From: Thermoplasmatota archaeon
Lineage (GTDB): Archaea > Thermoplasmatota > E2 > JACPAO01 > JAHFTW01
DNA: 64,000 nucleotides
Assembly: GCA_038046725.1 (NCBI GenBank)
Contig: JBBSVQ010000018.1
Coordinates: 24,168 to 88,167 of the forward strand
Direction: 5' to 3'
In this document: in pieces, positions 1 to 64,000 of the stretch
Numbering within the stretch: the first letter of the stretch is position 1
How the letters are laid out: each line of letters begins with the position of its first letter
Position numbers and translations under genes: made by a program
The notes under the pieces: model-generated
What the model was told of the DNA's origin: nothing
Databases searched by the model: none
What the model saw: the letters and a program-made list of their open reading frames with translations, nothing else

Positions 1-2
1 CA

Positions 3-1193
3 GCCGACCTCGAGATGGACGGCCTCGACATGGCTGGAGAAGTGCGCGCCTTCCGCCCCGCCGGCGACGTCGTGTTGAGCGTCCACCTCGGCGGCGAGGC
101 CCCGTGCCGTTCCGATGGCCTGCAGCCGCTGCTGGCCATGCATGACTTGGGAGCCGCCTACGACAAGCTCGCCTTCACGGCCTCCGCCTTCCCCGACTTG
201 CTGCGGGCCCTCGAGCTCGCCCGGGCCCATCACCTGCGTGGCGGGCGCCCCGCCGTCTCGACGATGGTGCACGGCGGCGCCGCGGTGCGGGCCCTCATGC
301 CGCTGGCGGGCAACCGCGCATCGTATGGCCACGCCCCCGGACTCGCCCCCGCGGTCCCCGGCCAACCTGCCCTGGCGGACATCGAGGCGACTTGGGACCA
401 GTGGGGTCTGACGCGGTCCGACCTCGACCAATGCGCGGCGGGCGACGGGCAATGGCTTGCCGTCCTGGGCACGCCGGTCGCGCACAGCCAAAGTCCGCGC
501 CTGCACAACGCCTGGCTTCGCACCGCCGGCCGCCGCGAACGCTTCGGAGCCCTCGACGTCCCAGCCAGCGCGTCGGCCCTGCGCCTCGTCTTCCACGCAT
601 CCGAGCGAATCGGGCTGGTGGGCGCATCCATCACCGCGCCGCACAAGCTGGATGCCGCGCGCATCGCCGAATGCGACGCCGCAGCCAAGGCCATCGGCGC
701 GGCCAACTGCGTGCGCATGGAGCCCGGCGGCCGCGTCGTCGCCACGAACACCGACGCCTCCGCCGTCGAGCGCCTAGCCAAGCCCCACGTCGCGTCCGGG
801 TCCAGCGTCCTCGTCCTCGGGTCCGGGGGCTTCGCCCGCGCCGCCACGCACGCCCTCAAGCGGCTGGGCGCGCACGTCACGGTCGCGGACCGCAGCGACG
901 CGAAGGCCGCCACGTTCCACGCGCTCGGCGCCACGCTCATCCCGTGGGCCGACCGCGCCAAGGTGCACGCCGACGCCATCGTGCAAGCGACGCCCCTCAC
1001 GGATGCCTCCGTCCTCCCGGCGACGGCCCTTGCGCATCGCCCGTGGGTGCTCGAGGCCGTGTACGCGGGCGGCCCAACGGCCCTCCAGCGCGCCGCCGCG
1101 AGTGCGGGATGCGTGGTGACCGACGGGTTGCAATTGCTCGAAGCCCAAGGCCGTGACGCGTACCGATTCTGGTTCGGGGCCGAGGCGCCTTGA
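3..1193 (+). CDS. aroE: Type I 3-dehydroquinase (C-terminal part) fused to shikimate dehydrogenase (AroD/AroE); 5'-truncated by the window edge
   Basis: Frame open from base 3. DHQase-like C-terminus (KLA...RALMPLAGNRASY...APAVPGQ) precedes AroE motifs VLGTPVAHSQSP, SITAPHK, ANCV, NTD, VLGSGGFARA. Confidence 0.82.
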   Translation, partial: ADLEMDGLDMAGEVRAFRPAGDVVLSVHLGGEAPCRSDGLQPLLAMHDLGAAYDKLAFTASAFPDLLRALELARAHHLRGGRPAVSTMVHGGAAVRALMPLAGNRASYGHAPGLAPAVPGQPALADIEATWDQWGLTRSDLDQCAAGDGQWLAVLGTPVAHSQSPRLHNAWLRTAGRRERFGALDVPASASALRLVFHASERIGLVGASITAPHKLDAARIAECDAAAKAIGAANCVRMEPGGRVVATNTDASAVERLAKPHVASGSSVLVLGSGGFARAATHALKRLGAHVTVADRSDAKAATFHALGATLIPWADRAKVHADAIVQATPLTDASVLPATALAHRPWVLEAVYAGGPTALQRAAASAGCVVTDGLQLLEAQGRDAYRFWFGAEAP

Positions 1194-2080
1194 CCCGCCA
1201 CGGAATGCACGGAACCCAAGGAATCCGATCGGTTTCCCGTGATTCCGTGGATTCCGTGGGCCGACCCGTCGTTGGCATCGGCCAGGCGCACGGCGCCGTC
1301 ACCATCCTCAACGCCACCGCCACCGGCATCGGCTGCGCCTTGGCCGTCGAGGCCGGTGCGTTTGCGCGCTGGAGCTGGAAAGGCGACGGCCTCGTCTTCG
1401 AAGGCGAGACGGACGACCGGCTGGCCCGCGCCGTGCAACAGCTGTGCGGCGGAGGCGCAGCGCGCGTCCAGTCGACGACGGCCTTCGCGCCGGCTCGCGG
1501 CCTCAAGACGAGCTCCAGCGCGGCAACGGCCATGCTGCGCGCGGCGCACGCCGCCCGCGCAGCCGACGTGGACGACTGGGCCCTCCTTCGCACGGCGGTT
1601 GCCGCCTGCCGGCAGGCGGGCGTGACCCTCACGGGGGCCCTCGACGACCAGGCCGCCGTGACGCTCGGCGGCTGCCACCTCACGGACAACCGCCGCGATG
1701 CGGTCCTGCAGGCCTTGCCTGCCGAGCGCTGGCACGTGGCGGTGTGGGTCCCCGACCAAGCATTGCCCAAGGGACGCTTGCACGGCCTCGATTTGACGCC
1801 CGTGGTCAAGGACGCCCGCGCCGCTGAGCAGCTGGCGGCCCGTGGCAACCTCCCGGCAGCCATGACGCGCAACGGGGAGGCCTACACCAAGCTGTACGCC
1901 GGCGCCGGACTCCCCGTCAACGCGGAACCGGCGGCCGTCGCGCTTACGCATGGGGCCCTCGGCGCGGGCCTGTCGGGGACCGGGCCCGCCGTCGCCGCCC
2001 TCTTCGAGGCCGCCGTCACGCTGCCCGACGTGGCTGGCGGGGCCTGGACCTGGACGCGCGCCGTGGAGGCCCCGCGATGA
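1190..2080 (+). CDS. aroK: Archaeal (GHMP-type) shikimate kinase
   Basis: GAVTILNATATGIGCA N-terminal motif, GLKTSSSAA ATP loop, TLTGALDD, GLSGTGPA. TTG overlaps the aroE stop; start could instead be GTG at about 1247/1256. Confidence 0.85.
   Translation: MTRHGMHGTQGIRSVSRDSVDSVGRPVVGIGQAHGAVTILNATATGIGCALAVEAGAFARWSWKGDGLVFEGETDDRLARAVQQLCGGGAARVQSTTAFAPARGLKTSSSAATAMLRAAHAARAADVDDWALLRTAVAACRQAGVTLTGALDDQAAVTLGGCHLTDNRRDAVLQALPAERWHVAVWVPDQALPKGRLHGLDLTPVVKDARAAEQLAARGNLPAAMTRNGEAYTKLYAGAGLPVNAEPAAVALTHGALGAGLSGTGPAVAALFEAAVTLPDVAGGAWTWTRAVEAPR
1198..1259. repeat. Family A triplicated-unit hairpin (CACGGAA units)
   Basis: CCACGGAATGCACGGAACCCAAGGAA ... TTCCCGTGATTCCGTGGATTCCGTGG. Confidence 0.8.
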
Positions 2081-3378
2081 AGCCGCACGCCGTCGAAGTG
2101 CGACCCGGCCGCATCGACGGGACCGTGACGGCGCCGCCGAGCAAGTCGCAGACGCACCGCGCCTTCCTCCTCGCTGCACAATCCGTCGTGCCGTGCACCG
2201 TGCAGTCGCCACTGCTCGCCGACGACACCCGCGCCACGCTGTCCTGCCTCTTGGCGCTGGGGGCCCGCATCCACCTCGACCCCGACCGCCCGGAAACGGT
2301 GCAATTCCTGCCGGCCTCGCTGCGCGCGCCCACGCAAGCCCTGGACTGCCGCAACTCCGGCACCACGCTGCGCATCCTGAGCGCGACCGCGGCCCGTCTC
2401 GGACAACCGGTCACTCTCACGGGCGACGACTCCCTGCGCGAGCGGCCGAACGGGGCCCTGCACGACGCCTTGCGCGCACGCGGGGCCACCGTGGAGTCCC
2501 GCGACGGAAAAGCCCCCGTCACCGTGCGCGGCCCCCTGCGACCCGGCTCCGTGCGCCTGCCTGCCGGGTCGAGCAGCCAGTACGCGTCCGCGCTGTTGCT
2601 GTCGTTGCCCATGCTCGCCGGCCCCTCCATCCTCGACGTCGAGGCCCCCGTCGCCTCGGCTCCCTACCTCGAAGTCACACTCGACACGGCACGAGCCTTC
2701 GGACTTGCAATCCAACGCAGCGCCGACCGCTTCGCCATGCCGGGCGGATCGCTTCCGCGCGCCGACGCCTTCACCGTCGAGGGCGATTGGTCGGCCGCCG
2801 CCTTCCCCTTGGCTGCGGCTGCCGTGACGGGCGGCTCCGTGACCGTGCAAGGATTGCGCGCGGACTCCATGCAAGGCGACCGCGCCATCCTCGGGCACCT
2901 GCAATCCTTCGGCGCAAGCCTCGGACCTGGGGATTCCCTGCGCGGCGGTCCCCTGCACAGCCCGGGCGTCATCGACGTCAGCCAGACCCCCGACCTGTTT
3001 CCGGCACTCGTCGCCGTCGCGGCTTGCGCGCGCGGCACGACCACGTTCACGGGCGGAGCCAACCTGCGCCACAAGGAATCCGACCGCATCGCCGCCATGG
3101 CCGACGGCCTCAGCCGCCTGGGCGCCGACGTCCGCGAGACGCCGGACGGCCTCGTCGTCGCCGGGGGGCAACCCCTGCGCGGCGCGACCCTGGCGTCGCA
3201 CGGCGACCACCGGGTCCACATGGCCCTGTGCGTGGCGGCCCTCGCGGCGCAAGGTCCAAGCACCCTCGACGACCCTGCCGCAGCCGCCGTGAGCTATCCC
3301 GGCTTCCACGCCGACCTCGCCGCCCTCGGCGCCGACGTGCGCCTGTTGCAGGGCAACCGCACCGTGGTGTCGGCATGA
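2077..3378 (+). CDS. aroA: EPSP synthase
   Basis: PPSKSQTHRA, CRNSGTTLR, SSQYASALL, LRHKESDRI, DHRVHM motifs; ATGA overlap with aroK. Confidence 0.95.
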   Translation: MKPHAVEVRPGRIDGTVTAPPSKSQTHRAFLLAAQSVVPCTVQSPLLADDTRATLSCLLALGARIHLDPDRPETVQFLPASLRAPTQALDCRNSGTTLRILSATAARLGQPVTLTGDDSLRERPNGALHDALRARGATVESRDGKAPVTVRGPLRPGSVRLPAGSSSQYASALLLSLPMLAGPSILDVEAPVASAPYLEVTLDTARAFGLAIQRSADRFAMPGGSLPRADAFTVEGDWSAAAFPLAAAAVTGGSVTVQGLRADSMQGDRAILGHLQSFGASLGPGDSLRGGPLHSPGVIDVSQTPDLFPALVAVAACARGTTTFTGGANLRHKESDRIAAMADGLSRLGADVRETPDGLVVAGGQPLRGATLASHGDHRVHMALCVAALAAQGPSTLDDPAAAAVSYPGFHADLAALGADVRLLQGNRTVVSA

Positions 3379-4514
3379 ACACCTTCGGCCGCCGTTTCCG
3401 CGTGAGCCTCTTCGGCGAATCGCATGGCGCGGGCGTCGGCGTGCTCGTCGACGGCGTCCCGGCCGGCCAACCCGTCGACGTCGCGCGCCTGCAGGCGGCC
3501 CTGGACGCCCGCCGCCCGGGAACGTCGCGCCTCGTCAGCGCCCGCAAGGAATCCGACAGGGCGCAGATTCTCTCCGGCGTCCATCGCGGCCGGGCCACTG
3601 GCGCGCCGCTTGCCGTTTGGGTCGCCAACGAGGACGCCGACAGCAAATCCTACGTCGACGTGGCGACGGTGCCACGCCCAGGCCACGCCGACTGGGTCAA
3701 CCACGTGTGGAGCGGCGGCAACGCCGACTTGCGCGGCGGCGGGCACGCATCCGGCCGCCTGACCGCCGGCCTCGTCGCAGCAGGCGCGCTCGCGGATGGC
3801 CTGCTGGCCCCGCTCGGCATCGCATGCGCCGCGCACGTCACGCAGGTCGGCGCCATCGCGGGTCCCGTTGGCACGTTGTCAGCGGCGCAAATGGCGAAGG
3901 GGCGCGCATCCCCCGTCGGGACGGCCCACAAGATGCTGGAGGGCCGCATGGTCGCCGTCGTCGAAGCGGCGCGCGCGGCCGGGGACTCCATCGGAGGCGC
4001 AGTCGCCTTCGCTGCGGACGGGCTCCCCGTCGGCCTCGGTGACCCGTGGATGGATCCCTTGGAGTCCACGCTCGCGCACCTCCTCTTCGCGGTCCCCGCA
4101 GTCAAGGCCGTGTCGTTCGGCGAAGGCGAGGGAGCCGCAGCCATGGCAGGCTCGGCCCACAACGACGCCTACGCGCTCAAGTCGGGTCGCATCCGGCCGA
4201 CGACGAACCACGCGGGGGGCATCCTGGGCGGCCGCAGCACGGGTGAACGGCTGTGGGGGCAATGCACGGTCAAGCCGGCGTCGAGCATCGCGCGCGAGCA
4301 GGTCACCGCGGACGTCGCAACGGGCAAATCCCGCAAGGTCAAGGTCACGGGTCGCCACGACCCCTGCATCGCCATCCGGGCCGCGCCGGTCATCGCGGCT
4401 TGCTTGTCCATCGCGCTCGCCGATGCCGTGCTGCTGGGTCGGGAGCAAGGGTTGGAAGGTTGCTGGCCGGCCAAGGCGAAGGCCCCTGGCCGAGCAACGG
4501 CGCGTGACCAGTGA
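3375..4514 (+). CDS. aroC: Chorismate synthase
   Basis: MNTFGRRFRVSLFGESHG, PRPGHAD, RGGGHASGRLTA, NHAGGILGG, GRHDPCI; ATGA overlap with aroA. Confidence 0.95.
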   Translation: MNTFGRRFRVSLFGESHGAGVGVLVDGVPAGQPVDVARLQAALDARRPGTSRLVSARKESDRAQILSGVHRGRATGAPLAVWVANEDADSKSYVDVATVPRPGHADWVNHVWSGGNADLRGGGHASGRLTAGLVAAGALADGLLAPLGIACAAHVTQVGAIAGPVGTLSAAQMAKGRASPVGTAHKMLEGRMVAVVEAARAAGDSIGGAVAFAADGLPVGLGDPWMDPLESTLAHLLFAVPAVKAVSFGEGEGAAAMAGSAHNDAYALKSGRIRPTTNHAGGILGGRSTGERLWGQCTVKPASSIAREQVTADVATGKSRKVKVTGRHDPCIAIRAAPVIAACLSIALADAVLLGREQGLEGCWPAKAKAPGRATARDQ

Positions 4515-4523
4515 ATCGGTCCC

Positions 4524-4545
4524 GTCCAACGTCTTCCGACGCCGA
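4524..4545 (-). repeat. Family B right-end fragment
   Basis: GTCCAACGTCTTCCGACGCCGA. Confidence 0.5.
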
Positions 4546-4570
4546 GCACGCCCTTCGGCCAGCCCCGCTT

Positions 4571-4618
4571 GCCGCGGATTGGCACGGACAATCCGTGGGC
4601 ATCCGTGCAATCCGTGGC
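4571..4618. repeat. Family A hairpin
   Basis: GCCGCGGATTGGCACGGA ... ATCCGTGCAATCCGTGGC. Confidence 0.75.
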
Positions 4619-4699
4619 TAGTTCGGGCGCCGTCAGTCCCCATGGACGCAACCGGGAAGCCCCGTTTGCAATGGACGTAAACGGCCATCCTGTCCACGC

Positions 4700-4712
4700 A
4701 AGCTCTAAGCGG
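4700..4712 (+). promoter_or_regulatory. Candidate TATA-like element of the his operon
   Basis: AAGCTCTAAG lies 27 nt before ATG 4737. A similar AACGCTCTAAAG lies about 24 nt before the minus-strand ATG at 17594. Confidence 0.45.
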
Positions 4713-4736
4713 CCGACCCTGCTGCGTCGACCGAGC

Positions 4737-4781
4737 ATGCTTCTGGCCTGCCTCGCCCTGCACACCGTGCATCATGGGTGA
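4737..4781 (+). CDS. Putative his leader peptide MLLACLALHTVHHG
   Basis: ATG CTT CTG GCC TGC CTC GCC CTG CAC ACC GTG CAT CAT GGG TGA; three His codons in the last six codons, directly upstream of hisG. Confidence 0.5.
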   Translation: MLLACLALHTVHHG

Positions 4782-5827
4782 GTGCAAGCCAGGCGCCGCC
4801 GACCCGCAACCGCTTTTCGTGCGTGGCCGGCTCCCCTGGTGAACGAATGACCCCAGCCCCGCCCACGTCCCGCCCCCCGCGCACTCCAGCCGCCACCGCC
4901 CTGCCCCGCGATTCAGCTCGCGCCCCGGCCCGTTCCCCGGCCCGCGCCCCCGCAATCCAACGCCGTGCCCTGCGCCTGGCCATCCCGAACAAGGGCCGAT
5001 TGAGCGACGACTGCGTCGACTTGCTGCGCCGCGCCGGCATCCCACTGCAGGGTTCGTCCGAGCGTCGCCTGTTCGCAGGGGCCCTCGATGGCCGCATGCA
5101 GATCCTCTTCGTGCGCGCCCGCGACATCCCCGCCTACGTCGCCGCCGGCACCGTGGACGCCGGCATGACCGGCCTCGACGTCGTCAAGGAATCGCAAGTC
5201 AAGGTCCGCGACCTGCTCGACCTGCGCTTCGGCGCCTGCCGACTCGTGCTCGCGGTCCCCCATGAGCAGGCGGCCAAGGGACCCAAAGACATCGCGGACG
5301 GCTCGCGCATCGCCACCACGTACCCCAACCTGACCAAGGCGTACTTCGCCAAAGCCCGGCGCCGGGTGCGCATCGTCGGCGTCTCGGGCGCCTGCGAAGT
5401 GGCCCCCATGCTCGGCGTCGCCGACGCCATCACGGACCTCGCCTCGTCGGGCAGCACCCTCGCAATGAACCATTTGCGCGAGGTCAGCACCCTGCTGCAC
5501 TCCACGTGCCACCTCATCGCTCCCGCCAAGACGGACGCGGCCGCCAAGGATGAGCTGGACCGCCTGCGCTTCGCCCTCGGCTCCGTCCTGGCCGCCCGCG
5601 GCAAACGCTACCTCCTGGCCGACGTGCCCCGCAAGGCGCTTCCAGAAATCCAGGCGTTTCTCCCAGGCGTCGCCGGCCCCACAGTCGTCGACATCGCCGG
5701 CCACAAGGACCTCGTCGCCATCCAGGTCGTCGTCGACGAATCCGAGGTGTACGACGCCGTGTCGCGCCTCAAGGCCCTTGGCGGCCGCGGCATCCTCGTC
5801 ATGCCCATCGACCGCATGGTGGCTTGA
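4778..5827 (+). CDS. hisG: ATP phosphoribosyltransferase, long form with C-terminal regulatory domain
   Basis: LRLAIPNKGRL, VRARDIP, RIATTYP, SGACEVAP, DLASSGSTL. Start uncertain (GTG 4778 or ATG 4847); Pro/Ala-rich N-terminal extension. Confidence 0.95.
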   Translation: MSASQAPPTRNRFSCVAGSPGERMTPAPPTSRPPRTPAATALPRDSARAPARSPARAPAIQRRALRLAIPNKGRLSDDCVDLLRRAGIPLQGSSERRLFAGALDGRMQILFVRARDIPAYVAAGTVDAGMTGLDVVKESQVKVRDLLDLRFGACRLVLAVPHEQAAKGPKDIADGSRIATTYPNLTKAYFAKARRRVRIVGVSGACEVAPMLGVADAITDLASSGSTLAMNHLREVSTLLHSTCHLIAPAKTDAAAKDELDRLRFALGSVLAARGKRYLLADVPRKALPEIQAFLPGVAGPTVVDIAGHKDLVAIQVVVDESEVYDAVSRLKALGGRGILVMPIDRMVA

Positions 5828-5870
5828 CGATGCGCGCACGAAGCGTCAAGCCCGTCGGGGGGTCGCCCTG

Positions 5871-7262
5871 ATGGCCAAGGACCCAATCCCGCAGGTCCGA
5901 GCCCTCGACGCCGCCGCGTGGGCGCTCGCCGACCGGGCCCAGGACGTCCCCGCCCAAGTCGTGGCGGACGCCCGCCGCATCGTGGCCGAGGTCGGAACGG
6001 GCGGCGACAAGGCCCTGCGCGAACACACGCGCCGTTTCGACGGCTGCGACCTCGAGGACCCGTTCCTGACGCCCGCCGCCTGGACTCGTGCGGCGGGCAC
6101 CGTCGCTGCCCCCGTGCGTCAGGCCATCGACGAGAACCTGCGCCGCATCCAGGCCTTCCACGGCCTCCAAACGGGCAAGGCGCAGCGACTGCAAGTCGCC
6201 CCCGGGGTCGTTCTCGGCCGCCGGCCGGTCCCCTACGAAGCCGTCGCCTGCTACGTGCCAGGCGGGCGGGCCACCTACCCGTCAACGGCGCTCATGACGG
6301 TGACGCCCGCGCGCATCGCCGGGTGCAGCCAGATCATCGTCGCAACGCCACCGCGACCCGACGGCACCGTCGACCCGGCCGTCCTGTACGCAGCCAAGAA
6401 AGCCGGCGCCACGCACGTGCTGCGCGCTGGCGGCGCCCAAGCCATTGCCGCCCTCGCCTATGGCACGGAACGCGTTCCCCGCGTGCAGGCCATCGTCGGC
6501 CCCGGCAACGCGTACGTCACTGCAGCCAAGCAGCAGGTCGCAAGCGTCGGCCGCGTCTGGACCGACGCCCCAGCCGGACCAAGCGAGTTGCTCGTCGTCG
6601 CCGACGCGACGGCGGATCCGGCCCGCATCGCCCTCGACCTGCTCGCGCAAGCCGAACACGACCCGGACGCGCAAGTCGTCCTCGTCGCGACCGACCGCAG
6701 GATTGCAGACGCCGTGCGCGCCGAGTTGCAGGACCGCCTGCCCCACCAAAGCCGGGGCGCCATCGTCGCCGCCAGTCTGGCGGACAAGGCAGCGCTGCTT
6801 GTGGCGCGGGACCTCGACGAGGCCCTCCGCTTCGCCAACGCCTACGCGCCCGAGCACCTCACCCTCATGGTCAAGGCCCCCGCCAAGGCCCTCCTGCGCA
6901 TCCGCGACGCTGGCTCGGTCTTCCTTGGCCCCAACGCCCCCGTGTCGCTGGGCGATTATGGTTCGGGAACCAACCACGTCCTGCCCACGATGGGCCACGC
7001 CCGCATCCGCGGCGGCCTGTCTGTCGAGGATTTCCGCAAGTGGGTCACCTGGCAGGACGTCACGCCGGCCGGACTGCGCCGCATCGGGCCAGCCGTCGCA
7101 ACCGTCGCCCGCGCCGAGGGACTCATCGCCCACGCCGAGGCCGTCGAGGGACGCTTGGCGTCCGACGCAGGCCTCCGGGGAAGTCGGGAACCAAGCAAGA
7201 ATTCCGAAGCCCGGGTTTCCCGCGTTTCCCGGAAGGCCCCGTCGAAGGCAGGCAAGCGATGA
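5871..7262 (+). CDS. hisD: Histidinol dehydrogenase
   Basis: CYVPGGRATYPST, GGAQAIAALAYG, VGPGNAYV, AGPSE, QAEHD, YAPEHL, LGDYGSGTNHVLPT. Confidence 0.96.
   Translation: MAKDPIPQVRALDAAAWALADRAQDVPAQVVADARRIVAEVGTGGDKALREHTRRFDGCDLEDPFLTPAAWTRAAGTVAAPVRQAIDENLRRIQAFHGLQTGKAQRLQVAPGVVLGRRPVPYEAVACYVPGGRATYPSTALMTVTPARIAGCSQIIVATPPRPDGTVDPAVLYAAKKAGATHVLRAGGAQAIAALAYGTERVPRVQAIVGPGNAYVTAAKQQVASVGRVWTDAPAGPSELLVVADATADPARIALDLLAQAEHDPDAQVVLVATDRRIADAVRAELQDRLPHQSRGAIVAASLADKAALLVARDLDEALRFANAYAPEHLTLMVKAPAKALLRIRDAGSVFLGPNAPVSLGDYGSGTNHVLPTMGHARIRGGLSVEDFRKWVTWQDVTPAGLRRIGPAVATVARAEGLIAHAEAVEGRLASDAGLRGSREPSKNSEARVSRVSRKAPSKAGKR
7170..7238. repeat. Degenerate family A hairpin inside the hisD 3' end
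   Basis: GGCCTCCGGGGAAGTCGGGAA ... TTTCCCGCGTTTCCCGGAAGGCC. Confidence 0.55.
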
Positions 7263-8332
7263 CGACCGACCGCCAGGCCCGCGTGCAGGGCTGGACGCGC
7301 AAGGAAATCGCGCGCCTGAAGCCGTACTACAAGGCCCCCCTCGCCGGCGACCCACTGCGCCTCGACCAGAACACGAACCTCCTCGGCAACAACCCCGCCC
7401 TCGCCAAGGTGCGCCTCGCCGACGTGGACCTCACGCAGTACCCGACGCGCGACTCGGACGCCTTGCGGCTGGCACTCGCCGACTTCCACGGCTTGCCCGA
7501 CGACCGCTTCGTGTGCGGCAACGGCGGCGACGAGCTCCTCGACATCCTGTGCAAGGCCTTCGGCGCCCCCGGCGCCACCATCGCCACCCCGTGGCCGTCG
7601 TACAGCCTCTACCCGCACGTCGCCGACGTTGCCGGCCTGAAATTCAAGCCCGTGCCGACGAAACGCCAATTCGCGCAACTCGACGTCGACGGCCTGCTCG
7701 ACGCCAAGCCGCGCATCGTCGTCGTGGCGACGCCGAACAACCCCACGGGCACGCGCTTTGCCACCGGCGAGTTGGAACGCCTTGCCGCCGGCCTCGACGG
7801 CATCCTCGTCGTGGACGAGGCCTACATCGAGTACGCCGGCCTCAAGCACTCGTTCCTGCCGCGCATCGAGGAATTCGACAACGTCGTCGTCCTGCGCACC
7901 TTCAGCAAGGCGTACGGCCTCGCCGGCCTGCGCGTTGGCTACCTCGCGGCCAACGAAGCCCTTGCCAACATGCTCAACCGCGCCAAGGCGCCGTTCAACG
8001 TGGGCCTCCTCGCCGAGGCCGTCGCCGCAGCTGCGCTCGACGAGCAAGTGTGGGTCGACGCCGGAGTGAAGATCGTTCGCGTGGAACGCGACCGCATGGC
8101 GCACGGCCTGACGAAACTCGGATTGAAGGTGCACGCAAGCGAAGCCAACTTCCTCCTCACCGAGCCGCCCGCCGGCGCATCGGAGACCCAGGACGCCTTG
8201 CGCAAACGGGGCATCCTCGCCCGCACCTTCACGGACGCCGCCTTGCAGCGCTGCTTGCGCTTCACGGTCGGCGCCCCGCAGCACACCGACCGTCTGCTCG
8301 CCGCCCTCAAGGACGCGGAGGCGACGGCATGA
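7259..8332 (+). CDS. hisC: Histidinol-phosphate aminotransferase
   Basis: LDQNTN, GNGGDELL, PNNPTG, VDEAYIEY, LRTFSKAYGLAGLRVGY (PLP lysine). Confidence 0.95.
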   Translation: MTTDRQARVQGWTRKEIARLKPYYKAPLAGDPLRLDQNTNLLGNNPALAKVRLADVDLTQYPTRDSDALRLALADFHGLPDDRFVCGNGGDELLDILCKAFGAPGATIATPWPSYSLYPHVADVAGLKFKPVPTKRQFAQLDVDGLLDAKPRIVVVATPNNPTGTRFATGELERLAAGLDGILVVDEAYIEYAGLKHSFLPRIEEFDNVVVLRTFSKAYGLAGLRVGYLAANEALANMLNRAKAPFNVGLLAEAVAAAALDEQVWVDAGVKIVRVERDRMAHGLTKLGLKVHASEANFLLTEPPAGASETQDALRKRGILARTFTDAALQRCLRFTVGAPQHTDRLLAALKDAEATA

Positions 8333-8979
8333 CGACCTGGACGGTGCTGGACTACGGTGTCGGCAACCTGCACAGCCTCGCCAAGGCCCTCACCGCAGTG
8401 GGCGCGAAGGTCAAGGTCACCGCCCGCCCCGAGGACCTCGCGGGCGCGGACGTCGCCGTCCTCCCGGGCGTCGGGGCTTTCGGCGCCGTCATGGACTGCC
8501 TCGCCCCGGCGGGCATGGCCCTGCGCCGGCGCCACGCGGACGGCCGGCCGACCCTCGGCATCTGCATCGGAGCCCAAGTGCTGTACGCGGCCAGCGACGA
8601 GACGCCCGGGGCCAAGGGCCTCGGCATCTTCCCCGGCACGGTGCGTCGCCTGCCCGCATCCGCAGGCAAGGTGCCGCACATGGGTTGGAACACCCTCGAG
8701 CCGGCGCCATCGGGCGCGGCCTCCGACAACCCTTCAGGGCTCGGTTTGCAGGATTCCTTGTTCGAAGGCGTCCCCGCGGGCAGCCACGTGTACTACGTGC
8801 ACGGCTACGCAGCGCCCGTCGGACCCGAGACCGTGGCCAGCACCCGCTACGGCACGGTTTTCACGGCGGCCCTGCGTCAAGGCGCCACCGTGGGAGTCCA
8901 GTTCCACCCCGAGAAGTCCAGCGCCGTCGGGCGGCGCATCCTTGCCAACGCCGTGCGCGACCTGGAGGCTCACGCATGA
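8329..8979 (+). CDS. hisH: Imidazole glycerol phosphate synthase, glutaminase subunit
   Basis: DYGVGNLHS, LPGVGAF, LGICIGAQ, PHMGWN, YYVHGY, QFHPEKS. Confidence 0.95.
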   Translation: MTTWTVLDYGVGNLHSLAKALTAVGAKVKVTARPEDLAGADVAVLPGVGAFGAVMDCLAPAGMALRRRHADGRPTLGICIGAQVLYAASDETPGAKGLGIFPGTVRRLPASAGKVPHMGWNTLEPAPSGAASDNPSGLGLQDSLFEGVPAGSHVYYVHGYAAPVGPETVASTRYGTVFTAALRQGATVGVQFHPEKSSAVGRRILANAVRDLEAHA

Positions 8980-9863
8980 GTGCCTTCCCCGCGGCGCCGG
9001 CGAAGGAAGCCGGCTTCATCCTGTACCCTGCCATCGACTTGCGCCACGGCAAGGTCGTGCAACTCGTCGGCGGCGACCCCAAGCAAGTCGCCGTCCAGTG
9101 GGATGACGCACACGAGACGTTCAAGCAATGGGAGCAGGCCAAGTCCACGTGGGTGCACGTCGTCGACCTCGACGCCGCCTTCGGGGAACGCAACCAGTGG
9201 TCGCAACTGCCGCGCCTGCTCGGCCACCGCGTGCGCGTGCAGTTCGGTGGCGGCGTGCGCAGCATGATGCAGATCCAGCAACTCTTCGAGCTCGGCGTCG
9301 AGCGCGTGGTCGTGGGAACGCAAGGCGTGCAGAACCCGTTGTGGGTGCGCGAATTGTGCAAGGTGTTCCCGGGGCGAATCGTGCTTGCCGTGGACGCACG
9401 CGGCCGCGAAGTCGTCGTGAAGGGGTGGACCGAGGCAACGGGGAAGGATGTGGTCGAACTCGCGCGCAGCTTGGATGACGCGGGACTCGCTGCATTCCTG
9501 TACACCAACGTCGAGAAGGAGGGACGGCTGCAGGGCATCGACCGCCAAGTCATCGAGGACCTGCACCGCAATGCGCCCAAGACGCCCCTCATCGTATCCG
9601 GGGGAATCGCCACGATTGCAGACCTGGAGTGGCTGGCTCAGGCCGGCGTCTCGGGCGCCGTCCTGGGCATGAGCATCTACACGGGCGCCATCGACCTCGC
9701 CAAGGCCAACGAGCGCTTCCCGCAACCGGTCCACCGCCCCAAGCTTATCGCGCGTGCCTTGCCCGAGGAGGACCCGGAAGGCGCCGACGGCTACGTGCAA
9801 GTCATCCGCGGCCGCGAGGTCGAGGACCCCGACGAACCCGACTCCGACGAGGCCGCCTTGTGA
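8976..9863 (+). CDS. hisA: ProFAR isomerase with acidic C-terminal extension
   Basis: YPAIDLRHGKVVQL, HVVDLDAA, QFGGGVR, YTNVEKEG, SGGI. Confidence 0.93.
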   Translation: MSAFPAAPAKEAGFILYPAIDLRHGKVVQLVGGDPKQVAVQWDDAHETFKQWEQAKSTWVHVVDLDAAFGERNQWSQLPRLLGHRVRVQFGGGVRSMMQIQQLFELGVERVVVGTQGVQNPLWVRELCKVFPGRIVLAVDARGREVVVKGWTEATGKDVVELARSLDDAGLAAFLYTNVEKEGRLQGIDRQVIEDLHRNAPKTPLIVSGGIATIADLEWLAQAGVSGAVLGMSIYTGAIDLAKANERFPQPVHRPKLIARALPEEDPEGADGYVQVIRGREVEDPDEPDSDEAAL

Positions 9864-10417
9864 CGCGCACCGCCACCGTGCAACGCAAGACGAAGGAGAC
9901 CGTCGTCGAGGCCACCCTCGACCTCGACGGCTCCGGCAAGTACGACGTCAAGACGGACAATCCGTTCCTCACGCACATGTGCGAGACGTGGACGCGTTAC
10001 GCGGGCTTCGACCTGAAGCTGCGCGCAACGGGCGACCTTGACCACCACCTCGTCGAGGACGTCGCCATCGTGCTTGGGCAAGCCTTCCGCCAGGCCTTCG
10101 CCCAGGCCCCCTGTGTACGCATTGCATACGACTTCGTGCCCATGGACGACGCCCTCGTCCTGTGCGCCGTCGACCTCGTGGACCGCCCCTACTACGCGGG
10201 CGAATTGCCTGTGCCATTGTGGGAGCATTGGTTCCGCAGCTTTGCCATGGAGGCCCGCATCAATTTGCACATCGAGCCGCTGCGCGGGCGCGACACGCAC
10301 CACACCCTGGAGGCCAGCACGAAGGCCTTCGCGCGGGCGCTGCGGCGCGCCCTCGAACCGCGCGCGACGGAGATTTCAACGAAAGGCCGCGCGACGGTCA
10401 AGAGCGTGCGCAAGTGA
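9860..10417 (+). CDS. hisB: Imidazoleglycerol-phosphate dehydratase
   Basis: RKTKET, DHHLVED, VPMDDAL, GRDTHHTLEASTKA; GTGA overlap with hisA. Confidence 0.93.
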   Translation: MTRTATVQRKTKETVVEATLDLDGSGKYDVKTDNPFLTHMCETWTRYAGFDLKLRATGDLDHHLVEDVAIVLGQAFRQAFAQAPCVRIAYDFVPMDDALVLCAVDLVDRPYYAGELPVPLWEHWFRSFAMEARINLHIEPLRGRDTHHTLEASTKAFARALRRALEPRATEISTKGRATVKSVRK

Positions 10418-10428
10418 CATGGGCCGAC

Positions 10429-10585
10429 CCATCCACCGATGACACCGATGTCACCGATGCGGGAACCCATCGGTGGGAATCGGTGAGCATCGGTGGATGG
10501 TCCTTCGCGAGGCCCCGACCGTCCGCCGATGACGCCAATCCCGCCGATGCTGCAGCATCATCGGCGCCATCGGCGCGATCGGCGG
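10429..10585. repeat. Two tandem family A hairpins between hisB and hisF
   Basis: CCATCCACCGATGACACCGATGTCACCGATG...CATCGGTGGGAATCGGTGAGCATCGGTGGATGG, then CCGCCGATG...ATCGGCGG. Confidence 0.85.
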
Positions 10586-10613
10586 TTCCGTCGGCACGCA
10601 GTGCGGTGCTCGC

Positions 10614-11393
10614 GTGACCCTGGCCAAACGCGTCGTCGTGTGCCTCGACGTTGACGGCGGCCGCGTCGTCAAGGGCGTCAAGTTCCAAGGCCTGCGTGAT
10701 GTCGGCGACCCGGCGGAGTTGGCCGCCCGCTACGAGGCGGAAGGCGCAGACGAAATCGTCTTCCTGGACATCTCCGCAAGCCACCAGGGCCGAGCCACGC
10801 TGCTGGACGCCGTGCGCCGCACGGCGGAACGGCTGTTCATCCCCCTGACCGTGGGAGGCGGCATCGCCTCCCCCGACGACATGCGGGCCGCCCTCAACGC
10901 CGGCGCCGACAAAGTCGCCGTCAACACGGCGGCCCTCGACCGCCCGCAACTCATCACCGAGTGCGCAGCGCGCTTCGGGTCGCAGTGCGTCGTCGTGGCC
11001 ATCGACGCCAAGCGAGCCCACCCGTCCATTGCCTCCCAGGGCGGCCGGCGCTGGAGCGTCTTCTCGCACGGCGGCCGCCGCGACACGGGCCGCGACGCCC
11101 TCCATTGGGCGCAGGATGCCGCCCGCCTCGGCGCGGGCGAACTGCTTCTGACCTCGATCGATGCCGACGGGACGCAGTCCGGCTACGACCTCGAGCTGAC
11201 GCGCGCCATCGCCGCCACCGTGCCCATCCCCGTCGTCGCTTCCGGGGGCTGCGGGCGGCCGGAGCATCTCGCCGATGCCTTGAAGGCGGGCGCCGATGCC
11301 GCCTTGGCGGCCAGCATCTTCCACGACCGCCGGACGACCGTCCATGACGCCAAGCGCATCCTCGCAGACCAGGGCATCCCGGTGCGACCATGA
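10614..11393 (+). CDS. hisF: Imidazole glycerol phosphate synthase, cyclase subunit
   Basis: [50 protein letters not shown]. Confidence 0.96.
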
Positions 11394-11417
11394 CCGCCTG
11401 CCGCGGGCGGTGACGGC

Positions 11418-12563
11418 GTGAGCAAACGCAAGGTGTCCACCAAGAAGGCCAAGGCGAAGGCTCCAGCGGCCCGCAAGACGCCCGTCGTGCGCAAGCCGAA
11501 GCGCCCGGCGAAATCCAATGGGGCTGCCGCCGCCCGTCCCGCGTCGGCCAATGCGTCGTCGGCCCCGCGCGGCCCCCCCGCTGGCCTGGCCCGTGCCCTC
11601 GCGATGGCCAGTGCCGACGTCGGCGACGTGCAGCTGAAGTCCAAGTCCGGGCCGACGCAGACGTTGGAGTCCGACGAGGAACCCGTCGTCGCGCGCCGAC
11701 CTGCCGCGGCCGCTACGCCAGCGGCCAGCGCGCCCCCCTCGCCTCGCGGCAACGCGGTCATTCTCGACGATGCTGACGACGATGCCCCGATGGTCGTCAA
11801 AGGCGGCGCCGCGAAGGTGCAGGCGTCGCTTGGCGACGGCGTGCAGGTCGCCGGGAAAGGCCCAGCCAAGTTCAGCCTCGAGGACATGGAGGCCCTGCGC
11901 AAGGCCATCGTCATCAAAGGTTCGGGCCGCATCGTCGCCGGCATCAATCTCGACGAGCTGAAGTACGACCAAGAGGGGCTCATCGCCGTCGTCACCCAGG
12001 ACCGCGTCACCGGTGCCGTCCTCATGCAGGCGTGGGCCAACAAGGAGGCCCTGGAGAAGTCGCTCACCACGAACGAGATGACGTACTTCTCGCGCCAGCG
12101 CAACAAGCTCTGGACGAAGGGCGAGGATTCGGGCAACACGCAGACGCTGCTGCACGTCAAGGTGGACTGCGACAAGGACTCCATTCTCGCCGTCGTCGAC
12201 CAGAAGGGCGTTGCGTGCCACCGCGAGACCGGCACCTGCTTCGCGGACGGCCGGGACATCCCGATGGCCGGCTTCCTGGGCGAACTCGACGCCCTCATCG
12301 CGGAACGCGCCAAGGAACGCCCGGAGGGCTCCTACACGACGCGACTGCTCGAGGACCCGAGCCTCGCGGCCGGCAAAGTCGTCGAGGAAGCCAAGGAAGT
12401 GGCGCAAGTGCTCAAAGGCAAACCCAACAAGGACACCCTGCAGCACGAGGCCGCCGACCTCGTCTTCCACTTGATGGTGGCCTGCCGCATCAAAGGCGTC
12501 ACGCTGCGTGACATCGTCACCGAACTCGCGGCGCGGCACACGAAGGACCCGAAGAAGGTCTGA
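11418..12563 (+). CDS. hisIE: Bifunctional PR-AMP cyclohydrolase / PR-ATP pyrophosphatase with about 170-aa N-terminal low-complexity extension
   Basis: HisI: YFSRQRNKLWTKGEDSGN, DCDKDS, ACH...TCF. HisE: EGSYTTRLL, KVVEEA, HEAADLVFH. GGTGA SD-like motif just before GTG. Confidence 0.92.
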   Translation: MSKRKVSTKKAKAKAPAARKTPVVRKPKRPAKSNGAAAARPASANASSAPRGPPAGLARALAMASADVGDVQLKSKSGPTQTLESDEEPVVARRPAAAATPAASAPPSPRGNAVILDDADDDAPMVVKGGAAKVQASLGDGVQVAGKGPAKFSLEDMEALRKAIVIKGSGRIVAGINLDELKYDQEGLIAVVTQDRVTGAVLMQAWANKEALEKSLTTNEMTYFSRQRNKLWTKGEDSGNTQTLLHVKVDCDKDSILAVVDQKGVACHRETGTCFADGRDIPMAGFLGELDALIAERAKERPEGSYTTRLLEDPSLAAGKVVEEAKEVAQVLKGKPNKDTLQHEAADLVFHLMVACRIKGVTLRDIVTELAARHTKDPKKV

Positions 12564-12595
12564 GCCGCCCTCACGCGAAGACGCCGTCGACCCTG

Positions 12596-12883
12596 GCGCC
12601 CGTTCTGGGCTTTCACGCAGGAACAACGTCTTGTGACTCCGACGCGGGGGACGAGGTCAAGCCACTGAGGCCAGGCTTGCCATCGCCGGGCGCCGCGCCC
12701 GACGCGTGGGGGACCTCGGATTCAACTGATTCCGGGCAAATTTGCCGAGAATCAGCTCAATCCAAGGTCCCCCAAACTCGCGGCGGCATCCGACTCGGCG
12801 CCGGGTTTCGCCAGGTCGTTCGGCTGGAAGTCGCCGCCGTCGGCGTCGGAAGACGTTGGACTTGTGCGAGGAAGAACGCGCGC
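12596..12883 (+). mobile_element. Family B MITE-like element
   Basis: Left GCGCCCGTTC...CAACGTCTTGTGACTCCGAC; right GTCGGCGTCGGAAGACGTTGG...GAACGCGCGC. Confidence 0.7.
12708..12773. repeat. Family A-like hairpin nested in a family B element
   Basis: GGGGACCTCGGATTCAACTGATT...AATCAGCTCAATCCAAGGTCCCC. Confidence 0.7.
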
Positions 12884-12949
12884 GGGCGACGCCCTCCGTG
12901 CAAATCCGTGCAATCCGTGGCCCTTGGACGGCGGGCCGGTGCGTCGCGC

Positions 12950-13375
12950 CTACTGCGGCGGCTTCGGCGACTGTCCGGCAGCGTCCTCGCCCTCACGCCG
13001 GGCCCCGACTTCCTCGGCCGCCGGCGTCGACTCCAGGATCTTCTTGCCCACCATGAGCCCGAGGGCCCCAAACAGGAGGGAGGCCAGGAAGCTCAGCACC
13101 GCCATGGCGCCGAGGTACTTCGCCGTCGGCGTCAGCCACACCGTGCACTTGTCGGCCGGGACGTCGTCCAGCGTGCCGTTGTCGACGACCTTGAACGAGT
13201 CCACGCAAGCGACGTCGTTGTTGACCGCCGCGATGGCCAGCCAGAGGGCAAGCAGGAAGACGCTGCTGAAGAACAGCTTGTTCATCCAGATGGCGCCGGT
13301 GCGAAAGGCCCGGTAGCCCCAGCCCTCGTCGACGGTGAACTGCGCGTCCTTCAGGATGGCCGGCTTGTCGCTCAT
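12950..13375 (-). CDS. Hypothetical two-TM membrane protein
   Basis: Two hydrophobic segments flank a loop with two Cys; divergent from the lipase gene. Confidence 0.7.
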   Translation of the reverse strand: MSDKPAILKDAQFTVDEGWGYRAFRTGAIWMNKLFFSSVFLLALWLAIAAVNNDVACVDSFKVVDNGTLDDVPADKCTVWLTPTAKYLGAMAVLSFLASLLFGALGLMVGKKILESTPAAEEVGARREGEDAAGQSPKPPQ

Positions 13376-13546
13376 TGGCGGGCGGCCGACGAGGGTGCGC
13401 GATTTGGCCCTGCCGGGCCAGCCTCGGCCTTGGCGGTTGACCTGGGGTTGCACAAGTGGACAGCGAAGAGCAGGATTGGTCATTTGCCTGTGGCACACTG
13501 TGCCCGTCCCAAAGGCACAGTTTAAGCCAGCGTGCCGACTCAAAGC

Positions 13547-14227
13547 ATGCCGATGGCTCCGAAGGCGCCACGACCAACGCGGCCGACGCCCGTGATTCTC
13601 GTGCACGGCATCCTTGGCCAGCGCCACATCTACTGGAACCTCTTCCGCCGCCGCCTGGCGCAGGACGGCTTCCGCGTGCACGAAGTCGTGCTCCCGTACT
13701 ACATGCTGGGCGACATCCGCATCGCCGCCCGCTTCCTCGCCGACAAAATCGAGGCCACCCTCGTCGGCGACAACGTGGACCGCGTCGACTTGATCTGCCA
13801 CTCCGCTGGCGGCCTCGTGGCGCGCTACTACCTGAAGTACCTCAAGGGCGACCGGCAAGTCAGCCACCTCGTGACGCTGGGCACGCCGCACCAGGGCACG
13901 TACGTCTCGTACGCCCTCGGGTTCCCCTTCATGGGCATCCTCAAGCAGACGCGCCCAGGCTCGCACTTCCTCGCCGAGGTCAATGGCCCTGGTGCCGTGC
14001 CACACAACGTGCGCATCACGAGCTTCTGGAGCCCCGTCGACGGCGTCGTGCTGCCGCCGGAGAACGCCATCCTCGCCGGCGCGAACAACATCAAGGTGTC
14101 CTGGCTGACCCATTGGGGATTCCTATGGAACCCCGCCGTGTACAGCAAGATCCGCGATGCGTTGCTCAATCATGCGGCCCGTCCCATGGCGCAGCGCACC
14201 CTGGACGAGACGCCCGCGCCCGCCTGA
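13547..14227 (+). CDS. Alpha/beta-hydrolase, lipase/esterase family
   Basis: VILVHGI oxyanion region, ICHSAGG nucleophile elbow, LGTPHQGT, SPVDGVV, THWG; TTTAAG about 25 nt upstream. Confidence 0.85.
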   Translation: MPMAPKAPRPTRPTPVILVHGILGQRHIYWNLFRRRLAQDGFRVHEVVLPYYMLGDIRIAARFLADKIEATLVGDNVDRVDLICHSAGGLVARYYLKYLKGDRQVSHLVTLGTPHQGTYVSYALGFPFMGILKQTRPGSHFLAEVNGPGAVPHNVRITSFWSPVDGVVLPPENAILAGANNIKVSWLTHWGFLWNPAVYSKIRDALLNHAARPMAQRTLDETPAPA

Positions 14228-14317
14228 TGGCTCGACGTCCAGGCGGCCAGGCTTGGTGGTACAGAGGTGTGGCGATGCCGCACAACGCTTATTGAGTCGC
14301 CCGGGTGGGCGACCTTC

Positions 14318-15769
14318 ATGCGCCTGCTCCTTGCAGTCCCCTTCCTGCTTGCCATCCTGGCCGGCTGCGTCAGCGACAACGATGGCCAGGACCCTGCCCC
14401 GCCCGTCGTCGGTGACGGCCGCCTCCTGCTCACCGACCTCCTGAACCAGACCGTCGCCAACTTGGCGAACATGACGTTCGAGTCCTCCATGGTGTACGCG
14501 GCCGTGAGCGTCGCCAACGACCTGTACGAGCCCACCATCGACGTGTGCGACGACGGCTCCATCTACATCACCGGCCACACCATCCTCGTCGACACCACGG
14601 GCGCCCCCGTCTTCGGCAGCCATGACGACGGCAAGACCTGGGCCCAGCTGCCCCTGTTGCAGTCGCTTGCCTCGCCGCTCTTCGTGCAAGGCGCCACGCC
14701 GCCCCCTTCGGACGAGATCTTCCTGTCCTGCGGCGACAACGGCTGGCTGTACGGCGTCGACATCACGCTGGCCACCTACCCCATCAACGCCTGGGACGGC
14801 TACGGCACCCGCCACGCCTACCACAACCCCAATGCGTACAACGAGGCCGAGGTCGTCACCGACGCGCAGACGGAGACCCAATGCGTCCCGGTGCCCGCCA
14901 AGGACCGCCCCTGGGGCGCATACGCCAACGGCACCCTGCTCCTGGTGAGCAACCCGGCCGGCGGCCCCGCCCAAGTCGGCGTCATGACCGCCCCGCCCGC
15001 CACGCCCGTGGCCTTGGGCACGGTCGTCAATGACATCCAGTGGAACCTGTGCGCCGGCCCCGGCGGCTCGATCCCGGGTGTCCCCGACATCCGCCACGAC
15101 GGCTTCTTCGGCGTTCCGCAGCTGTCCGGCGGCTCGCTCATGATCGTCGTGGGCAACCGCGACGACATCGCGGCCACCAACATCGTCGAGGCGTTCCCCG
15201 TCGACAGCCTCGGGGAGATCACCTCCTACTACGGCCACGTCGCCTTCGACACGCCGGGAACGATGTTCGTCGGCATCACGAACAACACCTGGCACGTCGA
15301 GCAGGTCAACGGCACGGACTTCCTTGGCCGCCCCACGGTCAGCAACGTCAACGTCGCCGATGACGGCCAGTTGCTCTTCGCCGTCAGCCTCGACGACGGC
15401 AGCACGTTCGTCAACCGCACCTACACGGTGCCCGGCAAGCCGGTGCGCCACTTCTACATGGACGCCAACGAGCAGGGCGCCGGCGCCCTCGTCGTCTGGG
15501 CCATCGACGGCTCCACGAAGAACGCCAACAACAACACTGCGGCCTGGGACTGGTACGTCGGCCACCTGCAGGTGGACGCCACCGGCGCCCCCGAGCTCAC
15601 CGGCGTCTACCTCGCCATCAATGAAGGGCCGCAGCCCAGCGCCCACGTCACCGGCGCCGCCGTCGGCCCCGATGGGCGCGCCTACCTCGCCATGTACGAA
15701 GGCGACAAGACGACACCGCTGAGCGTCTTCATCCAGCGCTCCGGCCCGACGCTGCCGAGCTGGATGTAG
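14318..15769 (+). CDS. Lipoprotein with BNR/Asp-box repeats (sialidase-like beta-propeller)
   Basis: Lipobox LLAILAGC; YEPTIDV; Asp boxes SHDDGKTW and SLDDGSTF. Confidence 0.7.
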   Translation: MRLLLAVPFLLAILAGCVSDNDGQDPAPPVVGDGRLLLTDLLNQTVANLANMTFESSMVYAAVSVANDLYEPTIDVCDDGSIYITGHTILVDTTGAPVFGSHDDGKTWAQLPLLQSLASPLFVQGATPPPSDEIFLSCGDNGWLYGVDITLATYPINAWDGYGTRHAYHNPNAYNEAEVVTDAQTETQCVPVPAKDRPWGAYANGTLLLVSNPAGGPAQVGVMTAPPATPVALGTVVNDIQWNLCAGPGGSIPGVPDIRHDGFFGVPQLSGGSLMIVVGNRDDIAATNIVEAFPVDSLGEITSYYGHVAFDTPGTMFVGITNNTWHVEQVNGTDFLGRPTVSNVNVADDGQLLFAVSLDDGSTFVNRTYTVPGKPVRHFYMDANEQGAGALVVWAIDGSTKNANNNTAAWDWYVGHLQVDATGAPELTGVYLAINEGPQPSAHVTGAAVGPDGRAYLAMYEGDKTTPLSVFIQRSGPTLPSWM

Positions 15770-15795
15770 TCGCCGGCCCGAGGCGACGACTGGCC

Positions 15796-15984
15796 GCGCG
15801 CGTTCATCCCCGCAAGCATCCAACGTCTTGTGCCCCCAACGTCGTCCGTGACAGGCAGAGACGTTCGAAGCGCGCGGCGAAGCCGCGCGAGGCGGCGCCC
15901 CGCGCCGCCATTCATCATCGCGGGGTTGTCGTCGTCGGAGTCGTCACAAGGAGGTTGACTTGTGCGAAGGCCCGGAACGGGCGC
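15796..15984 (-). mobile_element. Family B MITE-like element
   Basis: Same termini in reverse; core GCGGCGCCCCGCGCCGCCA. Confidence 0.72.
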
Positions 15985-16029
15985 GGTCTGGGACCTGCCC
16001 GCGGGAAGCATCCTGACGTTGTGATCCGT

Positions 16030-16899
16030 TCAGATGTACGGATGTCCTCGCTCGACCTTCATCTTGCGAAGCTCACGCTGCACCCGCGTGCGCACATCCT
16101 CCGCGATGGCATGCACGCGGTCCGTGTCGTCAGCGTCCTGCGGCCCGTAGTCCGAAAACGGCATCGGCTTGAGGAAGCGGATGCGCCACTTGACTGGCTT
16201 CGGCAGGATGTTCTTCGGGATGGGAATCCCGCCTTTCATGTTGAGCAGTTGCTCGTAGCCTTCGATGCGCGTGCCGACGGGGTTGCTCTCCTCGCCGCCG
16301 AGGACCGCGACGGGGATGACGGGGACCTGGTTGGCCATGGCGACGCGCACGAAGCCGCGCGCAAACGGCTCAAGCTGGTAATCGGAGCCGGGGCGGAAGG
16401 CGCCCTTCTCGCCCTCGGGGAAGAGCATCACGAGGTGGCCACGCGCCAATTGCTGCGCCATGGCGTCCTTCGTGACCTGGAAGAGCCCGACGCGCTTGGC
16501 GAAGTTGCGCGTCGCCGGCGCCTTGAACCAGGCCTCGTGAGCCATGCCGCGCGGCGTGCGCTCGAGGGCGTCGTGCACGGACAGCGCCGTCAACGCGTAG
16601 TCGAGGCCAAGCCAGCCGGTGTGGTTGGCCACGAGGAGCGCCGGCCCTTTCTCGGGGATGTGGTCGAGGCCGTCGACTTTGAGGCGGAAGTAGTTGCGCA
16701 AGGTGCGCAACGCCGGCGCGAGCTTGTTGACGAACTCGACGTCGAACGGGTCGGCCTCGTCCTGCGTCAGCGAGGGCATCACCGTGGCGGGGCGCCGCGC
16801 GACCGCGGAGCCGCCCGGCCCATCGGCCGCGGGAGCAGTTCGCCGGGTCGCCGGTTTGGCGGCCTTGGCGGCGCTCTTGCGGGCGGCGGGCACGACCAT
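16030..16899 (-). CDS. Lysophospholipid/glycerolipid acyltransferase (PlsC / MGAT-like superfamily)
   Basis: LLVANHTGWLGLD, LFPEG, RGFVRVAM...VPVIPVAV.GGEE. Confidence 0.85.
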   Translation of the reverse strand: MVVPAARKSAAKAAKPATRRTAPAADGPGGSAVARRPATVMPSLTQDEADPFDVEFVNKLAPALRTLRNYFRLKVDGLDHIPEKGPALLVANHTGWLGLDYALTALSVHDALERTPRGMAHEAWFKAPATRNFAKRVGLFQVTKDAMAQQLARGHLVMLFPEGEKGAFRPGSDYQLEPFARGFVRVAMANQVPVIPVAVLGGEESNPVGTRIEGYEQLLNMKGGIPIPKNILPKPVKWRIRFLKPMPFSDYGPQDADDTDRVHAIAEDVRTRVQRELRKMKVERGHPYI

Positions 16900-16934
16900 C
16901 GCAGGGCCTGCGAGCCTCTTGGACCCACCGCCGC

Positions 16935-17594
16935 CTAGGCGCGGCGCCGCAGGGCGGCGAGGCCCGCCAGGCCGACCAGGAGGAGCGCGGCGGGGGCGCC
17001 GGGCGCGAACTCGCTGCCCTCGCCTTGCGCCGCCTGCTCGGCTTCGAGGAGCGCGAGGCGCGCCTCGAGGGCCTCGACTTGGGCCTTCAACTCGAGTTCC
17101 GTCGGCACCGACGTCGCGGGGAAGGTAATCTCCGAGCGGTCAAGCACGGGGCCGCCCGCCTTGACGCCGGCGAGGGCGAACGTGGTGCCGTTGAATGGGG
17201 CGGAGCCGGCCATGGTGATGCCGACGACGTACTGCCCGGCTTCCGTGAGCATCAGGGGCTCGTCGAAGGTGATGCATCCGGCGTGGCCGGATTGGGCCTT
17301 GAGCGGGTGGTTGGCCCCGAAGGTCGCGCCGCTGGGCGCGGTCAAGGTGACGCGCAGCAGGTTGGCCATGGTGTCGTTGACGGCGATGGCTGTGCGGGGC
17401 GCCGCCATGTTGTGCGTGAAGCACACGTCGAGGCCGGTGACGGCGTACGTGGTGACGGGTTCGCCCAGCAAGCCGACCGATGCCACGACCTTGCCGTCGA
17501 CGGAGAAGGCATCCGTGCGCGCGCTGGCAACGGGGACCAAGACGAGGGCGGCCAGGGCGAGCGCGGCCACGGCGCGGGCGAGACGGACTTGCAT
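16935..17594 (-). CDS. Secreted cell-surface protein with coiled coil and C-terminal sorting-type anchor
   Basis: Signal peptide (AVAALALAALVLVPVASA); ELKAQVEALEARL heptads; C-terminal APGAPAALLLVGLAGLAALRRRA. Confidence 0.75.
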   Translation of the reverse strand: MQVRLARAVAALALAALVLVPVASARTDAFSVDGKVVASVGLLGEPVTTYAVTGLDVCFTHNMAAPRTAIAVNDTMANLLRVTLTAPSGATFGANHPLKAQSGHAGCITFDEPLMLTEAGQYVVGITMAGSAPFNGTTFALAGVKAGGPVLDRSEITFPATSVPTELELKAQVEALEARLALLEAEQAAQGEGSEFAPGAPAALLLVGLAGLAALRRRA

Positions 17595-17637
17595 GCGTTG
17601 CGACCGACGTCGCGCTTTAGAGCGTTGCCCGGGAGAC

Positions 17638-19152
17638 TCAAGCGGCGACCGGTTCGGGGACCGGAAGGGCGACCAGCTTGGCCAACGGCGACGCCGTGAT
17701 CAGGGATTCGCCCTGCAGCAGCGTGCCCGTGAAGGCAATGGTTCCGCCGGCGTTCTCCGTCGCGTCCGGCTCGGTGCAGTCGCCGCGGCACATGTCGGCG
17801 AAGGCCGCCCACGGGCGCCCCTCGGGGTCGATGGTCAAGTCGATGAAGTCGCCGAGTCCGCCGCAGCGCGTGTTGCCGCACGGTCCGCGGGCGATGGGGT
17901 CGCTCGGGTCGTTGGCAAGGACCGTTGCAATCAGCGGGTCGGTCGCGGTTGCATTGTACAGGATGGTCAGGTAGGCGTTCCACGCCATCTCCTCGTCTGC
18001 GGCCTCGTAGCCGTCGGGGTGGGTGAGGCCGATGTACGCAACGGCGACCTTGCCGTCTGCGCCGGCGTAGACGGCTGGGAAACTCGTGGCGGTGACGCCG
18101 GGCGGCGCGACCATGATGGGCGTGCGCCAGGAGTTGCCGTTGTCCGTCGACACGCCGAGGTAGGGCAGGCCGTCGGCGCCGATGTAGAAGGCATAGAGGT
18201 TGTCTGCCAGGTCGGCGGCGACGCGCACCTCGTGCCCCTGCACGCCGGTTTCGGAGCTGACGATGGCGCGGTTCCAGGTGAGGCCGTCGTTCTCGGAGAC
18301 GGCGACTTCGGGGTGGCCGCATTGGCCCTTGGGCATGAGGACGCGGCCGGCGTGGTCGGTCTCGACGTGGCCGTGCAATCCGCCGCACAACGTGGGGAGC
18401 TGGCCGTCGCCCGGAGACTCGACGCCGGGGTACACGAGGATCTGTGGGCCGAAGCCGATGCCGCCGTTGAGGCTCGAGGAGCAGGACGAGTCGCCGACGC
18501 GGTTGATGCAGTAGTAGACGACGTTCGGGTAGCCGACGGTGGTGACCGTGCGCGGCGCGCCCGTGGCGACGGTCTGGTGGTCCTGGCCGCCGGGGGGCAG
18601 GCCGCCGCCCGCGGGGTTGCACTGCCAGGTCTCGCCCTTGTCGTCCGTGTAGTGCAGCGTGCTCGTGACGAGGGCATGCAGGTCGCTGGCGAAGACGCGG
18701 CCCGTGTCGCGGTCGACGTGGACGTAGGGGTCGTTCGAGTTCGGGAAGCACACCTGGCCGATGGGGAGGTTGGGTCCAATCTCAGTCCAGTTGGCGGCCT
18801 GGTCGCAGGACATGAAGATGCGCGTCCCGCTGCCCGTGCCGCGGAAGTGCGTGAAGAACAGGCAGCCGTCGGGGTCGGAGCCGATGGTGGGCTCGAAGGT
18901 GGACACGGGGAGGTAGCGCGCGGCGCCGACGGGGACCAGGTCCAGGTTGGGCTGCACGACGCCGGCGAACGTCGCGTTCACGTCCGGCGTCGCCGGCGCC
19001 TTGTGGTAGTAGGCCGCCGTCGGCAGGCCAAGCGGGTGCTCGGAGCCTTGCATGACTGCGCCGGGGTCGTCGGGGGTGCCGCCTGACGAGGAGTCAAGGC
19101 AACCGGACAGGACCGTGAGGGCCAGGAGGCCGGCGAGGAACAATGCGCGCAT
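17638..19152 (-). CDS. Lipoprotein with BNR/Asp-box repeats (sialidase-like beta-propeller)
   Basis: Lipobox LTVLSGC; FEPTIG; Asp boxes TDDKGETW, SENDGLTW, STDNGNSW. Confidence 0.75.
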   Translation of the reverse strand: MRALFLAGLLALTVLSGCLDSSSGGTPDDPGAVMQGSEHPLGLPTAAYYHKAPATPDVNATFAGVVQPNLDLVPVGAARYLPVSTFEPTIGSDPDGCLFFTHFRGTGSGTRIFMSCDQAANWTEIGPNLPIGQVCFPNSNDPYVHVDRDTGRVFASDLHALVTSTLHYTDDKGETWQCNPAGGGLPPGGQDHQTVATGAPRTVTTVGYPNVVYYCINRVGDSSCSSSLNGGIGFGPQILVYPGVESPGDGQLPTLCGGLHGHVETDHAGRVLMPKGQCGHPEVAVSENDGLTWNRAIVSSETGVQGHEVRVAADLADNLYAFYIGADGLPYLGVSTDNGNSWRTPIMVAPPGVTATSFPAVYAGADGKVAVAYIGLTHPDGYEAADEEMAWNAYLTILYNATATDPLIATVLANDPSDPIARGPCGNTRCGGLGDFIDLTIDPEGRPWAAFADMCRGDCTEPDATENAGGTIAFTGTLLQGESLITASPLAKLVALPVPEPVAA

Positions 19153-19205
19153 GCTGGCATCGAGGCCGGGGGGGCTACTTCGGCTTTGCGCGCCTTGGGG
19201 GGCGC

Positions 19206-20399
19206 TCAGGCCTTGACGCCGGCGAACTTCAGGATGAGTTTGTACGTCTCATCGATGCTCTGGTGCGCCGTGTTGAGGACGACGCACTTGGCGCGGCGGG
19301 CCTCGTTGCGGAAGAAGTCCTCCTGGCGCTTGTGGTCCGGCGCCAGCAGGTACGGGTTGTACCACGGCTCGGAGGCGTACGTGCCCCACTTCTCGCGCGG
19401 GCCCGCTCCGGGGCGGATGAGGGTGCGTCCCTCTTGCAGGAGTTTGACGAGGGAGTCCTCGTTCAGTTCGACGACGGACGGCTCCTTGTCGTCGCGGCGC
19501 AGGAGGACGATGAGGTCGATGCGGGTCTCGTCCTTGACGCGCTCGGCGCCCATCATCCACTCGCGGGGCAGCAGGGCGCGGGAGTTGCCGAAGCCCCAGT
19601 AGCAGTACGGGTAGCCCTGCTTGAACATGCAGTGGCCCTTCTGGCACGACGGAGCCTCGCACTTGCCCTCCTCGCGCACGACGTTCTCGACCTTGCAGCG
19701 GTCGAAGGTCGGGATGAGCCAGGGCTCGTTCTCGGCGTTCTCGGTGCGCACGTAGAGCGCGACCTCGGGCTGGTACACGTGCAGCCGCTCCTCCTTGGAG
19801 ATGCCCGTCGGGTGGTGGATGTAGATCCAGTCGTCGCCGATGACCTTGCCCGTCGGGTGCTGCATCAGGCGGTTGACTTGCGTCGTCTTGCCGGTGCCCG
19901 TGGGCGCGATGATGACGATGCCCTTGCCGTCCACTTCCGCAGCGGCGCCGTGGATGGAGTGCGTGTCGAACTTGCGTTCGAGAACGACGGCGGCGAGGCC
20001 GAGGGCCCAGGACTTGCATTGGCCGTAGTAGTCCGTGTTGACGAACAGCGCGGTGTCGAGGGAGGGGCAGTAGTACGCGTGCACCTTGTGGTTGGGGACG
20101 CCGACGATGGAGTAGAGGTGGCCGTGCGGCTTGATGTCGTCGCCGGCGGCGTGCCAGTTCTCGGTCCAGAACTCGTACTGGTGGCGCGAGTTGGTGACCA
20201 GCTCGATGATGATGCCGTCGATGTTGGCCTTGCGCCGGAACGTCTCGCCGAACTTGAGGTGGGGCAAGCATTCGTCGAGCAGCTTGTGCATGCGCTCGGC
20301 GGAGAGGTCCTTGGTGGACTCGACGCGGCCGGAGGCCAGCGTGTGGTAGTTGTCCAGGTCCGCATTCCCCTTCTTCTGCACGGCGATGGCGTTCGGCAT
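19206..20399 (-). CDS. PEPCK/HPr-kinase-like P-loop protein of unknown function
   Basis: IHGAAAEVDGKGIVIIAPTGTGKTT (His plus Walker A) and IGDDW (DD motif). Own ATG and upstream TTATAG; also in frame with the upstream DAO. Confidence 0.7.
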   Translation of the reverse strand: MPNAIAVQKKGNADLDNYHTLASGRVESTKDLSAERMHKLLDECLPHLKFGETFRRKANIDGIIIELVTNSRHQYEFWTENWHAAGDDIKPHGHLYSIVGVPNHKVHAYYCPSLDTALFVNTDYYGQCKSWALGLAAVVLERKFDTHSIHGAAAEVDGKGIVIIAPTGTGKTTQVNRLMQHPTGKVIGDDWIYIHHPTGISKEERLHVYQPEVALYVRTENAENEPWLIPTFDRCKVENVVREEGKCEAPSCQKGHCMFKQGYPYCYWGFGNSRALLPREWMMGAERVKDETRIDLIVLLRRDDKEPSVVELNEDSLVKLLQEGRTLIRPGAGPREKWGTYASEPWYNPYLLAPDHKRQEDFFRNEARRAKCVVLNTAHQSIDETYKLILKFAGVKA

Positions 20400-21389
20400 T
20401 GGGGTCCCAGCTTTGGCCACGGAAAGGGGACTATAACGGTTTGCGGACGCGGCGGCCACCTCGTGCGCGGGGCTGCGCTCGTCCACGAGCGCGACGACTT
20501 CGTCTGCGCAGCCCCACGACAAGGTCACGCCGGAGCCGCCGTGGCCGTAATTGTGGATGACCGACACCGGCCCGGAGTCATCGCGCTCCAACCGGATGCT
20601 CGGCCGCCCCGGCCGAAGCCCGACGGCACGCGACAGCACGGCGGCGCCGGCGAGGGCAGGCTCCTCGGCCAGCCCGCGGCGCAGCAGGTCCGCTTCGACG
20701 GCCGCGTCGGCAACGATTCCTTCGGCGCCACGCACCGCCGTGCCGCCGATGACCACGCCATCGCGCCGCGGGATGACGTACGTAGGCGGATCCGATTCGA
20801 CCAGGACGGCCGAGCGCACGCCGGGTGCATGCACGCGCACGACTTGGCCCTGGATGGCCACAAGGCTGGCGTCCTGTGCAAGCTCGCGGGCGCCAAGCCC
20901 GCTGCAGTTGACGATGAGGTCCGTGGGGCCCGCCTGGGCAAGGTTGGACAGCCGTCGCTGCTCAAAGCGCACGCCAAGGCGCGTCGCCCAGGCCTCGAGG
21001 AAGGCCATGTAGGCAGGCATCGCCACGACCGGGACGCGGCAAGTGAAGGCGTGGCCCCACGCGGATTTTCCCGGCAAGACTCGAAACTCGTCCACGGCAT
21101 CGGCCCACCAAGGCTTGGCCTCCGGGTCCACGATGCGTGTCGGCGTCCAGACGACGCCACTCCCCGGATCCTTGGCCAGCGTGCGCAACGCCGCAAGCGA
21201 CGAGGTGGCCCAGGCCAGGATTCGGGCGCGCGGCTCGGCGAGGTAGGGGAAATGGATGGCGGCGGCCACGTCGCTCGTCGTGTGCGGCGTGCGGCGTTCG
21301 GCCACAATGCGCACGGCGTGGCCGGCCTCGGCGAGGCGGATGGCGCTGCTCAAGCCGATGACGCCGGCGCCCACGACGGTGACGCGCAT
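20400..21389 (-). CDS. D-amino-acid oxidase; no stop before the downstream P-loop ORF (one open frame 21389-19206)
   Basis: VTVVGAGVIG FAD motif; VIHNYGHGGSGVTLSWGCA fits the DAO signature; VGLRPGRP. Confidence 0.85.
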
Positions 21390-21456
21390 CGCCCGTCACC
21401 GGGCCGCCCCGCGTTTGAGGCTGTTGGGTTATGTCCCCCGCCGCGGTGGCGCCAGC

Positions 21457-22149
21457 GTGGACAAGGACGCCCTCAAGCGCGCGGCCGGCGAAGCCGCGGC
21501 GGCCCTCGTGACGGACGGCATGGTCGTGGGCCTGGGTACGGGGTCGACGGTGCGCTTCACCATCGACGCGCTCGGCCGGCGCGTCAAGGAGGGCCTGCGC
21601 ATCCGCGGCGTCCCCACGTCGAAGGCCAGCGAGGACCAAGCGCGCCGCCTGGGGATTCCGCTCACCACGCTCGACGACGTCGCCGTCGTGGACCTCACCA
21701 TCGATGGCGCCGACGAGTTCGATCCGCAGCTTCGCCTCATCAAGGGCGGCGGCGGTGCGCTGACGCGCGAAAAGGTCGTCGCCAAGGCCAGCCGTCGCAT
21801 GGTCGTCGTCGCGGACGCCTCGAAGCAGACGGAACGCCTCGGCTCGACGTTCGCGTTGCCCATCGAGGTCATCGACCTCGCCAAGGGACCGCTGCTGCGC
21901 AAGCTCGCCGGCCTCGGCGCCAGCGCCAAGGTGCGCCTCGCCGCGGACGGAGCCCCCTACCGCACGGACAACGGCCACCTCGTCGTGGACGCCAAGTTCG
22001 CGCACATCGCGCAACCCCAGGAACTCGAACAGACCCTCGAAGCCATGCCTGGCGTGCTCGCCTGCGGCCTGTTCCTTGGCCTGTGCGACACCGTCATCCT
22101 GGGCACACCCGACGGGGTCAAGACCGTCAAGGCGCGGGCCCCGTCCTAG
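21457..22149 (+). CDS. rpiA: Ribose-5-phosphate isomerase A
   Basis: VGLGTGST, DLTIDGADE, LIKGGGGALTREK, RTDNG. Confidence 0.96.
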   Translation: MDKDALKRAAGEAAAALVTDGMVVGLGTGSTVRFTIDALGRRVKEGLRIRGVPTSKASEDQARRLGIPLTTLDDVAVVDLTIDGADEFDPQLRLIKGGGGALTREKVVAKASRRMVVVADASKQTERLGSTFALPIEVIDLAKGPLLRKLAGLGASAKVRLAADGAPYRTDNGHLVVDAKFAHIAQPQELEQTLEAMPGVLACGLFLGLCDTVILGTPDGVKTVKARAPS

Positions 22150-22206
22150 GGTCCGGGCAGCTCGGGCTGGCGCCTGCCGCCTCGGCTTGCGCGGTTGCGC
22201 GGCGCC

Positions 22207-22569
22207 TCAGGTCAATTGCTGCTTGATGACGTTGAGTGCCTTCTCGAAGGCCGCAATCACGCCGCGCGCCTGCGCCTCGTAGTAGCGGCGAATGTCGTCG
22301 CGGTTGGCCACGAGGCGGTAGCGATGCATCGGGCGCCCTTTTCCCTCACGCGGAACGGCGTCGAAGGCGACCCAGTGCCGGTCACGCAGCTCCTGCATGC
22401 CAACGGAGACCTCGGGCTGCCGCAGCCCTGTGGATTCCACGATGTCGCGCGTCCCCAGGGGCTGACCTCCCGCAAGGGAAGCCACGAGGGCTGCTTCCAC
22501 GCGCTTGGCGCCCAATTGCTGCAGGGCCTCCGACAACTCGGCTCCGGCGGACAAGTTCAGGTAAGCCAT
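22207..22569 (-). CDS. Archaeal winged-HTH transcriptional regulator
   Basis: TRDIVESTGLRQPEVSVGMQEL helix-turn-helix; GKGRPMHRYRL wing. Confidence 0.8.
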   Translation of the reverse strand: MAYLNLSAGAELSEALQQLGAKRVEAALVASLAGGQPLGTRDIVESTGLRQPEVSVGMQELRDRHWVAFDAVPREGKGRPMHRYRLVANRDDIRRYYEAQARGVIAAFEKALNVIKQQLT

Positions 22570-22752
22570 GGGGACCGAACCCCCTCTGTTGCGCCCAGAC
22601 TATTTGAGTCCGACACGCAAGATATATCTCCTAAACATCGCGGCGTCGGAGGGCCGGCAGGGAGCTTGGTCTGGGCTGGCCCCAGCGTGGCCCGGAGTGC
22701 CCCCGCGCACCCTCCTGGCAGCCTTTTCAACGACTCCGGCGTCGGCAACGCG

Positions 22753-23325
22753 ATGACAACGAACGACAAGGCCCTCCTCGAGCCCGGGACCCCCCTGGCC
22801 TATTCCGAGGAGCTCCTGCCCGGCTCCGGCACGTACGACGACGGGACGCAGATCCGCGCCGCCGTGTACGGGACCCAGCACATCGACCCCGAGACCATGG
22901 CGGTCTCCGTGGTCCCGGCCGGCAGGGCCGTCGCCAGCATCGAGCGCGGCGACGTCCTCATTGGCCAAGTGACCTACATCAAGCCCGAGGCCCTCGCCTC
23001 CGTCAAGGTCATCTCCGTGCGCGGCAAGGAAGGCCGCAGCCTGCTGACCCCTCTGGAGGCCACGCTGCATGCCTCGAAGATTGACACGCGCTACGTCAAG
23101 TTCGTCGATGAGGAGTACAAGACGGGCGACCTGATTCGCGCCAAGGTCATCAGCCTGAAGGGCGGACCGCAACTGGCCACCGACAAGCCGGACCTCGGCG
23201 TCGTGAAGGCCTGGTCGAGCGACGGCGTCCCCCTCGTGCGCGACGGCAACAAACTCAAGGACCCCGAGTCCGGCCAAGTGCACCACCGCAAACTGGCGTC
23301 GGACTACGGCTCCGGCACGGTCTGA
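22753..23325 (+). CDS. csl4: Exosome RNA-binding subunit Csl4
   Basis: PGTPLAYSEELLPGSGTY, S1 domain (GDVLIGQV...LHASKI...GDLIRAKV), RKLA at the C-terminus; near rpoL. Confidence 0.88.
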   Translation: MTTNDKALLEPGTPLAYSEELLPGSGTYDDGTQIRAAVYGTQHIDPETMAVSVVPAGRAVASIERGDVLIGQVTYIKPEALASVKVISVRGKEGRSLLTPLEATLHASKIDTRYVKFVDEEYKTGDLIRAKVISLKGGPQLATDKPDLGVVKAWSSDGVPLVRDGNKLKDPESGQVHHRKLASDYGSGTV

Positions 23326-23375
23326 AGCGCAGGCGTTCCGGCCGAACAGCTTCCGGCCGTCGCGCGTGCTGACCG

Positions 23376-24008
23376 CTAGAGGAACAGGGGCGGCAGCGTC
23401 GGCGTCGGGATGGGCAGCGTCGGCAGGATGGACGTCGTGGTCGTGCTGGCCGAGGACGTCGTGGCCGTGGAACTGCTTGTGCTAGTTGACGTCGTTCCCG
23501 TGGGGATGGGCAGGGTCGGCAGACCCGTGGTCGTCGTCGCGCTCGCGGAGGCGGAGGTGGCCGAGGCCGATGCGCTCGCAGCGGCTGCGGACGTGGAGGC
23601 TGCGGCCGCCGTGGAAGTCGCTCCGGCCGCCGCAGGCGCCCCGGATGAGGGCGCTGCGCCGCCGGCCTGCGTTCCGCCGTCCCCCGTCGCGACGGGCGAG
23701 CCCGTGCCGGCGCCAGGTGCCCCCTGGGCATCCGCGCCGGCGCCGCCACCGGCAAGCCCGTCGGGCCCCGTGTCAGGCGTGGGATTGGAAGCGGAGGACG
23801 TGAGGTAAATCGCGGCTGCGACGCCGAGGCCGGCAATCGCAACGAGCGCAACGACGACGGCCAGCGGGGGGCGCCTCACCAGTGGCACCGGGGTCGACGG
23901 CCTGCCTGGCGCGGGGAGGCCGGCCCTGGGCGCGGCCCCTGCCGGGCCCAGGGCGGGAGTTGCAGCCGGCCGGGGGACGCTGCCATCCCTCGGCCCGTTG
24001 TGCACCAT
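23376..24008 (-). CDS. Membrane-anchored Ser/Thr/Ala/Pro-rich low-complexity protein
   Basis: One TM (LAVVVALVAIAGLGVAAAIYL), then a Thr/Ser-rich tail with repeated LPTLPIPT. Confidence 0.55.
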   Translation of the reverse strand: MVHNGPRDGSVPRPAATPALGPAGAAPRAGLPAPGRPSTPVPLVRRPPLAVVVALVAIAGLGVAAAIYLTSSASNPTPDTGPDGLAGGGAGADAQGAPGAGTGSPVATGDGGTQAGGAAPSSGAPAAAGATSTAAAASTSAAAASASASATSASASATTTTGLPTLPIPTGTTSTSTSSSTATTSSASTTTTSILPTLPIPTPTLPPLFL

Positions 24009-24132
24009 CGACCCGTCCCTGGCCTGTCCGATGCATTGACGGTTGCGGCCAAGACTCAAATAGTGCCTCCCGGGGCCAAGCGATGGCCCGCGGCCCGCCT
24101 TGCTTAAATACCACCTCAAAGTCGCCGCGTCC

Positions 24133-24420
24133 GTGAAGCTGAACCTTCTCAGCAAGACCGACAACGAGATGGAGATCGAGGTCCACGGGGAGAACGAGAC
24201 GCTCCTCAACCCCATCAAGCAGGCGTTGCTCGGGGACAAGGACATCGACTTCGCCGAGTACATCATCGAGCACCCGAGCCTCGCGGTCCCGAAGATCTTC
24301 ATCCGCACCAAGGGCAAGGTCAAGCCCGAAGTCGTCCTGAAGCGCACCATCAAGGCCCTCGTTGCCGAGTTCGACGAGTTCGAGACCGGCTTCGCGGCTC
24401 AACTCAAGAAGCGCAACTGA
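24133..24420 (+). CDS. rpoL: RNA polymerase subunit L (Rpo11)
   Basis: EIEVHGENETLLNPIKQALL, FAEYIIEHP. TTAAATA about 25 nt upstream supports a GTG 24133 start. Confidence 0.9.
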   Translation: MKLNLLSKTDNEMEIEVHGENETLLNPIKQALLGDKDIDFAEYIIEHPSLAVPKIFIRTKGKVKPEVVLKRTIKALVAEFDEFETGFAAQLKKRN

Positions 24421-24574
24421 CAAACGTCAGTTGACAACCAACTGGCAAACGCCAGTTGACAACGTTGGGTGACGGCGGGGGCTTCGCTTCGCTCAGCCCC
24501 CGGGAGAACCCCGCTCGGCGCCGGCGCTTCGCCTGCCGGCGGCCAAACCGCGTCGCCCTGCCAATCGCTTGAAC

Positions 24575-24744
24575 GCGCGCGTTCCTTCTCGCACAAGTCC
24601 AACGCCTTCCGACGCCGACGTCGGCGGCTTGCTCATGCGACACGCTGCCAAGAGGCGCCCCGCGCAGCCATCCCTCGTCTTGGTGTGGCCGTCGCCGGAG
24701 CCGTCGGAAGACGTTGGCCCGACATGAAAGCCCAGAACGGGCGC
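24575..24744 (-). mobile_element. Family B MITE-like element
   Basis: GCGCGCGTTC...CCAACGCCTTCCGACGCCGAC; core GGCGCCCCGCGC; ...CCCAGAACGGGCGC. Confidence 0.72.
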
Positions 24745-24772
24745 TGTCTTGCTTGCCCAGCGAAGTGAAATC

Positions 24773-26080
24773 ATGGCCGCGAGTGCCCCAACTGTGTCCC
24801 GACCGCAGCCCCCCGCCGAAGAGCAAGCCCTCGGCCTGCGGTCCTACCTCACCACGACGCCCGGCATCGGCGGCAAGCTGCGCACGGAAGCCGAGGACTT
24901 CGTCGTCATCGAGACCGGCGCCGGCCCCGACCGCTTCGACGCCGGCGCACACACGGCCGCCCGCGTGCGACTGAAGAACTGGGAGACCAACCGCTTCGCC
25001 GGCCAGGCCGCGCGCGTGCTGGGAATCCACCATGACCAAGTCGCCTTTGCGGGCATGAAGGACAAGCGCGCCGTCACCGAGCAATGGTTCACGTTCAAGG
25101 TTCCGCCCTCCGCCCTCGGTGAGTTGGGCAAGCTCGCGGACGTGCAGGTGCTCGAATCGTACGCGACGCGCAAGGCGCACTTCACGGGCGCGCACGCCGG
25201 CAACAAGTTCGTGCTGCGCGTGCGCGACTCCACGCGTGACCGCCAAGCCGTCGAGGGCGCCGTCGCCGCCATCCGCAGCGAAGGCGGCGTTCCGAACTTC
25301 TTCGGCCCGCAGCGCTTCGGCGGCCACTTCCGCCCCGTCACGCACCTCGTCGGCAAGGCCCTCGTGGAGGCCGACCTCGAGGAGGCCGTGCGCCTGTATG
25401 CCGGCAACCCGATGCCGGGAGAGCAGGAGGAGGCGCAAGCCGCGCGCAAGGTGTACGACGACACCCGCGACCCCGCCGCCGCCTTGGAGCTGTACCCGCC
25501 CAAACTCGACCCGGAACGCGCCATCCTGCAGCGCCTCGTCAAGCGGCCCGGCGACTTCCGCTACGCCATGCAGGCACTGCCAGAGAACCTCGTGCAGCTC
25601 TTCGTGCACGCCCACCAGTCGTGGCTGTTCAACCAGATTCTGTCGGCGCGCGTCGAAGCGGGCCTCGGCCTCGGCACGGCCCATGAGGGCGACCTCGTCA
25701 TGGGCGTCGACGACGACGGAATCCGCGTCCACAAGGTGTCCGCCATCAACCAAGCCAAGGTGCAGCGGGAACTGGACCTCGGCCGCGCCACGATTACGGC
25801 GCCCCTCGTCGGCCTCAGCAGCCCGCTCGCGAGCGGCGCCCCGGGCGAGATCGAGGAGGCCGTGCTCCTGGAGAATGACATCCAACCGCAGGACTTCCGC
25901 GTGCGCGAGCTTCCCGAAGTCGCCTCCGACGGGCGGCGCCGCGGCATCCTGCAACCCGTGCGCGACCTCGACGTCACCTGGGTCGACGGCGACCCGGTCT
26001 TCGCCTTCGCCCTCGGCAAGGGCAGCTACGCCACCGTCGTGCTGCGGGAATTCATGAAGGCGCCCATCGCCGACTACTAG
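24773..26080 (+). CDS. truD: tRNA pseudouridine(13) synthase
   Basis: GIGGKLRTEAEDFVVIE, FAGMKDKRAVTEQW, GNKF, PNFFGPQRFG, FALGKGSYATVVLRE. Confidence 0.95.
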   Translation: MAASAPTVSRPQPPAEEQALGLRSYLTTTPGIGGKLRTEAEDFVVIETGAGPDRFDAGAHTAARVRLKNWETNRFAGQAARVLGIHHDQVAFAGMKDKRAVTEQWFTFKVPPSALGELGKLADVQVLESYATRKAHFTGAHAGNKFVLRVRDSTRDRQAVEGAVAAIRSEGGVPNFFGPQRFGGHFRPVTHLVGKALVEADLEEAVRLYAGNPMPGEQEEAQAARKVYDDTRDPAAALELYPPKLDPERAILQRLVKRPGDFRYAMQALPENLVQLFVHAHQSWLFNQILSARVEAGLGLGTAHEGDLVMGVDDDGIRVHKVSAINQAKVQRELDLGRATITAPLVGLSSPLASGAPGEIEEAVLLENDIQPQDFRVRELPEVASDGRRRGILQPVRDLDVTWVDGDPVFAFALGKGSYATVVLREFMKAPIADY

Positions 26081-26095
26081 GAGACGCCGCCCAAC

Positions 26096-26158
26096 GAGCC
26101 ACGCAATCCACGGGGCCAAGGGAACGGCGGTTCCCTGTCTTCCGTGGATTCCGCGGCT
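26096..26158. repeat. Family A hairpin
   Basis: GAGCCACGCAATCCACGG ... CCGTGGATTCCGCGGCT. Confidence 0.75.
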
Positions 26159-26185
26159 GGTCGGGGGCTGGCCTTGGTTCGCTGT

Positions 26186-28324
26186 TCACCTTGTCTGGGC
26201 GCGGCGACGCAGGGCGAGCAGCGCCAAGGCGAGAACCGCGATGCCCAGGGACGCCGGCGGCGACCGCTGCGACGACGCGTCCGGCAGTGACGCCAGTTGC
26301 GCGGCATCGTCGCGCGTCGCCGCCGGGTCAACGACGACGGTGAGGCGCAGTCCGACGGACCGCGCCGGGTCGTTGACGTGCGTGACGTCCAGAAGCAAGT
26401 CGAAGACCTGGCCTGCGGGCACGTCGGGGACGACGAAGCTCACGGGGAGTTGTGCGGCGTTCGGGCCGCGCACGGTTGCTGGCGCCAAGAGGTTCGCGTG
26501 CGGCGTTCCCGTGCCGAACAATCGGACGGCGTGTTCGCCGGTCCCGTTGGCGGGGAAGGACAGCGTGGGCCGCCACAGCACCGTTGCGCCAGGGGCGGCA
26601 CGGCGGACGGCTTCGTCCACGGTGAGCGCCAGGCCTTGGCTGCTGGGCGTGATTGGAATGACGTCGTGGTATTCGTCGACGACCAACACGAGGTGCGCAC
26701 CGGTCCGGATTGCGTACGGGCCGTGGGCCGCGATGCCCGCGAAGGAAGCCGCCACGGCGGGCGCGAGTCCCCCCGGCGCAGGCACGTCCAGGCAGAACAT
26801 CAGGGCCAGGACGAGGTTCTCGGTGCGCGACGGCGCAACCAAGTCGAGCGACGGCGGCATGGGCAGGTCGAGGTGCAGGGCGACCGAGGATGGCCCCGGC
26901 GTCGCGGGGACGGCAACGGAAGCGCGGAATGGGTCCGTGTGGTTGGCGAAGGGACCGAAGCCGTCGAAGTCCTCGCTCGCCAGCATCAGGCGGCCGAAGA
27001 GCGTTCCCGGCGGAGTCGCGGCCTTGCCGACGAGTTCGAGGTCGAGGCTGGCGAGTTCGCCGACGCGGCCGTCGAGTCCGATGGCCAGGGCCGGGTCGAG
27101 GGCGATGGACCAGTAGCTTCCGAAGTCGAATGGCGGCTCGATGGGGCCAACCAGGGGAACGCCGGTGTCGATGTCCGGGCCCAGGGGGCAATTCTCCTCG
27201 CGCGGCATGATGAGGTCGGTGTTGGCCCGTTCGTCGTCCTCAAGCGTGTTCATCCACGGCGTCCCCGGGTTGAAGTCCTGTCCCTGCACCTGCTCGACGC
27301 TGCCGTGCAGCCAAAGTTCCGGGTGGTGGCCGGCGGGTTGCGGGACGGTCGGGTAGTCGACGCCGAGCTTCAGGGTCGTCTCCTCACCCGGGCCGGCCCT
27401 GGCCGTGAATGGGAACAGGCGCATCGTGCCGTGCTCATGGTTGAAGGGAACCGTGACGTACACGTTCACGGTGGCGTTCGCGCCGGCTGCGAGGCGAAGG
27501 CCTGGAGGAACGCGTCCCTCGACTCCGCCGGCGTCAAGGACGAAGGTGAGGTCCAGGTCCTGCTCCACGAGGTTGCTGACCAGGACCGGCCAATGGAACG
27601 TGGTCGCCTCGCCGTTGGACGACCGCACGGGGATGGCCGTCGACAGGCTCAGCGCCCCCGTCGAGCCGGCCGTCGTCAGGAACGTGCCTTCAGGGAAAAC
27701 CGCCTCGTCGCTGGCGCCGACTCCGGTGATGGAGAACGGCACGGGTTGCCGAGGGCTGCCGACGACGAGGGCGTTCCAGTAGGACGTCGCGGCGGTTACG
27801 CGGACAGGTTCCCCCGGTGCTGGGGAGGTTCCGGCTGACGTGAAGATGGCGCCCCACGGGATGGTCGCATTCGCCACCCGGGTCGCGACATCCATGGTGG
27901 CCGCCAAGTCGGCCAGATCCACGGGGGAGTCGGCTTGGTCGAGCCGGTACAGGATGGCGTAGGGATCGCCCCACAGGATGCGGTCGACCTCCGGCGGCAA
28001 GTCGGCCGTCGTCTCGTGCAGCACGATGGCGAGCAGGAACGGCTCGTCTGCGTATTCGAACCACAAGTCCAGTTCCCAGGTGAGGCCCGAGGCCAAATCG
28101 GTGGACAAGTCGGCCACCGTGGCGCGGAACGCCAGGCCCCCATCGAGGACTTCGGCTTCGACGCGCACCAGGTCCACGAACCCGGCGGCTTGGGTCGGCG
28201 CAAGGCCCTGGGAGTCGCCTTGCGGGTCGTCGAGGGCCGCGAGGGTGGCGCCAGGAGCCTGGGCCAGTGCCGAGGGCGCAAGCGGGAGCAAGGGCAAGAC
28301 GAGGGCCAGGGCGAGCCAGCGCAT
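26186..28324 (-). CDS. Large secreted surface protein, paralogue of 52217-54376
   Basis: Signal peptide; SNGEATTF, HEHG, QPAGHH motifs; C-terminal SPPASLGIAVLALALLALRRR. Confidence 0.75.
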   Translation of the reverse strand: MRWLALALVLPLLPLAPSALAQAPGATLAALDDPQGDSQGLAPTQAAGFVDLVRVEAEVLDGGLAFRATVADLSTDLASGLTWELDLWFEYADEPFLLAIVLHETTADLPPEVDRILWGDPYAILYRLDQADSPVDLADLAATMDVATRVANATIPWGAIFTSAGTSPAPGEPVRVTAATSYWNALVVGSPRQPVPFSITGVGASDEAVFPEGTFLTTAGSTGALSLSTAIPVRSSNGEATTFHWPVLVSNLVEQDLDLTFVLDAGGVEGRVPPGLRLAAGANATVNVYVTVPFNHEHGTMRLFPFTARAGPGEETTLKLGVDYPTVPQPAGHHPELWLHGSVEQVQGQDFNPGTPWMNTLEDDERANTDLIMPREENCPLGPDIDTGVPLVGPIEPPFDFGSYWSIALDPALAIGLDGRVGELASLDLELVGKAATPPGTLFGRLMLASEDFDGFGPFANHTDPFRASVAVPATPGPSSVALHLDLPMPPSLDLVAPSRTENLVLALMFCLDVPAPGGLAPAVAASFAGIAAHGPYAIRTGAHLVLVVDEYHDVIPITPSSQGLALTVDEAVRRAAPGATVLWRPTLSFPANGTGEHAVRLFGTGTPHANLLAPATVRGPNAAQLPVSFVVPDVPAGQVFDLLLDVTHVNDPARSVGLRLTVVVDPAATRDDAAQLASLPDASSQRSPPASLGIAVLALALLALRRRAQTR

Positions 28325-28391
28325 GACCAAGACGCGTCGGACCAGGGTTAAAGGAATGGTGGTGGCCACCTCGACGCCGGCCGCCGGGTTC

Positions 28392-29639
28392 ATGACCGGG
28401 ATGGCTGTGCCCGCCGGCATGGCCGCAGCCGGTGCAAACCCCCGCTACTACCGCATGCTCGCAATCGCCCTCGCGGTTGGGATCGTGGTTGCAATCGTCC
28501 TCGGCCTCACCGGCATCACGGGCCCCGGTTTGCTCGAGCTTGAGGCCAGCATCGTCACGCTGTTCCTCGCGGCCATCGTCACCGTCGTCGTCCTGCTGTT
28601 CTTCCTCGTGCGCGTCGGCGACATCTTCAGCATCGAAGCCAAGCTGCGCACCATCCTCGATGCCGAGGGCACCAAGTGGAGCCAGTCCCTCGCCGACGAG
28701 CAACGCAAGGCCGACGAGTTGCGCGAGGCCCTGCGCCGCGACGCCGCCAAGACCAACCAGGACGTCCTGAAGGAGACCGCCTCGCAGCGCATGCGCATCG
28801 ACGACGCCAACTCCGCCGCCGTGCGCGCCGCCAACGAGGCCCAGTCGGCCCTCGCTCAAATCGCCGAGCTGCGCCGCCGCCCAGAGACCTCGCAGGAAGT
28901 CGTGGCCCTCAAGGCGCAACTGGAGCGCAGCGACAAGGAGATGGCCGAACTCAAGCGCCGAGACAACGTCAACTCCCCCCTCCTCAAGGAACTCCAGGAG
29001 GCCGTCAAAGGCCTCGAGGCCGAGATGAAGAAGCAACGCGTCAAGCTCGGCGAGGCCCTCGATGTCGCGGAGAAGCGCGAGATGGAGGCCGCCGCGACGC
29101 GCGCCGGATTGGAGCAGGAGGTCACCGACTTGCGCAAGCGCGCCGAGATTCTCACGCTGAAGTCGCGCGACTTGGAAGGCAAGAACGCCGAACTCGCCGA
29201 CTCCGCCCGCAAGCCCCGCATCACGTTCAAGGACGGCGAGGAGTCGCAGCACGTCCTCTTGCTCGAGGGCATCGGCAACAAGTACGCCGCCCGCCTCAAC
29301 GCCTTGGGCATCATCAGCATCCCGCAACTCGTCGAGGCCCGCGCCAGCGACGTAGCCACCCAGCTGCAAGTCGAACCCGGCATGGTGGAGGAATGGCAGG
29401 GCATGGGCCGCCTGCTCCCCCTGTCCGGCATCGGCCCGCAAGGCGCTGAATTGCTGGCGCGCGCCGGCATCCGCAGCATCCCCGCCTTGGCCGCCCAGGA
29501 CCCCTTGGACCTGTCGGTGAAGTGCAAGGAACTCGTGGCCGGCAAGAAGGTCAAGATGACCAGCCTCGACGTCACGCCCGCCTTGGCGAAGAAGTGGATC
29601 GAGACCGCGCGGCAGGGAAAGTTGGACGCCATCGCCTGA
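28392..29639 (+). CDS. Two-TM coiled-coil protein with C-terminal tandem helix-hairpin-helix (DUF4332-like) domain
   Basis: Two N-terminal TMs, long heptad region, HhH repeats LEGIGNKYAARL and LSGIGPQGAELL; start uncertain. Confidence 0.75.
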   Translation: MTGMAVPAGMAAAGANPRYYRMLAIALAVGIVVAIVLGLTGITGPGLLELEASIVTLFLAAIVTVVVLLFFLVRVGDIFSIEAKLRTILDAEGTKWSQSLADEQRKADELREALRRDAAKTNQDVLKETASQRMRIDDANSAAVRAANEAQSALAQIAELRRRPETSQEVVALKAQLERSDKEMAELKRRDNVNSPLLKELQEAVKGLEAEMKKQRVKLGEALDVAEKREMEAAATRAGLEQEVTDLRKRAEILTLKSRDLEGKNAELADSARKPRITFKDGEESQHVLLLEGIGNKYAARLNALGIISIPQLVEARASDVATQLQVEPGMVEEWQGMGRLLPLSGIGPQGAELLARAGIRSIPALAAQDPLDLSVKCKELVAGKKVKMTSLDVTPALAKKWIETARQGKLDAIA

Positions 29640-29649
29640 GCCGCCGACT

Positions 29650-29813
29650 GCGCCCGTTCGGTGAGCCATGCTGATGCCATGACTGTGACGCCGACGGCGA
29701 CGACCAGCAGAACGTGGTGAATGGCGGCGCGGGGCGCCGCTGCGAATGACGTTCAGTGGGCAAACCGCTGTCGGCGTCGGAAGTCACTGGCTTGTGCGAG
29801 GGGGCCCGCGCGC
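29650..29813 (+). mobile_element. Family B MITE-like element
   Basis: GCGCCCGTTCGGTG...GTGACGCCGACGGCG; core TGGCGGCGCGGGGCGCCGC; GTCGGCGTCGGAAG...TTGTGCGAG. Confidence 0.7.
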
Positions 29814-29824
29814 TGGCGGCGGTT

Positions 29825-30784
29825 CTACTTCGTCTGCCCCGCCAACACGAAGTGCGCGAGCAGCGCCTCGATCTGGATGCGTTCGTTGGCGCCTTCCACC
29901 ATGCGGAACTCGATCTCTCCAACCTTGTCGACGAGCATGACCTTCTGCTTGTCGGGGATGGTGAGGTCGAAGACGGTGCGGTGGATTTGCCGGATGACGT
30001 CCTCGCCGCTGAGGCCGTACTCGATGAGGAGGTTGTCGAGCACGTTGCGGCTCGCCATGAAGTCGCCATCGAGGGCGGTTTCCAGGAGTTTCTTGACCTC
30101 CTCCGGTCGCGCCGTGCTCGTCGTCTTGTAAATGGATTCATCCGTGACGGCGCCGCCGAGTGCGGCTGCGACTTGCAGCGTGTTGACGGTTCGGCGCAGG
30201 TCACCCTTGGCCACGAACAGCAGCGCCTCGACGCCTTCCGCTGTGATTTCGACGTTCTCCGCCTTGGCGATCTTGCGCACGTACTTCTTGACCTGGTCCT
30301 GCGTCAGCGGGCGGAAGCGGAAGACGGCGCAGCGGCTCTGGATGGGGTCGATGATCTTCGAGGAGTAGTTGCAACTCAGGATGAAGCGCGTCGTCGCCGT
30401 GTACTTCTCCATGGTGCGGCGCAGGGCGCTCTGCGCGTCATGCGTCAATGCGTCGGCCTCGTCGAGGAAGACGATCTTGAAGCCGCCGTGCTCGGCGGAG
30501 CCGACGCGGGCGAATTCCTTGATCTTGCCGCGCACGACACCGATGCCGCGTTCGTCGGAGGCGTTGAGTTCGAGGAAGCGGCCGGCCCAGCCGTCGCTGC
30601 CGAAGAGGTCGCGTGCGATGGCGATGGCGGACGTCGTCTTGCCCGTGCCCGGGGGGCCGGCGAACATCAGGTGCGGGATGTTGCGAGCGGCGACGTAGGC
30701 CTTGAGCCGCTCCACGGTGTCCTCCTGGCCGACGACGTCGGCGAGGGTGCGGGGGCGGTACTTCTCGACCCAGACGTCCTTCAT
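29825..30784 (-). CDS. rfcS: Replication factor C small subunit (no intein)
   Basis: WVEKYRP, GPPGTGKTT, ELNASDERG, FLDEAD, ALRRTME, IQSRC. Confidence 0.96.
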   Translation of the reverse strand: MKDVWVEKYRPRTLADVVGQEDTVERLKAYVAARNIPHLMFAGPPGTGKTTSAIAIARDLFGSDGWAGRFLELNASDERGIGVVRGKIKEFARVGSAEHGGFKIVFLDEADALTHDAQSALRRTMEKYTATTRFILSCNYSSKIIDPIQSRCAVFRFRPLTQDQVKKYVRKIAKAENVEITAEGVEALLFVAKGDLRRTVNTLQVAAALGGAVTDESIYKTTSTARPEEVKKLLETALDGDFMASRNVLDNLLIEYGLSGEDVIRQIHRTVFDLTIPDKQKVMLVDKVGEIEFRMVEGANERIQIEALLAHFVLAGQTK

Positions 30785-30850
30785 CGCGCGGCGGACAAGC
30801 CGGCCGGATAAGAAGGTGGGGGGCCTGCGAGGAGAATCGACGACTCCGGC

Positions 30851-30911
30851 GACCGCGCCCGTTCGGTGAGCTGCATCCGTCAACCTCCTTGTGACGCCGA
30901 CTCCGACGGCC
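30851..30911 (+). mobile_element. Family B left-end fragment
   Basis: GACCGCGCCCGTTCGGTG...GTCAACCTCCTTGTGACGCCGAC. Confidence 0.65.
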
Positions 30912-30957
30912 AGCTCAAGACAATGCAACGGGTGCCGGGCGCCCGGCCGTTTGGACC

Positions 30958-31020
30958 CAGGGAAAACCACAGAAGCGAGGGAACGCACGAGAGGTTCTGT
31001 GGGATTCTGTTCTTTCCCGG
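30958..31020. repeat. Degenerate family A hairpin
   Basis: CAGGGAAAACCACAGAA ... TTCTGTGGGATTCTGTTCTTTCCCGG. Confidence 0.55.
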
Positions 31021-31052
31021 GAAGCCCAATCCAAGGAGCCCCGGCCAGGCGG

Positions 31053-31703
31053 CTAGGCCGGGTTCGAACCCAGCGCCCGCACGATGCCGGCCAGGAGCGT
31101 GCTGGGGACGACGGCGAGCACGTTGCCGTCGGCAACCGCCGCCACCTCGCGCAGGCGCGCCGCCATGTGGGCCTCGCGGGCGTCCTCGACGCGCCGCATT
31201 CCCCGTGGGCGCGTCCACGCCGCATCCCAGTTCGCGGCGACGTCGTACGCGTCCGTTCCCGTGACGCCGCGCTTGAGCAGGCGCGACTTGATGCCGTTGG
31301 ACTGGATGATGTGGTGGAAGCGCACGTGCTTGGTGTACAGCGTCGCGTGCGCGTCGTCGTCGAGGTCCAAGGCGCTCAAGGGCACGCCGTCGGCGCGGGC
31401 GACCTGGTGCGCGATTTCGAGGTCGGGGCTGGGCACACGCGTCGCCCCGAACGGCGCAAGCAGTCCCATCAGGCGCTCGTGCGTGTCGTCCAGCGGCGGG
31501 AGCTCCGCCGGCGCGGCGCTCGCGGACGCCAAGGTGTCCAGCGTCGCCAGGTCCTCGGGCGGGACTCCCAAGGCGACGACGCGGGGGTGGAAGGCCTCGT
31601 AGGCCTGGCGCACACGCTCGCCGTCGGGGACGAAGCCGGCGATGGTGCCGAGCAGGAGGACGGGGTTGCCGGCGACGTCGAGCCTGGCTTGGGGGGTGCC
31701 CAC
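31053..31703 (-). CDS. Conserved hypothetical protein, TraB-like
   Basis: LLGTIAG...RVRQAYEAFHPRVVALG and REAHMAARL resemble TraB/PrgY-like proteins (from memory, not searched). Confidence 0.55.
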   Translation of the reverse strand: MGTPQARLDVAGNPVLLLGTIAGFVPDGERVRQAYEAFHPRVVALGVPPEDLATLDTLASASAAPAELPPLDDTHERLMGLLAPFGATRVPSPDLEIAHQVARADGVPLSALDLDDDAHATLYTKHVRFHHIIQSNGIKSRLLKRGVTGTDAYDVAANWDAAWTRPRGMRRVEDAREAHMAARLREVAAVADGNVLAVVPSTLLAGIVRALGSNPA

Positions 31704-31867
31704 GCCGTTGCCACGGGGGTCTCCCGGATGACCATTGCGACGACCCCCATTCGTTCGTCTGCCCCGGACGGGCTTGCCTCCGGCCTGGCCGACGCCGGAG
31801 CGTGTCCGCGCCGCCCCAATCCTTGATAACCGGCCGCACGGTTGGCCACAAGCGAGCACAGGCAGCC

Positions 31868-32266
31868 ATGAAGATCGACATCGGAACGGAAGGCAAGATC
31901 CTCGGGACCAAGAAGGTCAGCCCCAACGGCCAGGTCTCGGGCCTGTCCGAGTACGCCGGCGAGGAAGTCCTCATCATCTACCCGGGCCCGCGCGAGCCGC
32001 GCATCAAGATGGACGCCAAGGACTACGTCCACGAAGTCGAGAAGGCCGTGCAGAACCAGATGAAGGGCGCCTTCCAGCAGTACAAGGCCCTCAAGGCGAA
32101 GTACAAGGACGAGACGACGGCGACGCGCGAATTCATCCGCGCCAAGAGCCCGCAGAACTTCCAGGGCCTCATCGAATCCGTCGACGCCTGGGTGGCCGGC
32201 CAGGTCGGCAAGGCCGAGAAGAAGGTTGCCGAGAAGCTTGGCGACGACGACGAACAGAACGTTTGA
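31868..32266 (+). CDS. AbrB-like (DUF2080-type) N-terminal domain plus amphipathic helical C-terminus
   Basis: KKVSPNGQVSGLSEYAGEEVLII swapped-hairpin-like pattern; Lys/Glu-rich helices follow. Confidence 0.6.
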   Translation: MKIDIGTEGKILGTKKVSPNGQVSGLSEYAGEEVLIIYPGPREPRIKMDAKDYVHEVEKAVQNQMKGAFQQYKALKAKYKDETTATREFIRAKSPQNFQGLIESVDAWVAGQVGKAEKKVAEKLGDDDEQNV

Positions 32267-32312
32267 CGACGCGTCACCAACGCTGAAGACCCCGGGCCCT
32301 CGTGGGTGGCAG

Positions 32313-32714
32313 GTGCAGCGCCTCGCCGCAGTCCTTCTCTTGGCTGCCCTTGCCGGGTGCGCCCAACCCCTGACCGGGGCCGACGTCGAGGTCGCCGAGT
32401 ACCTGATTTCGCGGGACAACGACTTGCTTCAGCAGGCTTCCGGCGGCGGCGTCTCCACGGCCACTTGCGCGGTCGGCAAACACGTTCACCTCCTGATGCT
32501 CGAAGGGGCCGCTGATTGGACGGATCCCGCCGGTTGGCGCGTCCTAGTCGGCGAGACGAGGCTGATTGCCGTGGAGGTCGACTTGCTGCAGGGAACCTTG
32601 TACGTCTACGCGTGCCTCTCGCCGGGCGAGACCGTTTCTCGGCTGCGCTACGAACGCGGCAGCGAGGTGCTCGCCACGGCCGTGGTGGACATCGAGCCGA
32701 CGATGGCGTCGTGA
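32313..32714 (+). CDS. Hypothetical lipoprotein
   Basis: Lipobox LLAALAGC after a GTG start. Confidence 0.55.
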   Translation: MQRLAAVLLLAALAGCAQPLTGADVEVAEYLISRDNDLLQQASGGGVSTATCAVGKHVHLLMLEGAADWTDPAGWRVLVGETRLIAVEVDLLQGTLYVYACLSPGETVSRLRYERGSEVLATAVVDIEPTMAS

Positions 32715-32822
32715 ATTCGCTGCGCCGAGAAAACGCAGGGCTCTGTGCGGTCTGGGGGTTCCCAGGGCGCCCGACGGCAGGTCGCGGCGCCATCTCCTGA
32801 AGCGTCGGTGAGGTTGTCGTGG

Positions 32823-32877
32823 CCCCCGGAGTCGGAGGAAGGAGGTTGACTGATGCGGCCACCGAACGGGCGCGGTC
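32823..32877 (-). mobile_element. Family B left-end fragment (inverted)
   Basis: GGAGTCGGAGGAAGGAGGTTGAC...CACCGAACGGGCGCGGTC. Confidence 0.65.
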
Positions 32878-32886
32878 GACCAACAA

Positions 32887-33372
32887 TCACACGGTCTTGA
32901 TGCGCATGGCCTCGGCGAGGTTGGACTCGGTGCGGGCCTCGTCGAGGACCTTCGTCAACACGGCGACGTCCTCGCGGGCATCCTCGTCCTCCGGGTTCAT
33001 CTCCGCGGCCTTCGCGAAGGCATCGCAGGCGCGGCGCAGGAGCTCGCTCAGGGACTCGTCCGGCAACTCGGTGCGGCGCGGCCCGACGGGCAGGGCCTCG
33101 GCCTTGGCCAGGGCAAGGAACAGGTTGGCCACTCCGACTTGGTAGTGCATCTCCGCGTTCTGGGGCTCCAGAACGAGGGCGTCCTGCGCGGCGGCCAGGC
33201 TGGCGGCGTGGTTGCCGACGGCGCGTTCGAGGTTTGCGCGGCGCAGCAGCCGGTCGGCGGACGGGCCGTGGCGGCGCAACTCGAGGTTGATGCGGCTCAA
33301 GGCCTGGAAGGATTCGACGTAGTCGAGGTCCGACGGGGCCTGCACAAGTTGGGTCAAGAGGCGTTGGCGCAT
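32887..33372 (-). CDS. TPR-containing protein
   Basis: AALAAAQDALVLEPQNAEMHYQVG and AFAKAAEMNPEDEDA TPR-like motifs. Confidence 0.7.
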   Translation of the reverse strand: MRQRLLTQLVQAPSDLDYVESFQALSRINLELRRHGPSADRLLRRANLERAVGNHAASLAAAQDALVLEPQNAEMHYQVGVANLFLALAKAEALPVGPRRTELPDESLSELLRRACDAFAKAAEMNPEDEDAREDVAVLTKVLDEARTESNLAEAMRIKTV

Positions 33373-33548
33373 TCTTGCTTCCAGACTCCTGTTGCCGCCC
33401 TCGTGCGAATTAAGGGTTATGGCAAGGTTGTTTAACCGTCGCTCCCGAGGATAATTGTCGGGCGCGCGGCCGGCGTCCCTGCACCCGGTTTTTGCCCCCG
33501 CCCCGACCGGTGCCTTAAATGGAGCGCACCGATGGACGAAAGCCTGCC

Positions 33549-35618
33549 ATGACGGACGAGGCTACCCTCCGCCGGACCGAACCGGCCCTCCTGCCACCCC
33601 CCGCAGTTTGGATGGCAAACCAGCCCTTCGTGACCACGGCGGACGTCAAGGTCCCCGAGAAACTGCTCGACCAGGTCATCGGCCAGGACCACGCCGTCAC
33701 CGTCGTGCGCAAGGCCGCCGAGCAGAAGCGCCACGTCATGCTCATCGGCGACCCCGGAACCGGGAAATCCATGCTCGCCCGGGCCATGACGGAGTTCCTG
33801 CCCAAAGAGGAGCTCGAGGACGTCATCGCGTACCCGAACCCGGAGGACCAGAACACGCCGCGCATTCGCGTCGTTCCCGCCGGCAAGGGCAAGGAAATCG
33901 TGGACGCGCAGAAGTTCGAGGCCCGCAAGAAACAGGAGCAACGCGGCTTCCTCATGATGGTCCTCATGCTGACCGTCGTCGGCCTCAGCCTCTTCATTGC
34001 CTTCACCACCGGGCAGTACCAGACCATCCTTTACGGCCTGCTCGGCGCCATGCTCGTGTTCTTCCTGTTCCGCTCGGCGGGCATGCAGCGCAGCGTGCAG
34101 ATGGTTCCCAAGCTCCTCGTCGGCCATGACCCCGATGAAGTGGCGCCCTTCGTCGACGCGACGGCCGCCCACTCGGGCGCCCTGCTCGGCGACGTCCGGC
34201 ACGACCCGTTCCAGGCCGGCGGCCTCGAGACCCCCGCGCACGACCGCGTCGAGGCCGGCGCCATCCACAAGGCCAACCGCGGCGTGCTCTACATCGACGA
34301 GATCAACACGCTGCACCTGCCCAGCCAGCAGCACCTGTTGACCGCCATTCAGGACCGCCGCTTCCAAATCACGGGTCAATCGGAGCGCTCGTCGGGCGCC
34401 ATGGTGAAGACCGAACCCGTGCCGTGCAACTTCATCCTGGTTGCCGCAGGCAACCTGGATGCTCTCCAAGGCATGCACCCGGCCTTGCGCTCACGCATCC
34501 GCGGCTACGGCTACGAAGTGTACGTCCGCGACCAAATGGACGACACCGAGGAGAACCGCCAAAAGCTGGTGCGTTTCGTCGCCCAGGAAGTCATCCGCGA
34601 CGGCAAGATCCCGCACTTCGACAAGTCGGGCGTCGCCGAGATCATCCACGAGGCGCAGCGCCGCAGCGGCCAGAAGGGCAAGTTGACGCTGCGCCTGCGT
34701 GAATTGGGCGGCCTCGTGCGCGTCGCCGGCGACCTCGGCAAAGAGGACCAGGCCGCCGTGGCAACCTCCGCGCACGTGCTGCGCGCCAAGAGCATCGCTC
34801 GCTCACTTGAGCAGCAGATCTACGACCGCCACATCGAGCACAAACAGAAGTACCAACTCATCCACACCGAAGGCGTCGCCGTCGGCATGGTGAACGGCCT
34901 CGCCGTCTTCAGCGCCGACAACGGCATGAGCGAGCACTCCGGCATCGTGATGCCCATCGTCTCCGAAGTCACACCGGCCTCGAGCCGCGGCGAAGGCAAG
35001 ATCATCGCCACGGGCAAACTCGGGGAAATCGCGAAGGAGGCTGTGCAGAACATCTCGGCCATCTTCAAGAAGTTCCTCGCCGAGGACGTGTCAAACCACG
35101 ACGTGCACATCCAGTTCGTCCTCGCCCACGAAGGCGTGGAAGGCGACTCCGCGTCGGTGTCCATCGCGACCGCCGTCATGTCCGCCTTGAGCCGCGTTCC
35201 CATCCGCCAGGACGTCGCCATGACCGGCAGCCTGTCCGTGCACGGCCTCGTGCTGCCCGTGGGCGGCGTCACGGCCAAGATTGAGGCCGCCGCCAAGATT
35301 GGCATCAAGAAGGTCCTCATCCCGAAGGCCAACCTCGTCGATGTGCTCATCGAGGACGACTTCGTCGACAAGATCGAAGTCGTTCCGTGCGACACCATCT
35401 ACGACGTCCTCGAGCACGCCCTCGATGACCACCCGAAGAAGGCGGAACTGTTGGCCAAGCTGCGCACCCTCGAGACCAACTTGCCCCGGGGGCCCACGAA
35501 GGCCGTGCCGGTCCCCGCCCGCGAGCTGCCGACGAAGGACGACATCCCGTCGGAAGACATCCCGAAGCCCATTCGCCGCCGGGCCCCCGTCAAGCCGCCC
35601 GCGACGCCGGCACCCTAG
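33549..35618 (+). CDS. lonB: Archaeal membrane-bound ATP-dependent protease LonB
   Basis: IGDPGTGKS Walker A, TM insert, LYIDEI, EGDSAS catalytic Ser, GGVTAK catalytic Lys; CCTTAAAT upstream. Confidence 0.96.
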   Translation: MTDEATLRRTEPALLPPPAVWMANQPFVTTADVKVPEKLLDQVIGQDHAVTVVRKAAEQKRHVMLIGDPGTGKSMLARAMTEFLPKEELEDVIAYPNPEDQNTPRIRVVPAGKGKEIVDAQKFEARKKQEQRGFLMMVLMLTVVGLSLFIAFTTGQYQTILYGLLGAMLVFFLFRSAGMQRSVQMVPKLLVGHDPDEVAPFVDATAAHSGALLGDVRHDPFQAGGLETPAHDRVEAGAIHKANRGVLYIDEINTLHLPSQQHLLTAIQDRRFQITGQSERSSGAMVKTEPVPCNFILVAAGNLDALQGMHPALRSRIRGYGYEVYVRDQMDDTEENRQKLVRFVAQEVIRDGKIPHFDKSGVAEIIHEAQRRSGQKGKLTLRLRELGGLVRVAGDLGKEDQAAVATSAHVLRAKSIARSLEQQIYDRHIEHKQKYQLIHTEGVAVGMVNGLAVFSADNGMSEHSGIVMPIVSEVTPASSRGEGKIIATGKLGEIAKEAVQNISAIFKKFLAEDVSNHDVHIQFVLAHEGVEGDSASVSIATAVMSALSRVPIRQDVAMTGSLSVHGLVLPVGGVTAKIEAAAKIGIKKVLIPKANLVDVLIEDDFVDKIEVVPCDTIYDVLEHALDDHPKKAELLAKLRTLETNLPRGPTKAVPVPARELPTKDDIPSEDIPKPIRRRAPVKPPATPAP

Positions 35619-35671
35619 TTTCGGCCGGTCGTCTCACGAGCCGCGGATTTCGCGAATGACGGCGGACTTCC

Positions 35672-35872
35672 GCGCCCGTTCTGGGCTCCCACGACAATCC
35701 AGCGCCTTGTGACGCCGACGGCGGCCACGACGTCAACCGGATGATGCCGTCCATTGGCGGCGCGGGGCGCCGCCTCGGCGCGCTTCGCGCGCCGCTTCGT
35801 CAAATGGTTGAGTTGGAAGTCGCCGGAGTCGGCGGAGGAAGTCGTTGGACCGTAGCGAGGATGAACGCGCGC
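35672..35872 (+). mobile_element. Family B MITE-like element
   Basis: GCGCCCGTTCTGGG...TTGTGACGCCGACGGCG; core TGGCGGCGCGGGGCGCCGC; GTTGGAC...GAACGCGCGC. Confidence 0.75.
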
Positions 35873-36021
35873 GGCCGCGACCGGACCGATGACCATCGAT
35901 TCGCGCACAAGGCCTGACCCGAATGCGCGCGAATCCGCGAAAATCAGCCGCTTCGCGGGCAACTCCGCGCTTTCAGCCCGCGCAGCGAGACCATCAAGTA
36001 GCCCGAGGTTTTTCCCCAGGC

Positions 36022-36534
36022 GTGCGCGCCCTCGTGGTCGGTCGCTTTCAGCCGGTCCACAAAGGCCACGTCGCACTCATCGCCCGCGCCCTCGAGGATT
36101 GCCAGCAGGTCGTCGTCGGCATCGGCTCGGCGGCATCGAAGACCAGCTTGCGCAACCCGTTCACGGCCGCGGAACGCAGGCAGCTCATCGCAGCGGCCTT
36201 CCCGCAGGAAGTCGCCTCCGGCCGGCTGACCATCGTTGACGTTCCGGACATCAACAATCCGCCACGTTGGGTCGAGCACGTCATCGGCATCACCGGGGCA
36301 ATCGACCGCGTCTTCGGCAACGACGACGACACGTTGGCCCTCTTCGACATGGCCAACATCCCGGTCGCGTCTCCCGGGCTCATGGACCGCGAGCGCTGCG
36401 AAGCCAGCACCATCCGCGTTCAGCTTGCGGAAGACGACCCGGCCTGGCGCAAAGCCGTCCCCGCAGCCGTCGCCGCTTTGCTCGACCAGTGGGGCGCCGG
36501 GCGCCGCCTGCGCGGCCTGGAGGCGGTGGCGTGA
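36022..36534 (+). CDS. nadM: Nicotinamide-nucleotide adenylyltransferase
   Basis: GRFQPVHKGH, RNPFTAAER, EASTIR. Confidence 0.9.
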   Translation: MRALVVGRFQPVHKGHVALIARALEDCQQVVVGIGSAASKTSLRNPFTAAERRQLIAAAFPQEVASGRLTIVDVPDINNPPRWVEHVIGITGAIDRVFGNDDDTLALFDMANIPVASPGLMDRERCEASTIRVQLAEDDPAWRKAVPAAVAALLDQWGAGRRLRGLEAVA

Positions 36535-37037
36535 CCATTGACGCTGGGGCCCGCAAGCTCGTCGAGCGCATGGAGCGCGACAGCCTCACCCTCGCCGTGG
36601 CGGAGAGTTGCACGGGCGGCCTCGTTGGCGGCCGCATCACGGAGGTCCCGGGGGCAAGCAAGACGTTCCTCGGAGGCGTCGTCGCGTACGCCAACGACGT
36701 CAAGGTCGCCCAACTCGGCGTCGATCCCGCCCTCTTCGCCGACGGGCATGGCGCGGTGTCCGCCGCGGTGGCGACGGCCATGGCGCACGGCGTTCGCAGC
36801 AAGTTCGGCGCGAAGCTCGCCATCGCGGTCACGGGGATTGCGGGCCCGCACGGTGGAACGGCTGGCAAGCCCATCGGCACGGTGTGGCTTGCGGCCCTTG
36901 GTCCCGGCGACCTCGTCAACGTCCACCGCATCCACGCCGAAGGCGACCGAGCGGCCGTTCGGGCCAAGGCCGTCGACGAGGCCATTCGCTTGTTGGAGCG
37001 CAACATCAGCGAGGCAGAGAACGAGGAGATTGTCTAG
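36531..37037 (+). CDS. cinA: CinA C-terminal-type NMN deamidase (PncC family)
   Basis: LAVAESCTGG, VAYANDVK, GAVS, VTGIAGP. Confidence 0.9.
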   Translation: MTIDAGARKLVERMERDSLTLAVAESCTGGLVGGRITEVPGASKTFLGGVVAYANDVKVAQLGVDPALFADGHGAVSAAVATAMAHGVRSKFGAKLAIAVTGIAGPHGGTAGKPIGTVWLAALGPGDLVNVHRIHAEGDRAAVRAKAVDEAIRLLERNISEAENEEIV

Positions 37038-37050
37038 ACCCGGTCCGCGG

Positions 37051-37998
37051 TCAAGTGCCGTAGCGGCGCTTGCGGCGCTGGTACTCCTCGATGGCGTGCA
37101 GGAATTCCCGCTTGTTGAGCTCGGGCCAGTTCACGTCCGCGAAGTACAGTTCGGCGTACGCCATTTGCCACAGGAGGAAGTTCGAGACGCGCTCCTCGCC
37201 GCTCGTGCGGATGATGAAGTCCGGGTCCGGCAGGTCGCCCGTGTAGAGGCGGCGGCTGATGGTGTCCGCCGTGATGGCGTTGGGGTCGAGCACGCCGGTC
37301 TTGGCATCCATCGCGATGCGTTTGACGGCTTCGACGATCTCCTGGCGGCCCCCATACGCGATGGCCACGTTGAACGAGTACGCGTCGTAGGTGCGCGTGG
37401 CATCCATAACGAGGTCGGCCGCGGTGCGCACCTCCGTGGGCAGCAAGTCGAGGTCGCCGATGCAGCGCACGCGAATCTTGTTCTTGTGCACGCGTTCGTC
37501 GACGGCCATCTTGCGGAAGTTGTGCTCGAAGAGCTCCATCAGCAGTTCGCGTTCCGGGGCGGCGCGCTGGAAGTTCTCCGTCGAGAAGGCGTAGACGGTG
37601 AGGACCTTGATCCCGAGCTCAAGGCACCAGTCGAGGACATTCTCCAAGCGTTCCTGGCCGGCGACGTGGCCCATGGCGACGTCCCCGAGCCCAAGAAGGC
37701 GCGCGAAGCGACGGTTTCCGTCCATGATGATGCCGACGTGGTGCGGGACGGCGGCCTTCTTGATGCGGGCCTCGGCCTGCCGCACGCGGATGCGGTCGAT
37801 GCGGCTGACCACCGACCATGCAAGGCCGGAGTTGGCCACCCGACTGGCTGGGCCGCGAACGACCTTGTAGCGCAGGAGCGCCTTGGCCAAATCGTCCACC
37901 TTGCGCCCGGCTGCACCTTCCAGTTGCCGGATGCGGTCGCCCACGGCGTCTCCACCCGCACGCCATATTTCAGACCGGAGGGAACGAAGTCGTTTCAC
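37051..37998 (-). CDS. uppS: cis-prenyltransferase (polyprenyl diphosphate synthase)
   Basis: HVGIIMDGNRRFA, YAFSTENF, YGGRQEI, IRTSGEERVSNFLLWQ; start uncertain. Confidence 0.94.
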   Translation of the reverse strand: MKRLRSLRSEIWRAGGDAVGDRIRQLEGAAGRKVDDLAKALLRYKVVRGPASRVANSGLAWSVVSRIDRIRVRQAEARIKKAAVPHHVGIIMDGNRRFARLLGLGDVAMGHVAGQERLENVLDWCLELGIKVLTVYAFSTENFQRAAPERELLMELFEHNFRKMAVDERVHKNKIRVRCIGDLDLLPTEVRTAADLVMDATRTYDAYSFNVAIAYGGRQEIVEAVKRIAMDAKTGVLDPNAITADTISRRLYTGDLPDPDFIIRTSGEERVSNFLLWQMAYAELYFADVNWPELNKREFLHAIEEYQRRKRRYGT

Positions 37999-38042
37999 CC
38001 AACCCGCCCGAGGTGCCTTGGCCTGATGCCCGGTGAAGGCGC

Positions 38043-39290
38043 ATGCACGGGCCGGCGCAGGAGGGGGCCACGCAGGCCACGCCGCCCCAGCGCGTCGTCT
38101 TCCACGTCGACATGGACGCCTTCTACGCCGCCGTCGAGATGCGCGACGACCCGCGCCTGCGCCACGTGCCCGTCGTCATCGGCGCCGACCCCAGCGGCGG
38201 CCAAGGACGCGGCGTGGTGTGCACGGCGAACTATCCCGCACGCACGTTCGGCATCCGCAGCGCCATGCCCATCAGCCAGGCCTGGCGCCTCGCCCCGCAC
38301 GCCGTCTTCATCCGACCAGACTTCTCCAAGTACGGGCCCGCCAGCGACGCCGTCATGCAGGTGCTGGAACGCTACGCCGACGTCCTTGAAGTCGTCGGGA
38401 TGGACGAGGCCTACCTCGACATGACGGCCAAGTGCGCCACCCCCGACGGGCAGCTTGACTGGGACCTTGCCCGCAGCCTGGCGCGCAGCCTGCAAGCGGC
38501 CGTCGCCCGCGAAACTGGTCTGTCCTGTTCCGTCGGCGTCGCTCCCTCCAAGGCCGTGGCCAAGATTGCAACCGACCGCCGCAAGCCGCACGGCGTCACG
38601 CCGGTGCGGCCGGACGAGGTTCGCGCCTTCCTCGACCCCCTCGCCGTGCGCTGCATCAGCGGCTGCGGCCCAAAGACGGCCGCCGCCCTCAACGAGGACG
38701 GCATCCGCACCATCGCCGACTTGGCCGGAACGAGCCCGGACGAGTTGGAGCGCCGCTTCGGATCGCATGGGCGCTGGCTGCATCAGCTTGCGCTTGGCTT
38801 GGATGCGCGGCCCGTGGTCTCGGACCACGGTCCGCGCAAGAGCCGCGGCAACGAGACGACGTTCCTGCGCGATGCGGCGCGCGCCGACGAGGTGCTCCGA
38901 GTCGCAGGCGACCTCCTCGAAGAAACCCTCGACGTCCATGACCGGCGCGACCGCCGAGCCTTCACCACGCTAACGGTCAAAGTGCGCTACGCCGACTACA
39001 CGACGTTGACCCGGGCGCACAGCGTGGACGTGCCCTTCGAGATGGACCGCAGCGACACCCCTGCACGGGCCTGGGCCGTGGCCAAGGCCTTGCTCGGCCC
39101 CCTGCTTGACGGCCGCGCCGTGCGCCTCGTCGGCGTCCGGCTGACGAACTTCCTCGAGCCGACTGGGCAGCGCCCCTTGTCCGTGTACGGCTTCGGCGTG
39201 GCGGAACCGGTCGTCAGGCCGCGGCACCGCGCCGAGAAGCCCTGGGGCGCCTTCGACCCGGGCGGGCTCCGGCAGCTCCTTCTGGCCTGA
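38043..39290 (+). CDS. dinB: Y-family DNA polymerase IV
   Basis: FHVDMDAFYAAVE, CTANYPAR.FGIRSAMP, GMDEAYLD, AKIATDRRKPHG, KSRGNETTF. Confidence 0.95.
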   Translation: MHGPAQEGATQATPPQRVVFHVDMDAFYAAVEMRDDPRLRHVPVVIGADPSGGQGRGVVCTANYPARTFGIRSAMPISQAWRLAPHAVFIRPDFSKYGPASDAVMQVLERYADVLEVVGMDEAYLDMTAKCATPDGQLDWDLARSLARSLQAAVARETGLSCSVGVAPSKAVAKIATDRRKPHGVTPVRPDEVRAFLDPLAVRCISGCGPKTAAALNEDGIRTIADLAGTSPDELERRFGSHGRWLHQLALGLDARPVVSDHGPRKSRGNETTFLRDAARADEVLRVAGDLLEETLDVHDRRDRRAFTTLTVKVRYADYTTLTRAHSVDVPFEMDRSDTPARAWAVAKALLGPLLDGRAVRLVGVRLTNFLEPTGQRPLSVYGFGVAEPVVRPRHRAEKPWGAFDPGGLRQLLLA

Positions 39291-39303
39291 CGACGGCGCC
39301 CGG

Positions 39304-39366
39304 ACAGGGATGACGGGGAGATCGGGGATGACGAACCACATCCCCGGGCATCACCGAGATCCCTGT
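39304..39366. repeat. Family A-like hairpin (GGGATG units)
   Basis: ACAGGGATGACGGGGAGATCGGGGATG ... CATCCCCGGGCATCACCGAGATCCCTGT. Confidence 0.7.
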
Positions 39367-39415
39367 TTCGTCGGTCGTCGGTCACCGGGCTCCACGGGAA
39401 GGGGACCTTGGACGC

Positions 39416-40777
39416 ATGGGCATGCTCATGACTGGAGCCGGGGTCGCCCAGCCGATGAAGCCGGTCGAGGCCGCCGATGCCGTCCGAGTCGCCGCCAAGC
39501 GCAGCACGCAGCTCTTCCGCGACGGCCTGCCCATGATTGCGTCGGAAAACATCATCTCGCCCCGCGTGGCGGAGATGTTGGTCACGGACCTGCATGGCCG
39601 CTACGCCGAAGGCCTGCCCGGCAAGCGCTACTACCAAGGCTGCAAGGATTTCGACACCATCGAAGCCCTTGGCATGCAATTGGCGCAGCAGGTCTTCCGC
39701 TGCCGCTTCGCCAACATCCAGTCCACCTCCGGCACCGTATCCAACCTGGCCGTGCTGAAGTCTCTCGCCAAACCCGGGGACGCCATCACGGCGGTTTCCA
39801 CGGCGGACGGCGGCCACATCAGCCACGCTCCCATGGGCGCCGTCGGCATGCGCGGCCTCGAGTTGCACACGTACCCTTGGAACGTCGACCGCATGGAGCC
39901 CGACGTCGACGGCTCGCTGAAACTCATCCGGCAAATCAAGCCCAAGCTGGCCTGGTTCGGCCAATCCATGTTCCTCTTCCCGACGCCCATGAAGGAACTC
40001 GCCGACGCCGCCCACGAGGTCGGATCCACCGTTGTGTACGACGGCGCGCACGTGCTCGGCCTCATCGGCGGCGGCCAGTTCCAGGACCCCCTGCGCGAAG
40101 GCGCCGACGTCCTCACCGGCAGCAGCCACAAGACCTTCCCCGGCCCCCAAGGCGGCTTCGTCCTGTCCGACACGGCTGACGAGAAGCAGCAGCGCAAGCT
40201 GCATTCCGGCGTCTTCCCCGGCGTCGTGTCGTCCTACCACCTGCACCACGTCGCCGGCAAAGTCGTCGCCCTCGCGGAATTCCAGGAGCACGGCGCCCAG
40301 TACGCAAAGGACACCGTCGCCAACGCCCAGGCCCTCGGCGCGGCCCTCGCGGAGCGCGGCTTCGACGTACTCGCCGCCGACCGTGGCTTCACGCGCAGCC
40401 ACCAAGTCGTCACCCGGCACGGCACGCAGGACTCCGGCGCCGGCGCCAAGGCCGCGGCGAAGCTCGAGGATGCGGGAATCATCACGAACATGAACATGCT
40501 TCCCGGCGACACCAAGCCGCTGACGCCGTCGGGGCTGCGGCTGGGCGTGCAGGAGCTCACGCGCGTCGGCATGGGCACGCGCGAGATGGCGCAGGTCGCC
40601 GACTTCTATGCCCGCGTCCTCGTCAAGGGCGAGGACCCAGCCAAGGTCAAGGCCGACGTGAAGGCGTTCAAGGGCCGCTTCCAGGCCGTGAAGTACTGCT
40701 TCAACCCGGAGAACCTCGGCGGGTACGAGTACTACGAGATCGCCAAGAAGCAGCCCAGCCTGGCGAAGTTCGTCTAG
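39416..40777 (+). CDS. glyA: Serine hydroxymethyltransferase
   Basis: MIASENI, YAEGLPGKRYYQG, GGHISH, GSSHKTFPGPQGG; start uncertain. Confidence 0.95.
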   Translation: MGMLMTGAGVAQPMKPVEAADAVRVAAKRSTQLFRDGLPMIASENIISPRVAEMLVTDLHGRYAEGLPGKRYYQGCKDFDTIEALGMQLAQQVFRCRFANIQSTSGTVSNLAVLKSLAKPGDAITAVSTADGGHISHAPMGAVGMRGLELHTYPWNVDRMEPDVDGSLKLIRQIKPKLAWFGQSMFLFPTPMKELADAAHEVGSTVVYDGAHVLGLIGGGQFQDPLREGADVLTGSSHKTFPGPQGGFVLSDTADEKQQRKLHSGVFPGVVSSYHLHHVAGKVVALAEFQEHGAQYAKDTVANAQALGAALAERGFDVLAADRGFTRSHQVVTRHGTQDSGAGAKAAAKLEDAGIITNMNMLPGDTKPLTPSGLRLGVQELTRVGMGTREMAQVADFYARVLVKGEDPAKVKADVKAFKGRFQAVKYCFNPENLGGYEYYEIAKKQPSLAKFV

Positions 40778-40858
40778 CCGCCACGCCCGCCCCCAAAGCT
40801 CCTCCTCCCAAGCCACAGATTTCGCAGATCAACGCAGATGTTGGACCAGCGGACGACG

Positions 40859-41045
40859 GCGCGCGTTCCTCCTCGCAATCGCCCAGCGTCTTCCGACGCC
40901 GACGTCGTGGGTTTGCACGTGCTGGATGCTGCGAAACGCCGCGCAAAGCGCGGCGAGCGGCGCCCCGCGCCGCCAATCTGCGTCATCGGCTAGCCGTGCC
41001 CGGAGTCGTCACAAGGAGGTTGACTGGCATGGCATGAACGGGCGC
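40859..41045 (-). mobile_element. Family B MITE-like element
   Basis: GCGCGCGTTC...GTCTTCCGACGCCGAC; core GCGGCGCCCCGCGCCGCCA; GTCACAAGGAGGTTGAC...GAACGGGCGC. Confidence 0.75.
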
Positions 41046-41133
41046 CGTCGTGCACTCGGAACCAGGGGCCCGGGCGCAATCGGTAGGGGGCACGGGAAAC
41101 GCCTAGGACCCCCCAGAGGTGGCACGCCTGACA

Positions 41134-41655
41134 ATGGTCCGCATCGCCCTCACTGGCACCCCCGGCGTCGGCAAGACCAGCCTCGCCAAGGTTGCCGCCG
41201 AGCACGGCTGGCGCGTCGTGGACGTCAAGGCCTGGGCGCGGGCGGAGGGCTGCATCGCCGGCCACGATGCCGAGGACGAGGCGGACGCCATCGACGTCGA
41301 AGCCCTCGCGGAGCGCGTGCCGGCGGACGATGGCTCGAACGTCCTGTACGAAGGCCACCTCAGCCACTTCCTCGACCTCGACGAAGCCTGGGTCGTGCGC
41401 TGCGATCCGGCGGTCCTGCGCGGCCGCCTGGTGGCGCGCGGCTACCGCCCAGCCAAAGTGGTGGAGAACCTTGAGGCCGAAGCCCTGGACATCATCTTGC
41501 AGGAGGCCCTCGACGTGGTGCCCCGCGTCATCCAGAGGGACGGCACGCGCCGGAGGCCCGAAGCCCTTTTTGCGGCATTTGCCGACTCCCCTCGCGCAGC
41601 CGCTAAAGGCCACGACCTGGAACCGGTCGACTGGAGCAGCCAGCTCCCCTTCTGA
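41134..41655 (+). CDS. AK6/Fap7-type adenylate kinase
   Basis: ALTGTPGVGKTS, EGHLSH, RC.P..L..RL..RGY...KV.EN.EAE. Confidence 0.88.
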   Translation: MVRIALTGTPGVGKTSLAKVAAEHGWRVVDVKAWARAEGCIAGHDAEDEADAIDVEALAERVPADDGSNVLYEGHLSHFLDLDEAWVVRCDPAVLRGRLVARGYRPAKVVENLEAEALDIILQEALDVVPRVIQRDGTRRRPEALFAAFADSPRAAAKGHDLEPVDWSSQLPF

Positions 41656-41730
41656 GACAGGCCACAACCCTCCTCTCTGACGGCTTCCCCCACCCTCCCC
41701 CAACCCAACCGAACCCCCGCGTGTTGCCTG

Positions 41731-42387
41731 ATGGTTTTGGACAATTACCGCACGACCCTCGACTGGTGGCTGGTGCCGCTGGCCAAGGCCTTTCGCCACA
41801 TCCACCCGGATGTCTTCACCTGGCTCAGCCTCGTTGCCGCCGTCGCCGGCGGTGTGGCATTCTGGAAGTCGGACGCCACCGACGCCGGCTTGCCCCTGCT
41901 GCTTGCCGCCTGGGCCTGTGTCCTGCTCAACTCCGTCCTCGACCTCCTCGACGGCAAGGTCGCCAAGCTCACCGGCAAGGCCACGCCGCGCGGCGACTAC
42001 CTCGACCACGCCATCGACCGCTTCAGCGACACGTTGTTCCTGCTCGGCATCGCCTTCAGCGGATGGGCCCGCCTCGAGATCGGCGTCCTCGCCCTGACCG
42101 GGACGCTGCTCACCTCGTACATGGGGACGCAGGCGCAAGCCGTGGGCCTGAAGCGCAACTACTCGGGACTGCTGGGCCGCGCCGATCGCATGGTCCTGAT
42201 GCTCATCATCCCCGTCGCCGACTGGTTTTGGGCCCGCCAAGACTACGCCGCCCCATGGGAATCCGTCGGGTTCCAGTCGATGCTGGAAATCATGTTGGCG
42301 TACTTCGCCCTCATGGGGATCCTCACGACGGCGCAGCGCTTCATCGGCGGCCTGCGCGGCTTCGGGGCCGACGGCCGCGTCAAGTAG
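41731..42387 (+). CDS. CDP-alcohol phosphatidyltransferase (archaeal polar-lipid synthase family)
   Basis: DLLDGKVAK.TG..TPRGDYLDHAIDRFSD signature. Confidence 0.9.
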   Translation: MVLDNYRTTLDWWLVPLAKAFRHIHPDVFTWLSLVAAVAGGVAFWKSDATDAGLPLLLAAWACVLLNSVLDLLDGKVAKLTGKATPRGDYLDHAIDRFSDTLFLLGIAFSGWARLEIGVLALTGTLLTSYMGTQAQAVGLKRNYSGLLGRADRMVLMLIIPVADWFWARQDYAAPWESVGFQSMLEIMLAYFALMGILTTAQRFIGGLRGFGADGRVK

Positions 42388-42426
42388 CCGCGCCAACCCC
42401 GGATTGGTCGCGGCAGGTCGCCCGCC

Positions 42427-42488
42427 AACCACGAATTGCACGAATGGCACGAAACCGCCAATTCGTGGGCTTCGTGCAATTCGTGGTT
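42427..42488. repeat. Family A hairpin (CACGAAT units)
   Basis: AACCACGAATTGCACGAATGGCACGAA ... TTCGTGGGCTTCGTGCAATTCGTGGTT. Confidence 0.88.
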
Positions 42489-42494
42489 CAGCGT

Positions 42495-43124
42495 TCAGCG
42501 CAGGCGCAGACTGACCGCCACGCCGTCTCGCACCGGCATGAGCGTGCTCAGGAAGGCCGGGTCCGTGAAGGCGCGGTGGTTGTACTCCTTGACGGCCTTC
42601 GTCGCCGCGTCCTTTGACTTCAGGAGAACCTTCCCTTGCCAAAGCGAGTTGTCCGTGATGACGAGGCCGCCGACGCGCACGCGCTTGCGCGCCAAGTCCC
42701 AGGCGTCGACGTAGTCTTCCTTGTCGATGTCGATGAAGACGACGTCGTTGAGGTGCTTGTCGACCTTCAGCAAGTCGCAGGCGTCCCCCAGGCGGAAGTC
42801 CACGCGGCGCACCAGCTTCCCCTTGCGCAGCCACTGCATGGCCTCGCGGGACAGCGCCTCATCGGTCTCGGTGTGCACGACGGTGCCCCCAGCGCCGACG
42901 GCGCGGGCGAACCACGCCGTGGAGTAGCCGAAGCCGGAGCCAAGTTCGAAGACGCGCTTGGCATGGATGGAGCGCGCCAATTGCTCGCACAGGCGCCCGA
43001 CGAGCGGCCCAATGATGGGGAAGCCGCGCTTCTCGCCCGACAGGCGCATGGCCTGCAGGACGGCATCTGGGGACGGCTGCAGGTCGCGCAGGTACAGCTC
43101 GATGCCCGGGTCCACGAGGTCCAT
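42495..43124 (-). CDS. O-methyltransferase (caffeoyl-CoA OMT-like)
   Basis: FELGSGFGYS, FIDIDK..Y, TDNSLWQG. Confidence 0.88.
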   Translation of the reverse strand: MDLVDPGIELYLRDLQPSPDAVLQAMRLSGEKRGFPIIGPLVGRLCEQLARSIHAKRVFELGSGFGYSTAWFARAVGAGGTVVHTETDEALSREAMQWLRKGKLVRRVDFRLGDACDLLKVDKHLNDVVFIDIDKEDYVDAWDLARKRVRVGGLVITDNSLWQGKVLLKSKDAATKAVKEYNHRAFTDPAFLSTLMPVRDGVAVSLRLR

Positions 43125-43161
43125 CGCGAGGACATCGCGTCCTTCGGCATGAACCTTGCCG

Positions 43162-43827
43162 CTACACGCGCTCGTTGACGCACATCTGGACGTGCTGCAA
43201 ACTCGCCGCCACGCTGCGTTTGGCCGCGTCGCCTTCCGGGCTTGCCCCGTGTCCCGGATGCAGCACGCGCACCGGGAGCTTGCCCAGACGCTTGATGCTG
43301 GCGTCCATGACTTTCAGGTCGCCGTCGGGGAAGTCGAAGCGTCCAATGCCGCCGTCCGCGAACAACGTGTCGCCCGAGAACAGGGTTCCACTGGCCTCGT
43401 TCCAATAACACGTCGCCCCCGGTGCGTGGCCGGGCGTCTCGAGGACGGCGAAGGGTGCGCCGCCGAACGTCACGGTGTCGCCGTCGGAGACGACGTCGTC
43501 GACGGTGAGTTGCACGATGCGTGCCCCGAAGCGCTCGGAAGTGGGGTCGCGGCCAGTGAAGAGTTTTTCGGCGCAGCGCGGGCTGGCCACGATGCGGGCG
43601 CCGAGGGACTTGTAGTGCGGCAAGCCGTTGACGTGGTCGAGGTGCTCATGCGTCACGGCGACGCACTTGATGCGGTGCGGGTCCGTGACGGCCGCGATTT
43701 CCTTCAGGACGTTTTGGAAATCCATGCCGTGGCCGGCGTCAACCATGTCGTAGGAATTGCTGGTCGGGTCCTTGACGAGGAATTGGTTGCAGTCCCAGCC
43801 ACGGCCACCAAGCCGGAGCACGTTCAT
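43162..43827 (-). CDS. Metallo-beta-lactamase-fold hydrolase
   Basis: THEHLDH, TPGHAPG, FSGD, HPGHG. Confidence 0.9.
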   Translation of the reverse strand: MNVLRLGGRGWDCNQFLVKDPTSNSYDMVDAGHGMDFQNVLKEIAAVTDPHRIKCVAVTHEHLDHVNGLPHYKSLGARIVASPRCAEKLFTGRDPTSERFGARIVQLTVDDVVSDGDTVTFGGAPFAVLETPGHAPGATCYWNEASGTLFSGDTLFADGGIGRFDFPDGDLKVMDASIKRLGKLPVRVLHPGHGASPEGDAAKRSVAASLQHVQMCVNERV

Positions 43828-44939
43828 GTGGGTTGCACCGCGGGTTTCTTGGCGGCCAGGAACAGCAGCGCCTGGCCGGCGCATGCCCCGATGGCGCTTG
43901 CCAGGTTCGATAGGGGATTCGTCAATTGGTACGCCGCAAATCCGCGCGTCGCGTCCTCGGGGCTGGATTCCTCGCCCCAGTGGCGCACGACGGCCTCGAA
44001 GACGCGCGCCTGCAGGTCGTCGCGTGCCTTGGCCGAGTCCGCCACGACGGCGCCAAGGGCCGCGAGGTCGCTGTCGCGCAAGGCCGGCAGAAGGCGGCCA
44101 AGCAAATCGCGGGCTTCGCGAACCGCCGTCCGGTGGCCCTGCAGGATGTCGCGGGCGACGGGGGGCTGCGGGTCCCGTTTGGGCAGGCGGCGAAGGACGT
44201 CCTCGCGCGGGTAGGCGAGGTCCTGCAGGCTGAGGCCGAGATCGCGTAGGACGGTTTGTGCGATGGCGAGCGCCTGCGACCCGACGCCGTCGAGCAGGAA
44301 GGCCGCCATGTCCAGGAGTTGGAAGTCGCTGACGGATTCGAGGGGGAGGTCGAGGGTGGCGACGCGGCGGAGGGTCTGGTGCAGGATGCGCGAGACGTCC
44401 TCCTCCTGGATGGATTGCAGCAGGCGGGCGGCGTGCACGACGCGTTCGGGGTCGTTGCTGGCGTGCTCGACGCATTCGGCGGCCAGGTCCAGGGTCTGCG
44501 TCAGGCGCGCGCCCATGACCTGCAACAGGTCTGTCGGCGGGTTGCTTCCCCCGGGCGGCATGGTGAATCCGATGAGGTCGGGGCCGACGGTGGCGACGAT
44601 GCGTTCGTCGAGGTGGCGCAGGAGGTCGCGAGCGGCGGCAATGGCGTCGTTGGGGAAGCGGTCCGTTGGCCGCAACTCGACTTTCTCGTAGCCGCGCACG
44701 TAGGCGGACAGGAGCGTGATGCGCAGGAGGGGGACGCCTGCGGGCGCGGTGGCCACGTAGGTTCGGTCCTGCACGACGGGGACGATGAGCAGGGAGCCCG
44801 AGATGAGGTGCAAGTCGACCTCGCGGCCTTCCTGTTGCTGCTGCGTCCAACTGTCGATCCACTTCTTCGGCAGGTACACCGACCAGGCGCCGGACCCGAC
44901 GCGGGTGACGCGCTTGCGCTTGATGGGTTCCACAATCAT
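43824..44939 (-). CDS. AbrB-PhoU-type archaeal regulator
   Basis: RVTRVGSGAWSVYLPKKW AbrB-like N-terminus, then helical PhoU-like repeats. Confidence 0.7.
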   Translation of the reverse strand: MIVEPIKRKRVTRVGSGAWSVYLPKKWIDSWTQQQQEGREVDLHLISGSLLIVPVVQDRTYVATAPAGVPLLRITLLSAYVRGYEKVELRPTDRFPNDAIAAARDLLRHLDERIVATVGPDLIGFTMPPGGSNPPTDLLQVMGARLTQTLDLAAECVEHASNDPERVVHAARLLQSIQEEDVSRILHQTLRRVATLDLPLESVSDFQLLDMAAFLLDGVGSQALAIAQTVLRDLGLSLQDLAYPREDVLRRLPKRDPQPPVARDILQGHRTAVREARDLLGRLLPALRDSDLAALGAVVADSAKARDDLQARVFEAVVRHWGEESSPEDATRGFAAYQLTNPLSNLASAIGACAGQALLFLAAKKPAVQPT

Positions 44940-44971
44940 GCAGAACGCAGCGGACTTACGTAAGTCTGGCG

Positions 44972-46018
44972 TTAGCTGTTGAACATCGGGTCGCGCTTGG
45001 ACTTCCACAACTCGAGGGGGTCGCGCTCGAGCTCTTCCTCATGCGTGGGCAGCATCTTGACGATGGCCTGCTTGAGTTCGTCCACGCCTTTGCCGGTGTG
45101 GACGCTGAAGCTGACGCGGTCCGACGCCGGCGCCGCGCGCTCCACGTCGGCCTTCGTTTCGGCCACGAGCAACGGGATGCCGGCCATCTCGCGCTTGACT
45201 TGGGCGAGGAGGCTCTCCTGCTCGGCCATGGAGTAGCCGGAGAGGACGGTCGGATCGATGAGGAACAGGACGGCATCCGCCGTGTGGCGCAGGGCCGCAA
45301 CGGCTTGGCGTTCGACGGGGTTGCGCTTGGCGTCGGGGCGGTCGAGCAGGCCGGGCGTGTCCACGACCTGGACCTTCACGGGTGGCTCGCCGGGGCCGCC
45401 GGGGACCTCGAAGTGGCCGACGTTGGCGTTCTTCGTCGTGAAGGCGTACGCGGCAATCTCGGGGTGCGCCTTCGTCCACGCCGCAAGCAGGCTCGACTTG
45501 CCCACGTTGGGGAAGCCGGCGATGACGACGGTTGCGTACTCGGGGTGGACCTGGGGGAGCATGCGAACGGTGTCGCGGGCCTTGCCGAGGAAGGCCAAGT
45601 CAGCCTCGACGTCGTACAGGATGCTGGAGCAGCGGCCGGAGAAGCGGCGCTTCTGCTGCTGGATGCCAAGCGTCGTGCGTTCGCGGCGCATGGCGGCGGA
45701 GACCTCCTGGTACACTTGGCCAATGGTCTCCTCGGCCCACTGGATGTTGGCGAGCGACTTCTTGAGCTGGTCCATGCCGACGAGGATGTCGAGGACTTCC
45801 TGCTCGTACTGCGGCAGACGCTCCAAGGTGGGAACCGAGTCGAGGAAGCGCTGCAGGTCCTCCCGCGTTGACTCCGCGATGTGCTTCATCTGGACCTCCT
45901 CCGTCTTGCGGATGCGATGGTACTTGTCCGGGTCCGGGACCTCGAGCTTGTTCGCCTTGAGGAACGCCTTGTCCAGGATCTCCTGTGCCGTCAAGACGGT
46001 CGGCACACGGTCCAGCAT
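44972..46018 (-). CDS. NOG1-family GTP-binding protein
   Basis: AGFPNVGKSS, YAFTTK, DTPGLLDRP, ETKAD. Confidence 0.9.
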   Translation of the reverse strand: MLDRVPTVLTAQEILDKAFLKANKLEVPDPDKYHRIRKTEEVQMKHIAESTREDLQRFLDSVPTLERLPQYEQEVLDILVGMDQLKKSLANIQWAEETIGQVYQEVSAAMRRERTTLGIQQQKRRFSGRCSSILYDVEADLAFLGKARDTVRMLPQVHPEYATVVIAGFPNVGKSSLLAAWTKAHPEIAAYAFTTKNANVGHFEVPGGPGEPPVKVQVVDTPGLLDRPDAKRNPVERQAVAALRHTADAVLFLIDPTVLSGYSMAEQESLLAQVKREMAGIPLLVAETKADVERAAPASDRVSFSVHTGKGVDELKQAIVKMLPTHEEELERDPLELWKSKRDPMFNS

Positions 46019-46143
46019 GGGCTTTCCGACAAGGGGGTCCTATATCATCGTGGTGGGCCTCGGATTCCCTCGGGTTCAACGATTTTTCCCCAGGATTCAA
46101 CGCATTTGGGCGTGAACCGACCCGGGTTCCTAGCAAGGCGAAC

Positions 46144-46234
46144 GCGCCCGTTCGGTGCCCCACATTCGTTAACCTCCTTGTGACGCCGACGGCGACGGCC
46201 CGCCCACCGTGATGAATGACGGCGCTAGGCGCCG
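46144..46234 (+). mobile_element. Family B partial element (left end plus core)
   Basis: GCGCCCGTTCGGTG...AACCTCCTTGTGACGCCGACGGCG...GAATGACGGCGCTAGGCGCCGC. Confidence 0.62.
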
Positions 46235-46247
46235 CGGCCCGCGGCCG

Positions 46248-46814
46248 CTAGGGTTTCGACTCGCGTTGCTCGACGGCCTGCACGCGGCCGGTCTCGTTGT
46301 CGTACAACAGGCCAAGCACCTGCAATCCCTTCGGCATGAGGGGGTGGCTGCGTACGAGTTCGACGCTGCGGCGCACGTTCTCCTCGGCGTCCGCGAAGCC
46401 GCCCAACCAGCGCTGGAAGTCCGGGCGCATGGCTTCGTGCAGGGGAACCTCGGTGGTGGCTGCGATGCTCCGCGCGATGCGGAATTCGCCGCGGCCGACG
46501 AGGGTCATGCCGCACTTGGTGTGTCCCAGGATGGCCACGGTGCGCACGCCAAGCAGGTGGGCGCCGACGACGAGGGAGCGCAGGGTGCCGTCGTCGAGCA
46601 GGTTGCCGGCGTTGCGGATGACCTTGGCGTCCCCATGTTTCAGGCCGAGCACTTTCTCGACGTTGTGGCGCGTATCCATGCACGCGACGACCGCCAACCG
46701 GAGGGCGGGCGGCGTGGCGAGTTCGCGGTCGTTCGGGTCCCAGTCGGAGGCCACGTACTGCCGGTTGCCTTCGAGAAGGGTCTTCAGCACGTTGGCGGGC
46801 GCGTCGCCGTCCAC
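46248..46814 (-). CDS. Beta-class carbonic anhydrase
   Basis: ACMDTR (CxDxR), RNAG, GHTKCG (HxxC). Confidence 0.9.
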   Translation of the reverse strand: MDGDAPANVLKTLLEGNRQYVASDWDPNDRELATPPALRLAVVACMDTRHNVEKVLGLKHGDAKVIRNAGNLLDDGTLRSLVVGAHLLGVRTVAILGHTKCGMTLVGRGEFRIARSIAATTEVPLHEAMRPDFQRWLGGFADAEENVRRSVELVRSHPLMPKGLQVLGLLYDNETGRVQAVEQRESKP

Positions 46815-46870
46815 GGCCAACGCACTCCCCGCCTCGTGTAAAGGATTGCGAGGCACCCCGGGGGCTCGGC

Positions 46871-48028
46871 TTAGGGGCGCAGGGCAATCCACAGGTCGTT
46901 GACGTTCGTTCCCGTCGCCCCCATGTGGATGAGGCGGCCGCGGCGGTCCAACAAGGCATGCGCCGCGTGGCCCTCCAAGGCGGCCGCTGCCTCGGGCGTC
47001 CAGTCGCCCGCGGAAACCAGGGCGCCGGCGGCATCGGTCGAGCCGTCAACGCCGTCGCTGGCGACGCACAGGAACGCCGACGATGCATCGGCGTCTTCGG
47101 CCAGCCACTTCGCAGCAAACACGGCGGCATGCTGGCAGCGCCCGCCTGGCGGCGTGCCGACGGGCAAAGAAACCGAGCATTCGCCGCCCCCGACGAGGGC
47201 TGCGGGGCGGCCCGGCAGGCCCTTGGCGGCCGCGAGGAACGCTGCGACCTCCGATTCGGCGTCCCCGGCAACGCGGCGACCGTGGCGGTGAACCTCGTAG
47301 CCCAAGGTTGCCAGCCGCAGGCCGGCGGCTGCGATCATCTCCTCGGTGCCGGCGAGGACGCGGTGCGGGATGGCGTCCGGCTCGCCGGGCACGTGAAAGG
47401 GGCCAGACCCAACAATCTGCGGAGCCAACGCGCGCTCGGTGTCCGCGAGCAACCAGACGCGGGCGCGCCGCGTCCGGGCAAGAAGTCGTTGCCCGAGCTT
47501 GCCCCCCTTCAGGGCGGACAGGGCGGATCTCTCCCGGTTCATTGCGTCGATGGGGAGGCCGCTGCGCAGGAGAGTCTCCCACTTGGTGCGCAACGCCTCG
47601 GGGCTGATGCCGTGCGGGACTTCGGCACAAGCCGAGGCGCCCCCCGACAGCAGGACGAGGACGGGTTCGTCGGGGGCAAGGGCATCAATCCAGTTCAGGA
47701 CGGCGGCACCGGCAGTGAAAGAGCCGGGCCCCGGCAGAGGGTGGTCGCCGGGCAGCCACGTGAAGGTGTCCACGTTCGGGGCGTGCACGCCTTTCGGAGC
47801 GACGCCGAGGCCCGCGAAGGGCACGCCGGCCTCGACGAGGCCCCACAGCATCCGTGGCGCCGCCTTGCCGAGGGCGAGGACGCGGATGCGCTTTGGTTCC
47901 TCGCGCTTCGTTCCGGGGGGGATGAGCCAGTCGTCAAGCCAGCCCTGCCGGACGGCCTTGCGCACGAGAACCGTCGGGTCCACGGCGGCGAGACCGGCGG
48001 CGTAGGCGTCCAAGGCGGCATCATGCAC
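46871..48028 (-). CDS. Glycerate kinase / MOFRL family
   Basis: ALGKAA, DHPLPG, LLSGGASA, LKGG, GGE, GGRCQH, SDGVDG, TGTNVND. Confidence 0.88.
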   Translation of the reverse strand: MHDAALDAYAAGLAAVDPTVLVRKAVRQGWLDDWLIPPGTKREEPKRIRVLALGKAAPRMLWGLVEAGVPFAGLGVAPKGVHAPNVDTFTWLPGDHPLPGPGSFTAGAAVLNWIDALAPDEPVLVLLSGGASACAEVPHGISPEALRTKWETLLRSGLPIDAMNRERSALSALKGGKLGQRLLARTRRARVWLLADTERALAPQIVGSGPFHVPGEPDAIPHRVLAGTEEMIAAAGLRLATLGYEVHRHGRRVAGDAESEVAAFLAAAKGLPGRPAALVGGGECSVSLPVGTPPGGRCQHAAVFAAKWLAEDADASSAFLCVASDGVDGSTDAAGALVSAGDWTPEAAAALEGHAAHALLDRRGRLIHMGATGTNVNDLWIALRP

Positions 48029-48069
48029 GGCTGCTGGAACGCCGTGATCCTTTCCTGCGCTTCCCGCCC

Positions 48070-48435
48070 TCAATCGACCCTCACCTCGCGCCATGCGACT
48101 TGGCCGTCCTCCACGAGCTGCTTGACCTGCTGCTGCACGGGGCTGAGGCGGCTGGTGGCCGACTTGATTTCGACGAAGACCACGCCGTCGGAAGTGAATT
48201 GGATGCCGTCCACGGGGCTGCCGATGAAGCGGAACCCCTTCGGGTCCCACGGCCAGTCCTCCATGAAGGGCGCGAACTGCTCCATCGTCTGCCCGTAGCG
48301 TGTCGATTGGCTGCGCTTGAGTCCGTCGAGGTCCTTCAAGCGGCGGCGCAGGCGGGCGACCGACTTCGCCCACAGCCACCAGGAAAACAGCAGCACGGCG
48401 ACGCCGGCGGCGAGGGCCCACAGCGGGACGTCCAC
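48070..48435 (-). CDS. Membrane-anchored Holliday-junction-resolvase-like PD-(D/E)XK endonuclease
   Basis: N-terminal TM; EQFAPF, FIGSPVDG, FVEIKS. Confidence 0.8.
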   Translation of the reverse strand: MDVPLWALAAGVAVLLFSWWLWAKSVARLRRRLKDLDGLKRSQSTRYGQTMEQFAPFMEDWPWDPKGFRFIGSPVDGIQFTSDGVVFVEIKSATSRLSPVQQQVKQLVEDGQVAWREVRVD

Positions 48436-48500
48436 GTGGCGTGTAGGATTCGCGCGTTCAAGGCCTCGCCGACTGTGCCTGAGCAGCTAAGCGAGCCCCG

Positions 48501-48563
48501 GCCACGGATTGGCACGGATTCTCACGGAGACGGGTTCCGTGTCAATCCGTGCCAATCCGTGGC
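48501..48563. repeat. Family A hairpin (CACGGATT units)
   Basis: GCCACGGATTGGCACGGATTCTCACGGA ... TCCGTGTCAATCCGTGCCAATCCGTGGC. Confidence 0.9.
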
Positions 48564-48613
48564 TCGTCCGGGGGTGGCGCGGGGCTTTTGACCTGCCCCT
48601 GACTGGCCGCGCC

Positions 48614-49759
48614 GTGGACCTTCAGGAGAGCGCCGAACACGGCCTCATCCGCCAGACCGTGCGCGAGTTCGCCGACCGCCGCCTGCGCCCCCAGGCTGCC
48701 AAGATGGACCACGCCCACCAATGGGACAAGGCCCTCGCCGCCGAGATGGGCGATCTTGGCCTCATGGGCATGAACTTCCCCGAAGCCGTCGGCGGCGCCG
48801 GCACCGACATGGTGTCCTACTGCATTGCCATCGAGGAATTGTCCCGTGTGTGCGCCTCGACGGGCGTCATCTGCAGCGTCAACAACTCCCTGTCCGGCTG
48901 GCCTCTCTTCACGTATGGCAACGCGGAGCAGCACGAACGCTACCTCAAGCCGATGCTGTCCGGCCGCAAGCTTGGCGCGTATGGCCTCACGGAACCCAAC
49001 GCCGGCAGCGACGTTGTGAGCATGCAGACGTCCGCCACGAAGTCCGGTCGCGGCTACACCCTCAACGGGCAGAAGCTCTTCATCACCAACGCCGGCCTCG
49101 CCGACACCTACGTCGTCTTTGCGCAGACCGACAAGACCGCGGCACACAAGGGACAGACCGCCTTCCTCATCGAGAAGGGCCAGGCGGGCTTCAGCATCGG
49201 CAAGCCCGAGGACAAGCTCGGCATCCGCGCCGCCCCGTGCTGCCCGCTGTTCTTCGAGAACGTCGACGTCCCCGCGGAGAACGTCCTCGGCCCCGTCGGC
49301 GAGGGCTTTAAGGTCGCCATGAAGACGCTCGACGGCGGACGCCTCGGCATCGCAAGCCAAGCCCTCGGCATCGCCGTCGGCGCCTACGAGGCCAGCCTGG
49401 CCTACGCGCAGGAACGCAAGCAGTTCGGCAAACCCATCGGAAGCAACCAGGCCATCCAGTGGAAGCTTGCCGACATGGCCACGCGCATCGACGCCGCCCG
49501 CCTGCTCATCCACCGCGCCGCCCAACTGAAGGACCTCAAGGCCCCCTACTCGAAGGAAGCCGCGATGGCCAAGGTGTACGCCTCCGAGACGGCGATGTGG
49601 GCCGCCACCGAGGCCGTGCAGATCCACGGCGGCAACGGCTACACGAAGGACTACCCCGTCGAGCGCGCCTTCCGGGACGCCAAGATCACGGAGATTTACG
49701 AGGGCACGAGCGAGATCCAACGCATGGTCATCGCCAACAACTTGCTCAAGGGAGCCTGA
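48614..49759 (+). CDS. Acyl-CoA dehydrogenase
   Basis: [48 protein letters not shown]. Confidence 0.95.
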
Positions 49760-49913
49760 GCGCAGCACACCCCTTGCGCAGACGAGCCGCAGATCTCGCT
49801 GATTCCCGCTGATGTTGGCAGTCATCCTTGCGGACTCCGTTCAATCCCGTCGGAAATCCGTTCAATCCGCATTCCGTAGGGTTCATGTCCATCCTCGTCT
49901 GGCGCCCCATGCC

Positions 49914-50579
49914 ATGGTCGATGAGACGCCGGAAGACCAGATGACGGTGCGCGAACGCCGTGCCCTGCACGCCAAGCAGCAGTCGCGCAAGGACGCCCCC
50001 GTGCGCATGGCCCGCAAAGCCATCGTGCCCGGCATCATCATCCTGGTCATCGCAGCCATCGTTGCGGGCTTCTACTTCACGGCCAAGAACCAGGGCGAGT
50101 GCCCGGACCACTGGCACGCCACCTTCGACGTGTACGTGCAGGACGACAACGGGACCGCTCAGCGCATCAGTTTCCGCCACCCCGACTTCGACCTCAGCCG
50201 CAACACGCCGATGCGCTCGCACATGCACCAGCGCGACGGCAAGAACCAGTTCCACTTCGAGCAGGGCGCGCAGTGCGTCGGCGTCGAGGAGGCCTTCGGT
50301 TACGTCGACGTCGAACTCAACGCCAACTCCATGACCCTGCAGGGCGCGCACGCCGCGCTCGGACAGGAGGGAACGTACCGCGAAGAGGGCAACAAGACCC
50401 TCGAAGCCTACGTCCAATCGCCCAGCGGCGAGTGGCGCCACCCCAGCGTCAAGTCCATCCTGGACTACCAGCTCAAGGATGGCGAGAGCATCCTCATCCT
50501 GTACGGCAACTACACGGATGAGCAGGTGGCCCAGTTCCAGGCCGCGATGGCGCTGCCCGACTCCGGCCGCCAGGCCTAG
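49914..50579 (+). CDS. Hypothetical single-TM protein with His/Cys motifs
   Basis: TM (IVPGIIILVIAAIVAGFYF); CPDHWHATF and SHMHQRDG. Confidence 0.7.
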   Translation: MVDETPEDQMTVRERRALHAKQQSRKDAPVRMARKAIVPGIIILVIAAIVAGFYFTAKNQGECPDHWHATFDVYVQDDNGTAQRISFRHPDFDLSRNTPMRSHMHQRDGKNQFHFEQGAQCVGVEEAFGYVDVELNANSMTLQGAHAALGQEGTYREEGNKTLEAYVQSPSGEWRHPSVKSILDYQLKDGESILILYGNYTDEQVAQFQAAMALPDSGRQA

Positions 50580-50622
50580 GCTGAATCAGCCCAAGGCACG
50601 TTGCGGGGCCCCGGTGAAGGGA

Positions 50623-50705
50623 GCCGCGAATTTCGGGAAATGGCGCGAATGCCGACGGGCAGCAATGAGTCCGTCGCCTTTGCGAGGATTGGCGCGATTC
50701 GCGGC
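50623..50705. repeat. Family A hairpin (CGCGAAT units)
   Basis: GCCGCGAATTTCGGGAAATGGCGCGAAT ... ATTGGCGCGATTCGCGGC. Confidence 0.75.
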
Positions 50706-50729
50706 CCGCCGAAGCGAGCAGACAAGGGC

Positions 50730-51731
<1,002 letters not shown>

Positions 51732-51735
51732 GCGA

Positions 51736-52161
51736 CTAGTGCGCCTTGGCGGCCTTGCCTTTCGTGAACCGCGGGTGCGCTTCGATGAACTTCACGATTT
51801 CGCGTGTGTCCGTTCCCGGTCCGAAGACGGCTTCGACGCCGCGGCCCTTGAGCTTGACGGCGTCGTCATCGGGGATGATGCCGCCGCCGAAGACGACGAC
51901 GTCCTCGGCACCCTCCGCCACGAGGAGGTCCTTGATCTTCGGGAAGAGCGTCATGTGCGCGCCCGACAGGCAGGACAGGCCGACGAGGTCGACGTCCTCC
52001 TGGATGGCCGCCGAGACAATCTGGGCCGGCGTCTGGCGCAGTCCCGTGTAGATGACCTCGAAGCCGGCGTCGCGTAGCGCGCGGGCGACCACCTTCGCGC
52101 CACGGTCGTGCCCATCGAGGCCGGGCTTGGCCACAAGGACACGGATGGGGCGCTGCGTCAT
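51736..52161 (-). CDS. Acyl-CoA mutase cobalamin-binding subunit
   Basis: [10 protein letters not shown] (B12 His motif), [15 protein letters not shown]. Confidence 0.94.
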
Positions 52162-52216
52162 CGCGTGTTCGACTTCGACCGGGCTACTTGAACCGTTTGG
52201 CCGGTTGTCCAGGGCC

Positions 52217-54376
52217 TCAACGGCGGCGCAACGCCAAGCCCAGGAGAGCGATGGCCAGCAGCACGGCCGACGGGGCCGGCGTGTCCTTGGGGGAGGCCTC
52301 CTGGCTCACAAGGCTGGCCTGGTCGTCGTGCTCGGCATCCAGGTCGGCCGTTGTGACCAGGCGGGTCAGGGCGCGAATCGAGGCGTCATCCGTGCTGGTG
52401 ACCTCGAGGACGAGGTCGGCGCGGTCGTCGTCGAAGGCGTCGGCCGGCACGGTGACGGCGACGGTGAGCACGCGCGAGCCGTCGGCATCCACGGCGAAGC
52501 CCTTGGCTCCGACCAGACGTCCCCAGGCATCGTTGCTGCCCGTGAGGGTGGCTTCGTAGTCGTGCGCCTGGTCGTCGGCGTTGTGCAGCGTGACTTCGAA
52601 CACAACGGTGTCGCCTGGGTTGCCCATGCGGTGGCTGTCGCCATCGAGCATCAGGTGCAGGTGGTTGGCAACGCCGAAGACCTCGTCGATGGGGTCCTCG
52701 TACTCCAGGAGGGGAAGCTGCATCCATCCGCCGGGGGTCAAGTCGGGTTCGGTGCGCGGGCCGAGGAAGGGGTTGTCGGCGCGGCCGGTGCGGACTTCGA
52801 GTTGAAGTTCCAGGCTGGCGCCACGCTGGTAGGCGAGGAAGTCGCCGTCCTCCTCGGGTTGGATGATGCCTTCGAAGACGTGCAGGTCGTCCACGTCGAG
52901 GTCGATGCGGTCCGAGGTGAGCAGCGTGGCGACCACCGTCGGCTCCGAGTAGGAATAGAAGAACGGGTCCACCTGCTCGTCGGGGGCATAGTACACCACG
53001 CGTCCTTGCACGCGCGTGGCCGGTTGCGGAACCAGCGAATGGATTGGGATGGCGTAAGCCCCCAGGGCTCCGAGGTCGAAGTCAAGTCCCATCTCGAGGC
53101 CGGGACGAAGGGGCATGCGCCAGCAGTACGTGGTGCCGACGAGGTCGTCGTCGTCCTGGATGCGCAGGGCCTCGCATTCCTGGCCGGGGACCGGCGTGAT
53201 GGCGTCCTCCGGGTCCTCCTCGGGAAGCGCGGTGTTGAGGTAAGGGAACGTCAGGTAGTCGTATCCCCCGACAGCCTTGTTGACGAGGCCGAGGCCGCGG
53301 CGCAGCGGGTCGTCGCTTTCGTCCAAGTCGTGGAAGTACACGGTGTTGTGGTGGCCGGCTGGTTGCGCAATCTTCGGGTAGCGCAACCCCAGTTGGATGC
53401 GTCCCACCGAGTCCGGGTCGGACTGCGAGGCCAATTCGAGTGTGAAGGCGGTGGCGGTGCCGTGCTTGTGCATGAATTCCGTGTGCACGATGACGGGGAA
53501 CTCGGCGGTCTCGTTCGGGTCGAGGCGCACCAGGCCCGGCAGGCGAACGTCCCAGCCCATGGGGGCGCCGACGGCGACGAATTCGGCACGCTGTTCCTCG
53601 CGGGCGAGGTTCGTGGCGTTGACGCGGAAGACGAACGTCGCGGATTCGCCGTTGGAGGCCCGGAACGGCTCCGTCGACGTGAGGCGCAATTGGCCGGTCT
53701 GCTCGATGCCCAGGCGAACGGGCAGGACGGCGTCCAAGGGGCCCTCGTCGGGCATGCGGTCCTCCACGTAGGCCCACGGCGCGGTGGCAAAGGGCAGGCT
53801 GATGCTTGCGTCGTTCAGGTATCCGGCCTTGACGGAGAACAAGTCGAGCACGCGGCCGGGGTAGGGAGCGGCGCCCTGTTTGTCCACGATGGCGTCGCGC
53901 GGGACGGCGGCGGTGAGCGTCGCGGTTGCCGCGTCCGCGGTCACGGTCACGTCGGCGACGAAGGAACCGACCGGCTCGTCGGGATCGCCGGACATCAGTT
54001 CTAGGGCGCCGTAGTAGTCGTCCCCGGAGTCGTAGATGCGCATCAGGTAGACGTTGTCGCTGTGCCGGAAGGTCGTCACGTACTGGATGGCGGCAAGGAT
54101 GGATTGCGACGGGCCGCCGTCGAGCGTCGTGAGGGCCAGGTGGAATTGGAACTCCGTCGGGGTCTCCGTGATGGAGAGGCCGCGCAAGTCGGCGGAATCG
54201 AACGTGCCTTGCGGGACGGCAACCGGCGTCTCGCCGGCCTGGGAGTCGGCGTAGGCGGACACGTCCCCGGCGTCATCGGCGAGGACCTCGATCGGCGCCT
54301 CGGCTTCCTGGGCGAGCGCCGGGCTCGGCACGAGCAGCATCGCCGCCAGGGCAATCAAGGCAAAGCGGGGGTGCAT
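52217..54376 (-). CDS. Large secreted surface protein, paralogue of 26186-28324
   Basis: Signal peptide; [18 protein letters not shown]; C-terminal [23 protein letters not shown]. Confidence 0.75.
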
Positions 54377-54468
54377 GCCTCCTAGGCGCCCTTCCTGGTA
54401 CAAAGGGACATTGGTCTGGCCCTCGATGCCAGCCGGGGGAAGGCCGTCCCTCCGTTCGTTCCTCGCAG

Positions 54469-57009
54469 CTACGGCTGGCTGCCCGCAGGGGCACTGTCGG
54501 CGGGCGGTTCGACCTGCGGTTCGTCGTCGGCTGGCAGCACCGCCACCTGGGTGACCACGTCGCCGTCCGCCGTGTCCATGACCGTGACGCCTTGCGTCGC
54601 ACGGCCTTGGGCACGCAGTTGGACGGCCGGGATGCGCGTCACCATGCCCATGCGGGTGATGAGCAGCAGCGACTCGTCGCCGTGCACGGTGCGCACGGCC
54701 ACCACGGGGCCGTTGCGGTCGTTGACGACGATGGTGCGCACACCCTTGCCGCCACGGTGCGTCTTGCGGTACTCCTCGAGCTCGGTGCGCTTGCCGTACC
54801 CGTTGGCCGTCACGGACACCAAGGCGGTGCCGGGCTCGGCAAGGGCGAGGGAGACGACCTCGTCGCCCTGTTCGAGGGTGACGCCGCGGACGCCTGTGGT
54901 GTCGCGTCCCATGACGCGCACTTCGGACTCGTCGAAGCGGCAGGCCTGGCCCTGCTTCGTGGCCAGGATGACTTCCTGGTTGCCGTCGGTGCGGCGCACG
55001 GCCAGCAATTCGTCGCCCGCGTCGAGGTTGATGGCGATGATGCCGCCGGCGCGCACGTTGCCGAAGGCCGACAGGGCGGTGCGCTTGACCGTGCCCTGCT
55101 TGGTGGCGAACAGGAACGTGGCGCCCTCGACGTCGAAGTCCTTCACGGGGATGATGGTCTCCACGACTTCGTTGGCGTCGAGCTGCAGCAGGTTGACGAC
55201 CGGCTTGCCCTTGGCGACGCGCGACCCGGTGGGCACGCGGTGGCCCTTGAGCCAGTGCATGCGGCCGTGGTTGGTGAAGAAGCACAGCCAGTCGTGCGTG
55301 GAGCCGACGGTGGTCTCGACGACCTCGTCCTCCTCCTTCGTCGTCATTCCGCGGCTGCCCTTGCCGCCGCGGTGCTGCTCGCGCCACGTGTCCAGCGGCA
55401 TGCGCTTGAGGTAGCCGGCCGTCGTGAACAGGTAGACCGACTCCTCCTCGGGGATGAGCGACTCGTCGTCGATGTCAACGTCGCCGTCCTGGATCTCCGT
55501 GCGGCGTTTGTCGCCGAACTCGGCCTTGGACTTGAGGAGCTCCGCCTTGATGATGGCGTCCACGCGCTTCGGGTCGGCCAGGATGGCCTTGTAGTCGGCA
55601 ATCTGCGCGGTGAGGGTGGCGTGCTCCGTCTTGAGTTCGCCCGTCTCCAGGCTGGTCAGGCGTTGCAGGCGCATGTCGAGGATGGCCTTGCCTTGCAATT
55701 CCGAGAGTCCGAAGCGGGCGCGCAGGCCGGCCAGGGCCGTCTCCGGGTCGGCGCTGGCGCGAATCAGGGCCACGACGGCGTCGATGTTGGCCAGCGCGAT
55801 GAGCAGGCCGTCCAGGATGTGGGCGCGTGCTTCGGCCTTGGTGAGCTCGAACTGCGTGCGGCGGGTCACGACCTCGACGCGGTGGCGCAGGAAGACCTGC
55901 AGCAGCTCCTTGAGCCCCATCGTCTTGGGGCGGCCGTCGGCGAGGGCCAGGTTGTTGATGGCGAACGTCGACTGCAGCGCCGTGTGGTGCCAGAGCTGGT
56001 TGAGGACGACGTCGGTGATGGCGTCGCGCTTGAGCTCGATGACGAGGCGCATGCCGCGGCGGTCGGATTCGTCGCGCAGGTCCGAGATGCCTTCCAGCAC
56101 CTTGTCCTTGACGAGTTCCGCCATGTGGATGATGAGTTCCGACTTGTTGACCTGGTAGGGAATCTCCGTGAACACGATGCGCTCGCGGTCGGCGCCCATG
56201 CTCTCGACTTCGTGCCGGCCGCGCACGACGACCTTGCCGCGCCCCGTGGCGAGGCTGGCCCTGATGCCGGCCCGGCCGTGGATGATGCCGCCCGTCGGGA
56301 AGTCGGGTCCCTGCACGTCCTGCGCCAGGTCGAGGGGCGTGATGTCGGGGTTGTCGATGAGCTTCACGGCGGCATCGACGATCTCGCCGAGGTTGTGCGG
56401 CGCGACGTTCGTTGCCATGCCGACGGCGATGCCGGCGGAGCCGTTGACGAGCAGGTTGGGGAAGGCGGCCGGCATGACCAGTGGCTCTTCCAGCGAGGAA
56501 TCGAAGTTGGGCCCGAAGTTGACGGTCTGCTTGTCCAGGTCGGCCAGCAATTGGCCGGTGATCTTGGACAGGCGGGCCTCCGTGTACCGCATGGCGGCTG
56601 CGCCGTCGCCGTCGACGGAGCCGAAGTTGCCTTGGCCGTCGACGAGGGGGTAGCGCAGGCTCCATTCCTGCGCCATGCGCACCATCGCCTCGTACACGGA
56701 TGAATCGCCGTGCGGGTGGTACTTACCGAGGACTTCACCGACCACACGGGCGGACTTCTTGTACGCCGACGTGGGGCCCATGCCCAACTCGCCCATGGCG
56801 TACAGGATGCGGCGGTGGACGGGTTTGAGGCCGTCGCGGGCGTCCGGGAGGGCGCGGGCGACGATGACGGACATGGCGTAGTCTAGGAACGATTGGCGCA
56901 TCTCGGTCTCGACGGTGCGCGGAACGACCTGCTTGGCCATGATGGTCGGCGCGGGCGTGCCTGCGGGCGTCTCGTCGCCTTTCTTGGCGCGCGGCTTGGG
57001 GTCGGCCAT
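54469..57009 (-). CDS. gyrA: DNA gyrase subunit A
   Basis: [33 protein letters not shown] GyrA box, beta-pinwheel repeats. Confidence 0.97.
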
Positions 57010-57034
57010 CTAAGCCACCTCCGCCGACGACTCG

Positions 57035-57095
57035 GCCGCGAATTTCGCGAAACGACGCGAAGACGTTGTTCGCGAGCATTCGCGCGATTCGCGGC
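57035..57095. repeat. Family A hairpin between gyrB and gyrA
   Basis: GCCGCGAATTTCGCGAAACGACGCGAA ... TTCGCGAGCATTCGCGCGATTCGCGGC. Confidence 0.85.
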
Positions 57096-57112
57096 TCGTG
57101 GGCGTCGTCGAC

Positions 57113-59218
<2,106 letters not shown>

Positions 59219-59346
59219 CTAGAACGAGCGGAAACGGCCCTCCCGGGCCCGAACGGCGGGGCCGGAGGGGGAAGGTGGCCCGGGGCCCTCACAGCGCCCG
59301 CGCCAACCATCGCCCACGACGACCAAACAGGAATGCCGGGAGGCGG

Positions 59347-60015
59347 CTAGTTTGTGGTCGGGGCGGCGTGCGCCTCGGGCGCTGGGGGCCCGTTTTCGCC
59401 TGCGGCCGGCGCCTCGTCGGGCACATTGGCACCGCCCAGGTCCTCGGCCGGGCCGGCCGACTCGCCGCCGGCGTCCTTCGGCTGCGGCGCCGGCAAGCCG
59501 ACGAGCTTGGCCAACATGGCACGCACCTCTTCCTGGTTGGAGGCATCCAGCCCGAAGTACTCCGGGAACTGGTTCGTCGTCGTGAGAATCTTCGTGACCC
59601 CTTCCTCGCGCGCCTTGACCAGGCCGCGCCCGACGAGGTCGGGGATGTGCTCGTACACGCGAGTGCCAATCATGTCCACGAGCTCCGATTGCTTCATGGG
59701 CTGGTGGTAGGCGATGAGCGCGAGCGTCTTGAGGAGCTTCTTGGGAATCTCCGGCGGCGCAAACTTCGTGGCAGGCTCGGCGGCGGCGGTGCGGACCTGC
59801 ATGGCCCACTTCGTTCCCGCCTTCGAGATCTCAAGCACCGTGTCGCGGCCCTCGTACTCCTTCTGCAGCTCCTTGATGGCGAGCTTGATGGAGTCGGGGC
59901 TGAGGAAGGTCAGGGCGACAATCTCCTCGACGCTGACGGGTTTGCCGGCACTGAACAGGGCGGCCTCCACGACGTGGCGCGCGCCCATCTCGGTCATTCC
60001 CTTGTGATCGCTCAT
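59347..60015 (-). CDS. scpB: Segregation/condensation protein B
   Basis: VEAALFSAG, LKTLALIAYHQP, TTNQFPEYFGL; ATGA overlap with scpA. Confidence 0.92.
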   Translation of the reverse strand: MSDHKGMTEMGARHVVEAALFSAGKPVSVEEIVALTFLSPDSIKLAIKELQKEYEGRDTVLEISKAGTKWAMQVRTAAAEPATKFAPPEIPKKLLKTLALIAYHQPMKQSELVDMIGTRVYEHIPDLVGRGLVKAREEGVTKILTTTNQFPEYFGLDASNQEEVRAMLAKLVGLPAPQPKDAGGESAGPAEDLGGANVPDEAPAAGENGPPAPEAHAAPTTN

Positions 60016-60968
60016 GCCTTGACCTCCTCCGTGATGACGGCGGCTGCTTCGGGCAACTTGGGGCTGATCCAGATCTCGCCGCGGGGGAAGTTCTCCTGCG
60101 ACACCGTGATGCGACCCTCCTTGGTCAGGGCGAGGACGGACGTGAACGTCTGCACGAGGTCGCTGCGCTCCTTCTCGTACAGGGCGCTGAACGGCACGGG
60201 CTGCGACGGGTAGTCCAGGATGCGGGCCCACGTCTCCGCCATTTCGGCGGCGATGTCCTCGCGGTGCATCATGCCGCCAAGGCGGCCGCGCATTTTCCGG
60301 CGCAGCGACAGGCGGGCCTGCAGCTTCTGCTCGTTCAGCACAAGCCGTTGCTGCGACTCCCCGTGCACTTCCTCGAGGGCTCCGATGAGTTCCATCAAGG
60401 TGACGCGGCGGTCGCCCTTGTGGCGCACCTTCTCGTCAATGGGGGCGCGCGGCAGGGCGGCGATGCGCGAGTTGTAGTCCATCTGCTCGTCGCTGAAGCC
60501 GAAGTCCGCGATGTCCTCCCAGCCGGGGGCCTCCTCGTGCTGGTTGGCCAGGACGGCCCGGTCGGCGACCTCGTCACTCTGCAGCTTCAGGACGGTCCAG
60601 GCGAGCAGGATGATGCGGCCGGCGGTCACGATGTCCACGCCGCGTGCCTTGGCCTCGGCGAGGTAGGTCTGCGCGAACTTGGACAAGTCAATGTCCCAGG
60701 GGTCAAGGTGGTGCTGGATGACGAGCTCGAAGGCGATGGCGAGGTCGCGGTGGAAGCCGTCCTTCAACGCGACGTGCTCGCCATCCCGGGAGCCGGTGAC
60801 CATCTCGATGTACTCGGTGAGCTTCGAGCCGTCGTCGCCGTGCTGCGCCATGGCCTTGTGCCACAACAGGTGGCGCACGACGTTGGCGGTCTGCAGTGTC
60901 GTCTCGGACGGGGCGGGCTTCTCGATGGGCGAGAGGCGCAGCTGCGCGGCCTCGGTCTTGTCGGCCAT
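60012..60968 (-). CDS. scpA: Kleisin ScpA
   Basis: LDPWDIDL, AGRIILLAW, VTLMELIGAL, C-terminal winged helix (TFTSVLAL..G.I.VSQ); lies between smc and scpB. Confidence 0.85.
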   Translation of the reverse strand: MADKTEAAQLRLSPIEKPAPSETTLQTANVVRHLLWHKAMAQHGDDGSKLTEYIEMVTGSRDGEHVALKDGFHRDLAIAFELVIQHHLDPWDIDLSKFAQTYLAEAKARGVDIVTAGRIILLAWTVLKLQSDEVADRAVLANQHEEAPGWEDIADFGFSDEQMDYNSRIAALPRAPIDEKVRHKGDRRVTLMELIGALEEVHGESQQRLVLNEQKLQARLSLRRKMRGRLGGMMHREDIAAEMAETWARILDYPSQPVPFSALYEKERSDLVQTFTSVLALTKEGRITVSQENFPRGEIWISPKLPEAAAVITEEVKA

Positions 60969-60994
60969 CAGACACCCCCGCCGATGCCCGACGA

Positions 60995-61060
60995 GCCACG
61001 GATTGGCACGGATTGGCACGGAACGAGTGGGTTTCCGTGCTGGTCCGTGAAATCCGTGGC
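60995..61060. repeat. Family A hairpin between smc and scpA
   Basis: GCCACGGATTGGCACGGATTGGCACGGAA ... TTCCGTGCTGGTCCGTGAAATCCGTGGC. Confidence 0.88.
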
Positions 61061-61077
61061 CTGGTCGGCGCCGAAGC

Positions 61078-64000
61078 TCATGGCTTCACCTCGACGGTCA
61101 CGGCGCGCTCCATGAGGGCCGTGATGGTCGTCTCGCTCGTCGGCTTGCCCTTCGGCTTGGTCTTCTTCTCCTTGGGGCGATTGGCCTGCGGCGGCGGCAG
61201 GTCCGGGCCGGCGCCCTCGTCGGGGCCGTCCTCGCCGTCGGAGCCGCCCGGCTTGTCGTCGTCCTTGAGGGTGTCGATGTCGAAGTTCGCGATGATCTCC
61301 GACAGGCCCGGCTGCTGTTGCGTGACGCCGTAGATGTGGCTGGCTTCCTTGAGCGTGATCTTGCGCAGCGACACCACGATGAATTGCGCGAACTGGGCGT
61401 TGTTGCGGATCATCTTGGCCAGCAACTCGGAGTTGACGGCGTCGAGGTTCTGGTCCACTTCGTCGAAGTAGTAGAACGGCGACGGGTCGTAGCGTTGAAT
61501 CGCGAAGATGAAGGCCATCGAGGTGAGCGATTTTTCGCCGCCGGACAGGGAGTCGAGGCGGGTGACCTTCTTGCCCGGGGGCTGGGCTTTGAGGATGAGG
61601 CCGCCCTCGAAGGGGTTCTCGGCGTTCTCCAATTCCATGTACGCCTGGCCGCCGAGGCTGACGTCCTTGTACACGGTCTGGAAGTTCTCGTTGATGGCCG
61701 TGAAGACCTCCATGAGGGCGGCCTTCTTCTTGACGGTGATTTCGGCGACGAGTTTGAGGAGCTCTTCGCGCTGCGACTCCAGGCGTGCGACTTCCCCCTT
61801 CAGTTCGGCTTGGCGTAGGGCCTGGGCGTCGTATTGCTCGAGGGCCGTCATGTTGACGTTGCCGAGGCGCTCGAGAGCGGTCTCGGCGTTGCGCAGTTCG
61901 CGGCGCAGGTCGTCGAACCCGGCGACCTCCTCGCCGGGGTGCACCTCGACGGGGTTCTCGTTGAGTTCAACCATGGCGTCCCCGAGTTGCTCCTCGAGGG
62001 CCGGCAGCTTGGATTTCTGACTCGTGATGAGGCCGAAGTGCGTTTCGAGGCGGTCCTGGGCCTTCTCCATCTTGAGTTTCAGGTCCATGATTTCGGCGTA
62101 GGCCTTGTCCTTGGCCTCCTGCAGACCCTTCAGGGACCCCGTTGCCTTGCGCTCCATCTTCATCAGCGCCTCGACCTCGGCCTTCGCCTTCGTGTAGGCC
62201 TGAGCGAGCGCCTTGCCTTCCTCGGCCGCGCGCAGCCCCAGTCCGCCGCGGGACTCGACGGCGGCCGCGACCTCGTCGCGGCGCTTGAGCACCAGTTCGA
62301 GGTGCTTTGCGGCGACGTCGCGCTGGTTCTCCGCCTTCAACGCGGACTCGGTGAGCTCGGTGATGGCCTTTTCCAGGGCCTCGACTTTGTCCTTGAGGTC
62401 CTTGCGGGTGCCCTTGAGGAGGAGTTGGCCTTTCTCGACGCGGGAGCGTTCCAGCTCCTTCAGGCGGGCAGTGAGCGTCTCGATGGCGGCGGTGCCCGCG
62501 TGCTCCGCCTTCTCTGCCTCGCGGCGTTCGCGGCGCAGCCCGGCGAGGGCTTCTTCCAGCGTGGTCTTGCGCTCGGCGAGAACCTCGGCCTTGCGTTCCT
62601 TGTCCTTGAGGGTCTCCTCGTGGTTGCCGGCCTGGCGGCCCTCGGAGTCCATTTGGGCCTGCAGTTGCTCGATGGCGATGCGCAACTCGCCGATGCGGAC
62701 GGCCAGCACCTTCTCGGCTTCCTCGGCCTGCGCCGCTTCCTGCATGGCTTCGTCCATGCGGCCGCGGTCGGCGTTGGTGAAGCCCAATTCGTCGTCCTTG
62801 CGCTTCTTGCCGGCGTTGCCGCCCGTCATGGCGCCCGAGGCTTCGAAGAGTTCGCCGTCGAGGGTGACGATGCGGACGCCGCCCATCATGCGGCGGCCCG
62901 TCGCCATGGAGTCGGCTACGAGGGTGTCGCCGAAGACGTGGAAGAACGCGTTCTGGTAGCGTTCATTGAATTTGATCAAGTCCAAGGCGAAGCCGAGGCA
63001 GCCCTGCTCCTTGACCTTCATGAGGGCCTGGCCGCGGGGGCGGCCCGGAACCATCTTGGTGAGTGGCAGGAACGTGGCGCGGCCGGCGCCGGTCTTCTTC
63101 AGCAGGTCGATGCACTCGGCGGCCACGGCGTCGTCCTCGACGACGATGGCGGACAGGCGGCCTGAGGCGGCGATCTGCAGGGCGTGCTTGTGCTCGTCCT
63201 GGACCTTGGCGAGTTCGCTGATGGTGCCGACGATGCCGCGGATCTCGCGCTTCTCGCGGGCCTTCAGGATGGCGTCCACGGCGGGCGTGTTGCTGCCGGA
63301 CTGCTGGGCGGCCGCGGCCTGCGCGGCAGACAACTCGGCGACTTCGCGGTGCAGGCGGCGGATGCGGCCGTCAATCTCCTGGTGTTGCTGTGCGAGTTCG
63401 GCTTGCTCCTTGCGCAGCGCGAAGAGGCGTTTCTCCTGGTCCTGGCGCTTCTTGCCGGAGCCGCCCGACACCTGCTTGAGTTCCTTGAGGTTCCAGGCAG
63501 TCTCGTCGAGGTCCTTGCCGGTGACTTCGAGGCTGGACTGCGTCTCGTCGATGGCGCGGTCGAGGCCCTTGGCTTTCTCCGCGAGCCGGTCGGACTCGAG
63601 TTTCGCTTCGTGCAGGGCAAGCTGGGCCTTCTCGTGCTCGACTTTCAGCGAGGTGAGCTCGCGGTTGATCTGCATCGCGCCCGAGTCGGACTTGGAGATG
63701 AGGTCGCGCACGCCTTCCAAGTCGGCCTTGTTGGCGGCGAGCGCCTTGTTGGCGGCCGCGGCGTCGGTGGTCGCCTTCGCTTGCAACTGCTTCGTCGTGG
63801 CCAGTTCCTTCTCGGCCTTGCGCAACTCCTCCGTCAGGGGTGCCGTGTCCTCCTGCGCCTGCTGGGCCTCGGCCTTGGCGTAGTTGATTTTCTCCTCCAG
63901 GCGCACCATGGCGTCGCGTGCGGCCTTGATGGATTCCTGGATCTTGGCGACTTCCTCGCCGCCCTGCTCGCGGATCTTCGCCTCGACTTCGGCGAAGCGG
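61078..64000 (-). CDS. smc: Chromosome segregation ATPase SMC (5' part outside the window)
   Basis: Hinge (GIVGTISEL, GRATFLPL, VTLDGELFE.SGAMTGG), LSGGEKS signature, YYFDEVD Walker B. Confidence 0.97.
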   Translation of the reverse strand, partial: RFAEVEAKIREQGGEEVAKIQESIKAARDAMVRLEEKINYAKAEAQQAQEDTAPLTEELRKAEKELATTKQLQAKATTDAAAANKALAANKADLEGVRDLISKSDSGAMQINRELTSLKVEHEKAQLALHEAKLESDRLAEKAKGLDRAIDETQSSLEVTGKDLDETAWNLKELKQVSGGSGKKRQDQEKRLFALRKEQAELAQQHQEIDGRIRRLHREVAELSAAQAAAAQQSGSNTPAVDAILKAREKREIRGIVGTISELAKVQDEHKHALQIAASGRLSAIVVEDDAVAAECIDLLKKTGAGRATFLPLTKMVPGRPRGQALMKVKEQGCLGFALDLIKFNERYQNAFFHVFGDTLVADSMATGRRMMGGVRIVTLDGELFEASGAMTGGNAGKKRKDDELGFTNADRGRMDEAMQEAAQAEEAEKVLAVRIGELRIAIEQLQAQMDSEGRQAGNHEETLKDKERKAEVLAERKTTLEEALAGLRRERREAEKAEHAGTAAIETLTARLKELERSRVEKGQLLLKGTRKDLKDKVEALEKAITELTESALKAENQRDVAAKHLELVLKRRDEVAAAVESRGGLGLRAAEEGKALAQAYTKAKAEVEALMKMERKATGSLKGLQEAKDKAYAEIMDLKLKMEKAQDRLETHFGLITSQKSKLPALEEQLGDAMVELNENPVEVHPGEEVAGFDDLRRELRNAETALERLGNVNMTALEQYDAQALRQAELKGEVARLESQREELLKLVAEITVKKKAALMEVFTAINENFQTVYKDVSLGGQAYMELENAENPFEGGLILKAQPPGKKVTRLDSLSGGEKSLTSMAFIFAIQRYDPSPFYYFDEVDQNLDAVNSELLAKMIRNNAQFAQFIVVSLRKITLKEASHIYGVTQQQPGLSEIIANFDIDTLKDDDKPGGSDGEDGPDEGAGPDLPPPQANRPKEKKTKPKGKPTSETTITALMERAVTVEVKP

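Follow-up and report, generated by a model that had tools for sequence, protein, structure and literature searches.

Dispersed hairpins of phased 9-10-nt units in a Thermoplasmatota archaeon: the probable gene-less form of a GxxExxY nuclease-repeat system

We analysed a stretch of 64 kb (the window) from the genome of a soil Thermoplasmatota archaeon (G000; 2.07 Mb), in which the initial annotation had reported hairpins scattered among genes, several of them inside co-oriented gene runs. Pfam searches confirmed all four of these runs (aroE-aroK, hisB-hisF, gyrB-gyrA and smc-scpA), and hairpins were present at the positions claimed. A looser scan of the window recovered six canonical hairpins plus one false hit, as compared with 0-1 in 10 controls, and adding a B-type hairpin raised the total to seven (1199-1258, 10434-10495, 10524-10584, 42430-42485, 48503-48561, 57037-57093 and 60997-61058). 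There are also three to four degenerate or other-type elements (4575-4616, 12707-12774, 26090-26165 and ~46050-46100) and five single modules. The original count of at least 14 full hairpins could not be reproduced, because seven are clear and about 11 is the most generous figure. Rfam gave no match in the window at the gathering score. The elements, with letters denoting unit subfamilies, are the following.

1193..1264, unstranded: E-like hairpin with CACGGAAT units, 2+2 of them clear, between aroE and a GHMP-type shikimate kinase gene; DNA fold z = -4.85
4575..4622, unstranded: E-type element, partly decayed, right arm (4592-4616) with three intact units, left arm eroded; between aroC and the his operon leader
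10428..10501, unstranded: A-type hairpin located between hisB and hisF, each arm with CACCGATG three times; DNA fold -32.4 kcal/mol, z = -8.1
10519..10590, unstranded: B-type hairpin with CGCCGATG units, ~30 nt past the A hairpin, forming an A-B doublet
12707..12774, unstranded: palindrome of another subfamily (TGGGGGACCTCGGATTCAACTGATT...), of the type found at the ends of the GxxExxY gene at G000 C32:12377-12745
12895..12919, minus strand: single E-type three-unit module, following a copy of a second repeat family (box ~12824-12883)
26090..26165, unstranded: degenerate hairpin (CCACGCAATCCACGG... / ...CCGTGGATTCCGCGG) in a convergent spacer; DNA fold z = -3.5
35639..35668, plus strand: weak single module, missed by strict scans, that follows the gene at 33549-35618 (CGCGGATTT CGCGAATGA CGGCGGA)
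40812..40839, plus strand: single G-type module (CACAGATTT CGCAGATCAA CGCAGATG), adjoining a copy of the second repeat box
42425..42490, unstranded: C-type hairpin (CACGAATTG units) in a convergent spacer; DNA fold z = -6.9
46050..46100, unstranded: degenerate copy of the CTCGGATTC/GGATTCAAC subfamily
48498..48566, unstranded: E-type hairpin in a divergent spacer, with CACGGATTGG units at a 10-nt period; DNA fold z = -8.7
49777..49813, plus strand: single G-like module (CGCAGATCT CGCTGATTCC CGCTGATG) after an acyl-CoA dehydrogenase gene
50625..50649, plus strand: single D-type module (CGCGAATTT CGGGAAATGG CGCGAA)
57032..57098, unstranded: D-type hairpin (CGCGAATTT units) between gyrB and gyrA
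60992..61063, unstranded: E-type hairpin between smc and scpA; DNA fold z = -7.8

Genome-wide, the hairpins occur far above chance. A strict scan (one 5-mer repeated at 8-11 nt spacing to give three copies, with two or more reverse-complement copies) returned 132 elements, with none in a Markov-2 control, and exact 6-mer triples numbered 295 at period 9-10 versus 6-15 at control periods. Approximately 190 paired elements were obtained in total, again with none in a Markov control; ~89% of the 188 recorded are extragenic according to crude gene calls. The repeat system accounts for ~4.5% of the non-coding DNA of this genome.

The basic module spans ~40 nt and consists of a 3-6-nt clamp, three 9-10-nt units and a short inner extension, so that an arm is a short clamp plus three units, each with a conserved core of 6-8 nt of the general form CRC-x-GA-W. 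The dispersed hairpins, 60-70 bases each, are two such modules placed back to back, a gene-less form far commoner than the gene-bearing cassette described below. Class I hairpins have outward-pointing clamps and a short loop; class II hairpins have inward-pointing clamps around a 26-30-nt middle of fixed length and variable sequence. Partner arms show two states, nearly intact and absent, and intermediates are few. We rejected slippage-type tandem arrays, since nearly all arms have three units and never more than four. Within the single window the units do appear copy-specific, as first described, but genome-wide they resolve into at least 10 (about 10) discrete subfamilies of 5 to ~110 arms each. 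Likewise, the ACGAGC flank holds for subfamilies D and E only, and others use ATC or AAC.

Starting from two unpaired modules, we found gene-bearing cassettes at G000 C1:143723-144166, with A-type ends, and C36:19960-20463, with C-type ends; these hold the cognate genes of the window hairpins at 10428..10501 and 42425..42490, respectively. Each cassette contains one ORF matching TIGR04256 and PF13366 (E = 1e-31 to 1e-37), and tblastn identified eight paralogous GxxExxY genes in the genome, coding for proteins of ~125 aa. Five of the eight are bracketed on both sides by phased-unit arms, one distinct type each, while a sixth is bracketed by a simpler inverted repeat and a seventh retains remnants. 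The A, C, G, H and CTCGGATT-type hairpins have units in common with the ends of these five cassettes. For subfamilies B, D, E and F, which together comprise more than 100 arms, we found no gene with exactly their unit in the 86%-complete assembly. The GxxExxY gene is the sole gene found between matching arms, both here and in bacteria. The initial annotation had mentioned such a link in bacteria and found no gene of this kind in the window; the link is correct, as genes with the same three-unit arms lie elsewhere in this genome, in the genus and in bacteria, and its suggestion that the hairpins are substrates of a trans-acting enzyme fits the evidence. A GCCAAY box is conserved 50-75 nt upstream of archaeal GxxExxY ORFs and is probably a lineage-specific promoter or leader; it was discarded as a universal part of the element, because a scan of genome contigs found it at 8/79 loci (at least one of them archaeal) versus 4/79 in a control region.

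The proteins of the two cassettes scored 127 and 115 bits with TIGR04256 (cut-off 35) and 122 and 108 bits with PF13366 (PDDEXK_3; cut-off 22). These were the only matches in Pfam and NCBIfam, and no GIY-YIG domain (cd10448) was recognised. In an alignment of 26 sequences, G24, E27, Y30, E77 and K79 never vary and D67 shows at least 90% conservation, in agreement with the GxxExxY motif and a D...E-x-K signature; as judged from the alignment, the predicted catalytic residues D67, E77 and K79 are intact. A PDB sequence search found no relative, leaving the fold search as the informative one. The structure model (pLDDT 91.6) had as its best PDB matches Cas4 SSO0001, alkaline exonuclease, AdnAB/AddAB and MGME1, all enzymes acting on single-stranded DNA. 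The protein belongs to the PD-(D/E)XK nucleases, with a Cas4/RecB-like fold in the model. The function of PF13366/TIGR04256 was listed as unknown in a 2012 survey of PD-(D/E)XK proteins (PMC3424549), and our literature search found no paper devoted to the family.

GxxExxY genes and hairpins have a shared phyletic distribution. The genes are present throughout the genus (13/13 genomes) and in 1/27 of the other relatives searched, and four genomes outside the genus contained no real modules in ~132 kb (one spurious hit). At nearly all loci in the genus the inverted arms contain two or three units of 9 nt, specific to the paralogue. In four of the seven genus relatives sampled, the unit types of the hairpins agree with those at the ends of the GxxExxY genes of the same genome. 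Hairpin density did not obviously track GxxExxY gene number among the genus samples. Clades of the protein tree follow the unit type, those with CACGAATT, CGCAGAWT and CACCGATG being supported at 96-99%. The contig scan used a 5-sequence alignment, because the 26-sequence alignment was too diverse. In bacteria, 57/75 homologous loci from more than 12 phyla had inverted arms holding at least two CRCNGA units, with a canonical unit, CRCAGAT, that is mostly common to bacteria. This pairing of nuclease and repeats was thus seen in both bacteria and archaea, and the searchable literature contained no description of it.

From these results, we consider it probable that the dispersed hairpins represent, without the gene, a system of two parts, namely a small PD-(D/E)XK GxxExxY nuclease and its recognition repeats. 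The best reading would be a partnership comparable to REP/RAYT or NTS/Ssn, with a different enzyme and with presumed cleavage and mobility. The full cassette is the nuclease gene bracketed by two inverted modules; each paralogue is paired with its own unit sequence, which the dispersed hairpins of that subfamily carry. The cognate nuclease may read the three phased cores of an arm, probably with the element folded as a single strand or extruded as a cruciform, and may cut at or near the arms. Cutting followed by repair could then copy the element into new intergenic sites, with selection leaving surviving copies mainly right after stop codons. Against a nuclease-driven spread, we know of no solo PD-(D/E)XK nuclease acting as a transposase.

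Comparison of orthologous spacers showed that sites differ among relatives. Family A modules number 70 in G000, 16 in G012, one in G003 and none in ten other genomes of the genus. The gyrB-gyrA spacer holds a C-type element in G012 and a three-unit element in 0/12 other relatives read there. In G008 the smc-scpA spacer contains an E-like element, and in G001 and G002 one of CGGGGATT type; in G012, G004 and G005 it measures 3-15 nt. Similarly, the spacer of the C-type hairpin at 42425..42490 is 3 nt in G008, that of the B-type hairpin at 10519..10590 holds a B or D element in close relatives, and in close relatives L149 and L152 the spacer corresponding to 4575..4622 lacks the element. Orthologous spacers are therefore empty or carry other subfamilies, which indicates gain and turnover. 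The best HisB relatives were 88-91% identical, and their contigs revealed turnover at the same spacer with no alignable empty site; an exact 25-mer scan of metagenome contigs yielded no match. In five subfamilies, flanks had direct-repeat matches at offsets of 4-12 nt as often as shuffled pairings did, giving no sign of target-site duplication, and the same five had no copy-specific inverted flank. An attempt to deduce element polarity from family A spacer patterns was dropped, because the gene-bearing cassettes of G000 and G012 disagree.

These data bear on a host-level alternative modelled on Ssn/NTS in Neisseria, in which the repeats would mark the cell's own DNA and the nuclease would cut them in single-stranded DNA during, for instance, uptake, repair or conflict with foreign DNA, with repeats spreading by ordinary recombination or an unrelated route instead of being driven by the nuclease. 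In that system, a nuclease gene is flanked by hairpin repeats whose copies number in the hundreds, and homologues cut near their own repeat as single-stranded DNA (Chenal et al., Nat Commun 2025, PMC11893778). Both cases share one architecture, in which the gene for a small single-domain nuclease has a dispersed hairpin repeat on either side, with homologue-specific repeat variants and a distribution over many phyla. The nearest folds are ssDNA-processing nucleases and no target-site duplication was seen, both as this alternative would have it; the strong conservation of cores in place could also mean a host-level function. Conversely, Ssn is a GIY-YIG protein (cd10448) and GxxExxY a PD-(D/E)XK one (PF13366), arms here have three phased 9-10-nt units instead of a single short hairpin, the present case is archaeal, and cutting by Ssn is published whereas the GxxExxY side is known from sequences and a structure model. 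Moreover, subfamily repertoires differ sharply among species of one genus, and sites are gained, lost and swapped, a pattern that resembles selfish turnover more than a host function that is maintained; to our knowledge, natural transformation is not known in this lineage. We therefore regard the host-level alternative as unlikely.

Quite improbable, in our estimate, is that the hairpins are host RNA or DNA signals selected for structure (3'-end stabilisers, operon processing sites or cruciform anchors) with nuclease genes merely inside some of them. The elements are indeed enriched after genes, occupying 49/164 convergent, 96/683 tandem and 19/271 divergent spacers of at least 60 nt, with a median of ~20 nt between stop codon and element; their folds are very stable (z down to -8.7), and all five closest lineages have an element in the hisB-hisF spacer. 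However, orthologous spacers of relatives are often 3-15 nt and element-free, and genera without GxxExxY genes also lack hairpins. The claim that the hairpins are not simply terminators stands, as they are not retained at orthologous sites and no T-run directly follows the stem, the 3' flanks being GGATGGTCC, GTTCAGCG, GCTCGTCC, GCTCGTGG and GCCTGGTC; besides, archaeal termination is independent of hairpins. Furthermore, positions of the last spacer between units pair between arms in only 3/65 cases, and columns 23/44 are unpaired in 34/36 elements. Since spacers are uncompensated, hairpin structure is not the conserved feature.

Being extragenic, palindromic and present in many copies, the elements resemble MITEs or REP/REPIN sequences, but it is very unlikely that a conventional transposase encoded elsewhere (RAYT/Y1, DDE or IS200/IS605) moves them with GxxExxY genes as passengers. 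As in the REP/BIME/REPIN-RAYT (TnpA_REP) systems of Proteobacteria, there are extragenic palindromes after genes, inverted doublets, two configurations with distinct linkers, a single-copy enzyme gene flanked by its own repeats, and repeat subfamilies matched to enzyme paralogues. Nevertheless, RAYT genes, proposed as possible neighbours of the copies, were not found: the Y1/HUH transposase (PF01797) was absent from G000 and 14 relatives (0/15 genomes), whereas six control genomes responded. The elements also lack a GTAG-type REP head, have arms of tripled 9-nt units and are partnered by an enzyme of another superfamily. As with MITEs and transposons with multi-site ends (Mu, Tn7, and the subterminal repeats of En/Spm), gene-less copies correspond to the two ends of a longer gene-bearing element and each end has several phased repeats, here putatively protein-binding. 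They differ in the lack of target-site duplication, in a ~125-aa nuclease as the only encoded protein, with no DDE transposase found between matching arms or elsewhere in a non-exhaustive survey, and in a 9-nt period much shorter than known transposase sites. Small ORFs enclosed by inverted repeats also occur in the sporadically distributed 23S rRNA intervening sequences, which have long stems and encode S23p four-helix-bundle proteins (PF05635); the present elements are not in rRNA, their ORF belongs to another family, and PF05635, likewise proposed as a partner, is absent from the genus.

The arm-to-arm covariation noted initially was formally confirmed (0.396 versus 0.179 ± 0.012 in shuffles, 0/500 reaching it; 0.03-0.16 for slid partners), and arms of the same subfamily are paired in 128/140 hairpins, with 15% expected. 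It had been taken to mean that structure is selected over sequence or that one arm is templated from the other, and neither part was supported: cores are kept in sequence, covarying columns divide exactly by subfamily (e.g. AU:24 / GC:12), and in family A the two arms share a spacer pattern in 0/35 cases (~6 expected). Spacers that are not complementary and patterns that are never shared indicate that arms are not templated on each other; the covariation thus lies between a few subfamilies tied to paralogous nuclease genes. It follows that copy-by-copy evolution of units, by fold-back synthesis, gene conversion or compensatory selection on the stem, is hardly credible, despite the highly significant covariation and the subfamily-specific bases common to the six units of an element, given about 10 discrete subfamilies and systematically unpaired spacers.

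The nuclease-repeat partnership explains why essential operons (his, gyr, smc-scp, aro) contain hairpins that are not terminators. A bolder extension, which we hold as speculative and rather unlikely, is that an unrecognised pan-prokaryotic class of mobile hairpins has GxxExxY proteins as its only enzyme. In this class a ~125-aa Cas4-like nuclease would recognise a set of three phased 9-nt units, its specificity being able to drift, and movement would proceed via a folded, single-stranded, dumbbell-like intermediate; opening of this intermediate at either end would generate the class I and class II permutations, and the archaeal genus would hold at least 10 natural protein-unit pairs. If this extension were true, the family would provide a natural collection of nucleases that act on ssDNA hairpins in a sequence-specific way and whose specificity rules can be read.

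With its link to a defined DNA element, the very large family PF13366/TIGR04256 acquires a function that can be tested. The partnership of a small nuclease with dispersed hairpins would thereby gain a third enzyme fold, after HUH (RAYT) and GIY-YIG (Ssn). This genus is useful because its unit diversified alongside the paralogues, whereas bacteria mostly keep CRCAGAT, and it offers natural protein-site pairs for learning how a 125-residue nuclease reads 9-nt units and for examining cross-specificity.

The window occupies C18:24168-88167 of a 2.07-Mb Thermoplasmatota archaeon assembly (G000; 46 contigs, 68% G+C, completeness around 86%). Inverted- and tandem-repeat searches returned hairpins with arms of 27–36 nt and a short gap, each arm containing a micro-array of period 9 or 10. 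HisB and GxxExxY relatives are labelled Thermoplasmata or Thermoplasmatota archaeon. A strict scan, requiring one 5-mer three times at 8–11 nt spacing plus at least two nearby reverse-complement copies, yielded 132 elements in G000 versus none in a Markov-2 control, and exact 6-mer triples numbered 295 at periods 9–10 versus 6–15 at control periods (6–7, 12–13 and 15–16). The hairpins reported in the initial annotation are thus real, although its 14 or more full copies in the window reduce to seven canonical hairpins and three or four degenerate or other-type ones, with five single modules. Their reported positions within gene runs held, with elements between aroE and the GHMP-type shikimate kinase gene and in the hisB-hisF, gyrB-gyrA and smc-scpA spacers. 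Paired modules, as we call the arms, account for about 4.5% of G000 non-coding DNA.

Each module consists of a 3–6-nt clamp followed by exactly three units; unit number was three in the great majority of arms and never above four, which excludes a slippage array. The unit cores of the G000 modules sort into discrete subfamilies:

Subfamily A: core CACCGATG, about 110 arms
Subfamily B: core CGCCGATG
Subfamily C: core CACGAATTG
Subfamily D: core CGCGAATTG
Subfamily E: core CACGGATTGG
Subfamily F: core CACTGAA
Subfamily G: core CGCAGAG
Subfamily H: core CACAGAG
Further subfamilies: cores CGGGAA and CGCGGA, and a CTCGGATTCAAC type

Class I pairs (n = 140) have outward clamps and a median gap of 15 nt between detected arm cores, and both arms belonged to the same subfamily in 128 of them, as compared with 15% expected under random pairing. 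In class II pairs (n = 48, almost exclusively A or B) the clamps point inward and the modules extend outward, without outer partner arms, from a middle of fixed length (26–30 nt between cores) and variable sequence, so that they resemble a circularly permuted class I hairpin. Hairpins of types A and B also form doublets, with B about 30 nt after A in an order that is constant at no fewer than four G000 loci, suggesting a composite unit or insertion beside a pre-existing element.

C10:22431-22511, class II pair
C14:80076-80156, class II pair
C40:39383-39462, class II pair
Window 10434-10584, A-B doublet
C6:53290-53441, A-B doublet
C11:189165-189315, A-B doublet
C40:72329-72491, A-B doublet

The initial annotation attributed the match between arms to selection for structure over sequence, or to templating of one arm from the other. 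Among 36 elements trimmed to equal length and picked for intact cores, the covariation score was indeed 0.396, versus 0.179 ± 0.012 in shuffles (0/500) and 0.03–0.16 with slid partners. The covarying columns divide exactly by subfamily (for example, AU in 24 elements and GC in 12), and most elements are unpaired in the columns between cores (23/44 in 34 of 36; 14/53 and 22/45 in 22–23 of 36). Counted per family, only 3 of 65 last spacer bases were complementary. Family A spacers are typically (A,T) on one arm and (T,A) on its partner, and the two arms shared an identical pattern in 0 of 35 elements, where about six were expected. When one arm was used as anchor, its partner was either nearly perfect (0–2 mismatches in 24) or no better than chance, and intermediates were few. 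The two arms are therefore different ends, a left and a right one, that are inherited as a pair and are not templated on each other; the core sequence, not the stem, is what is conserved, and both proposals were wrong.

Listing the unpaired modules exposed two long elements in G000 in which inverted modules surround an ORF of about 125 codons:

C1:143723-144166, cassette with A ends enclosing the ORF
C36:19960-20463, cassette with C ends enclosing the ORF

The coding regions are on the minus strand, at C1:143723-144142 (A type) and C36:19987-20388 (C type). Both products match the TIGR04256 'GxxExxY protein' and PF13366 (PDDEXK_3) families, and these genes between inverted three-unit modules bear out the association with GxxExxY genes that the initial annotation had mentioned. 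Searches with tblastn located eight paralogues in G000, five of which have phased-unit arms of a single type on both sides (A, C, G-like, H and a CTCGGATT type). A sixth is bracketed by an inverted GGGAGAACACAGAA repeat; the others are a fragment with CGCGGA remnants and a gene with no visible arms. The window palindrome at 12707-12774 belongs to the same subfamily as the GxxExxY gene at C32:12.4k.

Several GxxExxY ORFs (C1:143723-144166 in G000, and loci L046, L052, L054, L055, L060 and L065) begin within unit three of the left arm and run on through the right arm, which gives them tails rich in Ser, Val and Thr (TSVTSVSSV, for example). A conserved box, RGGCCAAC-N4-GTCC/GGAC, lies 50–75 nt upstream of archaeal GxxExxY ORFs (for example, L049, L065, L060, L068 and C36 of G000), inside or outside the left arm. 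It was no commoner upstream of genome-contig loci (8/79) than in a control region (4/79), so that a lineage-specific role as promoter or leader is probable.

All 13 genomes of the genus have GxxExxY genes, with one to eight in each, as does only one of 27 further genomes belonging to its family, order or class. Inverted arms of two or three 9-nt units bracket the gene at about 25 genus loci; the units vary by paralogue (CGCGGATT, CACTGAAK, ARCAGATG, CACGGGGAA, CGCCGAGC, CACGGAAS and others), and the supported clades of the protein tree match the unit types. In four of seven sampled relatives within the genus (G012; G006; G009 and G001 jointly; G005), the hairpin units match the ends of the genome's own GxxExxY genes, and four genomes outside the genus, sampled over about 132 kb, showed no real three-unit module.

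Scanning a single genome for each species returned 515 GxxExxY relatives, the best 80 of which show 50–72% identity and represent over 12 bacterial phyla. At 57 of 75 bacterial loci, inverted arms of at least two CRCNGA units bracket the gene, and 56 of these 57 have the canonical ATC-CRCAGATNN three times. A tree including bacteria placed the archaeal proteins with non-canonical units in two archaeal-only clades (19 and 7 sequences) and those with canonical CRCAGAT units apart from them, suggesting that the gene was gained from bacteria and its unit then diversified within this archaeal lineage. Relatives with 43–47% identity are also present on six IMG/VR viral contigs (L155–L160); in L155, the one of the six that was read, period-9 arms of another unit (CCGGTTCAT twice plus CTGGTG) flank the gene, and a hairpin lies directly upstream.

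Residues G24, E27, Y30, E77, K79, Q91 and Y95 of the protein are invariant and D67 nearly so. Its AlphaFold model is confident (pLDDT 91.6); sequence searches of the PDB found no relative, and the nearest folds there (TM about 0.4–0.5) are Cas4 SSO0001, alkaline exonuclease, the AdnAB/AddAB nuclease domains, MGME1, RecE and Exo5, all of which act on single-stranded DNA or DNA ends. A 2012 survey of PD-(D/E)XK proteins listed the function of PF13366 as unknown and noted multiple transfers of the family between bacteria and archaea (PMC3424549). Our literature search turned up no publication on GxxExxY proteins or on these repeat sequences.

Comparison of orthologous spacers showed turnover. Exact family A modules number 70 in G000, 16 in G012, one in G003 and none in ten other genomes of the genus. 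In the gyrB-gyrA spacer, G000 carries a D element and G012 a C element, and three-unit elements are lacking in all 12 other relatives read; in G008 this spacer measures 9 nt. Between smc and scpA there is an E-type element in G000 and G008, a CGGGGATT-type one in G001 and G002, and merely 3–15 nt in G012, G004 and G005. The hisB-hisF spacer is always occupied in lineages with 88–91% identical HisB, by B in two, D in one and A plus B in G000. These differences amount to elements being gained, lost and replaced at permissive sites; they do not mark conserved signals. By crude in-house gene calls, elements occupy 30% of convergent, 14% of tandem and 7% of divergent spacers of at least 60 nt, favouring sites after genes, about 20 nt past the stop codon and 50 nt ahead of the next start. 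Neither target-site duplications nor flank repeats specific to a copy could be detected.

Where G000 and G012 hold the gyrB-gyrA hairpin, L012 (G002) and L014 (G005) have another GC-rich repeat (GGCCGAGCGCAGCGAGCGCC..., in inverted copies). An alternating CGCGTGCGCGCGTGCACGCGCGTG tract adjoining a TTATCC/ATAA box lies upstream of gyrB (window 59168-59201; L010:3142-3165; L012:9483-9506), and its position is conserved in G009 and G002; it is therefore a maintained part of the gyrB promoter region in this genus. In L010 (G009), L011 (G001) and L014, the aligned segments of the scpB and scpA orthologues are 440–475 nt apart. The intervening DNA looks like additional coding sequence, although no ORF was called in it, and contains three-unit hairpins of CGCGGATTT, CACGAATTG and CACCGATTG types, which would therefore fall within a coding region.

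A second dispersed repeat, a box of about 60 nt (...CGTCGGCGTCGGAAGACGTTGGA-N4-TGCGAGGAGGAACGCGCGC), has 47 matches genome-wide at up to three mismatches to its last 19 nt and no match in Rfam. Its approximate window positions are:

12824-12883, plus strand
29754-29813, plus strand
35813-35872, plus strand
40818-40877, minus strand
24534-24593, minus strand
15755-15814, minus strand

About eight copies are followed within 5–35 nt by one reverse-oriented three-unit module, which explains two of the 'half copies' in the initial annotation.

Among known systems, the closest published parallel of a hairpin-nuclease partnership is Ssn/NTS, and REP/RAYT is another; the elements are not themselves a REP/RAYT system, because the Y1 transposase is absent from the 15 genomes searched. 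Nor are they intrinsic terminators, since no T-run follows the hairpins. They match no Rfam family and showed no link to a four-helix-bundle IVS protein. The best supported reading, one of the roles offered in the initial annotation, is that the hairpins are substrates of a trans-acting enzyme, the GxxExxY nuclease, which would bind and cleave them and may mobilize them.

Follow-up and report, generated by a model that had tools for sequence, protein, structure and literature searches.

The window, i.e. the whole stretch of DNA analysed (64,000 nucleotides), comes from a Thermoplasmatota MAG and contains a histidine operon. The host genome is archaeal, and hisG heads eight genes in the order hisG-D-C-H-A-B-F-IE, in agreement with the original prediction of an archaeal his operon. 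All are on the forward strand: hisG (4847–5827), which encodes the long form of ATP phosphoribosyltransferase (TIGR00070, 7.7e-61; TIGR03455, 3.3e-25), and, in 5877–12563, hisD (to 7262), hisC (7250–8332), hisH (8329–8979, inferred from its N-terminal sequence only), hisA (8985–9863), hisB (within 9629–10417), hisF (10614–11393) and hisIE (within 11418–12563). For hisD, hisB and hisIE the start codon is left unassigned. Directly upstream of the operon is aroC, and a 222-nt spacer with dispersed repeats lies between this gene and a weak TATA-like box. The leader element as a whole is about 115 nt long.

The true start of hisG is the ATG at 4847. It is preceded by the Shine-Dalgarno sequence GGTGA (4838–4842), which is conserved in relatives; CTGGTGAAC(C)GA-ATG is kept in loci L001, L002, L003 and L009, and other relatives have GGAGG or GAGG. 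The protein begins with MTPAP, and a 40-residue insertion rich in Pro, Ala and Arg precedes the conserved LRLAIPNKGRL. A GTG at 4778 does overlap the TGA of the short upstream reading frame described below and is in frame with hisG, as had been pointed out, but it is rejected as the hisG start. The HisG domain begins only at codon 65 of the reading frame opened by this GTG, the ATG with its GGTGA is the conserved start, L002 has an in-frame stop between GTG and ATG, and spacer lengths differ by 5, 6, 13 and 26 nt, which include non-multiples of three. Since GTG 4778 is not the hisG start, the proposed termination-reinitiation at the TGA/GTG overlap is rejected as well.

On the same strand, directly upstream of the first his gene, is a leader open reading frame (uORF, 4737–4781) of 14 codons and a stop, with the product MLLACLALHTVHHG. 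Direct reading bears out the claim of a short frame with His codons CAC, CAT and CAT near its end: following the ATG (4737–4739) the codons are CTT CTG GCC TGC CTC GCC CTG CAC ACC GTG CAT CAT GGG TGA, which places the three His codons at 4761–4763, 4770–4772 and 4773–4775 and the stop at 4779–4781, 65 nt from the hisG ATG. There are thus three His in 14 codons, with a single tandem pair; relatives have two to five, with no more than two consecutive. The frame is open for 70 codons from a TTG at 4569 and is conserved in relatives only from ATG 4737 on. The uORF is more than a chance occurrence. With both strands and all frames of the 2.07-Mb genome considered, only 17 ORF ends of 11–20 codons have at least three His in the last eight, and therefore 0.0004 are expected per 100 nt; genome-wide, only 2.1% of tandem His pairs are followed by a stop within three codons.

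Absence of His-rich uORFs from orthologous hisG loci would have refuted the original prediction. Such uORFs are found in all 29 informative genomes, i.e. those from species of the same order of uncultured Thermoplasmatota in which hisG is present together with sequence in front of it. They have ATG or GTG starts and 11–20 codons, with two to five His among the last eight, and end 33–68 nt (once 126 nt) before hisG. An unbiased score, the number of His in the last eight codons of a 9–22-codon ORF ending 20–135 nt before hisG, was applied to 28 loci, which represent 26 genomes of the order plus L035 and L046 from outside it. All 28 of these first-collected loci score at least 2 (mean 2.75), whereas each of 49 other archaeal hisG loci scores 1 or less (Mann-Whitney p = 4e-15). 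In shuffled controls, the probability of a score of at least 2 is 0.012 and that of at least 3 is 0.0011. Three genomes found later likewise carry a His-rich uORF. A variant with a single His, M..VFGSLHA followed by a stop, is present at L050 and L094. The upstream neighbour varies between loci (aroC or an asd-like gene), and the leader stays with hisG. A sequence upstream of a Hydrothermarchaeota hisG, AHPYHHPR followed by a stop, was also considered and is rejected as a uORF because it has no start codon.

The signal resides in the codons. His accounts for 84 of 367 uORF codons (22.9%), compared with 1.8% for HisG, and with 1.6% and 2.5% when the two alternative frames are read. Its frequency is highest at codons −3 and −2 relative to the stop. 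No feature of the uORF is better conserved than its C-terminal H-x-H-H-[G/A]-stop. The rare codon CAT is favoured, with a CAT:CAC ratio of 62:22 in uORFs vs 22:123 in hisG. One tRNA-His(GUG) was found in the genome, and therefore CAU is read by wobble. His codons are retained at HisG identities down to 48%, while all other uORF codons turn over. Among relatives CAT and CAC are swapped and His positions are regained or shifted (for example, CTT in L012 vs CAT in L029), with the remaining peptide unconserved.

The TATA-like box that had been proposed in front of the uORF, CTCTAAG at 4703–4709, lies 28–34 nt 5′ of the start codon. The window copy is weak by itself, but its position matches that of clearer boxes in relatives, e.g. 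CCAAATACC, CTTAAATC and TTTAAAAC. In 28 related loci, the A/T content is highest at −35 to −26 from the uORF start (0.54–0.59, against a background of 0.2–0.35). No Shine-Dalgarno sequence precedes the uORF start. The position of the A/T peak fits an archaeal TATA box and a leaderless or near-leaderless mRNA, which is an inference made without transcription-start data. Scans for sigma-70 promoters and for the bacterial terminator consensus gave no match.

Secondary structure modelling predicts a long stem loop, hairpin 1 (4742–4793), whose arms are the 5′ half of the uORF on one side and the stop codon with the next 12 nt on the other. Its predicted stability is −36 kcal/mol (z = −3.62), none of 200 dinucleotide shuffles is equally stable, and the fold represents 0.72 of the ensemble. 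The stem, read outward, consists of CUCGCCC/GGGUGAG, UGC/GCA and UCUGGC/GCCAGG; weak outer pairs extend it to 4735–4799. Pairing of TGCAC (4759–4763) with GTGCA (4767–4771), and a stem that encloses the His codons and the stop, had both been anticipated and are both present in the minimum-energy fold, where the His codons and stop are in the upper part. Hairpins that enclose the uORF, with z of −2 or below, were found in 12 of 20 relatives folded. Across loci, the 5′ part of each uORF forms more stable pairs with the post-stop region of the same locus (−22.7 kcal/mol) than with that of other loci (−19.1 kcal/mol; permutation p < 5e-5), and the preference also holds against same-locus controls (Fisher p = 4e-6). 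Compensatory changes are seen between close pairs, one in L007/L014 and two in L011/L030. A MAFFT alignment of eight close loci yielded no common secondary structure with RNAalifold; the hairpin exists in each of these sequences, but in shifting registers. A counterpart of hairpin 1 is absent from L035 and from a second family (L019, L023). The minimum-energy fold of the whole leader has in addition hairpin 2, GCCGACCCGC...GCGTGGCCGGC (4798–4831), and no mutually exclusive antiterminator pairing was found in the leader.

A run of four T residues (4814–4817) lies between the uORF and hisG and is a candidate archaeal pause or termination signal. Archaeal termination relies on oligo-T signals and FttA, without Rho, and studies of Thermococcus, Sulfolobus and Haloferax put the signal at about five or more T residues in the sense strand. 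Archaeal RNA polymerase has no known requirement for hairpins in termination. The enrichment of T-tracts in the spacers is strong and strand-specific: runs of at least four T are found in 15 of 28 spacers vs 0.38 expected from coding controls, and runs of at least four A in none of the 28. In the window genome, 0.024 such T-runs are expected per 65 nt. Runs of at least five T are present in 7 of 28 loci, and 13 of 28 lack even a run of four. The helix that encloses the uORF ends 0–6 nt before the T-tract in 15 of 24 loci. In the window the tract is only T4, is 14 nt past hairpin 1, and is inside the loop of hairpin 2. T-runs as general terminators of this genome were considered separately and rejected, as a crude test of gene ends gave merely an approximately twofold enrichment past them.

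A conserved His-rich uORF 5′ of hisG is a hallmark of bacterial ribosome-stalling attenuators; function and mechanism in the archaeal case are inferred. Direct observation covers a conserved mini-gene that is biased towards His and in its choice of codons, the constant position of this mini-gene between promoter and hisG, and the presence of hairpin and T-tract. From these, the following is proposed. An archaeal promoter would start the transcript at, or a few bases from, the 14-codon mini-gene ending in His codons, and a ribosome translating it (translation is itself inferred) would gauge how much charged tRNA-His is available. If it is scarce, the ribosome is presumed to stall on CAT CAT, two codons before the stop, and to keep the arms of hairpin 1 apart; stalled in this position, 29–53 nt behind a polymerase at the T-tract, it would favour read-through into hisG-D-C-H-A-B-F-IE. 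When His-tRNA is plentiful, the ribosome would complete the uORF and depart, and hairpin 1 could fold. The folded, ribosome-free leader is judged most likely to favour premature pausing or termination at the T-tract, before a ribosome loads at the hisG Shine-Dalgarno sequence. That the element is a His-tRNA-sensing leader of one kind or another is judged probable, in the absence of expression data on the inferred translation and stalling. The scheme of a uORF that reads His-tRNA supply with its output at the T-tract, as set out above, is favoured with somewhat less assurance. A transcriptional output, which is the inferred step taken alone, is a real possibility that falls a little short of an even chance.

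The same sensor might instead have a translational output, whereby a ribosome at the end of the uORF alters access to the hisG ribosome-binding site 30–65 nt downstream and transcription is unaffected. The short spacer, and a hisG that always has its own Shine-Dalgarno sequence, are in keeping with this. CTGGAGG is buried, in the second family (L019–L023), by a hairpin that shows compensatory changes and begins 5–9 nt past the uORF stop; in L001–L004 the GCCAGG, once freed, is able to pair with CCUGG at the Shine-Dalgarno sequence. There is also a precedent in mycobacterial leaderless poly-Cys sORFs (bioRxiv 10.1101/834739). However, constrained partition-function folding, which is in silico evidence only, gives unpaired probabilities for the Shine-Dalgarno/AUG region of 0.49 in the free state, 0.46 with a ribosome at the last His and 0.48 with one at the stop (Wilcoxon p = 0.15 and 0.35). 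In the window this region is already 0.70 unpaired without a ribosome, and the change predicted for L001–L004 would reduce access and so has the wrong sign. This modelling thus gives no support to the idea that a stalled ribosome exposes the hisG ribosome-binding site. A translational output is considered unlikely, although it remains the most serious alternative. It should be pointed out that stalling as a switch of RNA structure, as put forward in the original prediction, is not demonstrated, and that modelled stalling leaves access to the hisG ribosome-binding site unchanged.

The possible origin of the leader bears on a second alternative. In a tree restricted to the best 80 loci, the HisG clade is sister to Gemmatimonadota/Acidobacteriota, with weak support (0.707). 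The hisG genes of these bacteria carry predicted classical HHHVHHHG leaders (L059, L064, L073, L075, L079, L082 and L100; e.g. MTSALRHHHVHHHGPTGRG...), which also counts in favour of the proposed His-sensing leader. Shared with the archaeal version are the core H-[V/L]-H-H-(H)-G and a hisD directly after hisG. The bacterial leaders have 24–30 codons with six to eight His in mid-peptide, end 98–133 nt before hisG and in most cases have runs of at least five T 31–64 nt before hisG, whereas the archaeal version stops straight after HHG or HHA and is far more compact. As this weakly supported sister group has classical leaders, a cross-domain transfer of HisG and its leader is suggested by the sequences. 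It is only tentatively proposed, with slightly less conviction than a transcriptional output, that this is a working ribosome-mediated attenuator in Archaea, derived from a bacterial his operon and leader that crossed domains. It would have been rebuilt with a TATA promoter, a leaderless sensor ORF, a stop immediately behind the His pair and an oligo-T signal interpreted in the setting of a uORF-enclosing hairpin instead of the bacterial four-segment switch.

The same ancestry might also have left a mere relic, i.e. a mini-ORF from a bacterial-type his operon whose only present role is that of a leaderless cap for ribosome loading or mRNA protection, or a leader whose hairpin 1 and T-tract insulate the operon from upstream read-through, with His supply irrelevant in either case. 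The strongly reduced His run is compatible with this, and hairpin and T-tract could end transcripts arriving from aroC. A relic would decay, however, whereas the His codons persist in all informative genomes despite turnover of the others, are regained or moved, and are preferentially the rare CAT; the relic reading is therefore regarded as improbable. Still more doubtful is that the uORF is not a codon sensor and encodes a His-rich micropeptide or a motif (HH[G/A]-stop) through which the nascent peptide arrests in response to free histidine, or is a protein-bound DNA or RNA motif: the conserved C-terminus and the trans-acting leader peptides known in bacteria (peTrpL) might be cited for it, but no nucleotide word except in-frame CAY codons is conserved, synonymous CAT/CAC changes are seen, peptide length and sequence vary freely with His enriched only in the start-to-stop frame, and arrest by free His would regulate a biosynthetic operon in the wrong direction.

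A wider His regulon was looked for in the window genome and is rejected, as no other convincing His-rich short ORF before a gene was found. Cognate leaders of other pathways are likewise rejected: trpE (C22:27292) overlaps its upstream gene, no uORF precedes the archaeal-type aro operon (start near C18:21780), and ilvB was not found in the window genome; screening the whole genome for short ORFs with an excess of a single residue gave noise only. Leader-peptide attenuation is the textbook case of bacterial transcription-translation coupling. Full-text literature searches found no paper that reports it in archaea, and the view that it is scarcely documented there holds to this extent. The leader offers a compact, testable case in a domain with a different termination machinery. 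If functional, it would mean that ribosomes in archaea can control the polymerase or the fate of the mRNA according to tRNA charging, and that a regulatory device may survive inter-domain transfer by refitting to a leaderless, TATA-driven context. On the practical side, it provides a sequence signature by which his regulation can be annotated in Thermoplasmatota MAGs, and the hisG start is corrected.

The E. coli hisL leader has seven consecutive His codons. Like the enterobacterial hisL (RF00514, His_leader), the archaeal leader has a short ORF with clustered His codons directly 5′ of hisG, which is the first gene of an operon that continues with hisD; it also has a hairpin that overlaps the end of this ORF, and a T-tract before hisG. 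It differs in being archaeal, in its inferred leaderless start, spaced from a TATA box and without a Shine-Dalgarno sequence, in having two to five His at the extreme C-terminus rather than seven in a row, and in a spacer to hisG of 30–65 nt, shorter than the approximately 100 nt of hisL; the alternative 1:2, 2:3 and 3:4 hairpins were not found. Rfam gave no His_leader or T-box match at E ≤ 10 in 4000–5400, no match at gathering score in the window and none in 20 related loci. Riboswitches are absent from the Rfam matches, which are only chance microRNA and DnaX-like ones, far below threshold; the weak DnaX-like match overlaps the stem of hairpin 2. Leaderless sensor ORFs are known from bacteria, as exemplified by the mycobacterial poly-Cys short ORFs, or ‘ribulon’ (bioRxiv 10.1101/834739), and by the 14 predicted leaderless leader peptides of Deinococcus deserti (PMC4007540). 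Opening of a duplex that hides the next ribosome-binding site, as in the mycobacterial Cys type, is not seen in the his leader as modelled in silico. These systems are bacterial, but they have in common with the window leader a sensor ORF at the 5′ end of the transcript (inferred for the window), cognate codons near the end of this ORF and an operon of the cognate pathway close behind.

Direct reading of window positions 4300–5100 confirms the leader open reading frame (uORF) of the original prediction on the + strand. The frame runs from ATG 4737 to TGA 4779–4781 ahead of hisG, has His codons CAC at 4761–4763 and CAT CAT at 4770–4775, and would encode MLLACLALHTVHHG. G+C content is about 65–71% around the uORF, and 67.7% in the genome. 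Upstream are aroE, a shikimate kinase gene of archaeal type, aroA and aroC (end at 4514); hisG is followed by hisD, hisC, hisH (8329–8979), hisA, hisB, hisF and hisIE, the last ending at 12563. A consensus scan found no sigma-70 promoter or bacterial-type terminator, and Rfam gave no meaningful match, either for 4000–5400 at E ≤ 10 or for the whole window at the gathering score. In the open reading frame that ends in HisIE, about 176 codons ahead of the HisI domain (11418–11945) match no family; these may represent a fused domain, or else an ORF called too long in this GC-rich DNA.

The original prediction had proposed a search for His-rich uORFs at related hisG loci, and the outcome is positive. 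HisG was searched for in 41 related genomes and then in the whole order (38 species genomes). The gene is found in 31 genomes of the order, 29 of which include upstream sequence, and all 29 have a short frame with 2–5 His in the last eight codons that ends 33–68 nt (once 126 nt) before hisG. Every uORF of this ingroup has an ATG or GTG 11–20 codons ahead of its stop; examples are MALPCLSLLHLHHG, VAPTHVHHAHHA, MPLRCPGLHPLHHQ, MLAPTLLHGPSAHHA and MARSTTVFHHGAHHA. Three genomes found only in a later search provided an out-of-sample check, and all three fit (MRTSRAVHHLHHAA, VAQSASPVHLHHG, VAQSPCPVHLHHG). The uORF is also present in three more MAGs outside the order list (L035, L036 and L046). A single fixed scoring rule, run on ingroup loci and on other archaea, gives at least 2 in all 28 ingroup loci (mean 2.75) and at most 1 in all 49 hisG loci of Methanomassiliicoccales, other Thermoplasmata, Methanosarcinaceae, Hydrothermarchaeota and one haloarchaeon (mean 0.24; Mann–Whitney p = 4e-15). 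Shuffled upstream regions reach 2 or more with a probability of 0.012 and 3 or more with 0.0011. The 28 loci are kin and cannot be counted as independent events. Among them, HisG is as little as 48% identical to that of the window, and the remaining uORF peptide has diverged beyond recognition. About 120 nt ahead of hisG, two other Thermoplasmata MAGs (L050 and L094) share a 13-codon uORF with one His, M[AV][KN]R[KT][SA]VFGSLHA, which has its His codon and stop inside a perfect CATGCG/CGCATG hairpin. This could be a distant version of the leader with a single His.

His accounts for 84 of the 367 uORF codons (22.9%); the two alternative frames of this DNA have 1.6% and 2.5%, and HisG has 1.8%. 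The residue is most frequent at codons −3 (21/28 loci) and −2 (19/28) relative to the uORF stop. The CAT:CAC ratio is 62:22 in uORFs and 22:123 in hisG genes, and thus the rare codon CAT is favoured in uORFs. ARAGORN detects one tRNA-His(GUG) only in the genome, and CAU therefore has to be decoded by G:U wobble. Synonymous CAT/CAC swaps are seen between L008 and L009, L019 and L023, and L012 and L029, and His codons have also been gained and shifted among ingroup uORFs. Genome-wide, only 2.1% of tandem His pairs have a stop within three codons, and in 4.1 Mb of sequence (both strands) no more than 17 ORF ends match the window's pattern. The enrichment, position, CAT preference, synonymous swaps and genome-wide rarity point to selection that acts on His codons in frame and close ahead of the stop rather than on a nucleotide word.

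The A/T content of the 28 loci is highest between −35 and −26 relative to the uORF start codon (0.54–0.59 vs 0.2–0.35 in the surroundings), and some loci have clear A/T boxes there (CCAAATACC, CTTAAATC, GTTTATTGG, TTTAAAAC). The window has a weak TATA-like box, CTCTAAG (4703–4709, + strand). No Shine–Dalgarno sequence precedes the uORF. The centre of the archaeal TATA box lies about 26–27 nt before the transcription start site, and given the position of the A/T peak, transcription would begin at or within about 5–8 nt of the uORF start codon. The sensor ORF would be leaderless or nearly so. At two related loci, L002 and L003, the his TATA box is within the last aroC codons, and aroC ends only about 10–30 nt before the uORF; in the window, about 190 nt with short dispersed repeats are inserted between aroC and the box. 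Within this spacer (4515–4702), bases 4522–4545 occur at least seven times in the genome and bases 4592–4620 three times, and a hairpin at 4566–4623 gave chance microRNA matches.

The hairpin that had been claimed to enclose the His codons and stop is borne out as a predicted fold (hairpin 1, 4742–4793), with −36 kcal/mol and z = −3.62 in the window. In the RNA from the uORF start to 22 nt beyond the stop, the first half of the uORF forms a stem with the stop codon and the bases that follow, which places the His codons in the upper part of the hairpin. Twelve of the 20 relatives folded have z ≤ −2. Pairing of the 5′ part of a uORF with the post-stop region is stronger within a locus (−22.7 kcal/mol) than between loci (−19.1; permutation p < 5e-5), and stronger too than with hisG/hisD stretches of equal length from that locus (Fisher p = 4e-6; the window's own z in this control is −1.4). 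Closely related pairs show compensatory changes: G-C to U-A between L007 and L014, two double changes between L011 and L030 in the small hairpin that has CAU-UGA in the loop, and a probable case between L008 and L009. The hairpin is not significant in a second family of loci (L019–L023) or in L035, and RNAalifold on the sequence alignment gives no single consensus structure.

A tract of four or more T is present in 15 of the 28 spacers, where 0.38 would be expected from coding controls; runs of four or more A occur in none (0/28), and the genome-wide expectation for T≥4 is 0.024 per 65 nt. When RNA is folded only up to the T-tract, the uORF-enclosing helix ends 0–6 nt ahead of it in 15/24 loci. 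The distance is 14 nt in the window, and in the window's full-leader fold the T-tract is within the loop of a second hairpin (4798–4831). T-runs are only 2-fold enriched after gene ends genome-wide, by a crude test. They are very rare in this genome, whose 2.07 Mb have 234 runs of T≥5 over the two strands. Six such runs are in the 64-kb window (33489, 36009, 41567, 43564, 46083 and 61531), all on the + strand, and several sit a few bases past a TAG or TGA triplet (frame not checked).

The comparative test supports the attenuator reading, and the steps of translation, stalling and structure switching are inferred. The uORF would be translated, and a ribosome short of His-tRNA would stall on the terminal His pair and keep hairpin 1 open. 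With the last His in the A site, the ribosome would trail a polymerase that has reached the end of the T-tract by 29–53 nt (median 44; 80 at one locus), near enough to block the hairpin and cover the nascent RNA. After ribosome release, about 56–93 nt of folded naked leader would remain before hisG's own ribosome can load. Modelling makes a transcriptional, or possibly an RNA-stability, output somewhat more likely, with termination at the T-tract unproven. A translational output, where the stalled ribosome alters access to the hisG Shine–Dalgarno/AUG, is less likely. When the bases under a ribosome positioned on the last His, or on the stop, are masked, the computed pairing of this site is unchanged (0.49 free, 0.46 at the last His, 0.48 at the stop), and in the window's clade a predicted new pairing, GCCAGG/CCUGG, would if anything conceal the hisG ribosome-binding site. 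Termination–reinitiation at GTG 4778, which overlaps the uORF stop in frame with hisG, is the part of the original prediction that has to be discarded, since HisG similarity in the 349-codon ORF from this GTG begins only at codon 65 (TIGR00070, 7.7e-61), ATG 4847 is conserved, an in-frame stop in L002 separates the two candidate starts, and uORF–hisG spacer lengths vary among loci by non-multiples of three.

The overlap is thus accidental and hisG starts at ATG 4847, with the Shine–Dalgarno sequence GGTGA at 4838–4842 (+ strand). In relatives the start is 2–4 codons ahead of LRLAIPNKGRL; for the window and the two relatives nearest to it, this is the conserved ATG (MTPAP), with CTGGTGAAC just upstream. 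Between MTPAP and LRLAIPNKGRL the window has a Pro/Ala/Arg-rich low-complexity insertion of 40 residues (4850–4966). This is 33 residues in L002, 19 in L003 and absent in L009, and therefore expands and contracts quickly. The HisG C-terminal domain is also present in the window ORF (TIGR03455, 3.3e-25).

Leader-peptide control as such is already known, and in the proposed reading the archaeal element works like other leader-peptide attenuators. It falls outside the enterobacterial His_leader family, however: it has no model match, no long His run and no Shine–Dalgarno sequence, and no four-segment switch was found. Closest in architecture are leaderless sensor ORFs of bacteria, namely the mycobacterial poly-Cys sORFs (bioRxiv 10.1101/834739) and the leaderless leader peptides of Deinococcus deserti, 14 of which have been predicted (PMC4007540). 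A full-text literature search, with incomplete coverage, turned up no account of archaeal leader-peptide control.

A FastTree analysis of HisG, with the 80 best public loci and the ingroup, places the uORF-bearing archaea in a single clade (support 0.948). Its sister consists of bacterial Acidobacteriota and Gemmatimonadota (support 0.707, weak), and not of other Thermoplasmatota. Classical His leaders are found in 8/10 of the sister-clade bacteria examined, in Gemmatimonadota and one Acidobacteriota MAG (L059, L064, L073, L075, L079, L082, L092 and L100), e.g. MTSALRHHHVHHHGPTGRG..., MTLNRYTLRHHHHHGPHG... and M..RRHHHVHHHGPTGRG. These have 24–30 codons and end 98–151 nt before hisG, with T5+ runs nearer hisG than the leader in most of the loci. 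Archaeal and bacterial leaders have a common core, H-[V/L]-H-H-(H)-G. The hisG-hisD order is present in Gemmatimonadaceae L079 (HisD 46% identical) and absent in Methanomassiliicoccus L039. The his operon is patchy in the window's lineage: hisG is absent in 6/13 genomes of the genus (G004, G005, G007–G010), four of these six being 89–92% complete, and in each of the 10 sampled genomes that belong to other orders of the class. The tree, shared core, gene order and patchy operon suggest, as a hypothesis and not a result, that operon and leader were transferred from bacteria and then remodelled.

The host genome is a 2.07-Mb MAG, 86% complete, with a full-length archaeal SSU rRNA (1455 bits) and an above-threshold archaeal RNase P RNA; genomes of close relatives come from groundwater and sand. 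Its aromatic operon (contig C18, 21780–25360) has no uORF and is of archaeal type, with ADH synthase, dehydroquinate synthase II and a GHMP-type shikimate kinase. The trpE gene (contig C22, 27292–28701) overlaps the stop of a preceding folC-like gene and has no leader, and ilvB was not found in the assembly. Another genome, G006, is listed in the window's genus, yet the HisG identity is only 48%; its HisG (locus L024) clusters in the tree with L035, L036 and L046 from other MAG lineages, and its uORF, VAWPGLPLAHAQHLHA, lies within a very stable hairpin.

Follow-up and report, generated by a model that had tools for sequence, protein, structure and literature searches.

A lineage-restricted family of intergenic foldback repeats in a Thermoplasmatota archaeon, probably non-autonomous mobile DNA

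A 64,000-nt stretch of DNA (the window) from a Thermoplasmatota MAG (G000; 2.07 Mb, 86% complete) contains repeated copies of a short element with inverted ends, which we call family B. An earlier note on this stretch offered two readings, an abundant MITE/REP-like family or a structured RNA folded into a rod by the pairing of its ends. Which of these describes family B, and, if it is DNA that moves, what moves it?

Copies in the window and in the genome

In the window the end motif GRCCGCGCSCGTTC (at most one mismatch) occurs 14 times where 1.5 occurrences are expected, a number reached in none of 100 shuffles, and the core TGGCGGCGCGGGGCGCCGC (at most two mismatches) occurs 6 times where 0.08 are expected. 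Placement with a covariance model, R1, built from 45 genomic copies resulted in six complete and three half copies, the latter comprising the B side only. The six complete copies of the earlier note thus stand, while its total of about ten becomes nine, since a core-like match at 17387–17405 lies inside a GC3-supported reading frame (16935–17594, minus strand), has no arms and was rejected as a copy. Full copies measure 174–298 bp in the window and 167–330 bp genome-wide, in place of the 165–290 bp given originally. All nine are intergenic and they are found in both orientations, as had been noted.

The reference anatomy is that of c2 (15791–15989, plus strand, 199 bp, 152.7 bits with R1). The full copy c1 (12591–12888, minus strand, 106.6 bits, supported by alignment) is a long variant of 298 bp, and c3 (24570–24749, plus strand, 130 bits) is a short variant without hairpin 1, from the end of which the truD ATG lies 25 nt downstream. 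Another short variant, c4 (29645–29818, minus strand, 94.6 bits), has a degenerate A end and sits immediately downstream of the RFC small-subunit gene, while c5 (30850–30995, minus strand, 33 bits) precedes the RFC start by about 60 nt. This half copy has the B end, the B arm and a hairpin resembling the core, after which comes a palindrome of the family-A type. The half copy c6 (B side; 32762–32878, plus strand) is a weak match of 12 bits with a perfect 14-nt B end. The full copies c7 (35667–35877, minus strand, 211 bp, 181.6 bits) and c8 (40854–41050, plus strand, 197 bp, 146.3 bits) are located downstream of lonB and of glyA (serine hydroxymethyltransferase), respectively. The start of c9, a B-side half copy (46139 to about 46250, minus strand, 41 bits, supported by sequence), follows directly on the upstream gene's stop codon. 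Three family-A-type units of 9–10 nt (CACAGATTT CGCAGATCAA CGCAGAT; 40813–40839, plus strand) point to the A end of c8, and across the genome such units show an approximately 7-fold enrichment immediately outside A ends, 22 of them facing inward and 1 the opposite way.

Counting copies across the genome, as the earlier note had proposed, revealed 112 non-overlapping loci (nhmmer), 64 of them full length, with a median of 200 bp and a coverage of 0.93% of G000. The partial loci include 21 B-side half copies, 16 of which retain a perfect terminal 10-mer, and 27 others, among them several A-side halves. Every copy checked is intergenic, and the family is non-coding, since the copies differ by indels whose lengths are not multiples of three and share no conserved reading frame. 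Elsewhere in G000, away from recognised copies, the 10-nt end motifs are no commoner than chance predicts, with 42 solo occurrences and about 38 expected. Spacers between convergent genes hold 31 of 92 loci, compared to a background of 18–20% (p = 2e-4 to 1e-3), and spacers between divergent genes hold 6 of 92, compared to 18–23% (p = 2e-3 to 3e-5), so that family B is enriched at gene 3′ ends and depleted on the promoter side. With respect to the flanking genes the copies point either way at random (30 versus 25), and their orientation is not linked to GC skew.

Anatomy of the foldback

Each copy is an oriented, imperfect foldback, in which two dissimilar ends, A and B, form a long stem with imperfect pairing. 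The 14-nt termini GACSGCGCGCGTTC / GACCGCGCCCGTTC are accompanied by imperfect subterminal arms of about 50 nt, in agreement with the imperfect terminal inverted repeats of about 50 bp described before. In c2 the terminal inverted repeats are GGCCGCGCGCGTTC at the A end (15792–15805, plus strand, an exact motif match) and GAACGGGCGCGGTC at the B end (15975–15988, plus strand). The 10-nt termini GCGCGCGTTC ... GAACGGGCGC are strongly conserved and retain a G·G mismatch: each position of the A-end core GCGCGCGTTC is 93–100% conserved over 59 copies, and the mismatch between the B end and the A end is present in 43 of 45 copies. Copy alignments also upheld the description of conserved blocks separated by diverged spacers.

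The apex is modular, containing either a GNA hairpin (hairpin 1), no such hairpin, or a nested family-A triple-unit palindrome, while hairpin 2 is always present. In the fold of c1 a nested palindrome of about 80 nt, made of family-A-type units (about 12692–12787), replaces hairpin 1. In c2 hairpin 1 (15871–15889, plus strand) has an 8-bp G+C stem and a GAA triloop closed by C-G, a mini-hairpin of the GCGAAGC type, and is followed by the near-invariant hairpin 2, or core, GGCGGCGC-CCC-GCGCCGCC (15891–15909, plus strand). Among the 45 aligned copies 94.9% of hairpin 1 cells are paired, with 5 of the 8 stem pairs swapping CG and GC on both sides and four to five perfectly paired compensatory variants of the stem; every one of the 32 loops reads GNA and is closed by C-G. 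For mini-hairpins of the GCGNAGC type, exceptional stability is a property of the DNA form, and the RNA form is much less stable (PMC13037366).

In the long arms it is the sequence that is conserved: no more than 7 of their 33 pairs show any two-sided change, mismatches are uncompensated and 81–85% of cells are paired. The foldback of c7 is more stable than its shuffles (z = −3.4 as DNA and −3.7 as RNA, none of 200 shuffles being as stable), and its predicted RNA fold reaches −109 kcal/mol. The B arm also contains a Shine-Dalgarno-like AAGGAGGT (15948–15955 in c2, plus strand), which is kept in most copies; no systematic use of it as a ribosome-binding site was found, and the frequency with which the start codon following it is in frame with a downstream gene does not exceed a rough estimate of chance.

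Relatives, insertion sites and the search for a mobiliser

Clear R1 matches are confined to genomes of the same genus, namely G003 (at least 54), G011 (15), G007 (15) and G010 (7), with a single marginal match in G012 (E 4e-4) and none in 7 other congeners, 12 genomes of the same family, 6 of the same order and 10 of the same class. The terminal sequences are species-specific. Copies of G003 terminate in GGCGCCGTTC...GAACGGGCCC, which likewise form a mismatch; terminal 10-mers of this type are at chance level in G000, where an HMM derived from G003 adds no loci.

Base-exact empty sites are beyond reach, as intergenic DNA is too diverged between these species, and at the level of spacers most sites compared are not shared. 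The c8 element is absent from the orthologous spacer in all five relatives aligned (G003, G006, G007, G011 and G012), in G003 and G011 the c7 spacer is shorter by about 335 nt and R1 finds no copy in it, and the c4 site in G011 has no element. Conversely, the sites of four G003/G011 copies (L012, L023, L028 and L029, the only four with both flanks placeable) are element-free in G000. The comparison of empty and filled sites suggested by the earlier note thus found c4, c7 and c8 sites empty, but the spacer upstream of RFC is filled in both G000 and G003, where a full copy has the same orientation as c5. Gene order around truD, RFC, lonB, dinB and glyA is kept in relatives without the element. 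This pattern of mostly unshared insertion sites argues that family B moved as DNA after speciation. No copy in G000 is more than 79% identical to its nearest neighbour, and among 20 G003 copies the ceiling is 70%, so there are no young copies to speak for recent transposition; near-identical copies may have been lost in short-read assembly.

No target-site duplication was detected in 59 copies for k = 2–8 at every boundary offset between 0 and 8, the best excess being 13 dinucleotide matches against 6 expected, with nothing at k ≥ 4. The earlier note, which had seen no clear duplication and no transposase in the window, was right on both points. The autonomous IS or recombinase with matching ends that it had envisaged did not emerge: the single DDE IS of G000 has unrelated ends (GGCCAG...), and a search of this 86% complete MAG for an autonomous relative yielded no long high-identity repeats and no end pairs at IS spacing. 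PF01797 (Y1/RAYT/IS200) is missing throughout the 13 genomes of the genus, with the positive control found in 6 of 14 reference genomes. No PF07282 (TnpB) match exceeds the cut-off in G000 or in relatives with clear family B matches, and PF01548 (IS110) occurs, among the genomes of the genus, as one gene in G012 only, where the family B match is marginal. Tyrosine recombinase gene numbers are uncorrelated with the presence of the element. Rfam gave no matches over the window at the gathering score, and at a permissive threshold only chance-level matches to miRNA hairpins.

Interpretation and comparison with known systems

We consider it probable that family B is lineage-restricted, non-autonomous mobile DNA of the foldback (MITE/REPIN-like) kind. 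A trans-acting enzyme would recognise the conserved termini and move the element, most likely acting on its folded single-stranded or cruciform DNA state. We propose such a substrate because of the conserved terminal mismatch, the C-GNA-G loop with its DNA-type stability and the compensatory stem variants. The mechanism may be closer to the duplication-free types (HUH or recombinase) than to DDE cut-and-paste, and the enzyme does not appear to be encoded in recognisable form in the assemblies. Insertions would persist mainly at gene 3′ ends, presumably because those on the promoter side are selected against. The blocks conserved in old, diverged copies suggest continuing selection, either on mobility or on a secondarily acquired host-level role.

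The last point is also where a different view starts, in which the copies are host-maintained structural units of intergenic DNA or mRNA with a REP/BIME-like function, their mobility being only historical. They could be protein-binding or cruciform-forming sites, or 3′-end hairpins that terminate or stabilise transcripts, held by purifying selection. The age of all copies alongside termini and core conserved above 90%, the enrichment at gene 3′ ends and the negative transposase search are in line with this, as are the half copies, which, having one end, could hardly transpose by a two-ended mechanism and yet in most cases keep a perfect B end. However, the absence from most congeners and all other sampled genera means that family B serves no general need, and the difference in termini between species, across all copies, is a pattern that site-by-site selection cannot yield. 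Insertion sites are mostly not common to species either, and random orientation leaves only a strand-symmetric role possible. Transcription termination in archaea depends on oligo-T tracts, and none were noticed by eye in the copies read. On balance we regard this view as rather unlikely.

We judge it very unlikely that family B represents structured non-coding RNA genes, rod-like and acting in trans or as cis-regulatory leaders, in spite of the very stable predicted RNA fold, the compensatory changes in hairpin 1 and the conserved Shine-Dalgarno-like motif in one arm. The long arms do not covary, Rfam is silent at either threshold, a random orientation relative to neighbouring genes is combined with depletion on the promoter side, no TATA-like A+T-rich tract was noticed by eye in the G+C-rich copies, the motif is followed by an in-frame start only at the rough chance level, sites differ among species and the hairpin 1 loop is a DNA-stability motif. 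The RNA rod of the earlier note is thus not upheld, although RNA-level effects in read-through transcripts may occur. Folded recombination sites for a site-specific recombinase (integron attC-like or Xer/dif-type), with the mismatch directing strand choice, would explain the imperfect palindrome, the conserved terminal GTTC/GAAC boxes, the conserved mismatch and the lack of duplication. Integron attC sites form tandem cassette arrays beside intI and carry R″/R′ boxes RYYYAAC ... GTTRRRY. In contrast, family B copies are single, scattered in both orientations among syntenic housekeeping genes and form no cassette array, their GTT/AAC boxes are reversed relative to R″/R′, and tyrosine recombinase gene counts do not track them. 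Integron attC was rejected for these reasons; the wider recombination-site idea is largely refuted by genomic context and seems to us extremely improbable.

How does family B as mobile foldback DNA relate to known elements? IS200/IS605-derived elements have subterminal hairpins and no terminal inverted repeats. A derivation of this type (PATE, TnpB/omega-RNA relic) was rejected, since PF01797 and PF07282 are absent and terminal inverted repeats are present. With prokaryotic MITEs (Correia of Neisseria and those of Sulfolobus, Halobacterium and Haloquadratum; PMC10969869) family B shares the size of about 200 bp, the non-coding, multi-copy nature, the terminal inverted repeats, the intergenic location, the long hairpin, nesting with other repeats and insertion differences between relatives (c4, c7, c8 and the G003/G011 sites). 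However, its inverted repeat takes up almost the entire element, all copies are old and conserved block-wise rather than derived from a recent burst, and it does not belong to the strict MITE class, having neither a target-site duplication nor an end-matched autonomous IS in the genome.

CGTC-tagged REP dimers (Di Nocera et al. 2013, PMC3733652) are likewise abundant and palindromic and have no transposase gene associated with them. Like family B they are mostly head-to-head dimers, lie mostly downstream of genes and have small stem-loops in their spacers, but they are bacterial, with 8–9-bp stems and 4–5-nt loops, while the arms of family B are long and composite, its 10-nt termini are specific and its apex is a twin hairpin. 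Enterobacterial BIMEs, mosaics of REPs with other motifs, have the mosaic build in common, as the family B apex swaps modules and its A end is often flanked directly by family-A arms, while their sequences bear no relation to those of family B. The partners known for BIMEs (IHF, gyrase and Pol I) are bacterial.

The REPINs, or REP doublets, mobilised with RAYT (PMC3116915; bioRxiv 10.1101/2021.07.10.451892) resemble family B in their two inverted halves forming one hairpin, conserved ends with a variable spacer, singlets beside doublets (here 64 doublets and 21 B-side half copies), extragenic position (all checked copies are intergenic), lack of duplication, probable action as single-stranded DNA and a lineage-specific population persisting without recent bursts. 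In contrast, the family B half is about 90 nt rather than a 20–40-nt REP, carries no GTAG or CGTC tag and ends in GCGCSCGTTC, the host is archaeal, and the 13 genomes of its genus have no RAYT or any Y1 HUH gene. REP/REPIN membership therefore does not apply, as RAYT was not found, and no archaeal REPIN-RAYT system was found in the literature searched. It is conceivable, though we think it doubtful, that family B with its nested family-A palindromes is an archaeal counterpart of bacterial REPIN-RAYT, that is, a set of long-lived, vertically inherited hairpin replicators acting as folded single-stranded DNA, the mobiliser being a single-copy enzyme beyond current transposase models. An unrecognisable mobiliser class is proposed here because element-carrying genomes have no HUH, TnpB or IS110 gene, and recognition would then rely on the mini-hairpin with its DNA-type GNA loop and on the conserved mismatch of the termini. 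The MITE/REP-like assignment of the earlier note therefore holds for the multi-copy, intergenic, non-coding nature and the presence or absence among congeners, and not for membership of either class in the strict sense.

Family B in the window and in the genome

Family B, the foldback repeat of about 200 bp which the earlier note described, is a real family: in the window its end motif occurs 14 times against 1.5 expected, and its core six times against 0.08 expected. That note counted about 10 copies with six complete; the six complete ones (c1, c2, c3, c4, c7 and c8) stand, but alignment of the ten candidate places left only three others, c5, c6 and c9, each a one-sided half copy retaining the B side. 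The place at 17387, considered as a tenth copy, has only a core-like 19-mer in common with the family and sits inside a GC3-supported frame. The family-B model also matches the spacer between gyrB and gyrA (window 56982-57150), though weakly (22.5 bits, E = 2e-4). This spacer has an A-arm-like CCTCCGCCGACG and a B-arm-like GAAGACGTTG, and its arm-like GGAGGT is also the apparent Shine-Dalgarno sequence of gyrA; it may be the relic of a copy or resemble one by chance.

A profile HMM made from the six complete copies identified 112 non-overlapping loci in the source genome G000, a count to be read with the caution that assembly artefacts call for. The loci amount to 54 per Mb and 0.93% of the DNA, and 64 of them are full length (median 200 bp, range 167–330). 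The assembly (2.07 Mb in 46 contigs, 68% G+C, 86% complete; the window is G000:C18:24168-88167) encodes the archaeal marker proteins LonB (TIGR00764), TruD and RFC small subunit, together with gyrase A/B. The 10-nt end motifs number 185, with 143 in recognised copies; the other 42 compare with ~38 expected from base composition. Outside the copies the motif is thus at chance level and no general feature of coding DNA; equal occurrence there was what the earlier note had named as refuting its reading. Runs such as GGGGGGGCCCCCCCCCCCCC or stretches of N are found in or beside the apical hairpin 2 of some copies (G000:C10:129127-129373, C19:9380-9592, C1:75315), with an assembly gap in at least one copy and an artefactual homopolymer run in another; they probably represent sequencing or assembly artefacts at very stable G+C hairpins. 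Near-identical young copies may be hidden by the short-read assembly.

Public runs containing the organism are groundwater and soil DNA metagenomes only. The c8 junction recurs on contigs of a second site, and the contigs of these DNA metagenomes showed no joints that were informative. Scanning public genome contigs for GCGCGCGTTC-N150-180-GAACGGGCGC gave one weak (25-bit) match to R1, our covariance model from 45 genomic copies, among the 80 loci listed of 115 stretches; the matches listed were chance ones in G+C-rich bacteria.

Fold, covariation and the modular apex

For comparison all copies were oriented from the A end to the B end. The termini read (C)GAC(G/C)-GCGCGCGTTC at the A side and GAACGGGCGC-GGTC(G) at the B side; the two terminal 10-mers are 93–100% conserved per position (59 copies) and pair with each other apart from one G·G mismatch, which is kept in 43 of the 45 aligned copies. 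About 20 nt further in are the subterminal blocks, CCAACGTCTTCCGACGCCGACG in the A arm and CGTCGGCGTCACAAGGAGGTTGAC in the B arm, and the apex is formed by hairpin 1 and hairpin 2, the latter being GGCGGCGC-CCC-GCGCCGCC with the CCC loop present in 39 of 45. Single copies fold as a long imperfect rod with both hairpins at the tip. Set against 200 dinucleotide shuffles, none of which is as stable, the predicted fold of c7 reaches −64.8 kcal/mol (z = −3.4) for DNA and −109 kcal/mol (z = −3.7) for RNA. The family has a defined orientation: the R1 score of c7 is 182 bits for one strand but 71 bits for the opposite one.

Covariation was analysed on the trimmed 45-copy alignment, with the RNAalifold consensus as the structure. 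Overall 82.7% of the cells are paired, against 30–50% after a shift of the partners by one to three columns. In the long arms (33 pairs, 81–85% paired) variation is mostly one-sided and many mismatches are uncompensated, so they behave as conserved sequence. In hairpin 1, 94.9% of the cells are paired and five of the eight pairs swap CG and GC on both sides, with four main stem variants (CGCGCGCC, CGGCGCGC, CGCCGCGC and CGCGCGGC), each perfectly paired. Its loop is GNA in 32 of 32 (27 GAA, 3 GCA, 1 GGA, 1 GTA), closed by C-G in all, which makes hairpin 1 the GCGNAGC mini-hairpin motif. A 2026 review (PMC13037366) credits this motif with outstanding stability in DNA and a much lower one in RNA, and reports it from single-strand initiation sites in the replication of phages and plasmids. 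Hairpin 1 is missing in ~30% of the copies, for example c3 and c4; we considered whether it is an independent mobile palindrome, but 36 of the 37 perfect 8-bp G+C hairpins with a GAA or TTC loop in G000 lie inside family B, which rules this out.

In seven long copies hairpin 1 is replaced by a nested palindrome of the 9-10-nt units of family A, another repeat family of the genome (examples are c1 in the window, C10:162661, C44:30548 and C35:5192). The same units are ~7-fold enriched 15–45 nt outside the A end, where 22 point inward and one has the other orientation (Poisson p = 2e-12). Family B therefore is a mosaic, comparable in style to BIMEs. In the window, family-A repeats are found at 48503-48561, 60997-61023, 12895-12921 and 40813-40839 as palindromes from arms of three 9-10-nt units (CACGGATTGG-type and CGCAGAT-type), and they abut family-B copies or nest within them. 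A third repeat family, with ~19 copies of ATGGGGGTCCAGGGGGCCCGCAGGGCCCCCTAGCCCAGG in G000 (e.g. C10:124753, C40:22069, C11:79755) and no copy in the window, contains a GGGGGCCC-GCA-GGGCCCCC hairpin, another GNA triloop.

The copies are diverged from each other, with a maximum pairwise identity of 79% (mean 58%) in G000 and a maximum of 70% among 20 copies in the congener G003. Despite this divergence the termini, subterminal blocks and hairpin 2 are more than 90% conserved, and the perfect terminal 10-mer is kept in 16 of 21 B-side half copies. Such conservation, in diverged copies and in half copies alike, indicates that the blocks are under selection. It could be that only intact lineages keep moving, so that selection would act at the level of the element, for example by cut-and-paste; alternatively, the conserved blocks may have acquired a host-level role.

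Distribution among relatives and placement between genes

Clear matches to R1 are confined to four congeners, G003 (at least 54), G011 (at least 15), G007 (at least 15) and G010 (at least 7), these counts being lower bounds with 59 candidates scored per genome. G012 has one marginal match. R1 has no match in the seven remaining congeners, nor in 28 genomes from other genera, families and orders within the class. In G003 and G011, which are the closest relatives and share ~85% identity with G000 in lonB and glyA, the family has the same architecture and different termini: those of G003 are GGCGCCGTTC...GAACGGGCCC, also with a conserved mismatch. In G000 these G003 10-mers are no commoner than chance, and an HMM of G003 copies brings up no further loci there. 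Selection acting site by site cannot make the termini differ throughout a species, and thus each species has copies derived from sources of its own.

Comparison of filled with empty sites, suggested in the earlier note, shows that insertion sites too are mostly not shared between the species. The glyA spacer of c8 has no element in five of five relatives aligned, and the lonB spacer of c7 is ~335 nt shorter in G003 and G011, with no model match; the c4 site in G011 contains other repeats instead. Intergenic DNA is too diverged between the species for the empty sites to be base-exact. Reciprocally, for the four copies of G003 and G011 (L012, L023, L028 and L029) with both flanks placeable in G000, no element is present there. 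Two further G003/G011 copies adjoin a gene whose G000 orthologue has a copy next to it, with altered spacing or following a rearrangement, and are ambiguous; the last two are not placeable in G000. The spacer upstream of RFC is occupied in both species, by the half copy c5 in G000 and in G003 by a full copy oriented the same way; common descent or a site permissive for insertion may account for this. In G003 and G006 the spacer downstream of glyA is filled with repeats of units similar to those of family A, with no family B at the site.

By a crude GC3-based gene call of G000, 31 of 92 loci lie in spacers between convergent genes (background 18–20%) and 6 of 92 between divergent genes (background 18–23%). 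Copies have no preferred orientation with respect to their flanking genes (30 against 25), and none that follows GC skew, gene-strand bias or the neighbouring copies. Such placement is what one expects if selection against promoter disruption has filtered the insertions, and is not that of a leader or a promoter-driven RNA gene. Apparent copies inside genes turned out to be over-extended ORFs of the crude gene caller. We also considered the SD-like AAGGAGGT with its start codon as a donor of ribosome-binding sites; it runs in frame into a coding-like frame in ~5–7 of 57 cases, which is chance level by a rough estimate, and the gene after c8 has its real start conserved outside the element, so the motif is not in systematic use. 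The copy c3 (window 24570-24774 region) ends 25 nt before the start codon of truD, and since no A+T-rich promoter-like tract was seen in this gap, truD is probably co-transcribed with the upstream gene through c3.

Candidate mobilisers and readings of family B

No target-site duplication of 2–8 nt was found at any boundary offset. The earlier note took family B for a non-autonomous element; an autonomous IS with the same ends was not found, the G000 assembly containing neither long high-identity repeats nor end pairs at IS spacing. The genus (13 genomes) has neither a Y1/RAYT/IS200 gene nor a TnpB match above cut-off, an IS110-type gene occurs only in G012, the genome with the single marginal match, and tyrosine recombinases do not track family B; the control of the IS91 search (PF04986) gave no match anywhere. 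G000 has a single DDE_Tnp_1 transposase, in an island of low G+C (52–60%; G000:C1:229500-233800) flanked by ~35-nt inverted repeats that start with GGCCAG and are unrelated to the family-B ends; this element is probably IS4/IS5-like and acquired from elsewhere. The half copies c5 and c6, with perfect inverted B ends 2 kb apart, were rejected as a composite transposon, as the enclosed genes are syntenic core genes in relatives, without Pfam domains. Three genes without a Pfam match lie between RFC and a TPR gene (window 31053-31660(-), 31802-32266(+) and 32226-32714(+)); the middle one, 77–87% identical at the DNA level in 12 of 12 congeners, has as its predicted product a conserved protein of unknown function (154 aa, MKIDIGTEGKILG...).

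What kind of element is it then? A family of structured RNAs is disfavoured: there is no Rfam match at gathering or permissive thresholds, the long arms lack covariation and the loop that does covary is of the DNA-stable type, while the orientation is random, the sites differ between species, and no A+T-rich promoter-like tract was noticed by eye in the copies read. The dispersal of copies among syntenic housekeeping genes likewise speaks against an attC-like or Xer-like recombination site. A purely host-functional element of the REP/BIME type cannot explain the patchy distribution and the species-specific termini, although a secondary host role is possible. We conclude that family B is probably an orphan foldback element family of the MITE/REPIN kind.

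Small hairpin repeats are much studied in bacteria, while their archaeal counterparts are poorly known, and in the searchable literature we found no description of such elements in Thermoplasmata or uncultured Thermoplasmatota. Our analysis adds a genome-wide census, the within-genus distribution with species-specific termini and the empty sites, as well as the GNA mini-hairpin with compensatory variants, the modular apex, the conservation of half copies and the negatives for five transposase/recombinase families. Being dense and old, with conserved blocks, restricted to one lineage and devoid of a duplication footprint or recognisable transposase, family B lends itself well to the questions of what moves or maintains such archaeal elements and whether they act as single-stranded DNA. 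Together with their nested partners the copies account for a good part of the intergenic DNA of G000 and can mislead gene callers. Family B works like a MITE but without target-site duplication and parent IS, and like a REPIN but without a RAYT and with a different unit size. As a palindromic repeat that is abundant yet has no transposase dedicated to it, family B finds its closest precedent in the bacterial CGTC-tagged REP dimers (PMC3733652).
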